The notes under the pieces: model-generated
Told to the model about the DNA's origin: nothing
The model's input: the letters and a program-made list of their open reading frames with translations, nothing else
Database searches by the model: none
NCBI GenBank assembly: GCA_004431415.1
Contig: QPMI01000662.1
Span: 62,001-126,000, forward strand
Source: Cyanophora paradoxa CCMP329
Lineage: Eukaryota; Plantae; Glaucophyta
Direction: 5' to 3'
Length of the DNA stretch: 64,000 nt
Position numbers and translations under genes: made by a program
Shown here: in pieces, positions 1-64,000 of the stretch
How positions within the stretch are numbered: the first letter of the stretch is position 1
Layout of the letters: the number at the start of each line of letters is the position of its first letter

Positions 1-1932
1 CGGCGCCCGCGGCGCGTTGCTCCGCCTTCAAGCGATTCGATTCAGGTTGGCCGCGCGCCGGGCCTCTCGGTATCTCGCTAAGCGCGCTTCAGGAGGTCGA
101 GGCCGGCGGCAGCGGAGCGCAGGAGTCGAAAAAGGGCGCGGCGGGAGAAGAGCCGGCGGCCGGTGATGCGCCACAGGCCCCGCGGCGGCTACGAGTATCC
201 CTGAGGAAGCCACCTGCTGCGAAGCCAGCCCCAGGTTCGAGTGGCCCCGACTCCCGCACCCCAGATGCTCGGCAAGTCTCGCGCTCGCATTGACACTCGA
301 GGCGCGAAGCTGCACCGGAGGAGAAGACGGAGCGGGCGCCGAGGACCGTCCGTAAGGCGCGGGAGCCGCGGGCAGCGGCGGACCGCGGCGGCGAGGAGGC
401 GCGCGCGGAGTCTCCCGAGCGGAGACTGGCGCGGCGGGCGGGCCTCTGGAGCTCCCTGCAGCGCCGCGAGCTCAATTCGGGGGCACGCGCGTCGGTCGGG
501 GACCGCCTGGTCGCCCGAGTCGGTCCGCCCCCGCCGCCCCGCCCGCTGGCGCCGGCGCGACCGCCGGCCGACGGGCCGCCTTGCAGGGGCGCTGGCGCTG
601 GGGGTGGTGCTGGGGCAGGGGCAGGGGGATGGCGGGCAGGCGGCGGTGCAGCCGTACACGATCCACGTGGACGACGAGTGCGAGCTGCTGGCCGCCGGCG
701 GCGCCCGCGGCCTCGTCTCCCTTCACCGCCTCCCCGCCCCCTGCCGCTTCCCCGCCCCCGACGCGTACGGCGCCCTCCGGCCCGCCCCCGAGGACGCGGT
801 GCGAGCGAGCGCGCCGAGCGACGGACCGATCAAGCGGAGGGCTGACGAGCGGGCCAGGATGCGGAGGAGGCGCGGGAGGCTGCGGCGCGGGAGGCGCCGG
901 TGGAGGCGGTGGCGGTGGAGGAGGCGCACGAGCGGTGGGTCAGCGAGGTGCAGCTCGTGCGGCCGGCCGGCGGGGCGCCCCTCCTCCTCACCGCCTCCGA
1001 CGACGCCACCGTCGCCCTGTGGGACCTGCGCCGCGCCCTCGGTGCCCCGCCCGCCCTTGCCAAGAGTGGCCCCGCCTCACGCCCCGCGCGCCGGCAGAGG
1101 TGCCGGGGGCGGCGCTGCGGGCGGTGCAGCGGCTGCCGGAGCTGCACACGGCGGGGATCTACTCGCTGCAGGCGCACGGGGCGGGGGCGCGGGTGGCGAC
1201 CTCGTCGAAGGACGGGACGGTGGCCGTCTCGCGCCTGACGGCTGCCGGCCTCGTCCTCGAGCGCGCCCTCGGCGAGGTCCACGCCGGCGTCTGCAAGCGC
1301 GTCCGCTGGCGCCCCGGCCCCGGCCCCGACCACACCCTCGCCTCCTGCGGCAACGACAAGGCCGTCCGTGCGCCCCCGCCCCCGCCCCATCCCCCCTCCC
1401 TGCCACCCCGCTCACGGGGGGCCAGAGGTGCTGGACGTGCGGGCGCCGGAGCCCGTGGTGCTGAGGGTGCCGGACGCGCACTCGCTCGCCGTCAACACGG
1501 TCGCGTGGAGCCCCGCCCGCGACCACCTCCTCCTCTCCTCCTCCTTCGGTGCCCCCCGCCCTCCTCCCCGCGCCGCCCTCTCCGAACGCCGAGCGCGGCC
1601 CGCGCTTCGCAGACAACAACATCCACCTGTACGACGTCCGCATGAGCGGCGCGCGGAGCCGCCTCTCGGGGGGGGCCTTCCCGCTGTGCGCGGCGCGGGG
1701 CGGGCGGGCGCAGAGCATCCTCCACCCCACCTTCTTCCTGGGCGGGGGCGCCGTGCTGGCCCCCGTCGACCGCGCCCACCACCTCCAGCTCTTCTCCGCC
1801 GCCGACGGCGCCCCGCTCCAGCCCCTCCCCCTCGGGTACACCCCCTCCGCCCTCTACGCCCACCCCAGCTCCCTCCTCGCCGCCTGCAAGGGCACCCGCC
1901 TCGAGATCATGTACCCCGTCCTCCAGCCCTGA
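1..1932 (+). CDS. WD40-repeat protein, multi-exon, 5' end probably upstream of window
   Basis: Exons give WD repeats: AHERWVSEVQL..LLTASDDATVALWD; LHTAGIYSL..VATSSKDGTVAV; HAGVCKRVRW..LASCGNDKAVR; AHSLAVNTVAWSP..LLSSSF/DNNIHLYD. Stop TGA at 1930-1932. Confidence 0.85.
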
Positions 1933-2129
1933 TCCCCCGCCCCCGCATCTACGGATCGGCACGCGGTACCTACTAATCGCTACATGCGAAGCGGAATCTA
2001 CTGAAAAGAATACGGAGGGGATCGAGGCGCGGCGAGGCAATATCTGTAAACAACGGAGGGGAGAGACAGAGGACAGGGATAGGGGGGGGGAGACAGAAAA
2101 CAGGGGGAGGGGGGGGGAGGCGGGCGGGG

Positions 2130-4071
2130 CTACGCCCGCAGGAAGTAGTCGTCGATGATGACGGGGTCCTTGGAGCTGACGCGCGCCACCCACGCCAGGC
2201 TCGAGCTCACCGCGCCCCGCCCCTGCGCCCCCTCGCCCCCGCCCCCGCCCCCGCTCCATGCCCCGCCTGCCGTCCCGGCGGCCACCGCGGCCGACGGGGC
2301 GGAGCGGGCGGCGAGGAGGGCGTGCGCGTGCGGGGGCGGCCGCTGCACGCCGGAGGAGGCGAAGCGGGGGACGGCCGGCCCGTGGTCCGCCTCCCCTATG
2401 AAGAACTTCACCGCCGCGCCCCCGTGGGCGGGGGCGGCCGGCTGGGGCTTGCCGGGCCCCGGGGGCGGGCTGGCGGGGGGGCAGATCCAGGCGTCGCGGG
2501 CGTTGGGGCGGTTGGCGTTGGAGGCGAAGGCGGCGGCGCGGGCCGTGGAGCGCAGCTGGGCGAAGTGCGCGGCGGTGAAGTCGAGCTCGCGGCTGTAGGC
2601 GGCGCGCAGGAGGGGGTCCGGGTCGTAGGCGGAGCGGAGGAGGCGGGGGAGGAGGTGGAGGAGGTCGCAAGCGTCCCGGCAGGCGAGCAGCGCCCGCTCG
2701 TGCGTCTTGAGAGCCGCCAGGACGACCCGGTGGAGGACCTCGTGGCCGTCGAGGAAGAGGCAGTCCCAGACGCGCAGCGTGGTCTCGACGGGCATGGAGC
2801 CGACGAAGAGGCCGACGAGCCAGCGGGTGCACATGGTGCCGAGGGGCACCTGGAGGGCCTGCAGGTGGGCGTGCAGCGCGGGGAGCTTCTCCTGGACGAG
2901 CACCGTGAGCACGCCCTGGTCCGCCTGCAGGTCCTCCATCCCCGACGTGTAGTAGCGCGCCGGCATCACCCCCTCCACCAGCCGCACCAGCATCCAGAAG
3001 GCTGCCCGCGAGGCTCAGAGAGGCGCGGGGCGGCGGGGCCGGGCGGGGCGGGGGCGGGGGCGGGGCGGCGCACCCTCCTCCTCGCGCATGATGAGAAGGA
3101 GCAGGCCGCCGATGAGGTTGAGGCCCTGGCAGTACCCGATGTCGCTGTTGCGCGCCGCGTACGCCTGCAGCACCCGTCGCAGCGCGTCCTGCGTGCTCTT
3201 CGCCTCGAAGTTCGGGTTCTGCGCCACGCCGTGAGCGAGCGGCGCCGAGTGCGCGGGGCCGCGGGGCGGAGGGGAGCGGGCGCCGACCCCCGGGAAGGTG
3301 CGCTTCAGGTCCTTCTCGATCTGGTCCTGGAAGGGGAGCGACGGGTCCTGGCCGCGCTCGACGAGCGCCCGGTACTCCGCCTCCGGCCGAGCGGGGATCT
3401 TGTCTGCGGCGCCCCGGGTCGGACGCAGGCGCCGGGTCGAGTGGGGCGGCCAGCAACGCGCTTCGCACCGTCGAAACAGACGCGCCAGACCTTGAGCCGG
3501 ATGTCGGGGGGGATGCCGCCCAGGACGAGCTTCCTGAACTCCTGCGCCTGCCGCTGCGATGCGTGTTAGCGTTGGCCGCAAAGTCGCGTATGGCCTAGGG
3601 CCTCCGGCGCGAGCGCCGCCAGCAGCTACCGCCACTTGACGGGGGCGGGGCCCGTGTAAGCGGCTACGGACCTGTCCCTCGAAAGGCCCCATATACGCTG
3701 ACAATGCTCCAAGGCATGAGGCGGAGAGGCGCGGAAGGTGCGGTGCGGGAAGCGCCGGCGCACCTCGCGGCACCCGTTCCAAGAAGCGGATCCACTTCTT
3801 CCGAGCCTCCTGAATCTTCGGCGCCTGTGCAGATCGCGTCAGCCGATAGGCGAGTATCTTGCCGGTCGGCGCGTCGAAGGGAGACAAGGGGCGAGTGAAC
3901 AGCTAACGACTGCCAACTAGCACGCTCGTGTGAAGGACGCACCATCTGGGCGGCGACCCTCTTTCCATCTTCCGTGAGGGTAAAGCCGAGCGCGTCGCGC
4001 TCGGCGAAGCTGAACAGCGACGACGCTGAACCCGATGCGGAGGACGCCGGTTCTAGCGGGGCGTCCTCCAT
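2130..4071 (-). CDS. TBC-domain Rab GTPase-activating protein
   Basis: RDALGF N-terminal motif, LVLGGIPPDIRLKVW, QIEKDLKRTFP (Arg finger), IGYCQGLN (Gln finger), AFWMLV, TLRVWDCLFLDG. Confidence 0.92.
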
Positions 4072-4378
4072 GACCGTGTTTCAACGCCTCAGGCTCCGCG
4101 GCGCTGCTCGACCCTCAACTCGATGCCCAGACGAGTACCCCCCTTTCCACTCCCCCCCCCTCCCTGCACCGCTGTGCTAGCGTTAGCTGCGCGCGGCCCG
4201 CTCAAGCTGGCTCTAGAATCGATGTCAAGTGCATGTTCGCTTCGCCAGTGCCACGGTGCTCGCGGTGCCAGCGCACGCGAGTGCGCTGCCTTGCGGCCGC
4301 GGCCCTGAGCTTAACTTCGAGCGCTAGCATTGCCCCTGACGAACTGCAGCTGAATGCCGATAGATGAATGATTATATG

Positions 4379-6585
4379 CTAGGAGGCTTCGGAGAGCCAG
4401 GGGTGGCCGAGGATCAGCTGGATCGACGGGCGGTCCCTGGGGTTCGGCTGAAGGATCCCCTGGAGCAGGTTCTGGGCGCTCTCGGAGAGCTTCTTCCCCG
4501 CGAAGATCAAGGCGATGTCGGCCCTGGACGGTTGCCCGCGTCAAGAACAGGCCGGGCGCTCGATCGAGGCGGGCAGCTCCAGCGCACGGGATGACGGGCT
4601 GCCCGAAGCGGCTCTCCTGGAAGGGGTAGTTCCCCGTGAGCATGAGAAAGAGCATGACGCCGATGGTCCACACGTCCACCGCCTAACCCCGGCCGCACAG
4701 CACGAATCAGCCCGCAGCCTGGCAGCTCGGCGTGCTATGAGTCAAGAAGCAGGAGCGAGAGGCCCACCTTGCCGTCGTATTGCGCGGCCTGGAACACCTC
4801 GGGCGGAGTGTAGCTGGGGCGACGTGGTAAGGGAGCGGAGCCCGGAGGGCGCGGAGCGGGGGCGCTCACAAGGCGCTGCCGATCGCCGTCTTGAGCTCGC
4901 TGCCGACGGAGCGGCTGAACCCGAAGTCTGCGGGGGCGCCGGCGGTCGGCGGGGGCCAGCGGGGGCGGGGCCCGAGGGGCGGGGGCACCGATGAGCTTGA
5001 GGGTGCCCGTGGTGGGGTCGACCATCACGTTCTCCAGCTTCAGGTCCCTGCCCGCCCCGCCCCTGAGCCGCCGCCCGCGGCTGCCGAAGGGAGCCCTGAC
5101 TCCTAGCCCCTAGCGCCCTTGGCTTGCCTGGCGCCTCATCGGGCTCGAGCCCTAACTCCTAGAACAGGACCCCTAAAATGCGAAAAAGCACCTGTGGCAC
5201 ACGCCGGCGGTGTCGTGCATGTAGCGCACGGCTGCGGGCGCGTCACGGCGGTGCTCGGGCGCCCCGCGAGATGCAGCGGGGCGGAGGACCTTCTGCGATC
5301 TGCCGGAAGTAGCGCCGGGCGGTCGCCTCGTCCAGCGCCGAGCTCGTCTCTGAGGGGCGCAGGCCGGGTCAAGCCCAAGCCGCCGAGGCGACGGGGCAGG
5401 GTGCGGACCCAGGGCGATGCCGGCGAGGCTCGCTCCGAAGGACGCGTCGATCGCGAACGGCTGCGCCTTCAGGAAGGCCTGGACCTGCCCGCGCGGGCGT
5501 CGGGCGGGGAGGCCAGCCGCAGGGGGCCCCGCAGCGGCGCACCGACTGGAGATACGCGCACTTCAGCGCCCACGCCGTCTCGAAGCTCGCCGCCTTGTCC
5601 GACAGGTCGTTGGGGGGGTACACGTCGACACGGACGGTCGCCTGCCCGGCGGCGACTGCGATGGGCACGTTGACGCGCTGCGGGGCCACCTGCGCACGCA
5701 CGGCGCATCTCAGAACGATAGGGGGCGGCAGGAGGGGGCCGGGGGCCGGGGGCGGCGGACGCGAATGAACGAGGCGACGGCGCGGCGGAGGGCGTCGGAG
5801 AAGGCGGGGGTGTAGCCGCCGGCGGGAGGGTTCACGGCGAGCTGCATGACGAGCTTCGGGCTCGAGATCTGAGGCCTTGTGAGGCCACGCGGCCCGCGGG
5901 GCTCGAGGGGCGGGGCGGAGCAGAAGAGGCTGCAGTACTAGTGCACCTTGTCGAACAGCTCGGTCCCTGGTAGAAACAGCCCGCGGGCCGTAAGGGGGCG
6001 AGCTGCTTTACAGCGCGTTGAATGGCGCACCCTCGACTCGTTCGAGGACGATGTACGCCTCCTGCTGCCCGGGCTGGCCCTCGACGAAGCGGTCGATGAG
6101 CTTCATGATGTTCGGGTGGTCGAGCTTTTGCAAGTTCTCAACTTCGCGCCGCAAGTACTCCGTATCAACGTGCGAGACATCGATCCGCTTGACCGCCACG
6201 CGCGCCCCGGTGCTCCTCTGCACCGCGTCGAACACCCTGCCGGCGACACGCGCGGCGCGTCACGGCAATTCGAGCAGCTCAAGATGCGATTGGAACAGGC
6301 GCACTCTCCGTAGGTGCCAGCCCCTACGCGCTGGCTGTTAGCTAAGGTGACAGTTAGGGACGAGAAGCCGCGCTCACCGAGACGCCAGCCAAGCACGTAC
6401 TCTTCATTGCGGATAGGCTGAAGCGATGAGCTCGGGGTCGTGGCCGTAGAAGAGCCCGACGTGAGCTCCTCATGAAACGATGTGCTGTGACCGCATCCCG
6501 CTGTTGCGCACTTCCGTGCTGTCAGATTTGATGCGCACTGCTGGCATTCACACTTCGGATATCGGCAGCGGCCGCTCTGCAGCAT
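4379..6585 (-). CDS. CAMK-group Ser/Thr kinase with N-terminal Cys/His finger and large alphaD-alphaE insert
   Basis: GAGTYG, VAVK, REVENLQKLDHPNI, GTELFDK, ARRYFRQIAEAVRYMH, CHR/DLKLEN, DFG, YTPPE, DVWTIGV, RPSIQLILGHPW. Stop at 4379-4381. Confidence 0.88.
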
Positions 6586-6953
6586 TCTGCATGCACGTCA
6601 CAGCTGAGTCACCTGACCGTGCTGCCCTACCCCTGCCGCGAAACATCGTACCCGGCTCGAAAGCGGCGCAGGTCTACCCCTGCTCGAACAGTGTACCCGA
6701 TTATTATTACAGTTAACACATACATCCAGGGGGAACAGCCAGTGAAAGGGCAGGTGAGAGCCGGATCGGAAAGAGGCTAAGCCGAGTTTGAAGGGCGAGG
6801 AGCACAGGGAAAGAGGCGATTGGAGGGGTATATCTTAGTATGGCCGTCTGACGGGCATAGGCACAGGGGCAGAAGCGATAAGTTCAGGGGTCGTAGGAGG
6901 GGCAGTGGAGCATAAGCTCGAAGCGCTAGAGCGCGCGGGGTGGGCAGCGGGGG

Positions 6954-7978
6954 TCAGACGTCGACGTAGTTGGAGGCCTCGTGGTCCATGGCGGAGGGCG
7001 CCGGCTCGTAGAGGGAGAGCAGCCCGTGCACCGCGCCGTGGAGCTCCGCCTGCCGGGGGAGGTGAGAGGGGCTCCCGCCGCCGGGCCCGGGCCCCGCGCA
7101 CCCGCACGTCGGCCGCCGTGACGCCCTGCAGCCGTGCGTGCTGCACGCCCTTCTCCTCGCTCTGCCGCGCCGCCTCGGCGGCCCCGCGCAGCGGGCGAGG
7201 GGAGGAGGGGCGGACCCGCTTGAAGGTCATGGAGATGCGACCGGCGTTCTCGTTGGGCCACGCGTTGCGCGAGAGGCGCAGCACGAAGGTCCCCGCCGCC
7301 GCCCCCCGCAGCGCCGCGTCCGCCTCCTGCCGGCCCTCCTCAGCGGGGCGGCTGGAGGAGGAGGGGGCGGGGGGCGGGGGCGCGCGCCTCGAGGGTCATG
7401 AATGCATTGCCGAGGCGCGTGCGCCCGCCCGCCTCCTCGAACAGCTCCCGCGACTGCCCCGGCGTCAGGCGCAGGGGCGAGGAGACGGGGCCAGGGTAGG
7501 GCGCGGGGCACCCCGCGGTACACGAGGGCGGCGGGGCAGAGCCAGAAGACGAACTGGCGGCACATCGCTTCCGGGTACGCGTCCCGCGAGGGGAGGCCCG
7601 CTGCGGGAGGGCGTGAGCGGCAGCCGGGGGCGGGGCGGGGGCGGGGGCGGCGGGCGGGGGCTCGCCGTTGGCGAGGAAGCTGCCGAACTCGGCACCGTCG
7701 GTGAGCCCTGGGAGGTCGAAGGCGGCGGCCGCCGCCTCCCGCAGCGCCCCCCGCGGCCACGTCCGCCCCCCCTGCCCCGAGCGTCGGCCGGGCGGGGGCG
7801 GCCTGGTCTCCAAGAGGGGGGCGGGGGGGCGCACGGCGGGCCCCGGCTGCGAGGGCTGCGCCAGGAAGCGCGCCCAGAGGGCGACGACGTCGGGGAGCAT
7901 GCGCAGCACGCGGTGCTCCCCGCTCTCCCGCGCGATCCTGCGCGGCCCAGCCCGTCAGGGGGCGGGAGCTAGACGCGA

Positions 7979-8027
<49 letters not shown>

Positions 8028-10007
8028 ACTGCTTGCGCACGCCCTCGACGAACGCCTCGATAAAGTCCCGCGGGCGGCCCGTCCGCGCGAAGTCCTCCGC
8101 GTACTGCCGCCCCGCCTGAGCCGGGCAGGCGGCCCACGCCGGGCGCCGGCGCCGCACCTGGCAGAGACGCTCGTCCCGCTCCTTGCCCTGCACCGGCGCG
8201 CTCTGCACGTAGCCGCTAACGAACCCCGAGATGACGGCGTCTGCAGGCGCGTCAGGTGCGGCGCCGGAGCGGGGGCGGGGCGGCGGGGCGCACGCTGGGC
8301 GCCCTGCAGGCGAGCCTCGATGCTCTGCAGCGCCGCGAGCGCCGCCGGGGCGCTCGGGCGCGCCGCCGGATCCCGGTGCCAGCAGTTCAGCAGCAGCTGC
8401 GGCGCCGTCAGCCACGTTGCGGGGCCGAAGAGCCAACGCAGCGGGGCCCACCTCGTAGAGCTGCTCGGGGCAATCGGCAGGGATCGGGTGCCGCGCCGCC
8501 CGGCCCTCCGGTGCAGCCGCCAGCGCGCTCGCGATCTGCGGGGGCGGCGCCGCATTAGGTTTCACGCCTTGGGGGGCGGGGCGGGCTCTGGGGCGGGCGC
8601 GCCTGGGCGGGGGAGAGGCCGTCGTAGGGGGCCCTGCGGGTGAGGACCTCGCAGCAGACGGTCGCGAAGCTGTACACGTCCGACGCCGCCGTGCACGGCC
8701 CCCCCGCGAGCACCTCCGGCGCTGCCCGGCCGTGAGGCGCGCGGAGCCCACGGGCACAGGGCGGGGCCGGCGGGGCGGACCCGTCCAGGGGAGGGAGCCG
8801 GGGGTCTCCGAGGGCGGCGCGGCCGCGCGGACGATGGCGGAGACGGCGGCGTCGGAGAGCCGCGCCGTGTAGCCCGTCTTGCTCCAGCTCAGCAGCACGT
8901 TCGAGCTCTGCGCCGACCCGTCGGGCCTCCCGGGGGCGCGGGGTGCGGCGGGCGGCGCGCCTTGAGGTCCCTGTGGGCGACTCCGAAGGCGTGCAGGAAG
9001 GCCAGGCCCTCGCAGACCTGTATGTAGGAAGGGGTGAGGGGGCGGCCGGGCGGGGCGGGGCGGAGTGCAGGTGGGGCACCTCCCGCATGAGCCGCACGCC
9101 CTCCAGCAGCGGCAGGTCGACCGCGCGGTCCCTCAGCACCCGCTGCAGGCTCGTGTCCATCGCCTCCTGCGCCGCATCGGTGTGAGGCGCCCAAAGGGGT
9201 GTGCAGCGATCGAGGCCGACCATCGCGATGCAGAGGGGCGCTTCCCGCGTGCAGAAGAGCTTCGGCTGCACGAGGCGCTCGTGCCTCAGACTGCACTGCA
9301 CGCCCAACTGCAAAATAGTTGAGGGTTAATGTTTGACGCACGCCCGACTTTTGGAGCCGCGCAAACCTCGTGCTGGATATCTCGCACCGCCGCCTCCGGA
9401 AGAGTCACAAAGATTTCCTTCGCCGCCAGGGGCTGTCCGAGGTACCTGCGGAGACATTTGATCAAACCTGAGAGTAAAAGCGCACCATGAGGCACGCACA
9501 CTGCCCGGGACACCTCGGCGTAGCTTCTGCGGGCAGCATTCGGCTCAGCCACGTGGGCGGAACTCGAGCTCTGCGAACGCTCACCCGCGACCTAATCTGG
9601 CGCTCCGATCGATGAGGAGATCCTTCCGATCTGCATGGGATGTTGATGGCCCAGCGTGAGGCCGGCCCGGGAGCCCGCATCCAAAGAAAGCAGCGTGCCG
9701 CACCGATCTCGCATCGCGCAGGATCAGCTGACGGCAAAGACGGGATCTGCTGCGCTCGTAGACGCAAAACCTCCAGCAGCTCGGGCCGCGGCGCATTCCA
9801 CGCAGGAGCTAGCATGTCGGTCAGCGGCGGCATATTGGACTTATAGCGAAGCAAATGATGCCACCGACCTTCCGTCGTCTCCATATATGGTGCTCGGGTG
9901 ACGCGGGTGAGAGTCCGGCCACCTGACACCGACCTGACACACCCGAATTCGAAATTGCGGTACCGGTCACGCGCAGCGCGGTTGAGTAGCTGCAGCCTCG
10001 GGCGCAT
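6954..10007 (-). CDS. Degenerate TKL kinase + helical linker + SH2 domain + Tyr tail (SHK-like); start uncertain
   Basis: LAAKE, VCEGLAFLH, AHRDLK/SSNVLL, SDAA in place of DFG, APE, SDVYSFATVC, CWHRDPAARP. SH2 core GTFVLRLSRNAWPNENAGRISMTFK..VQHARL. Ends ASNYVDV* (TGA 6954-6956). Confidence 0.8.
7980..8026. repeat. (GGC)n trinucleotide microsatellite, ~15 units, probably intronic
   Basis: Uninterrupted ggcggc run. Confidence 0.9.
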
Positions 10008-10088
10008 CTGGCTCGAACCTACGTTCGAAGATAAGCGGACGATTTGAAGCTAGCGAAACAGCGCCAGGAAGAAAGAAGGCTACCAGTC

Positions 10089-12798
10089 ATGCCGCCACGA
10101 GGCCTAGGGCCGCAGCGGCGCATGCGGTACGAGGTGGTCGGGGAGCGCCGTATGCCTTGCGGGTCACTTCTTCGGGTTGTCCTGCTCTCCGAGCACAAGA
10201 ACCCCCAGACGGGCGAAATCTTCTTCGTGGCGGGCCCGCAGGTGCCTTTGAGCGCATTGTTCTCATTTTAGCGCTTTCAGGAACGCCGTGACGCTCCCGA
10301 GCAGTCGAAGCAGGTCCTACTGCGAGTGGAGGTCAAGCCACGCGTCGGCTTGCGCGCGTCGGCTCCGCCGAAAACGTACATTGCCGAACTGCTAGACTCG
10401 AACGGCGCCGCGATGCAGACGTACACGCTCCAGCAGCAGAGCCAGAGGCGCGACGTAGTTCCACTGCAGACGTGGAAGGGGCAGGATGATTTTACCGGAG
10501 GCCCCGTGGTGCGCTCTCCCGTCTTCGCGGCCCGGTTCGCGTGCACGCGGCGCTGAACCAACTGCGGGGTGCACGTGGCAGACCGCGACGCTGTCGGAGG
10601 TAGCCGGGGAGTGGCGCTCGGCCAACGTGGAGTGCCGCATTGTGCCTCTGGCGAAGAGGCTCGGCTACTCCTCCCTCAGCATCCTCGTCCGCGCGCTGTG
10701 CACCCCGCCCGCCCCGTCGCAGCGCCGCCCGCCGCCGGACCCGAGCGGCGCCCGCCTGCAGCGACGCGAGCGTCCCTCCCGCGGACTGGTCCGTCCGCCT
10801 CGACGGGATCGTCACCGCGTCGAGGCACGACTGGGGCGGCGTGAGGGGCTGCCGGGTGCTCAAGCGCGGGCCTGAGGACGTGGACGAGGGGCCGCCGGGC
10901 AAGGAGCGAAGGATCGGGGAGGCGGGGGCCGACGCTGGGGCCCTCGCCGTGCTCCCTGCGGCCGATGCTGAGCTCCCGATCGCGATTCCGCTCGTCTGCT
11001 TCACCTGTGCGTACGTTCTCGAGGGAGAATCGCCCCCGCCCCCCTAACAGATCGATGTCGCGCAGTCACGGGAATTACCCGCACCATCCTGCCTGCAGGA
11101 AAGGCCCCGGCTCTGCTGCAGCTCTTCGTCACGCAGGTTCGGATCAGCCGCCTTGCCTTTCCCTCCGAAGCGCGGCGCCGAGAGGCCCCGCAGAACCCTC
11201 TTGGCGCACCTCTGCTCGGCGTCTGCATCAGCGCCTCTCTCACGCCGTGAGCCGTGCCCGCCCGCGCCGCCCGGCCCTCCCTGAAGCATCCCTCAGGTCG
11301 CCTGCGAATCCGAACGACTCGTCGATCGTGATCCCGTCGACTTCGATTTTTGCCGAACCCGTCAAGGACGGTGCCTGGGTGCAGAGGTGCCGCCCCAACC
11401 CCACGCGGGCCCCGCCGGCGCCCACCGCGGGGCGCAGCTTTGAGGTGGCGCGGCCGCCGGGGCTCTTCTCGCTGCTGGTGGCGGCGAACGGCGCGCTCGC
11501 CCCGATCACCGTCGACGAGGCCAGCCGGCAGGAGCGCTACGAGCAGCGCGTCGCCTTCTGTGCGCCCCGCGCGCTCTCCGCCCGCCCTTCCACGCCGCCC
11601 CGGCGACCCGCGCCGCAGGCTCCGTGAAGATTGAGAGCCCGAGCGCGGGCGCGGACGATATCCCCGGCCGCACGGTCAACCTGCAGATCGCCGTCGACGG
11701 GCCCGCCCCAGCCGCCCTAGGCCTTGCGCGCGCCGCCGACTCCCGCGCAGGCTCGAGGCCGCCCGAGCAGTCGGCGGCTTCCTCCGCGTCTTCCTCTCCG
11801 ACGGCCGGTGCGCGCCGGCTCCGGCCCCGCCCCTGCCGCGCCGGCCGACGCGGCGCAGCGTCCTGGACCGGCCGCTGGAGGCCGCCGCCGGCCTGCCGTC
11901 ACCTTCGAGCGCCCCGGCGAGCACTGGGCCAAGGCCCGCAGCGCCCCGCCCCGCCTCTGCGCCGCCGCTGCGCCGGCCCGGCCGACGGGGCTGCGCAGGT
12001 GGAGGTGGTCGAGGAGGTGCTGCAGCCCTTCGACGCCAGCGCGCGCATCGTCAGCGCCGTCCACTGGGACTCCGCGTGCGCCCCCCGCCCCCGCGCGCCC
12101 TCCGCGGGGGCCGGCGCGAGCCGCGGGCCCCGGGCGCTCGCAGGTGCGCGGTGGCGCTGGAGAACGGGGCGGCATTCGTCACCACCGCTCTGGACCGCAC
12201 CCTCCTCGAGGAGATGGGCGTCGCCAGCCAGCCCTGCGAAGGCGTCCCCCCTCCCTGCGCCCCCGCCATCTGCTCGCCCCGGGCGGACTTCGTGCTGGCC
12301 GAGGGCCTGGCGCCGGAGCTGGCGGCGGTGATGGCGAGCCTGCCGGCGCACATGGCGGCCCCGGCGCGCAGGGCCCCGCCCCATCCCGCGGCGCCTCGCT
12401 GCGCCGCGCCGCGAGCCGCGCGGCGAGCCGCGCCGCCCTCGACGTCGGCCAGGAGCTCGTGTGCGCGCCGGCCCCGCCCCGCCCGCCCGCCCCTCCCCGC
12501 GCCGGGCCGGGCGAGCGGGCGGTGCAGGCACGCGGCGACCGTGGGCGACGCAGACCTCATCGACCTGCTCTTCGACGACGCGCTGGCGGCCCCGCTCGAG
12601 CCGGCGCTGCTCGAGCGCGCCGCGACCGCCGCCGCCGAGGGCCACCACCCGCTCGCCCTCAAGAGCCTCCTCGAGCGCGGCGCCTCCCGCGCCGGCGCCC
12701 TCGAGGCCTGGCCGGCCTTCTTCGAGCCCCTCATCCCCGACGAGCTGCCCCGCGCCCTCTCCCGCTCCGCCAGCCGGCCCCTCGCCGCCCAGAACTAG
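10089..12798 (+). CDS. Hypothetical multi-exon protein: beta-rich N-terminal domain and C-terminal ankyrin-like repeats; middle exon junctions unresolved
   Basis: Coherent exons LLRVEVKP..YIAELLDSNG..CRIVPLAKRLGYSSLSILVRA..GIVTASRH. C-terminus HAATVGDADLIDLLF..AAAEGHHPLALKSLLERGA (ankyrin-like). Stop TAG 12796-12798. Confidence 0.6.
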
Positions 12799-12999
12799 GC
12801 CCTCAGGCACAGGAAGTTCATGCCTCGACTCGGGCGAATGTCGTTCAATGTCGGACAGTCGGCGGGGCAAAGTGTATGCTGTTTTGTTCGAATTCGTTGA
12901 GTACGCAGCACCATGTGATTCCAGGTCATGCCCTCGAGCTCGCGATCGCTGACATGGCGAGCTAGGCCCTAGGTCGAGCTCGCTGACATGTACATGTAC

Positions 13000-15900
13000 A
13001 TGGCGAGCTGGCCATGGATATCCTCAAAGTCGTGTGTGAAGCAATTGCAACTGCAGCTATAGCTAGCCGAGCGTCGAGTGCGCATGCGCATGCGAGGAAT
13101 CAGGTGACCTCTGCGGGGTACGTATACGGGGCGGGTGCAGGGATACGACATCAGCTTTGGTGCTGCTGTGGTGCAGCTATAGCTAGCTGCTGTTTCAGAT
13201 GTCCGCAAACTATATCAATCCGGGCGAGCTTCGGGACGTTGTCGCTCTGCGGAACGTATTGGAGAGACGGCCAGAAGTTGTGTACGGCGAGCTGAGCGAT
13301 GTATCGAACGCACCGGCGGGTATCGTGCCGGTTGCGCCGACCGCACCGGCATCGCCCGTCGCGCCGCCGGTCATCGCCCCAGCGCCCATCGCATCAGCGG
13401 CGTCGGTTGTCATAGACGCGCCCCAGATCCCATTTCAACTCATCCTTAACGCAACGAAGTGAGCTGCGGTCGCGCTGGTCTTGCCGCGACGCGCGCTGAC
13501 CAACGATATCGATCAAAGTAACTTCTTCAAGAGAATCGGAGAGGGAAAGTTCGGTACGCGTGTATCTGCTGGCTAGCGTTATATTTGCTCACGTGTACTT
13601 TGTTTCAGGGGTCGTCTACCAGGGCAAGCTGTCATGGGAATCCAAAGAAGTCGATGTAGCTGTCAAAGGTCCGTCTGGGCGTGTGTGGTGCTCGCCTTGC
13701 GACCAACGGGCGCCCCGACAGTGCTCAAACCTCAAAGCGAAGACGAGGCACGAGCTCGAGCCGCTCAAAGCGAACAAGAGGCACGCAGAGCCAGGGAGCT
13801 CAGGATCAAGGCACTCAAGGCCGAGGCGCTCGAAGTAGAAACACTTCGCCAGTTGGGCGCTGACAACGTCAACGTCGTCGTTTGCATCGGCTTCTGCATC
13901 GTCCCCCACGATGTCCCCGTACGCGACATATCCAAGGACTCGCTCTGCATCGTGTACGAGTACGTAGGGCCCAGCATCGAGGATGTGCGCGCGCCCCCCG
14001 CGCCCCCACCCTCCTTCTTTCCTCGGCCATGGCCGACGCGAGCCCCTCAGCTCTGGCTCCGAGATGAGAAGCACCACCCGCTGCCGCCGCCCCCTCCCAG
14101 CTTGCCTGCGGCTTCACCGCCGACCTGGGAGCAGCGCGTCCACATTCTGACTGAAATTGCGTGCGCTCGACCTTCTCATATTGCGTTCTGAGCTCAGGAA
14201 CCTCCTGCAGGAGCGGATTGAGCTTTCTCCACTCGGTTCGCGCGGTGGGCGACTTGCGGCTTCATGCTTACGGCGTATCTGCAGCAAAAGATTATTCACC
14301 GGGACTTCCGGAGTGCGAACATCCTCCTGCGCAGCGACATCGGCCGCCCGGGCGCCGCAGTGATCGCGGATTTCGGCCTGTCTGCTCGGACCGATGGTGC
14401 GGTTTGCGGATGTGCGGGCATGCGTTATGTTCCGATCGGGTTCCGCCTCTAGCAGAATCGCAGGAGGTGTCAGCCCAGAGGAGCAAGAGGACCGCGCCAG
14501 TTGGGTACACCGACCCAGAGTACTGTGCGCCACTCCCCTCGTCCCGCTCCTCTCCCCCCCACCCCCACCCCACCCCCCCACCCCCACCCCCACACCCACC
14601 CCACCCACCCCGCCCAACCCGCACCCTCCACTTCCTCAGCCCCCCCCACCCCCCCCCCGCCCCGCCCCCACCCCCACCCCCCCACCCCCCACCCCACCCC
14701 CCCAACCCCCCACCCCCAACCCCCACCCCACCCCGCACCCTCCACTTTCTCAGCCCCCTTTCTCCCCCCCCTCCCCCGCCTCATCCTCTACCCTCGCCCC
14801 CTCCCGCACTCCCCACCCCCTCTCCCCACGCGCGCCCCATTCAAGGCTTCCTGCCCTCCTCCACCCACTTCCCCTCCCGACTCCAAAGCTTCGCCCGTTC
14901 ACGTTTTCCATCCTCAGTGATCTCGGGCAAATTCACACCAGAGAGCGACGTGTTCGGGTTCGGCATCCTGGTGCTGGAGATGGTCACGGGTCTGAGGGGG
15001 TACGTGAAGGAGCGCACGCCGCGCTCCCTCGTCCAGATGCTGCGGGTCCGCACCCCCCGCGGCCGACGCCCATCCGCCCTGACAAGGGGCCCCTCGCCTG
15101 TCGGCCAGGACAACTGGGAGCACGAGGACTGCTGGCGCATCATGGCCGACAGGCTCGCTGGCGAGCCCCCACGGCTGATTGTGGAGTTCCTCTTGGGGGT
15201 ACACCTTCCCCCGCTCTCCCCCCGTCCTCTCCAACCGACCGGCTGCGCGGCCGCAGCTGGCAAAGGCGTGCGTGCAGCTGCACGGGAAGGACCGCCCGAG
15301 CTCTCAAAAAGTCCACGAGAATATGGCGAGCCTTTCGAGGCAGGACGTCATCTCTAGGACGCAGGTGCGCCCTTCCCTCACGCCCCCGCTAACCCCCTTC
15401 CCCCCTAAACCCCCTTCAACGCCCCCCCCCCCCCCCCCCCCCTGCCCTCCCCATCCCACCCCACCCGCACCCTCCTCCCGCCCTCCCCTCCCCACCCTTT
15501 CCCGCCCCACACCCGCCCACCCACACCCATCCCACCCCCCACCCCCACCCTGCGCCCCCCGGCCCCCGGCCCCGACCGACCGGCTCGAGCAGGAGGTTTT
15601 CAACAAAAACCGCAAAGAGTACCGGTGCGGCCGGCGCGCGCCTCCGGCGGCGCCGTAGCGCCGACTGAAGCGAGCGCACGCGCCCCCCTCAGGAAGAAGA
15701 ACGACATATACGCGTTCCAGTCCGAGGCCGCCCCGACGTTTGGCCCTTACGCCGTGCGCAACCTTCCCGTCCTCCCACTTTCTCTGAGCTTCCGCGCAGG
15801 GCCGGCAAGGCGGTGCGGCGAGATGTGGCTTGAGCCGCCGGCCCCGCGGAGCTGACCGCTCCCGCCCAAACCCGCAGACTGGGTCGTGACGTCGTGCTAC

Positions 15901-16841
15901 CGCGAGGAGGGGAAGAGGGCCGACGTGTACGCAGTTCGTGCGCTCCGCCCCGCCCCGCCGCCGCCGCCTCGTGGTGATCGGCCCCACGCAGCCGACGAGG
16001 TGCCCCTCGAGCACGCCCTCTCCTGGCCGCCCTGCCGCCCCGGCTTTCCCTGACTCTCGTCTCTTCTTTCCGCGTCGCGCAACCAGAAATTCAAGAAAGT
16101 GCTTGCGGTGCCTGCTCGTGCCGGTAGTGCTCAGAGCTCACTCGCCCGGCGTAGACGTACAAGCCCGTGCCCGGCCAGAAGAACATCTGGCGCAAGGAGA
16201 CCACGGTACGCGCTCAGCTGTTCGTCGGGACGTCGGGGCCGGAGCGGCGCTGAGCGGGGGACGGCAGGTGTTGGCGGCACAGATGAACGAGCCCTTTGCT
16301 GTGGTGCACGCCCCTTCGCCTGGCGCGACGTCTCCGCTCTTAGCTAAGCGTCGAGGGGTCTCCAGATTTCTCGCGAAGGCTACAGCGAGGGGCGGTAAGC
16401 CCCGCGCCGCTCGCGCCCTGCGCGGTCGCGCCGGACCCTTAACAACAGCCCGCTGCAGCCCCGGGGACTGGCTGGCCGGCACAGACGTCACCCAGCAGGC
16501 TCGCCGCGGCCCGGTCGCCCCCCTCTCGCCTCCTGACCACCCCGCAGTACGTGATCGAGGCAGGCAAGTTCGAGGAGCTCTACGAGCCGGCAGACGCGCC
16601 GCGCCGCGCGAGCTCCGCCCAGGCGGAAGAGCCGCCCGGACAAGCCGGGCGGCCGGAGCCGGGGTCGGTCAAGCAGCCGGCGCCAGGCGCGTCGGAGCCA
16701 GCGGGGCAGCCAGAGCCAGCGGGACAGCCGCAGCCGGGGGCGGCCTTCGGGGCGGGCCCGGCCGTCGTCGTCGGCCTGGCGGCCGCCGCCCTCGGCTACC
16801 TCGCCGGCCTCGCGGGGACGGGAGGCGGGCGCGGCGCGTGA
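13000..16841 (+). CDS. RLK/Pelle (IRAK)-like kinase with C-terminal tandem PGDYG-like repeats and hydrophobic tail; start uncertain (13000-13199)
   Basis: IPFQLILNATN/NFFKRIGEGKFG/VVYQGKL, VAVK, IVYEY, TWEQRVHILTEIA, IIHRDFRSANILL, IADFGLS, GYTDPEY, SDVFGFGILVLEMVTG. Then PGDWLAG..YVIEAGKFEELYEP and AVVVGLAAAALGYLAGL before the stop at 16841. Confidence 0.85.
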
Positions 16842-18440
16842 GCTGCCCGCGGCCCCCGCTGCGCGAGGCACCGCCCCGGCAGACCCTGCAGACGCCAGAT
16901 GGAGAGAGAGCCGCCTTCGAATGCTGGCGGGCCCTTCGGTCTGGCCAAGGGCCCCAGCTGCAGTCGGAGCCTCCGTTTCATCAAAGTCTTATAGTTCCCC
17001 TGTTGACAAGCTTAAGTGCAATGCTTGTCTGCCAGTTATTTTTGCTGCCCGCTTCTGAAATTCTCCCTTACGCTTGTGCGTCTAGTTCTGTTCAATTCGA
17101 TGTTGCTAGCACTGGCTCATGGTGTTCACTTGCCGAGCTCTAGCTCATGATCAGTTTTCGAATTCGAACATATATAGCTAAGCAGTTTCGGATTCCACAC
17201 TGCAGCTGCTAGGCTATCATCGACATGTGCTAGACTGCTAGACGTAGGAGAATTAACCGTACGCGTTGAACTTCGATTCAGAAGATCGATTCGGTCACTA
17301 AGTCAGCAGATCTGCATACAAGCGAGTCCCTGCGGAGCAGGAGTGGCCTTGGGTCTTGGGGTCTCAAGGCGTGAGGGTGGCCGCTCTTTGTTTTAAAACG
17401 GGGCCCGCAACCGCGCGCGGTTCAACGGTTACGGGGGAGGGGGGAGGAGAAATATGGGGGTCCACTCGGCAAGGGTACACACTTAAGTGAGAGGGTACAG
17501 AATTGTGCTGCAAGGGTACAGATATCGATGCGGGGCCGAATCGGCCGTCGTCACGTCGACGTTGATCGATCGTCGATCGCGATTCACACGAACAGAGTTT
17601 TTTGGTAATCCAATCATTGATGTTGTGATCGGCCAAACGTTCGCCAAACGATTGCCAACAATTCTTTCAATTGCGAGCGCCTAATTGATCTGCCAATTAC
17701 TTCTAACCAATTACTAACAATGACAGGCGTGTCGGCTCTGTTTATGAGTCTGTGAGAATTTGCATTGGCGAAGGGGAGCCAATGACATTTGCGCTTGTCC
17801 GTGAGTGGGGCGATTGAGCTTTTTGGCCAATGGCGATCGGGCTTAACGCGAACAATTTCGTTCGTACGTGCTGTTAGTGCTCGTTAGAGTTGTCACATTT
17901 GAAAAGTAGCGCCGCCATCGTGCTCCCTAGGGTCGAAAATGGGTACTACGGTACCTAGGTCTAAAATTTTTGTCTATAATCTCAGTTTGAAGTTCGGGAC
18001 AAGATAGGCACAGACCTAAGGGCCTCTCCTTTCCCCAAGGCCGATATATGCAGTGATGAGCTATATGTATATAGCCTAGTAGCTACGAGTTTCACTGATC
18101 ATGTATTGCCTCACGGCTTTACGCCGTCAGGAGCCGGCGCCCCGAGTCTCGCTACCGTAGTACTCGCAGTGCTTGGCCTTAGTCTCTGCAGCGCTCGCAT
18201 TGAGTGCGCCGATTGGACCCCCACTACTTTTCATGTACCCCTCCCGGGCTCACACCCCGGGTGACACACTTGTACCCGGTACTTGTGCTTGCTCTTGGAA
18301 TACCAGCTCTGCTCGCTCTCGCTGCCAGCCTGCTAGAACTGCACAGCACGCATGGCTAAGCCTAGCAGCACCGTAAACTAGGCTCTTCTGACATGAGTCA
18401 CATGTACACTGTGCACGTGACAGCGCTAGATCCTTCAATC

Positions 18441-18515
18441 CACCTCCTCCCTCGTGTAGGCGCCCTCAGGGCCTTGCCGCCCGTGCCCCCTGAGCCCCTC
18501 CTTCTCCACTGCGCG
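18441..18515 (-). pseudogene. Orphan decayed fragment of the kinase-SH2 linker exon at 19494-19559
   Basis: cacctcctccctcgtgta, cttgccgcccgtgcccc and agcccctcc(t/c)tctccactgcgcg are shared in the same order, with small indels. Confidence 0.75.
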
Positions 18516-18899
18516 TTGCCGAGCTCATCCGATGATCAACAGAAAAAATACGATTGCAAGTAGACTGCGCATGCGCTTTAAGACAATACATACAATTAGA
18601 TCTGAATTCGAATTCAAAGTGAAGGCTCGTGGAATGCAAGGATGGGAGGTGGGGGACATGAGTGCCGGGCTAGGGCGGGCTGAGGGGGGGGGGGGGGGGA
18701 GCCTGAGTAGTAGAGCGGGGAAAAGGGGGGGAGGTGGTGGAGAGCGGGGAAATCGGAGGGGTGGGGGTGGGGGTGGGGCGGGGAGGGGGGGCGTGGGGGG
18801 AAGAGGGATGGGGAAGGGGGGTGGGTGGGGGGGTGGGGGGGGAGGCGCGGACGGTGGGGTTCATGGTGGCCGGCCGAGGGCAGAAGGAATGGCTCCTGA

Positions 18900-21800
18900 T
18901 CAGTCGATCCCGGCAGGCCCGGGCACGTTGACGTAGACTTCGGGGCTCTTCTGCGCGTAGTACGGGGAGGCGAGCGCCGCCTGCGCCCCGCTCAGCTCCT
19001 GGATGTAGCTCTGCGGGCAGCGGGCGATCGCGCGAGCGTCAGTCGGGGTCGGCGCCGGCGATCCGCGCATGGACCCGAGCCTGCGCCGGCGAGGGCGCAC
19101 GCGGACGTGGGCGCTCGACGCCGGTTTCATGCGCGCGTGCTTCAACTCGCCCTGCGCCTCCCGCGGTCAACGGCGAGGGGAGAGCGCGGCTCCGAGGCCC
19201 GGGGCGCACGGCGCGGTTCTTGAAGGTGACGCAGACGTAGCCGGCGGACTCGTCGGGCCACGGGCGCCCCGAGAGGCGCAGCACGAAGGTCCCCGGCGGG
19301 CTGACACCGAGCAGACCCTCGGCCTCCTGCCAGGAGAGGAACGCGTCGCCCAGCTGGTTCCGCGCCCCCGGCCGGAAGACGTCCATCATCTGCGCGGCGA
19401 GCCGGCCCTCAGCGGCGTCGGCCGACGCTCCAGGCTCGATCCCACCTCCTTGTACGTGCGGGAGGCGGGCAGGACCCAGCAGCAGAAGAGCATCACCTCC
19501 TCCCTCGTGTACGCGCTCTTGCCGCCCGTGCCCCTCAGCCCCTCCCTCTCCACTGCGCGAAGGCGGCCCTCAGCCGGCCGCGCCGTCCGCAGCGCGAAGG
19601 AGCGCGGCGCACGGAGGTCGAAGATCTTGGCGAACTGCTCGTCCGTGATGCGCGGGAGCTGGAACTCGCGCTCCGCGGCGGCGAGCAGCGCGGCGCGCGG
19701 CCAGCGCGGCGGCGCGCCGCCGGCCCCGCCCCGCCCCGCCTCCGCCTCCACCGGCGTGTCCATCACGCGCTCCCACAGCTGCACCACCTCCGGCAGCAGG
19801 CGGATCTGCCCCGCGCCCCGGCGGCGTCAGGCGGGGCCTGCGCGGCGGGGAGGGCGCGGCGGCGCACCGCTCGCTTCTCCTTCCACTCCTCTTCCGTCTC
19901 AGTCCCTTCGGCGCTGCGGTGCAAGGGCTCAGGCCGAGCCGTCGCGGGGCAGGCGCGGCGGGAGCAGGCGGGCCTCGCTGCGGTGGGGAGGCGGGCGAGC
20001 AGGCGGGCTACGAAGGTGTGCAGGAGCTCGCCGCTCATCCGGCCCCGCGCGTAGCGCTTTGCCACCTGCGCGAAATGCCCCCGCGATGGGGATCGTCGCC
20101 GGGGGCGGGGGCGGGGGCCGAACCTCGAGGAGGCGCTGCGCCCGCCCGTGGGCCGCCGTCTCCCCGGGCCCTGCCCGCTCCCGCAGGTACCCCTCCACGT
20201 CCTCGTCGATCAGCCGCACTGCGCCGCGCGCCCCGTGGGCCGGCGCGGCGGGCCCACGGCGATGGCGCGGCGCGCACGGGCCGAGGAGCGCGCCGCCGCC
20301 TCGATCTGCACGAGCTCGTCCCGCGCCCCGGCCGCCGTCGGGCGCCGCGCCGGGTCCACCTGCCAGCACCGCAGGAGCAGCTGCCGGCCCTCGCCCTCAG
20401 ATCCGGATTTGGCGGGGCCTGAGGCGAGGGCGGGGCGGGGCGGGGACCTCCTTGAGAGGCTGGGGGCATTCGACGGGGAGCGGGTGGGGCGGCTCCCCCC
20501 GCTCGACGATGCCTCGCACCCGCTGGTAGAACTGCCGCCGCGGGGCCCTCAGCGGCGGGCCGCCGCAACGGGGGGCGGCGGGGGCGTGCCACGCGGGAGT
20601 CGCCGTTGAAGGGGAGCTGGCGGGTGAGGACCTCCCAGCAGACGGTGGCGAAGCTGTACACGTCCGACGCCGCCGTGCACGGCACCGCGCCCGCCTCGTC
20701 CCTCTCGTCGAACGCCAGCACCTCCGGCGCTGCCCGGCCGCGGGGCGCGAGGTTGGCGCGCGCGGGGGCGGTGGCGGGCGGCGGGGCGGCGCTGGCACCG
20801 GCCCAGAAGCCGGTGCCGCCGGAGCCGCCCTCGGCGGCGAGGCGAGCGAGGCCGAAGTCCCCGAGCTTGCAGGCGAAGCGGTCGCGGCCCTCCCACCGCA
20901 CCAGCACGTTCAGGCTCTGGCCCCGCCCCGCGCTCGGGGTTGGGGCGGGGGCCGGGGGCCGGGGCCGGGAGGGCGCCACCTTGACGTCGCCGTGGACGAC
21001 GGGTTCCCTCGCCCCGTGCAGCGCGCACAGCCCCTCGCACACCTGCCCGCCCGCGCCGCCCCGCGCCGGCGTCAGCGGCCGCCCGCGCCGCCCCGCCGCC
21101 CCCGCTCAAACGACGGCGCGCCTCGCGCATGACGCGGAGGCGGTCCTGGAAGCCGAGGGGCACGTCCTCGACCCGCGCCAGGACGCCCTTCCGCAGGTCC
21201 CCGTCCATCCGCTCCTGCCCCCACCCGGGGCCGTGAGCTGCAGCTGCAGCCCGAGGCGTCTCGAGGGCGGGGCCTGGCGCGGCGACGCACCATGACGATC
21301 TGCACGGGGGGCTCCATGCACGCGTACTTGATCTGCACGATCCGCTCGTGCCGCTGCCGGAACTGGATCGCGAACTGCGCGCAATTGCAAAACTGTAATT
21401 TATAAGCTTCTCGAGTGGCCCCCCAGGAGCGCCGGCGGGGGCAGGCGGGGCGGGCACCTCGGAGACGAACTTGTAGTAGTCGGGCTTGAACTCCTTCACG
21501 GCCACCCGCTCGTGCATGTACCTGCCGCCCGCCCCTCAGCCCGGCGACCCCCCAGGCCTGCAGGGGGCGGGGATTGGGGCGCACACTCCCTCGTACACGT
21601 CCCCGAAATTCCTGCGCGGGGCGGGGCTGAGCGCCAGCTAGCGTGGCGCCAGGCAAACGAGCTCGAGGGCGCAGGCGGGTGCGGACCCTCGGCCGAGGAC
21701 GCGGCTCCTGTTGACGTGCAGGTGCTGCCGGTCTGCGCGGCCCGCGCGCGCACGCGAGCGGCGCAGTCAGCTGGGGCAGGCGATTGGTCTCGCAGTAAAC

Positions 21801-24800
21801 GACGCTCGCCGATCGAGGCCGCGGCGACGAGCACGTCGGTCGTATCGATGAGGGGGCTGCGGGAGGCGCCGCCCGTGCACGTGGGCGAGGTGGGTATGAC
21901 GACCCCGAGCAAGGCGGCCGCGGGGGCAGCGCCAGGCGGCGCGGGGGCAGCGCCCGGCGCGGCGGGGGCGGCGCCGGACGACGCCGAGGCGGGGGTGGCT
22001 GCGGGGGCGGCGCCGGCCGAGGCGGGGGCATCGGCTTCGCCGGAGGCGGCGTCGAGCTCGAGGGGCACGTATACGAAGCCGGGGGAGGTGACCCAGCGCG
22101 CCGGCTCGGCGAGGAGGTGGGCGAGGGGGAGGACCTGGCAGGCGCCCGTCGCCGCGTCGAGCTCGAGGACGGCGCGCACGGCGAAGGCGACGCCGCGCGC
22201 GAGGGCGTCGCCCGTGAGCTCGTGGGGGAGCAGCTCGCGGTCGCTGCCCCGCCCCGCGCGCGGGTCGAAGCGGAAGGTCACCGTCGGCTTCGGCTCCGCG
22301 GCCGCGTGCACGGGCACCTCGGGCGCCGAGTAGTACAGCGACCGCGACGACCCCGAGAGCCCCGACTCCTCGTGATCGGACGCGGCGGCGAGGGACTCCG
22401 TCGCCGCGAAGGCGGGGTCCACTATGGAGCCGGCAGCGTCCATGATCAGAATATCCGCTGGCGACGGCGGTGCCGGCGACGCGCTGGAAGGCAGATAGTC
22501 CCGCTCGAATCCGGCTTCCTCGAGCTTCATTTGTCTTGTCGCCTGCGCTTGTGCCCCAGCACCCTTGACGGCCTCGACGTACGTCGACGCCTGCGAGATT
22601 GTCATATGTTTCGAAGGAAAAAAAGCTGATCACAAGATTTCGAGAGGCACGCACCTCGATTTGAGGGAGGGACCGGAATCGAAGAAGGCCGTGCAAGCCT
22701 GAATTAACAAATATCTGGCGTGCACGTGTACGTAGAGTTTGAGCCATGCCGAGATAATGCGGCCCCGATGAGGCGCACCATTACTTCTTCGTGCGAATAA
22801 AACGGCGGCACGCGCGCGTGCACGACTTGCTCGTCCTGCCACGCGTAAGTGCAATGTCGACGCGCGCGCTCATGATCACCTAAGCTCTTAGCTTCGAAGC
22901 TGAGGAGCTCCAAACGATGGCGGGGCCCGGGCCGGGGGCTCACCATCGGACATTTGTACGTGACGATGGGATCGCCGGCGTACTCGTTGGGCCAGGGGCG
23001 CGAGGAGAGGCGCAGAACGAACGTGCCGGGGGTCTGATCGGCAATCCTCCGCTCCGCCATCTGCACCGGCACCGTGATTGGTGTCACATCAATCCGCTGC
23101 CGCGTACGACTGGTTTATAATTACCTCCAAGCTGAGGAATGCGTCGCCGATATACAAACTGTGCTTTGGTCCCCTCAGGAAGAGATCTTCAAGCTGCGGC
23201 CACGGGCGTCGTGGCGGGCAGGAAATCAGAGAGGGGAGGGCAGGGGAGGAGCGCGCTGAGGGAGGGGGGTGAAGGCGGGGGCGGAAGAACCTGGCGGTAC
23301 TTGCGGGCCGTCGGAAGGAGCCAGAAGCAGAAGTCGCGGAGCTGGTCCGCCGTGTAGGCCTCCTGCTGCGGCAGCTCCGCTGCGTGTCCCCGGTCCGGTC
23401 AGCCCCGCGCGGAGGACGCGCGCGGGCGCCGATTGATGCGAGACGCGCCGACTGCGAGAAGATCGCGGAATTTGTCGTCGGCGAGGGAGGCGAAGCCGAA
23501 CTCCTCGCCGGCGACTCCGAGGAGGGCGGCGCGGCTCCAGCGGGGCCCCTCCGGGCCGGCGCCGCTCGGGGCGTCGAGGCAGCGCGCCCACAGGCGGACG
23601 ACTTGAGGAAGCATCTCCAGGACCCGCAGCTCTCGTTGCAACGCGTCGCGATCGTCTTCCTTTTCGTCCGTCATCCTGCGCGCTGTTCAGTCAATTATAA
23701 TGCAGGGAAAATCTGTATACAAGGGCCTGACGCGCCGACGCTGCACGTCCGCGACAAAGGCGGTCAAAAGCTTCTCGGCCTGCGGGCTCCGCACGAACTC
23801 TTCAGCCACCTGCAGAGGACCAGACCCGTTGGCAACCGCTGCAGTAAGAAAACATCTGCAATGCAACGCGGACCGCACGAAGGCGGGCCGCCCGGACCCG
23901 GACGCCTTCTGCGCTGTTGCCGAACGCGAGGCGATCTCGGAGGAACGATGCTGCGTGCGACTTAATGGAAGAAGCTGCAGCGGGGCGTCAGCGGATCACA
24001 GCTGGAATGCGTTCATCTGGAGTCGTGCACATTGCTGCCGGGCGTCGTCGTCGAGTTGGCGGAGAATGCGGTAGGCCTTCCCGGCCGTGGGGCGGCCCGA
24101 GGGATCGCGGCTCCAGCAGCGCGCCAGCAGCTGCTCGGGGCGTCGATGAGGGCGGAGAGACCGCGGAGCGCGCGGGCCTCTCGGAGGGCCTCGGGGCAAT
24201 CCGGCGGGATCGGGTGGGGGAGGGATCCCTCCTGGCCGGCCTCCCCGAGGACCCGCCCGACGATCTGCCCCCCCACGAGATCGGTACCGTTAACGGTGTT
24301 TGGGGAGACTAGATCTAGAGCGCTAGCGCAGCCGCTGGCAGCTGCAGCGGCACCTCTTCGCGGCGGAGGCCGGCGTGGGGGAGCTGGCGGGTTAGGACCT
24401 CCCAGCAGACGGTCGCGAAGCTGTACACGTCCGACGCCGCCGCGGGCGTCTGCCCCGCCATCACCTCCGGCGCTGCGCGGCTGCGAGATATGCGGGCCGG
24501 CGTTTTTGTTCTATGCAGGGAGAGGTGTAGCGGACCCATCCAGGGGAACGAGCCGCGGCAGGGTGAGATGTGGCGCTCGGGTTGCGCAGAGCTGGGATCA
24601 AGCTCATTATCAGCCTGCGGCTGGGCGATTGTTGCGAGACCGAAGCCTGAAATCTTGCAGGTGAGATGGCTTGGCTTTTGCTCTTCCTTCTTCACTAGCA
24701 CTTCCAGGCTCTGCGCAGAGCAGTCGACAAGTGGCACCGTCCTGTCAATGATGCGCAAATTTCACGTATACGTACCTTTAAGTTGCCGTGCACGACGGGC

Positions 24801-27800
24801 TGCGCGGCGCCGTGCAGGGCGCACAAGCCCTCGCAGATCTGCCGTGAGGCGCCGTTAGCGGCGACGGACGAGGAGCGGTCAATCGCACGAAGGGCGAGAT
24901 GGGCGGGCCTCGCGCATGATGCGGAGGCGGTCGGCAAGGCTCAGCTCGATTTCGGGCTGGTTCAGCACTGCCGAGCGCAGGTTGCCGTCCATCCGCTCCT
25001 GCGGGTCGGGTTAAGCACCATCGATATCATCCATGCATATGCATGCAACCATCCGTCATCGAGCAGCAGACCATGACGATTCTGAGGGGAAGCTGCTGCG
25101 TCTGGGCGCCCTTCAGCTGTACCACGCGGGCGTGCCTGAGAGAGAACTGAACGAAGAGCTGTGGGGGCGTTGGGGCGATTGCAAAGAAGGAGCACAGCGG
25201 GAGATGCGGAAGAGCGGGCCTCGGTACCGAACTCGGCGTTGTAGTACTCGAAGAACTCCTTGACGGCGACCGCTTCTTGCATGTACTCCCCCTTGTACAC
25301 CGTCCCGCTGGACCTGTCGAGCGACACTCATGATCAGCCACGGTCTACAGTACAGCATCATTGGAGCGGACCTGCGCCCGAGCTTTTCGCCGACTGCGAG
25401 GAGCTGAGGGTCTGCGTGCGCGTCACCACGTGCGCTGAGCGGCAATTGCAACTTGCCAGTTGGGAGATTCGCACCGATTTCGCCGAGGATTGCAGCGTCG
25501 AGGCGGCCATCCGCGTCTGCACGCAATCGAGTGTGGGCTCGAGTACCGCGAAAACAGTTATAAGGAAAGGGATGACCAGGGCCGGGAGGATGGAGCTGGA
25601 GCTGGAGCTCAACCGCCGAGCTTGATTTCTCCGGATCGGCACTCTGCAGCAAACTCTCCCACAGCAAACTCTGCAGAGCGATGTAACGAGCTGATTGCTC
25701 GAGATGCAGCGTCAAGCTGGAGCACCTCGGGCTCGAGCCCCCTAGAAATGATTGGTTTCGACGGTGTGCCCTGGACGTCGAGGCCGAGTGCTTTCGAGCT
25801 TGAGAGCGGAATGGTCAGCGCTCTATCGAGCCTTTCTTCCAGGTCCGCGTAACGATCGGCGGCATCGGCGAGGAAGCCGCTGAGGACGAAGGCGTCCGAG
25901 CCCCACGTCAGCGGGCACAGCTCCCCGCTCACCTCTGACGCGCATTTTCAATTGGTTCGGTGCGCGAGAGGTAACAAAAATAGAACGAATACGCACCAGG
26001 AAAGTTCAACGTAAGAGCCCCGAATTGTATCTCCAGAACTCCGCATCGCGCGAGAGCCTCCGCGCCCTGCTTGTCTAAAAGCTTCAGCCCCTCGGCTGCC
26101 CAGCGCGGGATAGCAAGATCGACGATGAAAGAGCCCTCTGCAATTCTTTGTACGGCCTGCGAACGATCGCGAAGTTTAGACGCATAAAGCAAGATAAAGA
26201 TTGCAATGCATGAGAAAGGTGGAAACAGCAATATCAATATGAGATGGCACCTGGGACAGCGACCGGGACTGGGATCGAGTCGCTAGGGTATAGAACGAAT
26301 GCGATAGGTTCTTGAAATACTGCGCCGCGCGCATAGACCTGGTAAAACAACAACGCGACACGTGCCTCGAACGCAATTAAGAGGTTCTCACCGGCAGAAT
26401 CGCGCACTTTGCGGCACCCAAAGCCAGTTTCATCACGCCAAAAGGATCAACCAGAGCCGCAGGACTTGTTCCTTTGATCGAAACAACCTGGAATGTGCCA
26501 TGGCCAGTTGGTTGAAGTAACGATATCGATGCGAGCAAGGGAGATTCGGCGACCTCGGTGGTGTGGAACAACGATTCGGCGCTGACGGGAGGTCCGGAGG
26601 GCGATCTGAATAGGATGCTACTCAAGAATGACCGCTGCTTTGACGCAGCCGCTGCAGCTGCATCCGCCATGTCTTTCAGCTCCTTTCGCAATTTCTGCAC
26701 AGATTCTCGTACAGCGGGCCTCTCATTGGCCTCGAAGTCTGAATAAAACATATCAGATTTATTCGCATGTGCAGATCTAGACAACAGATCGCTAGAAACA
26801 TACTGGTACCTCGACGGGGGAGGAGCCCGGAGATGTAAAGAGATGCCCATAGCTCGGCAGCCGAACTGACGTTCGGCTCGCTGACCTGGGCACGCGAAAG
26901 CAGGATCGACATCGCAATATCAATGAAGCCGCGACGCAACAGTTTTACGTATACGTACCCGCAGTATCCGCGAGAGAACGCCCAGGACGACGGGACAAGA
27001 TCGAATGTCCGAGCGGGTATCTCGGACGTGCTGGATCGCGTTCCGAATTTCTTCTGCATCACGCTGTTCACCAGCCATTCTCAATGATCTGCAGCTGCGA
27101 AGGATCCGGATTGACAATTCGTCAGACAGATTCCAAAAAACAGACGGCAGCGGTGCGGTGATACCCGGAGAGCATCGACAGAGCTATTCTCCCGACGGCA
27201 TAGACATCGTCACACACGCCCGTGGATGGTGCAATCTGATAACCTTGAGAGTTGAGCGATGAGCAAAAGTGTTCAAAGCTGCGTATGCTCACATCTGCAG
27301 CAGCGTCGAATGCTGGACGCTCGAGGCTTGCGTCCTTCAGTCGCCTGGCGAGGCCAAGGTCCTCAAGCATGTACCTGCACGCTGTGATTTCAGGAGATCG
27401 ATTTCATAAATTCAACCTGGGAAATCGCACTGGGGGCAGCCATCGAATGGCGATCGCGACATGAGGACCGCAGAGGGGGATATGCGCTCATGGGCCAGTT
27501 CGGCGTCCGTGTGTATGTGATGCAAGATAAATGACATCTGCGCTGAAACATGAAATGGATTTGTGCTGTTAAACGACAACCACACCTGCTCCAGGAAACA
27601 AAGGACGTCCTCCACATCGCATCGGCTGCGGCGACTCAGAACCTGCTGCACGCTAATTACAAAAAGTCGGTCAGTGATCTGGAAGCAGGAAGCTGCGAAC
27701 GAAAACCTATAGCTACCTCTCTCCTCGAACGCGGGTCTTGACGACGGCGTTGCGCTCGGCACACGCGTCCCACAGCGTGGGGACGCCGTAGCAGCGGAAC

Positions 27801-29731
27801 CAGGCGGCGTAGGCGAGCGCCCGCTGCGCCGCCCGCCACGGGTCCGGGGGCGCCTCGCGATCGTTCTCCTGCCTGCGGCAGAGCCCGGCCCGCTTGAAGA
27901 CTTCCAGTCGAGCGCGGGGCTTGCGGTGTCGCTTGGCGGCAGCACGCGACGGGCGCTGAAGAGCGCTCCAGTCTGAAGCCGCCGGCAATGCTCTTTTGTC
28001 TCCGGCTGGTACTGAGGCGGCTGTCAAAAGCGAATCTATAATGATTACTAGCTAGCTACATTACGATAGCCAGCTATTACGAGCGAAAATATGGCCACTT
28101 GAAAGAGATCTAGAGAAAAAATGTCATATGCACCTCGCGGTGCTGCTGGATGAGGTGCTCGAGGCCACCCTCCGGCCGCACATCCGGCCCGAAGATCTCA
28201 GAAAATCGCATGTCGCCGCGGACAGCGAGGGGGCGCCTGCAGACGTCGCAGTCGGGGCCGTCGCCCTGAGGCTCCACGTCATTCTCCACCGCGCAGTTCG
28301 TGCAGGTATTTTTCTGCTTGGGCGTGAGCCATAATGGCCATCGCGGCTATCATAGAAGTGGCTGAGAAAGGCCGCACCGGGATAATGCTTGACGTGACAG
28401 GGTCCCGCGAGTTCAGCAGACGAGACAGTGCAGAGGCGGTGCAGGTTGAACTCTCCCCCTCTGAACGTTCGTAGTCGGAGCAGGAGGGCCAGCGCATGCG
28501 CAAGCCCCGCGGAAGGCTGTCGAAGACGGCTAAGCGCGGCTCGAGATAGCAGATGACGATTCGCTTGTTTCCGCTGTAAGCATAATGGAACTCCTCTGCA
28601 AAAGCAGTTAAGTATGTTCAGCGCTGCGATAACGCCGGCGCAAGCGTAGATCGTGCAAGATGCGGTCGAATTCGAAGTCAAACGCACCGCCGCAGTACTG
28701 CGAAGCTGCCGACCGCCTCGACGCAAAGAAGAGGAGGTGCGTGCTCCCCTCAATGCCTCTTGCGACTGCAGCGCGGTCGCGGTCAATAGATGACCGGCTT
28801 GAAATCCAGGGGCCGGGTACAGATATCGATACGATCGTATCTCTGTGTGCGCACTCTCATCCACCCAACGATCACCTGTCCGGTCCATCGTCATGAGCCG
28901 GCTGGAGATTCGAAGAAACCTCAAGCACATGCTTACCGTCTTCCAGCTGTTCGACGTCGAGCCTGTTTTCGCGTGTAATTATAAATTTGAAACACGCCAC
29001 GTAAATGTCTAAAGCAGAGCGGGCACCAGAAATGCGCGCCGGGGTCCTGCCTCTCCAGTTCGCTCTTGATGCGCGCCATGTTGTTGCTGTCCGAGCGCGA
29101 GTAGCTGATGAAGACCCTGACTGGAGCTTGCGAGGGCCAGGCCCGCGGCCGACGTTCGCCGGGCGCCGTCCCCGTTCTGCATTCTTGCTGCTCGCCCTCG
29201 GTCGTCGGCGGGGGCTTGGCGCTGGCTTCGCGCAGCGCCCTCTCGAAGGCATCCACGCGACCGCTGTACCCAGGAACGCCGGGAAGCCCGAATTCGTAGA
29301 GCTTTGTGAACTGCAGAGGGAATGAACAAGGAGGTTTGCTTTCCTGCAAGGATTGCGAGAGATGTTATTATGTCGCTTACATTAATGCCGCTGATGCGCA
29401 TGCTGAGGCCAGGGGCGTTCTGTAAAACCAGATTCTCATCTTCGAGCATAATGACAAAACAGTGGGCGTTGCTGATCGCTAATCGCGTGCAAATCAGGAT
29501 CAGCTGAAAAAGTAGAATAGCATGCTAGTGTTCGAATTCCGCGTACGCATGCGCACCAGCCATGAGCTCATTCACGAAATCTTGATTCTGCACCGACCGA
29601 ACAGATGTGCATACGAAGAAGATGCGCTGACTGGTCCCCGTTTGTGAAGCAGCACCGGTACCGGTGCCGGATCCATGAATACGCCCGCCAGCTACGGCGA
29701 CTTCGAATTCCCCTGCCGTTCCCGCGGCCAT
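18900..29731 (-). CDS. Giant multidomain signalling protein: (TIR)-TIR-Zn ribbon-pseudokinase-TRADD-N-like-pseudokinase-SH2-kinase-SH2
   Basis: Manual splicing at GT/GC-AG sites keeps frame from the intact TIR (VFISYS..WLD..IARGIEGS..SQYCGEEFHYA) through CxxC..CxxC, HERISPSAVL/EDLGLAR, IAEGSFIVDL, HGNLK/SGFG, GTFVLRLS, GRGNFG/VAVK/HGDVK/DFG/APE and GTFVLRLS to EVYVNVPGPAGID*. Single-transcript status is inferred. The first exon junction and one junction near 27950 are ambiguous. Confidence 0.72.
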
Positions 29732-30428
29732 GGCAGACGCCTGCAGCTGCTCGCCGGCCGCGTCGCCATGTGCATGTGCATGCATATGCATGCATATGGA
29801 GAACCTCGGCCTGATGCATATGAGCGATCAATATGGGGCGCCCGGCAGAACTGCCGCAGCAGTCGGGCAGGCTCTATGGCGCACCGGGGGCGCAGCTGCA
29901 CGCCGCGCTTGCTGAGCTCCGCGAGGAAGGCCGCCAGGCGCGGGTCCCCGAGGTCCGCCTCCAGCGCGCAGAGGTCCGCGCAGAGCGCCGCGCTGAAGCG
30001 GAGGATGGGGATGAGGATCATGGTCGCAGCCGATCATGATGGCTTACTCGCATGAATATGCATACGCGCACCTCGGCCGTGGACTCGAGCTCGCCATATG
30101 CATTCAAAGACGGGGCTATGCGTCGAACGCGATTAGCTGCAATGATCGAGTTGTGTACACGTCAATGTGAACCCATTGACGCCCGTGGCCGCACGAGGGA
30201 GCTCGAGGTGTGCAGCTGTTAGATGGCAGTTACACGGCAGTTAGCACAAGAAGCATCAGGGTGCTTAGACTGTAACCTAGACGCACCAGCACGTGTTCCC
30301 AATCGCTCGTCCGCCGGCAGCGGCCGAATTGGCGGACAATGGCCGTCTGTTTGGGGGTACCGCACACATCCAAGCCCGCCGGCCTAGCACTGCCTAGTAT
30401 AGTGCCTACTTCGATCGAGGAGCCGGCG

Positions 30429-31058
30429 ATGAGCTGTTTCGCAGCGCCCGTAACGCCGCTGAGGCCGCCGGCGCAAGCCGCCAACGGCTGGCGTGCCCTG
30501 CCGGCGTCCCAGCTGTGCACCTCGATGCCGGTTCGCATCCGCACGGTTTCGACATGATCGCACGTCCCGCCCGCTCACATTTTGCACTGCGGCAGACGCC
30601 GCGCGCGCGCACGGCCGGCCGCACGCCTGCGCCGGCCGCGGTGGACGTGACTTGCTCGAGCCGACAGCCGCCGCGCGCGGCGTTCGAAGCGTCCGAGCCG
30701 TCGGCCAAGCCCGCCTCCCGCCGGGCGCTGCTGTCGGCCCTCGCGCTGGCCGCCGCCGCCGCCGCCGCGCGGCCCGACGCGGCCCGCGCCGCGAACAAAG
30801 TGGATTGGGACGCGGCCGGTGCGTAGCTACCTCCTAGACGCTCCCGGCGGCCGCCGCCCGGGTCCGCGCGCGGCCGCTGAGCCTGCGCTTCGCGGGGCGC
30901 AGAGTTCACGGCGACGAAGTCGGGCCTGCTGGTGAAGGACGACGTGGAGGGCGAGGGGCCCTCCCCGCGCCGCAACATGATCGTCCGCCCCCGCCCCGCC
31001 CCGCCCGCCCCGTCCGCCTCGCCGAGCGCGGCGCGGGGCGCAGGTGACGGTCCACTAG
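30429..31058 (+). pseudogene. Truncated duplicate of the thylakoid FKBP gene
   Basis: Near-identical to 34217-34830, but exon 4 reads VTVH-TAG (Tyr TAC replaced by stop) and homology ends there. Confidence 0.8.
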
Positions 31059-31520
31059 AGGCGCGCTCCGGATCGTGGGCGGCGCCCTGGGCGGAGGTGT
31101 ACCAGGCGCAGTCTATCGAGGGGCTCGACTTCGAGGAGCAGAGGAACGCGCGCCCCTGCGCCACCGCCCGCGTCCGGGGTGTCCGCGTCGTCCTCGACGG
31201 GTGCCCGGCCCGCCCCCGCTTCGTCGCGTGCAGGGGCGAGAGGGGAGAGGAACTTGCGCGGGCCATCGAGGCTAAGATCAACGCAGTCATGTGGGTCCGC
31301 CAACGCGCGCCGCGGCCCCCCGCGCCGTCTTTTTTACCCCTTCCGCAGCGGTACAGGTGGACGGCCCGCTTCCCAGGCTTGCACTCGCCATAACCTTTCA
31401 AACGACGTATCAAGTTTATATCATTAATCTGATTGCAACACATATATCCATCTTCACTTTGTAAATGCATATGTCCCCACATTCAGACAACCAAGCATTC
31501 AGACCAATTGCAAGCGCATG

Positions 31521-32090
31521 GTTCTCGCCTCCGGCGGCGCTCACTTTGCGTACCCCCCCCGCCACCCTCTCACTACCCCCCAGATCCCATTGGAGGCGAT
31601 GGGCCGGGGGACCGCATCGCCGAATGGGGCCCGCGGGGACCCAGAGGGCTGGGGGGGGTACGGCGGACCCCGGGGACAGGGGCCGGCCCGCGGGGGAGGG
31701 CGGGGGGGAAGAGGGGGGGGCGGGGTCCCTCTCGTCAGCGGGGCCGGGGGCGGGCCCTTGTGCTGGGCGGGGCCGGGGGGCGGCCATTGTGCGCACCCGG
31801 GCCGGGAGGGGGCCCCTCTCGTCAGCGGGGCCGGGGGCGGCCCTTCTGGGGGTTTCTGGGGGTCCCCGCGCTTACACCCCCGTCCGTGGGTACGCACCAA
31901 CCTAGGGGGGTACCGGGGGGTACGCCGGCCTCGCTGCAGCCCTACCCCCCGTCCCCCGCCCTCCCATCAAGTCTCCGCGGGGTCCATTCGCGAGAGGGGG
32001 GGTACGGGCCATCGCCGCCAATGGGGTCCTAGCGGGGGGAGAGAGGGGCGGGGGGGTACACGCAAAGTGACCCGCCCGCGAGGGCAGAAG
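31521..32090. mobile_element. MITE/foldback-like non-autonomous element with long imperfect terminal inverted repeats
   Basis: Left tcactttgcgtaccccccccgcc..cccattggaggcgatgg..cgaatgg..cccgcgg (31541-31640) matches the reverse complement of ~31970-32070. Internal direct repeat ccctctcgtcagcggggccggggg at ~31727 and ~31814. No credible ORF. Confidence 0.65.
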
Positions 32091-32092
32091 GC

Positions 32093-33839
32093 TTAAGCTT
32101 CGAATTCCGCGGCCGTCGTGCAATCGATATCGAGCCTCGAGAGTGAGAAGGCGGAGGGGGCGGGGGGCCGGGCGGCCGCGGCGGCGGCGGCCCAGCGCCT
32201 GACGCGCGGGACGAGGCAGCAGGCGAGGAGGGGCGCGAGGAGGGCGGCGACGAGGCAGGCGGAGAGGTAGAGGTGCCCGGCCACCCACTTCACGGCCGCC
32301 GCGTCCGCCTCGTGCCAGCCTGCCGCCCCGCCCCGCCCCGTCACGCCCCGAGCTCGAGCTCGGACGGCGGCGACCGGCGCATGCGCAGCGCACTGCTGCC
32401 GCCGACGTGGGAGACGAATGCCGTGTTCCCGCCACCGATGTACGGCTCATGAGAGAGCACCAGCACCGCGTCTTCCGGCGCCGTTCGCCCCGGCCTGCCC
32501 CAGCCGCGTGACAGAAGGCGACGAAACGGAGGAATTGAGTACCACTGTGCGTGGATGCGGTCCCACGCAAAGCGGGCGGCCTCGGGGCCACCGCGCGAGC
32601 GCATGTACTTGGCGAGCTGCGCCAGCGGCCCGAGGCCTGAGCGGGGCCCCGGCGGGAGGGGGCGCGAGGCGCTCGCCTGTCGGGAGAGGAAGACGGTGCC
32701 GGTAGAGAAGAGGACGGTGAGGTAGGGGGCGCCGTACGATCCGGCGGCGCCCCGCAGCCCCTCCACCGCCTGCTCGAAGAAGGGGTGCCCGGGCCGCGAG
32801 ACCAGGAAATCGTTCGTGATTCCCGCAGGCTCCGTGCTGAAGAGCATCGCCTGCATGACAATCACCCGCTTTGGGCGGCGCGGGGCGGGGCGGGGAGCTC
32901 GAGGGCGGGGAGGGCCGGCGCACTGGGGCGGTCCTAAGGGTGTCGGGGGAGCGCATGCAGACGACGTCGAGATCGGCGTAGACGCCGCCGAGGCGCGCCA
33001 TCACCATGTACCGCAGCGCGTCCGCCCGCTGCCCGCCCGCCGACCCGGTGGGTTCTTTTATTGAAACAAATTTGGTGCGCGTGGGGGTAGGGGGAAAAAA
33101 GAGGGAGGAGGAAGGGCGGGGGGGGGGGGGGGGCACCTGCACGAAATTGGGGTACGCGTCGTAGATGGGGAGGATGTCGGGGTACTCTTTGGCGACGAAG
33201 GCACGCGCCTTCTCGTCCGTCCAGAGCACATACGAGTACCTGCAGTGTGCGGCAACAGGACCAGATCAATGCTCAGAACGCCGAACGCCATTAGACGGGG
33301 CGTGGTGGTGGGGCGGGGCAGCGCGGGGCGGGGGCCGGGGGAGGGGAGGGGGGGGGGGGGGGGGGAAGGAGGGGGAGGGGGGGAGGGGCGGGCTGAGCAC
33401 CCGGGGAGTGCGTCGGGCTGGCAACTGTAGCTCGCTTTCTTCCACCTCGCGGGCATCTCTCGCTCCTGGCCCTCCGCCTGCTTTGGCCCGCGCCCACTGT
33501 CCAGCCACTGCACGCGCGTATTCGGCGGATGAGAAGCTTAAGAGAGAGGCTGCGGCTGGGCGGGACGTGGAAGCGGACGATCTGGTGGAGGACTTTGGGG
33601 ACGGCCGAGCGCTCGAGGAGCGGCGCCACGCGCTCCTGGAACTCCCCGTCCTCCCCGTTCAGCTCCAGCAGCCGCCGCGCCTCCTCCTCCCCAGCGCGCG
33701 GCGCGACCGCCGACGAGCATGCGCGGAGGTCCGACGCCAGCGCGATGCCCCATGCGGTTGCGCCGGCGAGCGCAACCGCCACGACCACAGCCGCGCCGCA
33801 GACGGCCGCGAACGCCAGCGGGCGCCTCTTGCGATCCAT
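32093..33839 (-). CDS. Glycosyltransferase family 32 (DXD), SUR1/CSH1-like mannosyltransferase
   Basis: N-terminal TM, VPKVLHQI/W, YVLWTDE, Q/RADALRY, GGVYADLD, HPFF, YLTVLFSTG, GWHEAD, C-terminal TM. Confidence 0.88.
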
Positions 33840-34216
33840 CGATCTGCGCGCGCGAGCGCTTTATTTGGTGTCTATATCTCCGTCTGACTGCCGCACGCGT
33901 GTAACATTAACTTCAGTAACAGCCAACCTGAAAAGCCTGATCACGTGCACGCGTACGTGCACCGGATTACAGTACGCAACTCTGCATGTGTGCACACTGC
34001 ACACCGTCAGGAACGCCGAAAAGATCGCTTGCCCTCCGCAGGCCGAGTTTGCACGGCGACATCGATGCTCCTCCGATCCGAATCTCTCGAGGCTCCGATT
34101 GTGCTTGCATTTTTGGGGGGATACAGTTTGGGTGTTTGGGTGGTCAGTTGGGGGGTACTGCGTCACATTCAAGCCCGCCGGCACATCAGCTCCATACTTC
34201 GATCGAGGACCCAGCG

Positions 34217-35378
34217 ATGAGCTGTTTCGCAGCGCTCGCCACCCCGCTGAGGCCGCCGGCGCAAGCCGCCAACGGCTGGCGTGGGCTGCCGTCGTCCCTC
34301 CTGTCCACCGCGATGCCGGTTCGCATCCGCACGGTTTCGACATGATCGCACGTCCCGCCCGCTCACATTTTGCAGACGCCGCGCGCGCGCACGGCCGGCC
34401 GCACGCCTGCGCCGGCCGCGGTGGACGTGACTTGCTCAAGCCGACAGCCGCCGCGCGCGGCGTTCGAAGCTTCCGATCCTTTGGCCAAACCCGCCTCCCG
34501 CCGGGCGCTCCTGTCGGCCCTCGCGCTGGCCGCCGCCGCCGCCGCCGCGCGGCCCGACGCGGCCCGCGCCGCGAACAAAGTGGATTGGGACGCCGCCGGT
34601 GCGTAGCTACCTCCTAGACGCTCCCGGCGGCCGCCGCCCGGGTCCGCGGCCGCTGAGCCTGCGCTTCGCGGGGCGCAGAGTTCACGGCGACGAAGTCGGG
34701 CCTGCTGGTGAAGGACGACGTGGAGGGCGAGGGGCCCTCCCCGCGCCGCAACATGATCGTCCGCCCCGCCCCGCCCGCTCCGCCCGCCCGCCCGCCCCGG
34801 CGAGCGCGGTGCGCAGGTGACGATCCACTACAAGGGCATGCTCGGGGACGGCGTGCGCGCGCCCCGCCCGCCGCCCACTCCCCGAGCGAGCCCTCGCTGA
34901 CTCACCGAGTCGCCGGGCAGTACGTCTTTGACGAGGACCGCGAGAGGCCCGCCCCCCCGCGCCCCCCCGCGCCCGGGCGTGCCCGCCCGTGCCCCGCCTG
35001 ACGGCCTGGGCCCGCTCCGCCGCAGGCCCTTCGACTTCGTCATTGGGCAGGGCCGCGCCATCAAGGGCTGGGAGGAGGTGCCGCCGCCACTCAGGGCCTC
35101 CCGCCCGGCCCCCGCGCGCCCGCGTCGCTGCGCCGACCCTTGCCCCCCCTCCCGCGCCAGGGCATCGGGACGATGAAGGTCGGCGGGCGGCGGCGCATCA
35201 TCGTGCCCCCCGAGCTCGGGTCCGCGCCCTAGCGTGGCTCAGACAGCGACCTCCGCCCTGCGCCCCTGACCCGGCGGGGCGCAGGTGGGGCGACAAGGGG
35301 AACGGGCTGCTGAACGTGCCGCCCAACGCGACGACCTACTTCGAGGTCGAGCTCCTCAAGGCCCGCAAGTTCTTCTAG
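34217..35378 (+). CDS. FKBP-type peptidyl-prolyl isomerase, thylakoid-lumen targeted
   Basis: MSCF transit peptide, SRRALL..AARA twin-Arg signal, TKSGL..D..G.G, VTIHYKG, PFDFVIGQGRAIKGWEE/GIGTMKVGGRRRIIVPPELG, VPPNATTYFEVEL. Confidence 0.93.
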
Positions 35379-35800
35379 GGCAGCCCGCAGCGAGCGCTGG
35401 CGCTTGGCTTACGCTTGTGCCTGCGTGTAAATGATTCGAGCGCATGCGCACGGTCAACGTTCAATTGTACAGTGGCGCGGTTCACACCTGCCTAATCTCA
35501 GCACAGTACAACACTCAGAGGGAAAGGTACGAGCACAAGTACATGTACAGCTGGGAAATCGAAAGCCATAAAGGCAGGGGCCCGGGGGGGCCCTGCTGCA
35601 TAAAGCGATACGCTGGAGAGGGCGCCCCGGATAGACATACACCCCTGCGATCCATATGCATGCCCGAAGGAAACTACTGCGGCCACCTAGCGCTTAAACT
35701 ACACTACAGCCACGCAAGAGAAAGAGCGCGAGCGAGAGACGGGGCGGCCGCGCGGGCTCGCTCGAGCTCGACGCGAGGGCGGCGGCGGCGGCACCGCGGG

Positions 35801-37840
35801 CTACGCGCGGGAGTTGATGGAGTCGTTGTGGCCGCGGGCGATCTGGATCGACTCGGCGGCCATCGCCTCCTCCGCCGCCTCCTCCGCCGTCTCGCTCATC
35901 GCCGGCGTCATCGAGGAGGGCCCCGGCCCCGCCCCCGCCCCGCCGTTCTCGCCGGGCGTCTTCAGCAGCGGCTCGCGCTCGCCGGCGCCGCCGCCGCCGG
36001 CCTCGACGTCCTTGGGGTCGGGGGGGAGGTGCCGGAAGACGAAGGCGGCGTAGGCGACGGCGACGGCGAAGCAGGCGGAGCCGAGGAAGAAGGCGGCGCC
36101 GGGGAGGGGGAACGGCGCGTGCGGCGACGTCCAGAAGTAGAAGACGTTCGTCATGAGGGGCGGCCCCACGAGCCCCGAGAGGCTCGAGACGAGGCTCAGG
36201 GCGCCCTGCAGCAGGCCCTGCTCCGCCGTGCCGACGTGCTTGGAGAGGATGCCGGCGAGGGCGGGGGAGGCGACGGCGCCGCAGGAGCCGATGGAGAGGG
36301 CGGCGAGCATGGCCCAGCCGCGCCAGCTGATGCCGTAGACCAGGTGCGCGAGGCCCAGCAGCGAGAGCCCGACGACGACGGCGCGGCGCTCGCCCAGCGC
36401 CCGCATCGCCACGCGCACGGTGACGCCCTGGTTCACCGCGGCGAGCACGCCCAGGTAGGAGTAGATGTACCCCAGCAGCTGCGCCGTCCACCCGAACCGC
36501 AGCGTCCCGTAGAACACGAACGTGCTCTGGATGTCGCTGTCTGCGCCCCGCCCGCGGCTTCGCTCAGCGGGGGAGAGAGGGAAGGGGGGATGGAAGGGGA
36601 GGGGGCACCGGCGATGCCGTAGAGGACGTAGATGGTGGTGAGCTGGCGCACGACGGGGTCCTTGAAGAGGAAGCGCAGCGCCCCCACGGGGCTGATCTGC
36701 GCCCCGCGGCGTCAGCTCAGCGGGGGGCGGGGCGGGGCGGGGCGGGGGCGGGCCTTGATCCAGGAGAAGGAGCTCCTGGAGTCCTTGGAGAGGGACTCCG
36801 GGATGAAGACGAGGCAGAAGAGGAAGTTGAGGAGGTAGAGCCCGAACGCCACCGCGAAGGGCGGCACCAGGCTCTCGTGCCCCAGCCTGCCGTTTTGTCT
36901 CGCGCCTCAGCCCCCGGCGCACCCTGGCCGCAGGTAGGCGGCGGCGGGAAGCGCGCACCAGCCTCCGACGAAGGGCCCCACGATGTACCCGACGCCTGGC
37001 GGGCGGGCTCGGATCGGGCGGGCAGCGGCGGGAGAGCGGGCGGGCGGGCACCGAGGGAGGCGCCGAGGGCGCCGAAGCTCGTGGAGCGCGTCTCGTGCGA
37101 CGTGAGGTCAGCCGACGACGCCAGCATCACCACGAAGAAGTTGAGGGTCACGCTCGACAGGACCCTGCACGCCCGCGAGTTCGAAGTGGTTCGGCGGCGC
37201 GTGCGGGAGAAGACACGCGGCCGCGGGGCTGACCTGGCGAGGAAAAGCGTGTAGATGTCCTTCCATATTGCGGCCAGGATCATCAGCCCTGCGGACATAC
37301 TGCAGGGCGCGTGTCAAAGAGTCGTTGCGGCGCACGACGACCCGCAGGCCGCGAGGCGGCGCGTGCACCAGTATCCGAGCAGCAAAGTGACGAAGACCGG
37401 CCTGCACGCATGCACACGTTCAGGCGCAGGCCGATGCACGCTCGGGAGACGGACCGCCGCCCGAAGCAGTCAGAGAGAGCCCCGAAGAGTGTCGAGCCGG
37501 CAAACACGTTCAGGACGTTGCTTACTGCGCAGAGAGGACAAGCGTGTGAGTAACAAACTGAAGGGCACAGGTACGCGGCGCTCCGCGCGCTGCTGGCGTG
37601 CACCAAAGTCCATCGCCCCAGAAACCTGAGCACTCCGCCCCCTGCGCACGCAAGGCTTCAGGACCCTCCGGCAAATGCACCAGAGCTCACGTACTTGTCT
37701 CCGCCCATCAGCTCCATGAGCAGCAGGGGCGAGACGGGTGAAGTGATGCCCAGCGTGAATCCTAGCAGCACGCATGAGGAGAGGAGCAGTGCGCGGGCCC
37801 TGGATCGTCCCTCCGGTGTGGCTACGTCTATGACCGCCAT
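35801..37840 (-). CDS. Major facilitator superfamily transporter (TetA/HIAT1-like, DHA1)
   Basis: GALSDCFGRR (motif A), FIPES, EQGLLQGAL, LVGPP, and multiple TM segments. Confidence 0.88.
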
Positions 37841-38033
37841 CGTCGCTCACTGCGCCTGCACCTCGCTCCCTTTTGTAAGGAGTTCAAGGCAGCAGACGTT
37901 GTACCCCGCCTGCACTGCCTCAGTGCCTCGCGGCTCCCGCGGCCCGCACGGCGCCTCTCTCGACCGCAGCGCGCTCTAGAGGCCTCGTTGAACGGGATCC
38001 CGCGCTCCGCGACCCGGCGGGGTGCGGAGCACG

Positions 38034-40006
38034 ATGGACGCAGCGGACGCCGCCGCCTTGAAGCTTCGGAAGGAAGCCTTCGTGCACGGTCTCTCCGGTA
38101 CGAGCACGGCCGAGGTTCTCCTCGTGTCCAGCGTCGCGCCGGTGCGCGCGCAATTTGATCCGGCACCGGCGCTCCTGAGCCGGCGCGCAGGCGGCGCTGT
38201 TCGCCCGGACGGCAATCCTCCATGCGCTCGAGCGACCTGAAACCGCTGGGCTCGGTGCGGCGGCGCTGTTCGCCGTCGACTTCATCACCCTCGTCCTCCC
38301 CGTCGTCCTCAGCTTCACGTGGACGCACCTGACGCCGGCGATTTTGGCTACATGCGTCACAGTCGGCGCGTCGCTCGTCTACGTGTGCGAGCGGTGCGCG
38401 CGGCCGGGGCGCGCGGGTGCTTTCGAACCGCGGCGAGCATCGCCCGCGGCCGCAGGCTCCTGGGCCGCACTGTCGTGGGCATCGACGAGGTGGACATGAA
38501 CGCCTCGCGCAGACCCGTCGTCTCGTCGTTCCGCGGTGCGCGAGCCGACCGCGCGCGGCGTGCTGCTCCAGCCGCTCGGCGCTCACCGCGGCCGCCGGCG
38601 CATCCGCGGCGGCAGGCTTCCTGCTCCTCATGACGGGCGTGGCGATCCTGGCGGTGGACTTCCCCGTCTTCCCGCGCCGCTTCGCCAAGACCGAGACCTT
38701 CGGCGTCTCGCTGGTGCCCGCCGCCCGCGACGCCGCGCGCCTCCCGAGCGGCCGGGCGAGCGCGGGGGCGGGCAGATGGACGCCGGCGTAGGGGGCTTCG
38801 TCGTGGCGAACGCCCTCTCGTGCCCGGAGGCGCGCGAGGGGCTCCGCGACCACAGCTCCTCGGGCGCGCCCCGCAGCAGGGACCGCGCCGCCGCGCCCCC
38901 CGCGGGGCCGCCCCGCCGGGGACATCCGCTGGCGCAAGCGGCGGCGGGAGCCCGGGGCGGTGGCGCGGCGGCTGGCGGCGGCGTGGCGCTCGGCGCTGCC
39001 GCTGCTCGCCCTCGGCGCCGCCCGCCTCCTCTCCGTCAAGGCCTCCAACTACCAGGTCCTCCGGCCCCCCGCCCCGCCCCGCCCGCCGGCCCGCGCGTGC
39101 CCCCCTGAGGCGGCGCAGGAGCACGTGAGCGAGTACGGCGTCCACTGGAACTTCTTCTTCACCCTCGCCGCTGTCTGCCTCCTCGCCGCCGCCTTCGACA
39201 CCGACGCCCCGCTCGCCCCCTACGCCGCCACGGGCCTCGCGGCGGGGTACCAGTACACCCTCAGCAGGGCCGGCCTCGAGGCGTACGTCCTCGACGCGCC
39301 CCGCGTCGACCTCCTCTCCGCCAACCGCGAGGGCCTCTTCAGCACCGCCGGTCCGCCCCGCGCCCCGCCCTCGTCTGCTCCCCCCCACCCATCACCCCCG
39401 GCGCCTGGCAGGGTACCTGGCGATCTACCTGGCGGCGGTGCGGCTCGGGTACGAGCTGATGAAGCCGCGGGTGGCGGGGGCGTGGCGGCGGCTGCCGCTC
39501 CTCCTCGCGGGGGCGGGGGCGCTCCTCTTCGGGGCCGTCGCCGCGTGCGACGCCGCCGGCCTGCCCGTCTCCCGCCGCCTCGCCAACGCCCCCTACGCCC
39601 TCTGGGTCCTCGCCTACTCGGCCTCCCTCCTCGCGCCGCTCCTCGCCGTGCACGCGCTCCTCCTCCCCGCCCCCTCCGACCGCGCCCGCCGCTCCCTCCT
39701 CGAGGCCCTCAACCGCAACGCCCTCCCCGCCTTCCTCCTCGCGCGCCCCCGTACCCCGCGCGCCTCCCCGTACCCCCGCGTGACGCCCCCGCAGGCGAAC
39801 GTGCTCACGGGGGCGACGAACAAGGCGGTGGCCACGCTGGAGACCCCCGACGCGCCCGCCCTCGCCATCCTCCTCGCCTACCAGGTCCCCGCCGCGTACC
39901 CCCCGCCCCGCCCTGCCCCCCTGGGGTGCGAGACCGCCGGCAGGCCGCCGTCTCCCTCCCCATCGCCGCCCTCCACGCCCGCTCCGTTTCCCTCAAGTTC
40001 TGGTAG
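38034..40006 (+). CDS. PIGW: GPI inositol acyltransferase PIG-W/GWT1
   Basis: KEAFVHGLSG, AILAVDFPVFPRRFAKTETFGVSL/MDAGVG, EHVSEYGVHWNFFFTLA, ANREG, VSRRLAN, LNRN..FLL/ANVLTG. Confidence 0.95.
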
Positions 40007-40165
40007 CCCCCGCCCGCGGCCGGCCGCCCCGCCCGCGCCCGCCCACCGGGCTCCGCGGCTGCTCGCTGCTCTTGTTCCTATGGTGCTCGCTGCCTCTGCA
40101 AGCTCTCTGCTGCACTAGCCTGTCTGCCTGGCTGCCTGCACTAGCGGGGGCGCGCGCAGGGCGGG

Positions 40166-43100
40166 CTAGCGCTCCCAGTCGTCGTCGATCTCGCAGACGA
40201 CGTGGTCGATGACGACCGTCACGCCCGAGTCGTCGCTCCCCGCCTCGCTCCCCGCCTCCTCCCCGCCCCCGTCCCCGTCCGACACGTCCATCCCGTCCGC
40301 ACCCGCCGGCGGCCCCTCGGGCGGGGGCGGCGGCGGCTCCGGGTCGGGGGGCGCCCCCGCGGAGGCGGAGGGGGCGTCGGGGGGGTCGGGGGAGATGGGC
40401 CGGGGCCGGGGCGAGGCCGGCGGGCTGGACTCCCCCGCCTCGCTCCCGCCCTCGCTGCCGACGCTGATGCTGCCCTCCAGCTCCCAGTCCTCCTCCTCCT
40501 CCATCGCCCGCACGTCCGGCGCCGTCTTGAACACCGCCGGCGCCCCCCGCGCCGCCGCCGCTGCCGGCGCCCCCGCAGCTGCCGCCGGCGCCTCCCTCCG
40601 CTCGCCCTCCTCCTCCTCCTCCTCCTCCTCCACCGGCGGCGCGTCCGGGAGGTGCTCCAAGGGCGGGACCGGGGGCGGCGCTCGGAAAAAGGCCGCAACT
40701 GGGGCCGGGGCGGGGGCCGGGGCCGGGGGCGGCTCCGGGGCCTCCTCTCCGGCCGGCCGCAGGAACGAGGCGCGCACCTCGAACGCGCTCTCCCCCGGCT
40801 GCCGGACAGGCCGCGCAGGCCCCGCCGCGTCAGCAGCGCGCCAAGGAGAAGCGAAGGGCAGGGAGGGGCGGGGCGCACGAGGGGGCGGGCGTCGGGGGGC
40901 GCGATCTCGAGGACGCCGGCGGCGCGGCACTCGGCGGCGGTGAGGACGATGCGCTCGGGGGGCCCGGGCCGGGGCCGCCCCCGGGCGGGGCCTGGCGTCG
41001 ACGAGGGCGAGGAAGGCGGTGGCCGCGGCGGCGGCGGCGCCCGAGTCGAGGCGGGGGACGGGCCGCAGGGCCACCGCGAGCGCCCCTCGCACGCCTCCCG
41101 CAGCTCGTAGAAGCGCAGGTGCACCCGCACGCCCGCGTCCCCTGCGCCCCGCTCCCCTCAGCCCGCCGCGGGCTGGGGCGGGCGGGGAGGGGGCCGCACG
41201 GGTCGAGCAGGCCGGCAGATGCTGGCCCGTGCGCGGGGCCTCCACCAGCGTGACCTGCGCGGGCGCCCGGCCGCCTCAGACCGCGCCGGCGGGCCGGCGG
41301 TCGGGGCCGGGGGCGGGGGGTTCGGGGCGGGCCTCTGCGAAGTAGAAGGGGCTGGCGGGCGTGCCGGCGCCGAAGCGGTAGAGGCGGCCCTTGGCGAGCT
41401 TGACGTGGCCCGGGGCGAGGGGGCGAGGCAGGGGAGGTCGGGGAGGCGCCGCCGGGGGGCCGCCGCCGCCCCGCGCCCCCGAGGAGGAGCCGACCGAGCG
41501 CGCGTCCTCCTCGTCGCTCCCCCCGGGGCTCCGCGCCCGCTCCCGCGCCCGGCCCCGGCTCGAGGGGGGCGAGGAGGGCGAGGGCGGGGAGGCCCGCCGC
41601 CCCGAGGAGGAGGAGGAGGAGGCCGGGACCGGGGCCGGCGGGCTGGTGGCCTGGGGGGAGGAGTGGGGGGCGGGGGCGGCGAGGTCCCCCGCGGGGGCGG
41701 CGCCGGCGAGGGAGCCGAGGGCGCCGAGGACGGCCTGGAGCTGCCCCGCCTGGGGGCCCCCAGCGCCGCCGCCAGCGCCGCCGCGCCCAGCGGGAGCGAG
41801 GCGGACGAGGAGGAGGCGGGGGAGCCGGCGGGGACGGCCCGCGGGGCCAGGAACTGGTTCACGAGGATGGCTGGGTTCTTCGAGGCCTGCGGCGCGTCAG
41901 GCCGGCCGGTGCGGACGGGCGGGCGGGCGGGCGGGGGGCGCGCCTCGGTGAGGAGATTGGCCGCCCGGATGATCTCGGTGCGCACGACGCTGTCGCTGCC
42001 GGCCCGACCTCGTCGGCGGCGGCGGGCGGGGGCGGGGGGCGGGGCGGACCTGGGCACGCATGCGATGGCGGGCTCGGGGGGGATGCGGGTGACAGCGGCG
42101 AGGGCGGCCGCGATGCGCGAGTCCGGGGGCACCGCCCGCGCCGCCTCCGCCTCGGGGTTCTCCACCGTGAGCCACCCGCTGCGCATGCGCCGGGGCGCTC
42201 AGCTGGAGAGGCGCGCGCCCCGCCCCGGCGCGGGGCGGCGTGGGGTCGCTCACCGGAGGCCCTGGCGGCGGAGGATGCCCTTGCGGGCGGTGGCGGCGTG
42301 GGAGCCGCCCTCGGGGAGGCCCGAGTAGGCGTTGAAGAAGCCCCGCAGCACCTCGAACATCGATGTCGTCGTCATCTCCTCCGGCCGCCGCGACTGCACC
42401 CGCCCCCGGGCCCCGCCCCGCCTCAGAACCCGGGCCGGGCGGGGCGCGGGGCGCGGGGGTGCGCGCACCACGAGGAAGGCGACGGCGAGGACGGACCAGG
42501 CGTAGGAGGGGATCCCATCCGGCCCGTCCGGCACCGCCCGTCGCCACCGCCACAGCTTCAGGATGCGCGTCAGCGGGATCTGCAGCCGGGGCCGGCGTCA
42601 GCGGCGGGGGCGGGGGCGAGGGGGCGGGGAGGGGGCGGGGGCGGGCCAGCTCGGGGAGGCGCTCGGTGAAGCGGGCGAGGAGGCGGGTGGAGCGGAGGCA
42701 GGCGGGGGCGTTGAAGAGGACGTTGCAGACCACGCCGGGGGGCGCCGCCACGCGCAGCATCGGGCCCCACAGCGTCTGCAGCGTCGACACCGTGCCCACC
42801 GCCGCCGCCGCCACCCGCGGGAGCACCAGCCCCATCAGCCGCGCCGCGTCCGGCTCCTGCAGCGCCCGCCCCCCGCCCGCCCCTCGGCCGGCCGCGCGGG
42901 GCGCGCGGGGCGGGGGAGGCGGGGCGGGCGCGGGGGCGCACCTTGGGGTCGGAGACGTGCACGTTCACGTCGCTGGCGAGCACGTCCGTGCCCGTCACCA
43001 CGCTCCCGAACAGCGCCGCCTGCCCCCGCCGAGTCGGACCGGCGGCGGGGGTGGCGGGGAGGGGGCGGGGGCGGGGGAGGGGCGGACCTGGGCGGAGGGG

Positions 43101-44257
43101 GAGGCGCCCTCGACGGCGTCGACGATGCGCTGGACGTACTGCTGCCGCAGGGCGCAGACGCGGTCCGACGGCTTCACCTCCAGCACCGCCCGGTAGAGCA
43201 CGTTGTCCTGGTACCCGAAGAGCGACGGCCGCAGCGGCGACGGGTACGGGATCTGCTCCTCCGCCAGCTGCGGGCTGAGCGAGCCCTCCAGCAGCCACTC
43301 CACGCGCATGTCCGCGAAGCCGCGGAGGCGCGGGAAGAACGGGAGGCTTGGCGCCGCCGTCCGGCCCGCGCCCCCGGCGGCCCCCCAGGAGCCCGACACG
43401 AGCTGCATGCCTTGGCGCGCGTACGGGAAGGTCGAGGGCGCCGTGGCGGCGGCGGCGCCGGCCTGTGCGCGCCCGACGCCGTGGCGCTCGCGCGCGTGCT
43501 GGCACGCGCGCACCAGCGCCGCCGAGAGCGCCGCGTGGATCGCCCGCTCCTCCGACTCCAGTGTGCTCTCCGCGAAGGGCGGGTTGTCCCCCACCGAGAC
43601 GAAGGCGCGGAACTGGCCGCCCGCGGACGGCTCGGCGTGGATCTTGGGCTTGCCGAATCCCATCGCGAGACAGAGCCTGTCCAGGGCCGTCTGCACGTCC
43701 CGCATGCTCGAGCTCGCGCTCGAGACGGTCTGGAACGCAAGCTCGAACGCCGCCTCAATCGCCGCCATCTGCTGCTGGCCGAGCCCGGCGAGCGAGCTCG
43801 AGGGACCGCCCTGCACGACAGCGCTCGCCCTCGACGCGACGAGCGGCTGCAGGATGGCCGCAAGGCTCGCCCCTGCGTCGGCCGCGCTGCGGGACTGCTG
43901 CTGCTGCTGCTGCTGCGCGCTCGCGGCCAGCAGCGAGGTGAGGAGCTGCACGGCGCCGGGCGAGCTCGCGCCCTGCTGCGTTTGCTGCTGTCGTTGTGCA
44001 TAGAGCGACTGTTCTTGTCTCTGGTTCGCTTGCGTCTGAGCTGCGGCCCATTGCTGGAGGGCTGTCGTTGCGGTCCCGTTTGCCGAGGTCGCGTCCCCTA
44101 ACCCACCGCCAGTGGCATACGGGGATGCGCTTTGAGAGGCCTTGCTGCCCGCTTGCGACGCTTGCTCGTCGCTGGGAAGCTGCGAGACGATCCGCAGGAT
44201 CTCCAGCAGGTCTTGCTGCGGTATGCTCGTCGATGCTCCCGCTGCTCCGTCGGCCAT
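40166..44257 (-). CDS. dsRBD + non-canonical poly(A) polymerase/TUTase-fold protein with mutated catalytic Asp residues and acidic C-tail
   Basis: dsRBD-like VQTALDRLCLAMGFGKPKI..FRAFVSV..AIHAALSAAL. NTase FGSVVTGTDVLASDVN, VCNVLFN..STRLL, LKLW, GIPSYAWSVL, LRGFFNAY, LTVENP. Confidence 0.72.
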
Positions 44258-44780
44258 CGCCGCGCTGGGCCCTCTGCGCGCGCACAAGGCCTTCAGCTCA
44301 CGTGCGGCGTTGGTCGCAAGCGGCCGGACACGCTGCGCGAGTCGCACCACACAAGGGCCCTTCACTGCGTGTGTCGGTTCTGTCCCGTAAGGGCTCTCGC
44401 GGGCCCGCGGATACCGCGTGCCTGAAGCATCGCGGAATATGTGCTCAGCCTCGGCGACTTGGGCGAGTGTACCCAGGTCGCCCCCAAAACTTTTGATCTG
44501 AGTTTGTGTAGTTTGCTTCGTTGTTTGCTGTGCGTTTGTGTAGTTTGCTTCGTTGTTTTTCTCTCGACACTCGCCGCGCTCCCGCAACGCCCCTGAGCAC
44601 CCGGCGCCAGAATCCCCGAAAACCCCAGGTCCAGGAAAGAGTGAAAAAGAACTTGTCTGCTCTGGTTTGTACAGAAACGCTTACGCAAGCAAGAGGAACG
44701 AGAGAGGGAGCGGAAGAAGGAGGATGAGGAGGAGTAGGAGGAGGAGAAGGAGGAGGGGCGGCGGGGCTGGAGCTGCCCCC

Positions 44781-47244
44781 TCACGAGCTGATGTCCTTGA
44801 GGAGGCGGACGAACTCCTCGAGGTTGATCTTGCCGTCGCCGTCCTCGTCCCAGTGGAAGACGATGGAGGCGATCTCCTGCTCGGAGAACTTGGCGCCGGC
44901 CGCGGCCGCCGCCGCGCGCATCTCCCGCTTGTCGATGAAGCCGTCCCGGTCCGTGTCGAGCTGCTGGAAGACCCCCGCCGCCTCCGCCGGCATCGCCCCG
45001 CCCACTATTGCCCGCAGCCGCTCGAACCACGTGTTCGGCACCGCGTGCGGGAACAGCCGCGGGTTCTGCTCCATGAACCGCAGCGAGTAGTCGTCGGCCT
45101 CGAGCAGTTGGAACTGCGGCGCGGGGGCGTGTCAGCGCTCCTGGCCCGGCGCGGGGGGGCGAGGGGGGCCGGGTCACCTTGTGGAAGTGCATGAGGAGCT
45201 CGGCGCCGACGGTGAACTGGTGGACCTCGTAGTAGTCCTCGCGGTCGGGGAGCCGCATGCGCATGCGCTCGAGGAACTTCCCGCCGATGATGCCCGAGTT
45301 GCGCTTGGGCGGCTCGTAGACGCCGACGGTGTCGTCGGCGAGGTAGTAGGAGACGATGAAGCGGCGGGCTATGTCCTCGGGGGCCGTCGTCACCATGCGC
45401 GCCGTGAAGCGCAGGATCTTCCGGTCGTTCTCCATGATCTTCTTGAAGTCCTTCTTCGGCACCTTGGGGATCAGGTAGATGAACGAGCCGAGCGAGTCCT
45501 CGTCCGACCCGAACCCGTTGTACGGCGGCCGGTCCATCGTCGGCGGCGCCGGCTCCTCCTCCCGGATGTCCAGCGGCGACCAGTCCGCGATCCCGTACTG
45601 CCGCTTGTAGTACTCCCGCGTGAACGGGTCCGCATCGTACCTGCCGGGCGCCCCCTCGTCAGGCACGGGCAGCGGGGCGGGGCGGGGCGGGGCGCGGGCG
45701 GACAGGAGGAATGGCCGCTTGAAGACGGTGATGACCTTGCCGACGCCGAGGTCGCGGTCCTTGTAGAAGCCCGTCTGCATGATGCTCTGCCCGGGCACCG
45801 AGAACTCGCCTGCGCGGAGGCGGCGTTCGGCGGGCGCCCCGAAGGGCGGGGGCGGGGGCGAGGGCCGGGCCGCACTCTCTCCGGTCTCGTGGGAGACGAG
45901 GGCGGTGTCGAGGATCTTGGGGAGCTTCTGCCGGCGGAGCAGCAGGGGGAACGGGTCCCGCCCAGAGTTCGCCTTGTTGACCTCCAGGATCTCGATCGTG
46001 TCGTCGGCCAGGTAGTAGTGCAGGATGAAGGAGCGCTTCTCGCCGTACAGCGCGTTGCGGTCGTCCCACACGCAGTAGAAGCGCAGGACCTTGCGGTCGT
46101 TCTTCAGGAACTGCTCCAGAGTGTCCTCCCGCAGGATGCCCGCCGCCTTCCCGAGCTTCGCCTCCATAAAGCGCGTCCTGGGCGCGCGCGCCTCAGCAAT
46201 CCGTCCAGGGCGCGGGGGCGAGGGGCGCGGGGGGCGCACAGGTCGTCGTCCTTGGGCTTCGGCGGGCCGCCCGCGCGGCCCTTGAGCTTCGCGGTCATCA
46301 CTGTGCGCAGCGTCTGGTACGCGTCGCTGGGCGCCTCCTCCGGCTCGCCGAGCTCAATGCCGAGCTTCTCGTAGAAGCTCTGCCGGGGGCGTCAGCGAAC
46401 GCCGGCGAAGTCCACTGGGATCGCAAAGCGCCGGCTCACCCTGGTGAAAGGATCGCAGTTGTAGATCCGGAAAGTGCGGCCGTAGAAGGTAACCTCGGTG
46501 CCGATGTTCAGGTCCTGCGGCAGGGTTAGCATCCGGTGGGCAGCGGTCTCGGTTTGCCCCTGACCTGGAGAGTGAAGAAGTCGTTCGGGTTGGCCGCCTT
46601 AGGCACGCGGTGCCGCTTCAGGAACACGCCCTGAGGGATGCCGCTGTTCTCACGCTTTGGCTCGGCCACATGGATCGAGTCGTCCTCCAGGTAGTAGTAG
46701 ATCACACAGAGCCGAACGCGGTATGTCTCCGTGTTGCTCTCGTGCACAGATTCCTTGAAATAAGCATCGAAGCGAAGGACCTGCGTGGGTGCTATATCAG
46801 GCTCAAGGGAGACGCCGGAAGCTCAGCCGCCGCACCTTGCGGTCAAACGCCACCCATGCAGGAAGAGCTGGTGCATCGTCTTCGATGCTCGCTTGCCTTG
46901 CGAGGGTCGAGGCTAGGGACTGGGCGGTGGCTGTAAGCCGAGAGCTGGGCTGGAAGCCTGGCTTCGGCACTCCGCCAATTGCAGGCTTCTCGTCCTGTAC
47001 TGTGCGCATCTGCGCCTTGAAGTCGAATGCATGGGACTTCTTGAAGTTGGTAACCTGCGAGGTGGAAGACAGTCGCCGAATTAGCCAGCTACACTCAAAC
47101 GCAGGAGGAGCGAAGCCAAGCTCTACAGGTACAAGCTATACAGCCTGCGGCACTGTGGTGGCTCCGCCTCACCGTGGGATCCACGTAGGTGTTGCCGGGG
47201 AGGAAGGGAATGCCCGGGATCTTCTTCGGGCTGCCCGTTGCCAT
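44781..47244 (-). CDS. EFHC1: EF-hand domain-containing protein 1 / Rib72 (3 DM10 domains + EF-hands)
   Basis: [73 protein letters not shown]-terminal DTDRDGFID and [11 protein letters not shown]-hands. Confidence 0.95.
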
Positions 47245-47432
47245 GCTGGCGACGCTAGCGAGCTGCTATGCAAGCTGCCGGGGCGCTGATCTGCTTAGCG
47301 CTGAGTTGCTTCCTTGAGGCTTCGGATGTTAAATTAGCCAAGAGTTGTGTACCCGAGGCTACCAATTAGACTGTACCCTTCCGGTGGCAGGATTCGGCGC
47401 ATCGGTTCCTCTGTGCGCCGGTTACGGTCGCA

Positions 47433-49396
47433 ATGCTTGGCAGGTTTGCGAACGCGCTCGGCTGGCTGCGTCCCCGCAAGCGCCAACGCGTGGAAGACCG
47501 GGAGCCCGCAGCAGCGACGCCTCCACCCGGCAGCCCGCTCGACGCCCTCGAGCTCCCGGACGCGGTACTGCGGCGCGTGTGCCTCGAGGTGGGTGCGCAG
47601 CATGTGCAGGCTTTGTACGGCGTCAGCAGGCGGTTCCGCCGCATCCTCGCCGAGACGTCCTGGCCGGTCCTCCGGCTCGAGCTGGCCATCGGCACGGGGC
47701 GCGCCAAACACGAGCAGACGCAGCGCGACCCCGCGCATGCCGGAGACGCCGTCCGCGCTCTTGCCGCATGGGCCGAGCGGTTTAGGCGCGGGAGCGTGCG
47801 TTCCGCCGCCCGCATCGAGATCTGCATCTGCCTCCCCGCTGGAGCCCCGCATGTGCTCGAAGACGAAGCGCGCGCGCGCCGCGTCTCGCCGCTTGACGCC
47901 CGCGCAGGAGTCCGCTGCCCGCCTACGCGCGGATCTGGCCCTGGCGTACGGCGGCATCGCGGGGCTCTGGTCGGCGGCGTGCGAGCGCGCCGCCGCGGCG
48001 CCCTCGGAGCTGGCGGTCGTCGTGGAGGGCGGCGGCGCCGCCGCCGCGCCGGCGCCGACGCCGGCGGCCTTTGGCTTCGAGTCGGTGCTGGTGGAGGCGG
48101 CGGGGCTCCACCCCGGGGGCACCCTGGCCGAGCTCGCCGTCGACTCCGACGAGGCCTTCGTACCCCTCTCGCCCTCGCCCGTCGCCCTCAGCCCCGCCGC
48201 GCTCTCCAGCGCCCTCCGCCGGCACGCCGCCAGCCTCAGGATGCTCGCCCTGCCCCTGCAGGGCTTCCTCACGGAGGCGCACGCCGCCGGCCTGGCGGCG
48301 GCCGCGCCGGGGCTGGCGCAGCTCACAGTCTCCCTCCCGCCGGACGCCAGCGAGGCTGCCGCCTGCGCCGCCGCCCTCTCCGCCCTCCCCGCCCTCTGTT
48401 CCCTGCGCCTTCGCTGGCCGCCCCGCCCGCCGCCCGCCGCCCACGGCCCCGACCTCGCCCCAGCCCTCCGCGCCCTCGCCGCGGGGCCCGCCGCCGCCTC
48501 CCTCCGCAGCCTCTACCTCGGCCGTCCGCCCTTGCCCCCGCAACTAGCCCATCCGCCCCTTCTCAACGGCCCTGCAGGCTGCGGGCCGCTGTCGCCGGCG
48601 GGAATCGCCGCCCTTCAGGGCATTCCCGGCCTCGAGGAGCTCACCCTCGCGGTGCACCCGCCACTGCGCCCGCTCGGGTCCGACCAGCCGAGTCGCCGCG
48701 GCAGGTCGACGCGACGAGCGCGGCGGGCGCGGCGGGGCTCGCCGCCCTCGCGGCCCTGCGCGAGCTCTACGTGCGCGTCGAGATCTCCCCCGCAGACGAC
48801 GGCGGCGTCGCCTGCCGCGCCCTCGCGGCCGCCTTGGCGGCCTCGGCCTCGGGCGGCGGCTGCGGGCGGCGGGTGTGCAGGTGGCGCCAGCGGGGGGCGA
48901 GCCGGCGGTGCGAGCGCTGCGGGCGGGCCCGCGGGCCCTCGACGAGGCAGCCCTCGCCGCCCTCCTTGCCGCCTGCGCCCTCTCCCTCGCCTTTCTCGAG
49001 TGCGCGCCACGCCCCTCGAGCTCTCTCGGTGCGCCCCGACGGGGGGCGGGGGCAGCGTGAACGTGTACGTGGAGCGGGCGCCGTCGGAGGCGCTGCTGGA
49101 GTGCCTCGCCGGCTGCCCCCGCCTCCGCTCCCTCGTCCTCCGCCACTTCACCCGCTCCGCCGTCCGCCTCGTCCCTTACAGGCGCCCGCCCTCGCCCGCC
49201 CCCGCCCTTCCCCCTCTCACCCCTCTCCAGCCTTCAACCGGCGGCGGCGCTGGCGGGGCGGGCGGCGGTGCGCGTGCTGGTCTTCGTCCCCGAGGAGTGC
49301 GGGCCGGCGCTCCCCCCCATCTGCTCCGCCCTCCTCGACGAATGGCTCCCCGACCGCGCCTGCTGCTACTCCGACGAGTGCCCCCCGCCCTCCTAG
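47433..49396 (+). CDS. F-box / RNI-like leucine-rich repeat protein
   Basis: F-box-like LELPDAVLRRVC..LYGVSRRFRRI. LRR-like LPALCSLRL, SLRSLYL, GLEELTL, ALRELYV, CPRLRSLVL. Confidence 0.7.
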
Positions 49397-49539
49397 AGTC
49401 GATCTCGAGCCCAATGTGAGTCACCTACTCGGTGGCTGAGCGGCCGCACGATGCATTCGCGGTTCGGTTCAAATCGGTGAACATATCTGCCTGCCTTTTA
49501 TCTCTTCGGGGCGCGGGGCGGCGGGGCCGGGGCGGGGCC

Positions 49540-51830
49540 TCAGAAGAAGCCGCCGTGCTGGACGCCGACGTCGACGAGGAGCTCGTAGAGGACGCGGCCC
49601 TTGCCCTTGTCCTCGTACAGCGCGATCCGCTGCACGTTCGGCGCCCCCGGCGGCGGCCGGAAGCCCGGGGGGGCCCCCGGGGGGGCCTGGCCGGCGGCGA
49701 GGGCGCCGAGGAAGAGGGCGGAGCTGGAGATGTAGTCGTCCTTGACGCCGTGGTCCTGGTCGAGCAGCACGAAGCGCACCACCGCTGCGGGCGGAGCGGG
49801 GCAGGGCTCGGCGGCGCGCGCGCTCGGCATGCGGGCGAAGGGGCACCGTATTCGAGGCTGGGGACGTCGAAGTCGAGGAGCTCGTTCCAGACGGGGTTGC
49901 GGAGCTCGTTCCAGATGGTCTTGGTGTTCTTGGCGACCATCGAGGAGGTGGCGCGGGCGCCGTCGTCGGCGAGGTAGTAGATCTGCACCGCCACGTACAG
50001 GTCGTCCGCGTCCCGGTTCACCACCTGCGCAGCAGCCCCGCGTCGGCGTGCTGCCTCCCCGCGGGGCCCCAGCGCCCCACCCGCCGGGCGGGACCTTGTT
50101 CATGTCGTTCATGGAGATCTTGGAGGAGGCGACCTGCCGCGCCTCCAGCACCCGCAGCGCCACCCGCGCCCGCCCCGGCGCCCCGGGCCCCAGCGACGCC
50201 CGCCCCATCCCCGCCGGCCGCGCCGCCAGCGTGCCCCCGCCCTGCCGCAGGTGCGGCGGCTTGAGCACGAAGCCGCAGGATCCTCCCTTGGCGAACAGGG
50301 CCTGCGGGGGGGGCGCGGCCGGCTCAGCCGGGCCCCGCGGGCGCCGGGGGCGGGGCGGCGGGGGTCCGGCTCGCCTCCTGGATCTCGGTCGCCTTGCCGG
50401 CGCGCTGCATGTTGAGCGCCACCAGCGAGCAGCCGCTCGCCCAGAATGGCCAGGGGTCGAAGTTCTAGGTGGGCCCGCGGGTGAGTCGACGCGGTAGCCG
50501 CAGGGGAAGATGCGGTGGCCGCGGGGTACCTTGGAGTCGATGCGGTGGCCGCCGGGGAAGACTCGGGTGAGGGCGTAGCGGTTGGCCTCCACCAAGCGCT
50601 GCCCGGCGTTCGTGTCCACGCCGCACGCCATGCACGCCAGCAGCGCGTTCGGCGGGCTGATCATCTTCAGCACCTCCCCCTCGCTCGCGTTCCACACCGT
50701 GTCCGCCCGCCGCCCCTCCGCCGCCGCCGGCGGGCCCGAGCTTCGCTCCTTCCACTGCGCGGCGGGGGCGGGGGCGGGCCTCGGCGCCGGCGCGCGCGGG
50801 GGCCGCTCGGGCCGGGGGGCGGCCGCACGAGGAAGACGAGGTTGTCGAGGGCGGGGCACTGGTCCGCGGGGTTCGGCTTGTCCATCATGATGATCACGCG
50901 CCGGCGGAGCTGGTTGGGCGAGGGCAGCGGGCCTCGCTGCATGTGCGGCGGCAGCGGCGGGGCCAGCGCGCTCCCGAAGACCTCGTACAGGTCCCTGCGG
51001 GGTACAGGCTCGCCGCCCGAGCCGCGACGAGAGGGGCGGAGCCGGGCCGAGCCGAGGGCGCGCGCGGGGCGCACCGGGCCATGATGTTCCGCACTTCGGC
51101 AGAGCAGTGGTTCTCGAGGTCCAGGATGATGGGGAAGTCGTTGTTCGCCCAGGCGCTGCGCGCGTGGGTCGGCGCCGCTCAGCCCCGCGCGGCGCGCTGC
51201 ACTCACTGGACGGCGATGGTCTCCAGCACGCGCTTGAAACCCAGCCGCGAGACGAGCGTGTGTCCTGCACGCCGAGAGACGCGTGAGGCGAACTCGCCGC
51301 GCGTCGGTTGGGGCGGCGGACGGACCGTGGTAGACGACGGCGTCAGTCTCCTTCTCGCTCATGACGTTCGCGAAGTCCAGCCGCTGCGCGCCGTGGTTCG
51401 GGTCCCACACGTCCATCTCCAGGCACCTGTCGAGCGCCCAAGGCCGGCCAGCGGTGAGTTTGGAGTGAAGGGCTGAGCACGGTGCAACTTTGCTGGCGGA
51501 GCGGACCGGCAGCCCATACGGAGCGCTTCGGCATAGGCGGCGAGAGATGCGTCGCCAGCGAGCTGGCTCTCGGTCGCTGCGGCGGGACGGCCAGTCGGTA
51601 ACTTGGCGGGCAGTTTGGCGGTCTAGCCAGGAGTCGCGTTTATACGGATGAAATAGTCTCGAACCCATGTAGGTATTGTGACTCGTCGAGATAAAATAGT
51701 CGCTCAGCGGGAAGTCGTACGCGGGGTCGGCCGGCGGCGGGCGCGGCGGCTGCTGGACGTGGCCCTGCATACCCAACGCCGCCTGGCCATGGGCCATGCC
51801 AGGATGCTCGTTCGACTGCTGATTTCCCAT
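49540..51830 (-). CDS. PLC: Phosphoinositide-specific phospholipase C (X, Y, C2)
   Basis: PLSDYFISTSHNTY, RCLEMDVWD, VYHG/HTL, FPIILDLENHCS, LPSPNQLR, LTRVFPGGHRIDS, VALNMQ, GFVLKP, C2 NPVWNE. Confidence 0.93.
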
Positions 51831-51974
51831 CCGGATGCAGTTTCCGTTTGGCACGGCAACCGAACTGCCTGTACCCGCCACCAGTAACTGCCGTACCCGC
51901 GCCAGCTGTGCAAACTCAGAGCAGTGGTGCGGTGTTGCGAGCTGCCACAGCTGCTGACATATTGCTTGAACACG

Positions 51975-53658
51975 ATGGCTAGCGATGCCAGCGACGAGGA
52001 GGTGTTCGACCTCGCGGACGCGCGAGAGAGCATGTTGCGGGCGCACAGGAGGGAGCTCGAACGTGCCCAGTGGGTTCGACGCTTTCAGCTTCTTCTTTTC
52101 GATTCGACTCGGCCTCGCCCTAACTGCCCCCAGCCCCTCGCACAGGATCTGGGCGGCGCCCCGAAGAAAAAGGCGACCCGGCGCAAGCGTTCGGACGGAG
52201 ACGAAGATTACGATCCGCGTGAGGAGTCGAAAGAATCCAAACCCTCCCGCCGCAGCGCTCGCTTGGTCGGAAAGGTGCGCCCCCGCGTGCTCCCGCCAAA
52301 ACCGCGACGGCCAGCATCGAGTGCTCACGCAGCCCGCCGAGGATCCTGGCTCCGACGGATCTGATATCGATGCGGACTCCGACAATGGACGCGAACGGCG
52401 GCGCCGGCCGCGGCGGGCGGGCAGCGCGAAGAAGATCAATGTTCAGAAAGATTACATCTTCCCGGTTGACAAGCTCGGGAGCTGCCGCGCGGCCCCGAAA
52501 GAAGGTGCGTACTGTAGGCTCCGCAGCATACGCGATATCGCCGCAGAGGACTCAGCGGAACGCAGAGCTTCTCGTCAACCAGGAGATGAAGAGGAAGCGC
52601 GGGCTGTACGATAAGGAGAACGGCGTGACGTGCGCGCTGCGCGCCCCACCCGTTCCCCCGGAGCCCGCTCACCCTCGTGCGCGCGCAGGTGCCACCAGTG
52701 CCGGCAGAAGACGAGCGACAAGAAGACGGAGTGCTCGGGCAAGGAGTGCCGGAAGACGGAGAAGGGTCACTTTTGCGCGAAGTGCCTGTACGACCGCTAC
52801 GGCGAGAGCATCGAGGAGGTGTGGGCCAACCCCAAGTGGACCTGCCCCGTCTGTGCGTCGCGCCCGTCGCCGCGCCCCGCCGCATCCCGCGGGTCGCGCT
52901 GACGGTCCCCGCCCTTGCCGCGCAGGCCGCGGCTTCTGCAACTGCTCGTTCTGCTGGGTACGGGGGGCTTGGGCGGTGGCGGGGGGGCGGGGCGGGGCTG
53001 AGGGGCGGGGCGCAGGCGGAGGCGACGGGGGCGCTGGCGCCGCGTGCGCGGCGGCTGGGGTACCTCTCCGTCGCCCACTACCTGGCCGACCGGCCCGGCC
53101 AGCTCGTCAGCGTGCGCCCCCGCCCCGCCCCGGCCCCGGCCGCACCCCGGGCGCCCCCGCCGACCCCGCCCCGCCCCGCGCCCCGCAGATGCCCGACTTC
53201 GACCGGAGGAAGCTGATGGCGCCGGGCCGGCAGCCGCCCGCGGTGCTTCCCGAGTCCCTGCGCCCACCCTCCGCCGCCCGCCGACGCCGTGCGCCGCGCA
53301 GCGCGAGGAGGCGCAGGCGCTAGCTCCCGCGCAGAGCAGCGCCACGCCGCGGCGCAAGGCGCCGGCACGGCCGGCGAGGGGCCGGCGCCCCGCCAAGCGA
53401 GCCCGCGCTGCCCCCGCTGAGGAGGAGGAGGACGAGGAGGAGGAGGACGAGGAGGAGGAGGAGGGCGAGCAGGACGAGGAGGAGGAGGAGGGCGAGGAGG
53501 AGAATGAGGAGGAGGCGGAGGAGGAGGCGGAGGAGGACGAGGAGGCTGCGAGGCCGCGGGCTCAGGTGCCGGGCACGGCGCGGAAGGAGAAGGCGGGCAA
53601 GGGCGCCTGGCACCGCATCAAGTCGTGGGCCACCTCCAAGATGAGATCCAGGTCCTAA
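51975..53658 (+). CDS. CDCA7: zf-4CXXC_R1 protein (CDCA7-like)
   Basis: YDKENGVT/CHQCRQKT, FCAKCLYDRYGE, WTCPV/CRGFCNCSFC, TGAL..ARRLGYLSVAHYL, followed by an acidic tract. Confidence 0.85.
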
Positions 53659-54138
53659 GCTCGGCACCGCGCCGGCCGCGAACAAGCGATCCTCGCAAAT
53701 CTTGAAGCGAGAGCTCGAGGGGTGGAACACGGAACCGAGATATGATTCGGGGGCCCCACCTCATGATCATGATTGTACATGTGTTGATAATAATTAAATA
53801 CGTAAAAGGCTCAAAAACAACTCAGCGCGGAACATGCGAATGCGGATTCAGATTTCAAAGCTGCAGGTGATCGTAGTGCTACGGGGATGCATCGGGGGAC
53901 TGAAATTCATGGCTGCTATGCGAAAAACGGAGTCGATCCCAGGGGGTGCCCTTGCGGGTCATCGTCAAAGCCGGCAGCTAGTGCTGGCTGGGAGGAGCTC
54001 GAGCGAAGGACCCGCTACGGGGACCGAGAGCTAGAGCTGGACCGAGGCCGGCCAGGGAGACTAGCGGGGGGCTGAGAAGGCGAGTGCTGTGGCGCGACTA
54101 GGCGGGGAGTGAGAGGGGCCAGGCGGGCGGGAGGGGGG

Positions 54139-55660
54139 CTAGTTGACGGTCTGGTCCATGGTCTCGCCGGGGACGCCGTGGGCCTTGCCCAGGACCTTCG
54201 CCGGCACCCCGCACGCCGTCACTGCAGAAGCTACATGAGCCGGCGGCGGGGCGGGAGGGGCGGGGGGCGGGGGGGCGGGACCGTGCGGGGGGATGTCCTT
54301 GACGACGACGCTGCCGGCCCCGATCTTGGCCCCGTCCCCGATGCGGATGTTCCCCAGCACCGCCACCCCGGCGGCGAGGAGCACGCCGTTGCCGATCTTC
54401 GGGTGCCGGTCCCCGCTCTCCTTCCCCGTGCCCCCCAGCGTCACCCCGTGCAGGATGCTCACGTCGTTCCCCACCACGCTCGTCTCCCCTGCGCCCCGCA
54501 CCCGTCAGCGGCGGCGCGCTCGGGGGCGGAGGGGGGGCGGGGCGGGGCGGGCCGATGACGACGCCGGTGGCGTGGTCGAGGAGGATGCCGCGCCCGATGC
54601 GCGCCGCCGGGTGCACGTCCACGTGGAACACCTCCGAGATCCGGCTCTGCTCGCCACGCGGGGTTCAGGGCGGGGGCGGGGCGGCGGGCAGGCGCGGGGG
54701 CGGGCCTGGAGGGCGAGGGCGAGGGGCACGCGGCCGGAGCGCCAGAGGGCGTGGGAGACGCGGTACGCCTGCACCGCCTGCGCGCCCCGGGGGCGTCGGC
54801 GGGGGCGCGGGGGCGGGGGGCGGGGGGAAGGCTAGGCCGGGGCACCTGGAAGCCCTTGAAGTAGAGGAGGGCCTGGGAGAAGCCGCGGCACGCCGGGTCC
54901 CGCGCCCGCACCGCCTGCCGCGCAGCGTTGGCGGGGCGGGGAGGGGGCCGGGGCGGGGCGGGGCGGGGCGGACGCGGAGGTCGGCGAGGAAGGCCTGGCG
55001 GAGGTCGCGGTCGGCGGCGATGACCTCCTTGAAGAGCTCCAGCAGCTGCGTCGAGAGCAGCGTCGGGCTCTGCAGCTTGTTCGCCAGCGTGAACGCCAGG
55101 CAGTCCTCCAGGTTCGTGTGCACGAGGATGGCCGAGTAGAGGAACGAGGCGAGGATCGGCTCAGACTGCGCGTCCGCCTTGGCCTCCTGCCTGATCGTGC
55201 GCCACAGCGCCAGGTCGCTGTGCATCGGGTCCGTGTCCGCTGTCGTCCCGCTCGAGCTGCTGTCGCTCGCCGCCGGCCCCCGCGCCACCGCCGCCCCTCG
55301 CCTGCTCGCCGGGAGGTAGTCTTCCGAGCACAGAACGTGCTCCTCCGACTCCGCCTCATGCGAGGGCGGCCCCGCGTGTGCCGCCTCCACGTGAGTCCGC
55401 CGCGGCGCGCGTGCGCTCGCCGTCGCGCGGCTCACGAGCGCCCTCTGGCCCCTGGACCTTGCGAGATCCCCGGATGCTTGCGCCGCAGCGCCCAGCGACG
55501 ACGGCGCCGGGTGAGCTGGTGACCGGAGCAGGAGTGCAACGCTGGCAGCTGCGCCCAGTCTATGTCCGCACGCGACCTTGCCCTGGATCAGATCATGAAG
55601 ACGGTGAGCGAGCTGGGCGCCCTGGAGGTGGCCCGCAGAGCGGAGCACGGGCGCTGCCAT
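54139..55660 (-). CDS. SAT: Serine O-acetyltransferase with N-terminal extension; start uncertain
   Basis: EPILASFLYSAIL, RDPAC, FKGFQ, VDVHPAARIGRGILLDHATGVVI, GVTLGGTGKESGDRHPKIG, IGAGSVV, GVPAK. Confidence 0.93.
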
Positions 55661-55831
55661 GTGTCGGTTGAAACGGACGACGCGATAAGCTGTTTCAGGC
55701 TGTTCAAATGGGCTCTGGAGGTCGCGTGCGGCAAACAGCCGCCGGCAGGAGAGGATCCCGTGCTGGATCTCTGTGAACAAGTGTACCCCCACCCGCTTGT
55801 GCCCCCCACCCTCGAACATCGGCGCGGCGAG

Positions 55832-58800
55832 ATGGACGAAATCGTGCGTGCCACCCGCGCTGCCGGCGCGGCCGCGGCATGCTGAATGCGCGCGACTGCA
55901 GGCGGCGCTGCAAAAGCAGCTGGCGGCGGTGCAGCTCACCGAGACCTCCCTGCGCCTTTCGGAGCGCAATGTCGTCGAGATTGTCATGAAGATAATGGAG
56001 CTGGGCCTGCTGAAGGGCGTCATCATGACCCAGCAGCGCGAGTATGTCACGCAGCGGCAGCTGGAGCGCGAGATCCTCGACGAGCTGCTCGTCCGCGGAG
56101 GTGCGCCCGCGCGGGCCGGCGGCGCGGCGCGCGGGGTCGCGGGCCGAGGGGCGGGGGCGCAGGGCGCGTGAACGTGGTGGAGCTGCAGCCGGCGCTGGGC
56201 GTGGACCTCTCGTTCATCCAGGCGCGCTCGGCGGACATTGCCGCCAAGGACGACTCGGTCATGCTCGTCAAGGGCGAGCTCATCGCCAGGTCCGCCCCCC
56301 GCCCGCCGCGCGCCGCGGGCAGCGGCGGGCGGTGCGAGCGGGGGCGGGCAGCTACTACCTGGACTCGCTGGCGGAGGAGGTGAACGAGTGGCTGCAGGAG
56401 GCGGGGCGCGTGGGCCTCGACGAGGTCTCCGCCCGCTTCACCCTCGACCTCGAGTTCCTCCAGAGCGTCCGCCCCGCCCCGCCCCGCCCCGCCCCGGCCC
56501 CGCCGGCACGCGCCGAGGCCGGGCGGCGCAGGTGCTCGTGCCGCGCCTCGGGGTCTCCGTGCAGGGCAAGCTCGACCAGGGCGCCCTCTTCACCCAGGCC
56601 CGCCGCCCCCCGCCCCGCCCCGCACCCCGTCCCCTGACCCCCCCGCAGGCCTACCTCGAGCGGCACACCGCGCAGATCCGCGGCCTCTTCTCCGCGATGA
56701 CCCGGTACCCCCGCCCGCCCCCCGCCCCGCCCCGCCCGAGCGCTGAGGCCGCGCGCCGTGCAGGCCGACGAACGTGGGGGCCCTCATCAAGCAGTACAAC
56801 TTCAACGAGGGCATCTTCTACAGTGCGCGCGCCCCGTACCCCCCCCGGTCCCGCCGTACCCCCCTCCAACGCAGCGCAGGCGTCCTCCAGAAGCTCCTAG
56901 ACGAGGGACGCGTCGACGGCCACGTCCGGGTGCGCAGTACCCCCCGGCTCTTCTTTCCCCCCCCTCTTAAAACGGCGGCAGGGGGGCGGGGAGCGGGCGG
57001 TGTTCTACCCGGCGCTCTTCACGCGGGTGCAGCAGTCCTCCGTCGAGGACTTCTACAGGCAGAACGACTACATCGGTGCGCCCCGGAGCCTGCCAGCGCC
57101 CGCCGCCGGACGCCGGGCCTCGCTGAGGCGGGGGCGGGCAGAGTACAGCCGGCTGGCGAAGCTGGAGATCGGGAACCCGCGGCAGTACATGGAGGGGCGG
57201 CACAAGGGCAAGGGCCTCGCCCTCGACACCTGCTTCGTCTCCGACCGCCTCGTCGCCCAGGTTCGCGCCAGTGTTGAGGGGCGCCGGGCGGGGGGCCGGC
57301 TGGCTGAGCCGGGGCCCCGCCCCCGGGACGGACAGGTGGACGCGAACCTGGACGAGGCGCTGGCGAGCGGGACCTACCTCGACGTCGCGCCCCTCGTCCC
57401 CGCCCCCTTCACCCCCGCCGACACCGCCGCCCTCCTCGAGGCCTGCCCCTCGCTCCAGCGGCGGGGGGCCCCCGCGGTGACCCTCGGCGAGTGCTTCGTC
57501 GTGAGCCGGCAGCTGCTGGAGCAGGCCGTGGCGCGCTACGAGGAGCGCCTCCGCAAGCTCAGCGAGACCGTCATCGCCGAGGAGGCCCCCGCGGCTCCCG
57601 CCCCGGGGGGGGCCGACGAGGAGGAGGAGGAGCGCTACAGCGACGGCGAGCAGAGCGACGAGGACGGCGGCAAGCTGCGGCCGCCCTCCCGCAAGAACAA
57701 CCCCTCCCCGAGCGCCCCCGCCGCCCCCGCCGGCAAGAAGGGCGGGCCCTCCAAGACCCCGCCCGCCCCCGCCCCGGCCCCGGCCCCGGCCCCGGGCCCG
57801 GCAGCCGGGGCCAAGAAGGGCGGCAAGGGCGGAGCGGCGGCGGCGGCGGCGGCGGACGACGACGAGCCGCTGACGAAGAAGGCGGCGGGCAAGGCGAAGA
57901 AAGGCGGGGCGGCGCCGGCGCCGGCCGCGGCCGCCAAGAAGGGCGGCGCGGGGGCAAGAAGGGCGGGCCGGCCGAGACGGGGCCCCTGGCCAAGGCCGAG
58001 GCGCGCCGGCCGCCCCGCCGCGCCCCGCCCCGCCTCGCCCGCTGAGGGCAGTGCGGGCGTGCAGGTGGTGAAGGCGCTGCGAGAGTGGTACCCCGAGGCG
58101 GACCCCGACATGCTGGCGCTGGTCGCCGGCCACATCAGGCCGGCCCTCCTCGAGGCCCGCCTGCCCCACCTCGCCCCGCCTCGGGCCGCCCTCCCCTGAG
58201 CCGCGGGGCCGGCGCAGGCCGAGGCGCGCGTCAAGGCCTCCCTCTTCACCGGCCCCGCCCCCGCCGGCGCGGCCGCCGCCGCCAAGGGCGGGCCCGACGG
58301 CGCCGCCGCCCGCAAGCAGGCGCCCCCGCCCGCCCGCCCGCCGTCGCCGCCCCGCCGCGCGTGCTGACGGGCGGGGCAGCGAGAGGCGCTGCGGGAGCGG
58401 GCGGCGGCGCTGTACGAGGCGGCGTGGCTCCAGCGGCGCGCCGCCGAGCACCTCGACGGTGCCCCGCCGCCGCCCCACGCCCCGCCGCCCGGGCCCCGCG
58501 CTGACGCTCGGGGCGGGGGGCAGAGGCGGGGCGGGAAGCGGTGGAGCGGCACGTGGCGAAGACGACGGGGGCCGAGCTCTACGCGGCGCTCGTCGAGTCG
58601 CACGCCGCCGCCCTCGGCCTCCCGCTCCCTGCCCCCGACGCCAAGGCGGGGCCGGCGGGGGCCCTGCCCCCGGGCTTCGCGGGGCAGGTCATGGGCCACC
58701 TCTCCAAGAGCATCGCGGGGCCCCTCGCCGCCCTCGCCGACGCCCTCGGGCCCAAGAAGGCCCGCCCGCCCGCCCCTCGAGGGCGCCGCGCTGCCCTCTG

Positions 58801-59558
58801 ACGCCGCGCCGGGCGTGCAGACGCTGGAGGAGGCGCTGGTGGCGGCGGAGGAGGCGCTCGAGGCGAGCCGCGTGCCGGCGAAGCGGCCGGACAAGAAGCG
58901 GGAGCGGCAGCTCGTGCACCGGCACAAGGCGGCGCTGGCCGAGGAGCTCGCGGCCGCCGAGGACCCCGCCCTCGCCCTCCACGCCGCCGCCTCCCTCCTC
59001 TACAGGTCCCGCCCCCTCCGCCCCGCCCCTTCCGCCCCGAACCCGTCGCGGGCGCTGAGGGCGCACCCGCCAGCTCGTCGTACGGGTGCGCGGTGAACGC
59101 GCCGGGGAGGGCCCTCCCCGCGCTGCTCGAAGCCCTGCGCCGCGCCGGCGCGCCGCGCGAGGAGGCCCCGCCGAGGCGGCCGAGAGGGAGCCCAGGCGCG
59201 ACGACAAGGGCAAGAAGGTCGCCCGCCGCCCGCCGCCCGCCCCGCGCCCGCCCTCACTCGGCGGCAGGCCGGCAAGAAGGGCGGCAAGGGCGGGAGGAGG
59301 CGGCGGCGGGGGCGGCGGCGGGGGCGGCGGGGCGGCGGGCCCCGGGGCGCCGGTGGCGGCGGGGCTGCTGGGGGAGCTCGAGGAGGCCCACCGGGCCGTC
59401 GTCCGCCTCCTCTCCGCCCGCTTCGGTGGCGCCGCCGGCGGGGCGGGCGGCGGGCGGCCGAGGCGGAGGCGGTGGCGCGGACGCGGGTGGACGCCGTGCG
59501 CGCCGCCGCCCTCGCCCTCGCCCGCAGCAGCAAGGGCCCCGCCCCCGACGCCGAGTAG
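55832..59558 (+). CDS. UFL1: E3 UFM1-protein ligase 1
   Basis: RLSERNVVEIVMKI, EYVT..LEREILDEL..G/GRVNVVELQPALGVD, GELI, YLDSLAEEVNE. Stop TAG 59556-59558. Confidence 0.9.
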
Positions 59559-60521
59559 CCGGCCCCGCCCGGATGGCCTCTCGCATTCGATTAATTGGGG
59601 GACGATTCATTGAACTTCGGTCTGCCGCCGGACCGTACGAGCCCGGCCATATGCATGCAAAGCTGCATATGCATTTGCGTCGAAGTTGAAACCCGGGAGC
59701 ATTCATGATCATATGATCAGCGATGATCATGATCACGGTTTACTCAGTTACCCGATCACGAGTACCGTAGTACCTGTTTTGAGGGACTACGGGCACCGGA
59801 GCAAGAGCTAGCACTTGCAATATTAATTGAGTTTTTCACGGTTATTCTGGATCGGACATTTAATTTGCTCCGAGGCTCAGCCTAACAAAATATCGGCGCC
59901 GGCTAGCGCTAGCTCCAGATAGCCGCGCCCCAAATCGCGATCGTACGAAACATTAGCGGCTCTACTAACACACCGGCAATTTTTTATACACGTGCACTAA
60001 CTCATTTCCTAATCACGAGTCACTCATCACGATCATGGCAATCGATTGCGGCCAGAAGGCAGGATCCGGGAAAAAGACGCCTTGGGGGCGCCTGCAAGCA
60101 CCGCGAAGACACAGATTCGAAGGTCAACGCCTTTGAAATTTCTGCCTCTGAACCCGAAGGTCCTGCCACTGTGCATGTCGGAAACATATATGCATCAGAA
60201 ATATGCCAGCTTTGCTAGTTCTACTATCAGAAACATCTCAGATAACTATAAAGCCAAGGCCAAGGAAAGGTACCAGGCCCGCTCGCTATGCAATTTTTCG
60301 GTCTACACAATAACGTCTGCAGCTGGCCATCGATCACGGTATGGTCTGGATCTCAAATGCGAAAAATCATTATAAAATTATGATGAAGCCTAAAGATTGT
60401 TAATCAGAAACATCTTGAGCTCAGAATGCGAGAGCCGCCGGGGTTTAGAATTATTTCTACTCTTCGAATTCGAATTCCTGCGCGTGCTCTCCCCCGCCGC
60501 CGCCGCCGCCGCCCCCGGGGC

Positions 60522-63500
60522 TCAGAAGGCGAAGAGGAGGTCGCTGGGGTAGCCGACGCGCTCGAGGTTCGGCACGCAGGTCTGCTTCGGCATGCCCGGG
60601 GGGCCGCACATGAAGACCCCCGAGCCGGCCCCCGGCGCCGGCAGCCGCTCCCTGCCCACGCCCCCGCGTCGGAGGAGCGCGACGAGGGGGGCGCGGGGAA
60701 GCCGCGGGGGGCGCACCGGAACATGGTCTCGGAGACGGGCCCCTGGCTGAACGTCCACGCCCCCGCCTCGCCCTCCCCAACCTGCCCCGGCTGAGCGGTC
60801 CGGATCGAGCGCGCCCTGCGGGGGGTTCCGCGGCCACCTTGTCGACGGTGTGCCAGACGCGGAGGCGGCCGGGGTGCTTGGCGCAGAGCTCGTCGAGCTC
60901 GGCCTTCAGCAGGATCTTGTCCGGCGACTGCGCGCGCGCGCCGGCCCCGCCCCGCGCGATCGGCCGAGGAAGACAAGAGCGCAGACGGGGGGAGGAGGGC
61001 GGGGGCGCACGCGGGGGGCGTAGAGGAGCCAGGCCTCGGTCTTGTCCTCGGGGTCCGCCAGGATCGCCTTGATCATCTGCCCGCCCCCGGTCCAAGCCGG
61101 AGTCAGACGACGCCGGTTTGGCGCGAGCAGAGTACGGGGCGGGGGCGGCGGACCGCGAACATGGGGGCGATGCCGGTGCCGCCGGCGACGAGGCCGACGC
61201 GGTCGAGGTGCAGGTGCCGCCCCTCGATCTCGAACTCCCCTGCGCATGCGCCCCGGCCCGTCAGACCCTACTTTCGCCAGGAGGAGGAGCGGGCAGACCG
61301 CGGCCGCGGTAGACGATGTCACCCGAGGCTCCCTTGACGAGGATCGTGTCTCCGACCTGCGCACGCGCCCGGCGCTCAGAACTCGGAGGGAATTCCAAGG
61401 CTTTCTTTGATTTAATTTCGGGGGCGGGCGGCGGCTGCCTTCATGGCGTCGAGGTGCGTGGTCATGAGGCCGCCGTTGGGGAAACGGGGGTCCTCGTTCT
61501 TGAGGTAGACCTGCCACGCAAGTCCTCAGAGAGAGGCGAAATTGATGACAAGAGGTGGAGAAGAGGGCACCCGGACGGCGAGGTCGAAATAGCCCCGGAC
61601 CTCGTTGCCCGTGATCGGCGTGTATCTGCGCGCGCGGCGTCAGGTCGCAGGTTCGACGGGTTCATTTCCGATCGCGGAAGTCAATGGCGGACATGCGGGA
61701 GACGTGGGCGCCGCCGGGGCCAATGGGGGCGGAGAGGGAGAGGTGCCAGCCAACGCGGAGGCCCAGCACGTGCTCCGGCGTCTTCAGCCCGAACCGGTAC
61801 CTTCGGGATGCGAGGGCTCAGGGCGGAGCGGGGCGAACTCGAGCGGGGCGGGGGCGGGGGCACCGGCGGCCGTCGTTGGAGAGGACCTCCCGCTCGAGCA
61901 GCGTCACCGTGATCGGCCCGCGCCCGTCCTGCCCGCCCCGCGCCCCGCCCTCAGCGGGGGAGAGCTCGAGCGCGCGGGGACGGGGCCGGGGGCGACCTTG
62001 AGGGAGACCGGGGCGCCCTCCGGCACGTCGATCACCGAGCGCCGCCGGCCAAGGGCTGCCCCCGCGCCCGGCGCCCCCCGGCCCGATCAGCGCGGGATCC
62101 GGAGTCGAGGGCGCGGGGCGGACCGTTGGGGGCGTCGGGGCGGAGCCAGAAGGGGCGCCCCGGGCAGCGCGGGTTCGCCACGAAGGCCCCGCCCAGCTCC
62201 CCGATGTACCTGACGTCCATCGCGAGAGGCGCGCCCCACTTAGTGCACGCCGAAGCGTACGCGTGGCCTGCAGCGATTTTTTTCGAGGCGCACCAGTCGG
62301 CGAGGAGCTTGTAGGCGCCCTTGCTGTGCGTCTCCTCGAACTCCTTGGTCGAGTCGGTGCCGGCCTGGCGATCGCGAGGAGCGCGGGTCGGGAGGGCGAG
62401 GGCGGGAGGCGGAACGAAGGCGGGGGAAGGGCTCTGGACCTTCATCACGATGGAGTGGCCGCCGCCGGGGTGCTCGTTCAGGTAGGGCGTGCAGTCGTAC
62501 ACCTAAATCCAGGAGATCAAGAACGAAGACTTGCAGAGGACTCGAATGCTTTGCACGCGAACGGACCTTGTTAGAAACGACTATCCAGCAGTCGTCTGGA
62601 GGGGGCCCGTTTCGGTAACCCACAAAGTGTCGCGGTAGGGCTGCCTACCCATGGTGTTGTGCTTCGCCACCTGCGCGCCCAGCGCCGCGGCGATCACGTT
62701 CGTTCGGTCTGAAAGAGCGCTTCTGAGGGGTTCGAGCCGCAAACCTCGTCCATCGTGAGCGTGTGGGCAGAGCCGCCTGCAGGGAGGACGACCTGCAATC
62801 GATGCCGCGAGGGCGCGCGTGAGCTCGAGCTCGAGCTCGCGTTCACTGATTTTTCGAAATCGAATGCGAGGTGGGGCGCACCTGGGCGTTCGGGGCGACA
62901 TTGACGGCGGAGGACTTCTGGGGGGCGGGCGCCGGCTTCTCCTGGGCGGCCGGCGCCGGGGCGGACGCCGGCTCCTTCTTCGCGGCCGCAGAGGCGTCGC
63001 CGTCGGCGGGGCGCATCCAGCCGGTGGGGTGGCCGGCCACCACCGGGTGCTCCACGAGGACCGCCCTCTCGCCGGCCGCGTTCGCCGCACGGCTGAGGCG
63101 CAGCCGGTAGATTGCGTTTTTGCCCTGCCCGAAGCTCAGCCCGCGAGGCGAGTTGGAACTCGAGCACTCGAGAGCACCTGTCCCATGAGGTTCCAGGTGG
63201 CGGGCCGGGTCAGCCTCGTGATCATTGTTAAGATTCATTCGTTCTTTTGGGGGAGAAGCTTAAGGACGGACCTGCGTGTTGTTGGCCTCGTCCCAGGCGC
63301 GGCAGGCGATCTCGTGCGCGCCCTCCACTGCCGCCGAGTCCAGCCGCGCCGCGTCGACCGCCAGGCGCCAAAAGACCCAGCACCTTCGAGTTCGAACTCC
63401 CGCAATCAGACGGCGATCGCGGCGCGAGCGCTGGTGCAGGCGACGGGCACCAGGAGCGGCCGTCGGCGCTGGGGCGCTCGAAGCGCTCGATGGTGGAGAG

Positions 63501-64000
63501 GATCCAGGTCTTGCAGCCGTCGAGCGAGACTTCGACGCGCGTCACCGCCCGCCCCCCGCCTGAAATCAAAAATGGAATTTCAGCGCTCGGGCGAATCCTC
63601 TACAGAAGACGATGCAAAGAAGCGACGCGGACCGCTGAGGGCGTAGCCGCCGATCGTGATCGGGTGCGTCCGCTGCAGGGAGAGCACCTGGCGGCCGCCG
63701 CAAGGTACGTGTTACCGGTGGAACGGGCGGAGCTGGCCATGGGCTGCGCATGCGGACCTCGCCGGGGGCCGGGGACCAGATAACGGACTGGACGGCGAGC
63801 TCGTTGAGGATGTACTCGGGCCGGAACCACCAGCCTGCGCGAAGCGAAATAAGATTCTAAGGGGATACGGAGCGCGCAAATATCAAGGGGGGCGGGCCTT
63901 CGGCCTGGGCGAGCTCCTCGTCGACGTGGGGCGGGAGGATCCTGCCCCGAGGCGCGGTGAGCTCCCCGGCCGGCCGCGGGCGCCCGGGGCTCGCTGCGAG
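60522..64000 (-). CDS. NIA: Assimilatory NAD(P)H nitrate reductase, 3' part (Moco dimerisation, cytochrome b5, FAD and NAD domains); 5' end beyond window
   Basis: PEYILNEL, SGGGRAVTRVEVSLDG, CRAWDE, WNLMG; cytochrome b5 DCWIVV..VYDCTPYLNEHPGG..AGTDST; FPNGGLMT, LVAGGTGIAPM, MCGPPGM. Confidence 0.95.

Follow-up and report, generated by a model that had tools for sequence, protein, structure and literature searches.

Kinase-fused plant-type STAT linker-SH2 modules and a predicted NADase-type TIR domain at a five-gene locus of Cyanophora paradoxa

The locus lies in a 64,000-nt stretch of Cyanophora paradoxa DNA (hereafter the window), on the contig named Cyanophora paradoxa tig00021582 in the database. 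Between position 4379 and approximately 30100 it carries five gene models, namely A, B, C, D and a giant gene. A preliminary description of the window had also listed five consecutive genes; the database model of the giant gene begins upstream of the limit given there (29731), with an upstream exon placed at 29994-29884. The frames of A, B, D and the giant gene are open along exon chains with GT/GC-AG ends. The flanking genes (TBC GAP, WD40, FKBP-like and glycosyltransferase) look, by eye, to be of the housekeeping type, as previously described. Homology queries were single exons, as for genes A, C and D, or database proteins, while joined spliced models were translated only as a frame check. 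Pfam run exon by exon missed the SH2, ankyrin and Ig domains, and word-based homologue searches returned only Cyanophora's own proteins and were uninformative on longer or shorter relatives. One bacterial candidate (L001) from a metagenome scan was a false positive. The features of genes A to C are as follows.

4379..6585, minus strand: gene A, 14 exons, 428 aa (open exon chain)
5409..5868, minus strand: kinase A insert between helices D and E, 111 aa, three exons, in-frame (exon phases)
6954..9890, minus strand: gene B (g22617, P0002), TKL kinase, helical bundle and STAT linker, SH2, YVDV tail
7102..7453, minus strand: SH2 of gene B, with betaB Arg, WP..xAG insert and H-A-R in betaD
6954..6968, minus strand: YVDV tail of gene B, Tyr 68 residues past the SH2 Arg
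10089..12799, plus strand: gene C, head-to-head with B (exon chain)

All six kinase or pseudokinase domains claimed for the locus were found by Pfam and PDB matches, one each in A, B and D and three in the giant gene. Gene A encodes a CAMK/AMPK-like Ser/Thr kinase (subfamily read from motifs) with an N-terminal Cys-rich finger; one of its exons matched Pfam Pkinase (E 5e-11), and its 111-aa insert had no Pfam match. The kinase of gene B has DAA where DFG is expected. The giant gene, whose frame is open across about 2,300 codons, is organized as follows.

18900..30097, minus strand: giant gene (g22621, P0001), 2,292 aa (database model, exon chain, spliced joints)
28480..29115, minus strand: TIR_2 domain, five exons (Pfam)
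28593-28591, minus strand: Glu at the TIR_2 catalytic position, as inferred from the Cat1 TIR alignment
28134..28313, minus strand: CxxC...CxxC zinc-finger exon, RanBP2/NZF-like by eye, joined to the TIR exons in RNA
26810..27955, minus strand: pseudokinase 1, CAMK/PknA-like, catalytic residues lost (spliced contig X3 record 11)
25997..26487, minus strand: probable TRADD-N-like domain of the NCOA6 clade (Pfam on one exon, Atlas)
24031..25411, minus strand: pseudokinase 2, TKL type, HGN for HRD and SGFG for DFG (RNA joints)
22579..23974, minus strand: first helical/linker-SH2 module and internal YVE tail, Tyr at 22581-22579
20278..21732, minus strand: kinase 3, intact non-RD TKL (HGD, DFG, APE)
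18900..20218, minus strand: second helical/linker-SH2 module and terminal YVN tail, Tyr at 18935-18933
18441..18515, minus strand: orphan copy of part of one giant-gene exon, 83% identical

The three SH2 domains reported in the window, one in gene B and two in the giant gene, were supported by profile and by structure, though all three fell under the Pfam cut-off. The top match of the linker-SH2 profile in PDB was Dd-STATa (E 1.8e-7, 130 aa). Its AF2 model (pLDDT 85) superposed on Dd-STATa with Z 12.5 over 166 residues, and gave a TM of 0.68 versus the Arabidopsis SHB cluster and 0.55 versus animal STATs; structure comparison also placed a helical linker domain packed ahead of the SH2. The SH2 fold contains the G-x-F-x-x-R motif with an invariant betaB Arg. 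The betaD His followed by a basic residue (Arg) is kept in all three window modules, the alphaA basic residue is absent from all three, and the WP..xAG insert is common to the window SH2s and a plant-type SH2 protein. From these profiles and models, the modules are of the STAT linker-SH2 type, nearest to plant STATL and Dictyostelium STATa, and are predicted to bind phosphotyrosine. We found no paper on these SH2 domains. A STAT transcription factor would carry a DNA-binding domain along with its SH2, but Pfam detected none in the window SH2 proteins, which have kinases instead.

Each SH2 is preceded by a TKL kinase (assigned from Pfam PK_Tyr_Ser-Thr and motifs) and followed, as previously noticed, by a YV[D/E/N] motif, at +68 (YVD), +65 (YVE) and +65 (YVN) residues from the SH2 arginine. 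In the whole genome, the spacing from this arginine to Y-[VI] ranges from +63 to +69 in 6/6 kinase-fused modules. At their specificity positions, the SH2-fused kinases show the usual Lys and Ser/Thr, which is compatible with dual specificity (PMC1420674). The local kinase-SH2 units are 39-45% identical copies of one module, a divergence that rules out a recent tandem array, and the nearest relative of unit 1 is on another contig. Cyanophora has a small Shk-like family, in which a TKL kinase is combined with a plant-type STAT linker-SH2 and a STAT-like tyrosine tail, as seen in its architecture, transcription and conserved residues.

By architecture, these proteins resemble Dictyostelium Shk1-5, in which a TKL kinase also precedes an SH2, and the Cyanophora SH2 is STAT-type, with Dd-STATa as best PDB match. 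Unlike Shk1-5, it has the plant STATL insert and a structure nearer to plant SHB, a conserved Y-[VI] tail comes after it, and a pair of units shares one chain with a TIR, a zinc finger, a TRADD-N-like domain and pseudokinases. Plant STATL proteins (Arabidopsis SHA/SHB) share the linker-SH2 fold and the signature insert; they are not known to contain a kinase. In Cyanophora, by contrast, the module occurs in at least eight genes, is kinase-fused and has kept its tail tyrosine, whereas plant STATL tyrosine sites are poorly conserved (PMC8331091). As in animal JAK-STAT signalling, a pseudokinase, a kinase, a STAT-type SH2 and a tail tyrosine are found within one pathway, but no FERM domain and no TK-group kinase were seen, the domain order differs, and writer and reader are in one chain. 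The order of pseudokinase, kinase and SH2, likened to JAK-STAT earlier, is not that of JAK and results from the tandem fusion of two Shk-like units. A JAK orthologue was rejected; the order FERM-SH2-pseudokinase-tyrosine kinase was absent from P0001 in a Pfam scan.

The TIR_2 domain of the giant gene matched Pfam with E 3.5e-19 (69.9 bits versus a curated cut-off of 28). Its best PDB match was the Cat1 TIR (E 0.0019), in an alignment that pairs its Glu with the one conserved in TIR domains, and its exon chain fits the size of spliced RNA contig X3 record 12. The call of a catalytic-type TIR held: profile score and conserved Glu predict an NADase-type domain, whose best matches are bacterial NADases and defence TIRs. 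The TIR and SH2 calls thus did not fail in profile and structure searches, an outcome that had been considered beforehand; the TIR was recovered by profile and the SH2 by both. A possible second, degenerate TIR at the N-terminus of the giant gene was not confirmed. The locus shares a TIR and a Pelle-family kinase with the TLR/MyD88/IRAK pathway and with plant RLK/Pelle signalling. However, the suggested likeness to the TLR pathway is weakened, as the TIR is of the TIR_2 type with bacterial NADase matches and not a TLR-type adaptor; no ectodomain was seen, and no death domains linking TIR and Pelle as in animals were seen at the locus.

Among the other domains of this protein, the zinc-finger exon had no significant Pfam match and pseudokinase 1 matched Pfam with E 1e-4 and DAPK2/PknA in PDB with E ~1e-3. 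In the TRADD-N region, Pfam gave NCOA6_TRADD-N with E 0.095 on one exon and no match for the whole region, while Atlas gave a score of 0.90 with 179 shared features and 10/10 best family hits in agreement. The low-confidence model (pLDDT 53) gave ACT/ferredoxin-like matches (Z 4-5) with TRADD itself unlisted. The TRADD-N claim is moderately supported by the Atlas agreement, but Pfam reached it on that one exon and the model shows an ACT/ferredoxin-like fold only. Among the NCOA6-clade TRADD-N proteins that Kaur et al. (2021) describe from sponge and other invertebrates, those of Amphimedon likewise combine the domain with kinase or SH2 effectors; the invertebrate proteins begin with Death-like domains, whereas in the algal protein TIR, zinc finger and pseudokinase stand first. 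GT/GC-AG joints were present in three RNA-like runs and absent from the DNA run. They connect TRADD-N with pseudokinase 2, and likewise SH2a with the YVE exon, and two separate genes at 22600 were ruled out by a spliced contig that connects both sides.

Gene D encodes an RLK/Pelle-type kinase with the following features.

13199..16841, plus strand: gene D, RLK/Pelle-type cytoplasmic kinase (open chain)
14297..14320, plus strand: catalytic loop HRDFRSAN, Arg for the Lys of Ser/Thr kinases
14497..14499, plus strand: Pro at the PKA Thr201 position, as in tyrosine kinases

The RLK/Pelle assignment was upheld by exon 14920-15045, which matched IRAK4 best in PDB, then plant RIPK and BAK1, its best 31 PDB sequences being all IRAK4 or plant receptor-like kinases. 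The gatekeeper Tyr and family motifs agree; the catalytic-loop exon alone was unspecific. Behind the kinase, the protein has a repeated motif and ends in a hydrophobic tail anchor. The Arg and Pro substitutions, the latter read with the Thr201-position criterion of PMC1420674, set gene D apart from RLK/Pelle kinases, which are already reported in Cyanophora. The catalytic-loop Arg was rejected as proof of tyrosine specificity, since Roco4 has the same Arg. The P+1 loop has a Tyr and not the TK-group Trp, and IRAK was matched first. Gene D, with two tyrosine-kinase-type substitutions but outside the TK group, may work like a tyrosine kinase. As only 7 RLKs are reported in C. paradoxa (PMC10868138), the post hoc chance of one adjoining an SH2 gene is ~0.4-1.3%.

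Genes B and C are opposed, with ~0.2-0.25 kb between them, an arrangement mirroring the fusion in P0025 (g10177), a STATL fusion on another contig with the same SH2 type. Compared by collinear exon chain, gene C and the N-half of P0025 gave a score of 94 (null 46 +/- 6, max 68); best-hit-per-exon comparison was too weak. The N-terminus of gene C is possibly DNA-binding-like; several Ig-like folds of TIG/filamin type and an ankyrin-like end follow, and an apparent 1-nt frameshift lies near 11897. The Ig/TIG lead came by Atlas through P0025, which has ankyrin by Pfam and may have a putative DNA-binding domain, and Pfam gave no direct match for the gene C exons. Of the Ig-fold/ankyrin transcription factor suggested earlier, the Ig-like part stands by homology, but the ankyrin and transcription-factor calls have no Pfam match. 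The two substitutions of D and the homology of C to the STATL fusion half suggest that the neighbourhood is probably non-random.

Taken together, these features may represent a Shk-like switch that uses the plant STATL module and phosphotyrosine to cluster a TIR domain, a model to which we give an even chance. The kinase would phosphorylate the Y-[VI] tail, and the phosphorylated tail would bind the SH2 of a partner, by analogy with STAT dimers. The writer could be the TKL domain of the unit itself, with putative dual specificity, or the adjoining membrane-anchored Pelle kinase D, whose substrate residues are of tyrosine-kinase type. Carrying two SH2/tail units, the giant protein could form higher-order assemblies; this would bring its N-terminal TIR_2 domains together and activate cleavage of NAD+. 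The zinc finger, the pseudokinases and the TRADD-N-like domain would serve as scaffold or as input. The pathway probably, though not certainly, includes genes C and D alongside the kinase-SH2 proteins, and its remainder (further kinase-SH2 genes plus a DNA-binding STATL protein) would be on other contigs. Its output is most likely a putative role in defence or cell death. Points that speak against the switch are the Lys and Ser/Thr of the SH2-fused kinases, the missing alphaA basic residue of the three SH2s, the joint from zinc finger to pseudokinase 1 not seen in RNA, the low GC3 of the 5' half of the giant gene, the gene C frameshift and the DAA of gene B. A complete phosphotyrosine immune circuit, partly at this locus, in which D, as a Pelle kinase converged on tyrosine specificity, writes pY on the tails, the STATL SH2 reads it and polymerizes the TIR protein into an NADase, and a STATL/Ig-fold factor signals to transcription, is doubtful in our opinion.

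A real phosphotyrosine switch might also serve non-immune signalling (growth, motility or stress), as do Dictyostelium Shk1 and STATs, with the TIR as scaffold. The nearest functional analogues are Dictyostelium developmental regulators (PMC1420674, PMC3670131), and P0002, P0004, P0006 and P0039, most of the family members, carry no immune-type domain. However, TIR_2 with its Glu and TRADD-N-like domains are typical of conflict and immune systems (PMC8195603), and a non-immune function appears unlikely. It also seems rather improbable that the five genes form one co-regulated innate-immune island, with TIR sensor, TRADD adaptor, Pelle, JAK/STAT-like kinases and transcription factor acting as a unit. 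Five consecutive signalling genes between housekeeping-like flanks, a rare RLK next to SH2 kinases, the B/C arrangement echoing P0025 and the non-RD kinase 3 speak for such an island, but at least six further STATL-SH2 genes are on other contigs (6/8 lie outside this one), so the island is not self-contained. Moreover, tight spacing is common, the mean intergenic distance being only 770 bp, and kinase A has no link to the other genes. The writer/reader/sensor module proposed in the preliminary description is therefore retained in part: the SH2 pocket, tail tyrosine, D substitutions and C homology agree with it, but the units are copies of one module with relatives elsewhere.

Lastly, the locus could be a domain-shuffling hotspot of old kinase-SH2 paralogues and unrelated kinases, whose proteins do not cooperate and whose TIR/pseudokinase/TRADD-N segment is drifting, separate or decaying. 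The RNA contigs support most other joints, but that from the zinc finger to pseudokinase 1 was not seen in them; they read through the acceptor of the database model at 27955 and leave 27520-27719 without cover, and the TIR part may thus be transcribed separately. The 5' half of the giant gene has low GC and a GC3 of 0.60-0.64 versus 0.92-0.96, which fits relaxed selection, and the orphan exon copy, the gene C frameshift and two dead kinases point the same way. Nevertheless, with the long frame open, the low-GC part cleanly spliced and joined to the rest in both database isoforms, the TIR Glu, Cys pairs and tyrosine tails conserved and the units too divergent for a recent array, such a hotspot is quite unlikely.

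The ligands of plant STATL SH2 domains, and a past SH2-based phosphotyrosine circuit in plants, are an open question (PMC8331091). This question becomes testable in Cyanophora, a culturable early-branching plant relative, since its STATL module keeps the tail tyrosine and is fused to a likely writer. Pfam thresholds miss these STATL-type SH2s. Both the coupling of pY-driven assembly to a TIR enzyme within one polypeptide and the tyrosine-kinase-type residues of a Pelle kinase would, if confirmed, be new links. The complete immune circuit considered above, if true, would be an independent analogue of JAK-STAT/TLR signalling and a view of plant STATL before tyrosine loss. The Cyanophora kinase-STATL fusions may reveal the former role of an orphan plant module.

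Spliced gene models were assembled by coordinate as exon chains and searched exon by exon. An exon-level SH2 profile search recovered two of the window's own database models, g22617 and g22621, both on tig00021582 of Cyanophora paradoxa. The genes discussed here are:

4379-6585 (-), gene A, CAMK-type kinase
6954-9890 (-), gene B (g22617, P0002), kinase-SH2 unit
10089-12799 (+), gene C
13199-16841 (+), gene D, RLK/Pelle-like kinase
18900-30097 (-), giant gene (g22621, P0001, 2,292 aa), TIR_2, zinc finger, pseudokinase 1, TRADD-N-like domain, pseudokinase 2 with SH2/YVE, kinase 3 with SH2/YVN
tig00000158, P0025 (g10177), fusion of ankyrin, RING and STATL-SH2 domains; two of its regions are possibly DNA-binding-like

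Frames are open in the chains of A (428 aa), B, D (633 aa) and the giant gene, whose introns are short with GT-AG or GC-AG ends. The database models agree with these chains except at the 5' ends and one junction. The chain of gene C stays in frame only with a one-base shift near 11897 (+), and a second stretch, at 12360-12460 (+), lacks a clean model; these irregularities reflect either assembly error or real breakage.

Transcription of the giant gene was checked over 22520-28500 with three RNA-like runs and one DNA run. Spliced joints were present in the three RNA-like runs and absent from the DNA run, which was identical to the window across this interval (zero differences). Pseudokinase 2 and the TRADD-N-like exon were joined in one spliced contig. 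A second ran from the first SH2 to the exon starting with the YVE tail, and the two kinase-SH2 units therefore belong to one gene. The zinc-finger exon shared a third contig with TIR exons. No joint from the zinc finger to pseudokinase 1 was found among the RNA joints listed for 22520-28500; contigs read unspliced through 27955, the acceptor of the database model, and 27520-27719 had no contig cover. Because the frame is open and both database isoforms make the join, a TIR-to-kinase fusion is likely. Loose contig ends matched gene B and a spliced junction within the second kinase-SH2 unit. Three of the 14 RNA-supported introns were GC-AG (23676-23735, 24839-24908 and 25159-25219). Part of exon 19552-19446 recurs as an orphan copy (83% identical) downstream of the giant gene at 18441-18515.

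The TIR matched Pfam TIR_2 (E 3.5e-19), and its best structural-database match was the TIR of bacterial Cat1; the Glu residues align. It is predicted to be of the catalytic type, as the preliminary description had proposed. Thoeris and Argonaute TIRs were matched weakly. A relative with 36% identity occurs in a Blastocatellia metagenome-assembled genome (L002:1918-2181). By eye, the N-terminus of the giant gene (29420-29994, -) resembles a second, degenerate TIR, for which Pfam and pairwise comparison gave no confirmation. The zinc finger was assigned from its Cys pattern alone, and the TRADD-N-like domain from a weak Pfam match, an Atlas feature match and an ACT-like structure model of low confidence. 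Catalytic residues have been lost from pseudokinases 1 and 2; kinase 3 is of the non-RD type and intact, and the gene B kinase has DAA in place of DFG.

The three SH2 domains with YV[D/E/N] tails described earlier were supported by profile and structure matches, though their Pfam scores fell below the cut-off. With a three-exon SH2 profile, 41 of the 42 PDB sequences matched were SH2 proteins, Dd-STATa being the top one; a nine-sequence profile matched the Dd-STATa linker and SH2 (E 1.8e-7). The predicted structure of the gene B module (pLDDT 85) resembled STAT cores and the Cbl TKB domain in a structure search, with Z 12.5 over 166 residues for Dd-STATa, and TM 0.68 for the Arabidopsis SHB cluster versus 0.55 for animal STATs. 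A WP..xAG insert is common to the window SH2s and a plant-type SH2 protein. The betaB Arg and the betaD-strand His-x-Arg are kept, and the alphaA basic residue is missing; in some SH2s a basic residue of betaD serves in its place. Y-[VI] lies 63-69 residues past the SH2 Arg in all six kinase-fused modules of the genome, and the tail is therefore a family trait.

The same SH2 was found in at least six further genes, all on other contigs: three kinase-SH2 proteins, two SH2-only pieces and P0025, a candidate for the pathway's transcriptional output. The three local units share 39-45% identity and several exon boundaries, and unit 1 clusters with P0006 of another contig (55% identity, bootstrap 98). 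The local units are old paralogues within a dispersed family. The C-terminal ~80 residues of P0005 and P0006, on different contigs, are identical, through recent duplication or assembly redundancy.

The subdomain IX exon of gene D matched IRAK4 best, followed by plant RIPK and BAK1, in line with the RLK/Pelle assignment made previously. Seven RLKs have been reported in C. paradoxa (PMC10868138), and the chance of one adjoining any of eight SH2 genes is about 0.4-1.3%, a post hoc figure. In the catalytic loop Arg replaces Lys, a change also seen in Roco4 and not diagnostic alone, and Pro occupies the PKA Thr201 position, where lack of Ser/Thr is a predictor of tyrosine activity (PMC1420674). 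Because of these substitutions, D is predicted to be the best candidate writer. Its start (13199-13225, +) carries an N-Y-I-N motif like the SH2 tail motif, with a rough chance expectation of ~1 in 4. In its C-terminus (15593-16841, +) a short motif resembling the bacterial PGDYG-type domain occurs twice, spread over 8-13 nt microexons, and a hydrophobic tail anchor follows; these pieces had no Pfam or PHROG match.

The exons of gene C are collinear with residues 324-515 of P0025 (score 94, against 46 +/- 6 for the null and 61 for the best unrelated protein), a region whose Ig/TIG/filamin-like features are a lead only. The head-to-head pair B and C thus appears roughly to mirror what P0025 fuses. 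Gene A has no visible connection to the other four genes, and that all five form a fully co-regulated immune island, close to the original proposal, is doubtful. A 111-aa insert of A (5409-5868, -; three exons, in frame) between helices D and E is SEA/ferredoxin-like by eye, with no Pfam match. Elsewhere, a 90%-identical 0.7-kb duplication (30345-31057 and 34143-34830) covers the start of an FKBP-like gene, and a gene with EF-hands (44365-46822, -) is EFHC1/Rib72-like, both by eye.

The architecture, the splicing across most of the giant gene, and the conserved pocket, tail and Glu residues are direct observations. By analogy with STAT biology, a kinase would phosphorylate the tyrosine tails, which would then bind partner SH2s reciprocally and drive assembly; by analogy with TIR biology, clustering would activate the TIR. 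This whole reading has about an even chance of being correct. A phosphotyrosine switch with a non-immune role is improbable, to the same degree as the co-regulated island. Still less likely is a hotspot of domain shuffling in which the 5' half of the giant gene is drifting, a reading that the low GC3 there favours (25412-29731: GC down to 0.55-0.59, GC3 0.60-0.76; last unit 0.76 and 0.96).

Assignment to the JAK, STAT or TLR pathway was rejected by membership criteria. Proteins combining TRADD-N with kinase or SH2 domains already occur in one sponge (PMC8195603). Homologue searches of limited reach found the same architecture in no other organism, and literature outside subscription journals yielded no papers on Cyanophora SH2 or TIR proteins. 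In the tail-phosphorylation and TIR-clustering reading, the Cyanophora proteins may work similarly to Dictyostelium Shk and STAT, but they are built on the plant STATL module.

What the first reader, a model, noticed from the sequence alone, without database searches (positions are those of the whole stretch)
18900..29731. Giant TIR-ZnF-pseudokinase-TRADD-N-pseudokinase-SH2-kinase-SH2 fusion protein
Seen: consensus splice sites join the domains in frame, for example IIP|KNTCTNC, GAAK|SMRAAQ..SQ|AVQRIAEGS, NFP|EVSG, LGR|RSSGTVYKG, PQIE|ASTYVEA, and a long open exon (22590-21810) leading to ASI|DRQHLHVNRSRVLGR|GNFG. Rough size is 2,000-2,700 aa. Sensor/adaptor (TIR, TRADD-N), regulatory (pseudokinases), catalytic and reader (SH2) modules of three separate animal pathways occur in one polypeptide. 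I know no described protein with this architecture. It is invisible in the ORF track because exons are tiny.
Basis: partly seen in the sequence, partly recalled or inferred. Interest (0 to 1): 0.9.

Follow-up and report, generated by a model that had tools for sequence, protein, structure and literature searches.

The report
Algal TIR–kinase–STAT-type SH2 fusion gene
The alga Cyanophora paradoxa has a real, spliced gene that joins an immune-type TIR domain to two copies of its own kinase-plus-STAT-like module, a layout I found nowhere else, but a one-base frame slip near the front means the full 2,300-residue protein may not be its main product.

Summary
Real and transcribed, with one flaw. 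The locus is Cyanophora paradoxa gene tig00021582_g22621 (public model 2,292/2,298 aa); my independent 57-exon model matches it at 55 exons. Order: TIR with the NADase glutamate, four-cysteine finger, dead kinase, probable TRADD-N-like domain, then two units of [TKL kinase, STAT-type linker-SH2, invariant tyrosine]; the first unit's kinase is dead, the second intact. RNA contigs join TIR to finger and tile from the dead kinase through unit 1 into the long exon, splicing out an apparent stop. Full length needs the annotated, unobserved acceptor 27,955. The long-exon-to-kinase-3 joint was not tested. The repeated unit is a small Cyanophora family (five units, four genes) and is STAT-like, not Src-like; the parts are not animal-specific. 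Likely mechanism (inferred): kinase 3 phosphorylates the tail tyrosines, SH2 domains pair with them and cluster the TIR. No paper or other genome showed this layout; the scan noted it only on this window.

The parts
18900..30097 (-).
29884..29993 (-).
   Evidence: codon-frame score +28.8
29381..29635 (-). Possible degenerate TIR-like alpha/beta segment (by eye only; no profile hit)
   Evidence: no family
28537..29115 (-). TIR_2 domain (aa 170-260) over five exons; Glu242 at 28593-28591 aligns with the WCxDE glutamate of Cat1
28233..28304 (-). CxxC-x14-CxxC four-cysteine finger (aa 317-338); family unassigned
   Evidence: sequence; joint to TIR exon in RNA
27019..28020 (-). Kinase 1, dead (catalytic loop HERISPSA, DLG); not TKL, weak hits to DAPK2, PknA and bacterial defence kinases
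27900..27906 (-). Frame slip inside the kinase 1 N-lobe; present in RNA contigs without indel
26004..26568 (-). Probable TRADD-N-like domain (aa 690-800), RRM-like fold, Gly757-Ser758 at the beta2-beta3 turn
25577..25934 (-). Unassigned ~100-aa segment (exons 19-20); apparent stop at 25611-25609 is out of frame after splicing
24053..25478 (-). Kinase 2 (unit 1), TKL-type pseudokinase: no glycine loop, HGN, GFG
22661..24046 (-). STAT-type helical linker + SH2 of unit 1 (Arg1406)
   Evidence: fold by homology to unit 2
21810..22590 (-). 781-nt exon: tail tyrosine Tyr1471 (22581-22579) of unit 1, then a coding-like 260-aa spacer
20297..21730 (-). Kinase 3 (unit 2), intact non-RD TKL kinase: GxGxxG, VAVK, HGDVKSLN, DFG, APE
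   Evidence: two spliced joints visible as loose ends
18969..20290 (-). STAT-type helical linker + SH2 of unit 2 (Arg2217)
18900..18935 (-). Tail tyrosine Tyr2282 (18935-18933) and stop codon
6954..9884 (-). Neighbouring stand-alone paralog g22617 (P0007): one kinase-linker-SH2-Tyr unit, DFG changed to DAA; transcribed
   Evidence: loose ends

Best explanation
One gene, built in the Cyanophora lineage by joining a TIR-finger-dead kinase-TRADD-N-like head to two members of a local family of kinase-STAT linker-SH2-tyrosine proteins. It works as a phosphotyrosine-switched assembly scaffold. Step 1 (shown): the parts lie in this order on spliced RNA, except for two untested links. Step 2 (inferred from motifs): kinase 3 is the only active kinase; kinases 1 and 2 are regulatory, kinase 2 perhaps restraining kinase 3 as in JAKs and Dictyostelium Pyk3. 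Step 3 (inferred from STAT analogy): kinase 3 phosphorylates the invariant tyrosine behind each SH2; SH2 domains bind these in trans, linking molecules and stand-alone paralogs. With two SH2/tyrosine pairs per chain this can give chains rather than dimers. Step 4 (inferred): clustering switches on the TIR, which keeps the NADase glutamate; an immune or stress role is a guess from TIR, non-RD kinase and TRADD-N context. In the sequenced strain the full-length form exists only if acceptor 27955 bypasses the frame slip; otherwise a TIR-finger product of about 470 aa is made.
For: RNA joints and contigs bridging TIR-finger, TRADD-N-like-kinase 2 (one 1,033-nt contig) and SH2-long exon; about 1,815 codons downstream of the slip stay open across 48 exons with kinase 3 intact; STAT linker-SH2 fold, Z 10.1 to Dictyostelium STATa over 162 residues, TM 0.62 to plant SH2 protein B; SH2 arginine and tail tyrosine invariant in all five units; units form one clade 99/100 and share 15 of 18 intron positions; TIR glutamate; TKL kinases phosphorylate STAT tyrosines in Dictyostelium (PMC4196871).
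Against: The bypass acceptor 27955 was not seen; two runs read through it and a third splices to 27976 or beyond. No contig covers 27764-27441; joint 21810/21732 untested. Kinase 3 has a Ser/Thr-type catalytic loop, so tyrosine activity is not given. No activity data for any domain. RNA depth is only 2-5 and contigs do not prove single molecules.
Confidence: 0.4

Rival explanations
1. A recently broken allele: the ancestral gene encoded the whole chain, but in the cultured strain the frame slip leaves only a TIR-finger fragment (or a decaying mRNA); the downstream part is silent or made from its own start, for example the ATG at 27537.
For: Best codon-frame fit is a switch at 27906-27900 (score 38 vs 23 and -26.5 for single frames); acceptor 28011 has a branch-like motif and agrees with RNA, and with the 64-nt intron gives a stop at codon 462-467 of my model; the only bin empty in all four runs is 27485-27684; other broken TIR genes were noted in this genome (s1-515192, s1-511090; not checked).
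Against: No second lesion in 48 downstream exons; acceptor 27955 scores within the normal range (4.9; tenth percentile of true sites 4.0); the slip sits in a dead kinase, where skipping the first strands costs little.
Confidence: 0.3
2. The full protein is made but is a general stress or cell-cycle signalling scaffold; the TIR is a docking domain without NADase output and there is no immune role.
For: TLR TIR domains also align with a glutamate at this place; Dictyostelium TKL-STAT signalling answers osmotic stress (PMC4196871); no sensor domain (LRR, NACHT, ectodomain, membrane helix) was found in the chain.
Against: Best TIR hits are NAD-cleaving or defence TIRs (Cat1, SARM1, Thoeris, TIR-SAVED, TIR-Argonaute); TIR before TRADD-N is a bacterial conflict-system layout (PMC8195603); non-RD kinases are linked with innate immunity (PMC8463890).
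Confidence: 0.22
3. Two or three neighbouring genes mis-joined by gene prediction.
For: Public model is an Augustus prediction (PMC6704402); unit 1 and unit 2 look like separate family members (unit 1 groups with P0005/P0006, 98/91); an in-frame stop exists at 25611 in unspliced DNA.
Against: RNA splices past that stop in three runs and from SH2 1 into the long exon in three runs; the long exon is coding-like in one frame throughout and unit 1 has no stop of its own; kinase 1 spans the uncovered gap.
Confidence: 0.08

Closest known systems
STAT proteins (Dictyostelium STATa 1UUS, STAT1/5/6) and plant SH2 protein AtSHB
   Same: Helical linker + SH2 fold, PGTF(L/V)LR motif with the phosphate-binding arginine, tyrosine just behind the SH2
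   Different: No DNA-binding or coiled-coil domain; a TKL kinase sits in their place; two units in one chain
Dictyostelium SHK kinases (kinase followed by SH2; from my own knowledge, papers not held)
   Same: TKL kinase directly followed by a C-terminal SH2 module
   Different: No SHK-like protein appeared among hits; tandem units, tyrosine tail, pseudokinases and a TIR head are not part of SHKs as I recall them
JAK kinases and Dictyostelium Pyk3 (PMC4196871)
   Same: Pseudokinase N-terminal to an active kinase, coupled to STAT-type SH2 signalling
   Different: Pseudokinase and kinase are about 530 aa apart; no FERM; kinase and STAT-like part are in the same chain; TKL rather than TK catalytic loop (as in Pyk3)
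Bacterial TIR-TRADD-N conflict proteins (PMC8195603) and TIR NADases (Cat1, Thoeris, SARM1)
   Same: TIR_2 with catalytic-position glutamate N-terminal to a TRADD-N-like domain that lies between modules
   Different: Intron-rich eukaryotic gene; C-terminal part is kinase-SH2 units, not TPR, STAND or caspase
Cyanophora stand-alone paralogs g2291, g17206, g22617
   Same: Same kinase-linker-SH2-tyrosine unit, 33-64% identical, one clade
   Different: One unit each, no TIR head; themselves undescribed as far as I found

Membership tests
TIR_2 / TIR NADase | TIR_2 profile above curated cut-off | tested here: met
   69.9 bits vs cut-off 28
TIR_2 / TIR NADase | Catalytic glutamate after the (W/Y)C motif | tested here: met
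   Glu242 aligns with the glutamate of Cat1 WCWDE
TIR_2 / TIR NADase | NAD+ cleavage on clustering | not testable with these tools
   needs an assay
STAT | Linker + STAT-type SH2 fold | tested here: met
   model pLDDT 74.5; Z 10.1, 9.4, 7.5 to three STATs, above all Src-type SH2s (6.9 or less)
STAT | SH2 arginine and tyrosine tail | tested here: met
   both invariant in five units
STAT | DNA-binding domain and coiled coil before the linker | tested here: not met
   kinase runs directly into about 190 helical residues; no STAT_bind or STAT_alpha hit
JAK | FERM-SH2-pseudokinase-kinase order with adjacent kinase domains | tested here: not met
JAK | Tyrosine-kinase catalytic loop | tested here: not met
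   HGDVKSLN, TKL type
Dictyostelium SHK | TKL kinase followed by C-terminal SH2 | tested here: met
   the SHK layout itself is recalled, not read here
Dictyostelium SHK | Orthology by sequence | tested here: inconclusive
   no SHK among 120 listed hits; word-based search limited to 8,000 candidates
TRADD-N superfamily | RRM-like two-layer alpha+beta fold | tested here: met
   single-sequence model pLDDT 64.7; all hits ferredoxin/RRM/SEA/ACT-like, Z up to 6.6
TRADD-N superfamily | Gly-Ser motif at the beta2-beta3 turn | tested here: met
   Gly757-Ser758 between predicted strands
TRADD-N superfamily | Significant profile or structure match to a TRADD-N member | tested here: inconclusive
   Pfam NCOA6_TRADD-N E 0.095, below cut-off; Atlas 0.89 with 174 shared features; TRADD itself not in fold lists
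IRAK/Pelle | Kinase groups with IRAK/Pelle | tested here: not met
   five Cyanophora kinases form their own branch, apart from the IRAK rows P0107/P0124; deeper forks unresolved

The most novel reading that the evidence does not exclude
Cyanophora makes a single-chain 'JAK-STAT without DNA binding': pseudokinase, active TKL kinase and two STAT-type SH2/phosphotyrosine pairs polymerise the protein and so fire a TIR NADase, with alternative splicing at the frame slip toggling between the regulated full-length form and a free TIR fragment. That would be phosphotyrosine-gated TIR signalling in an early-branching relative of plants.
Probability: 0.15. Interest if true: 0.85.

Novelty: new variant of a known kind. 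Interest (0 to 1): 0.55.

Why it matters
Plants and algae have almost no described SH2 signalling. A transcribed family that carries kinase, STAT-type SH2 and its own target tyrosine in one chain gives a small, directly testable model of how STAT-like switches work without JAKs, receptors or DNA binding, and the stand-alone paralogs (about 600 aa) are easy to express. The fusion to a TIR with the NADase glutamate suggests a new way to cluster TIR enzymes. The weight is limited: it is known from one species, that genome shuffles TIR domains into many layouts, and this allele may be broken.

Tried and rejected
My own first fix for the kinase 1 region (read frame A throughout and retain the 64-nt intron 27716-27653) keeps the frame open but scores -26.5 for codon usage and loses the kinase-like peptide; rejected as the selected frame. 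A profile of fetched kinases could not tell the three frames apart. Assembly error at the slip: rejected, two RNA contigs from two studies match without indel. Joint 24442-24976 is cross-mapping of kinase 3 transcripts on kinase 2, not a splice. P0003 is a repeat-rich spurious hit. No relatives of the linker-SH2 part outside Cyanophora; these searches are weak (one search missed even the three paralogs), so absence is not shown. No bacterial genome hit by pattern for the TIR. Literature searches for Cyanophora with SH2 or TIR, and the genome paper and its supplements, gave no mention. Sisterhood of units 1 and 2 was not rejected (AU p 0.23), so fusion of neighbours versus old internal duplication stays open.
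Full report
Source. A neighbouring TBC-domain gene matched an EukProt entry at 100%, and an exon of the finding retrieved P0002; both are Cyanophora paradoxa, a glaucophyte alga, gene tig00021582_g22621 with two predicted isoforms of 2,292 and 2,298 aa. The public gene set is an Augustus prediction trained by BRAKER; the genome paper does not mention SH2 or TIR (PMC6704402).

Gene structure. Before seeing the annotation I built a model from splice signals and the RNA joints: 57 exons, 56 short introns, one open frame of 2,322 codons. It equals P0002 at 55 exons and differs at the first exon and in the N-lobe of kinase 1. Searches used exon references or the stored public protein P0002; exons were joined only inside scripts to check frames.

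RNA. Seven runs guessed to be RNA hold 11-30% of the words. I laid four (three samples, two studies) on 22485-28480, the 6-kb limit. They show spliced GT-AG and GC-AG joints. One 1,033-nt contig runs from the TRADD-N-like exon to the middle of kinase 2 and its piece positions equal the sum of my exon lengths; it removes the apparent stop at 25611 through two introns, each seen in three runs. An 873-nt contig runs from the helical linker through SH2 1 into the long exon. The TIR exon joins the finger exon in two runs. Loose ends show spliced kinase 3 and the spliced neighbour g22617. Not covered: 27764-27441, everything upstream of 28480, and the joint from the long exon into kinase 3. Depth is 2-5 and these are contigs, so they show presence, not single molecules or levels.

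The flaw. The kinase-like peptide in 27900-27717 aligns with DAPK2 and PknA and has near-complete G/C at third positions in frame B, while the acceptors next to the finger exon (28020, 28011, 28005) enter frame A. The best codon-usage fit is one switch from A to B at 27906-27900 (38, against 23 for B alone and -26.5 for A alone). Contigs of two studies span this place without indel, so it is in the strain. The annotation avoids it with acceptor 27955. RNA does not show that joint: two contigs read through 27955, and bin depths place the 92 bases that follow the finger exon in run X2 at 27976 or higher (my arithmetic). With those acceptors and the 64-nt intron the frame stops at codon 462-467 of my model, 475-480 in P0002 numbering. 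Other open paths exist but use weak sites or non-coding frames. Against simple decay: about 1,815 codons over 48 exons downstream have no lesion. My estimates: ancestrally one reading frame 0.85; continuous frame from kinase 1 C-lobe to the end 0.9; full-length protein made in this strain, at least as a minor form, 0.45.

Domains. TIR_2 at aa 170-260, Glu242 in the catalytic position; nearest annotated hits are bacterial TIR proteins at 34-38% and defence TIR models. A four-cysteine finger follows. Kinase 1 lacks the catalytic aspartate and is not TKL. Residues 690-800 fold as an RRM-like sandwich with the Gly-Ser turn that marks TRADD-N and their best Atlas cluster carries TRADD-N families, but no score passes a cut-off: probable, not proven. 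In bacteria TRADD-N often sits behind a TIR effector (PMC8195603). The rest is two copies, 46% identical, of a unit also found as three stand-alone Cyanophora genes. The five units form one branch (99/100), units 1 and 2 share 15 of 18 intron positions, and unit 1 is closer to two unlinked paralogs than to unit 2, though sisterhood is not rejected. The part after each kinase, modelled from the five-unit alignment (pLDDT 74.5), matches STAT linker-SH2 best: Z 10.1 Dictyostelium STATa, 9.4 and 7.5 for two animal STAT chains; Foldseek gave Cbl and STAT rows without a significant E-value; Atlas gave plant SH2 protein B at TM 0.62 and STATs at 0.52. Kinase 2 is dead (HGN, GFG, no glycine loop); kinase 3 has every catalytic motif, a TKL-type loop and no RD arginine.

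Mechanism. Shown: order of parts, splicing over most of the middle, conserved residues, folds by prediction. Inferred from established systems: TKL kinases can phosphorylate STAT tyrosines and be restrained by a pseudokinase (Dictyostelium Pyk2/Pyk3, PMC4196871); STATs pair through SH2 and phosphotyrosine; TIR NADases need clustering (own knowledge). Together these suggest that kinase 3 marks the tail tyrosines, SH2 domains cross-link the chains and paralogs, and the TIR is thereby clustered. The trigger is unknown; no sensor or membrane domain was found. An immune role rests on context only (TIR type, non-RD kinase, PMC8463890).

Comparison and novelty. It works like a fused TKL-STAT switch with a TIR output, but it is not a STAT (no DNA-binding domain), not a JAK, and not shown to be an SHK orthologue. 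No paper or other organism with this layout turned up, within the stated limits of those searches. The scan's notes list 52 TIR findings in this genome (unchecked), so a TIR fusion is not rare here; the kinase-STAT linker-SH2-tyrosine family is the more distinctive part. Verdict: new variant built from known parts, real gene, full-length product unproven; interest 0.55.

Noticed in passing
window 6954-9884 (-); proteins P0005, P0006, P0007: Three stand-alone genes of the kinase-STAT linker-SH2-tyrosine family; g2291 and g17206 keep DFG and look active, g22617 has DAA. Pfam does not detect their SH2 domains, so they are invisible in domain surveys.
   Followed up: partly
window 4379-6360 (-): CAMK-like kinase gene whose kinase domain seems to be interrupted between the hinge and helix E by three exons (about 5880-5410) encoding an extra ~110-aa alpha/beta segment, by eye SEA-like.
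   Followed up: no
window 13190-16900 (+): Pelle/receptor-kinase-like cytoplasmic kinase (loop HRDFRSAN) with a long C-terminal extension, head to head region with g22617.
   Followed up: no
window 25577-25934 and about 22300-22040 (-); P0002 800-905 and 1560-1655: Each kinase unit is preceded by an unassigned ~95-aa segment with alternating strands and helices by eye, possibly a beta-grasp/PB1-like domain; no profile hit.
   Followed up: partly
window 21810-22590 (-): 781-nt intron-free exon in a gene whose median exon is 94 nt; coding-like throughout, rich in Ala/Pro at its 3' end; may be the seam where two neighbouring genes fused.
   Followed up: partly
window 18900-29731: Third-position G+C rises along the gene from 0.62-0.71 (TIR to TRADD-N-like) to 0.95-0.97 (unit 2), suggesting parts of different age or relaxed selection on the head.
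   Followed up: partly
window 21458-21374 (-): The two annotated isoforms differ only by an 18-nt alternative acceptor in kinase 3.
   Followed up: no
window 32100-33300 (-) and 2130-4071 (-): Ordinary neighbours: a DxD glycosyltransferase-like gene upstream (by eye) and a TBC-domain gene g22615.
   Followed up: no
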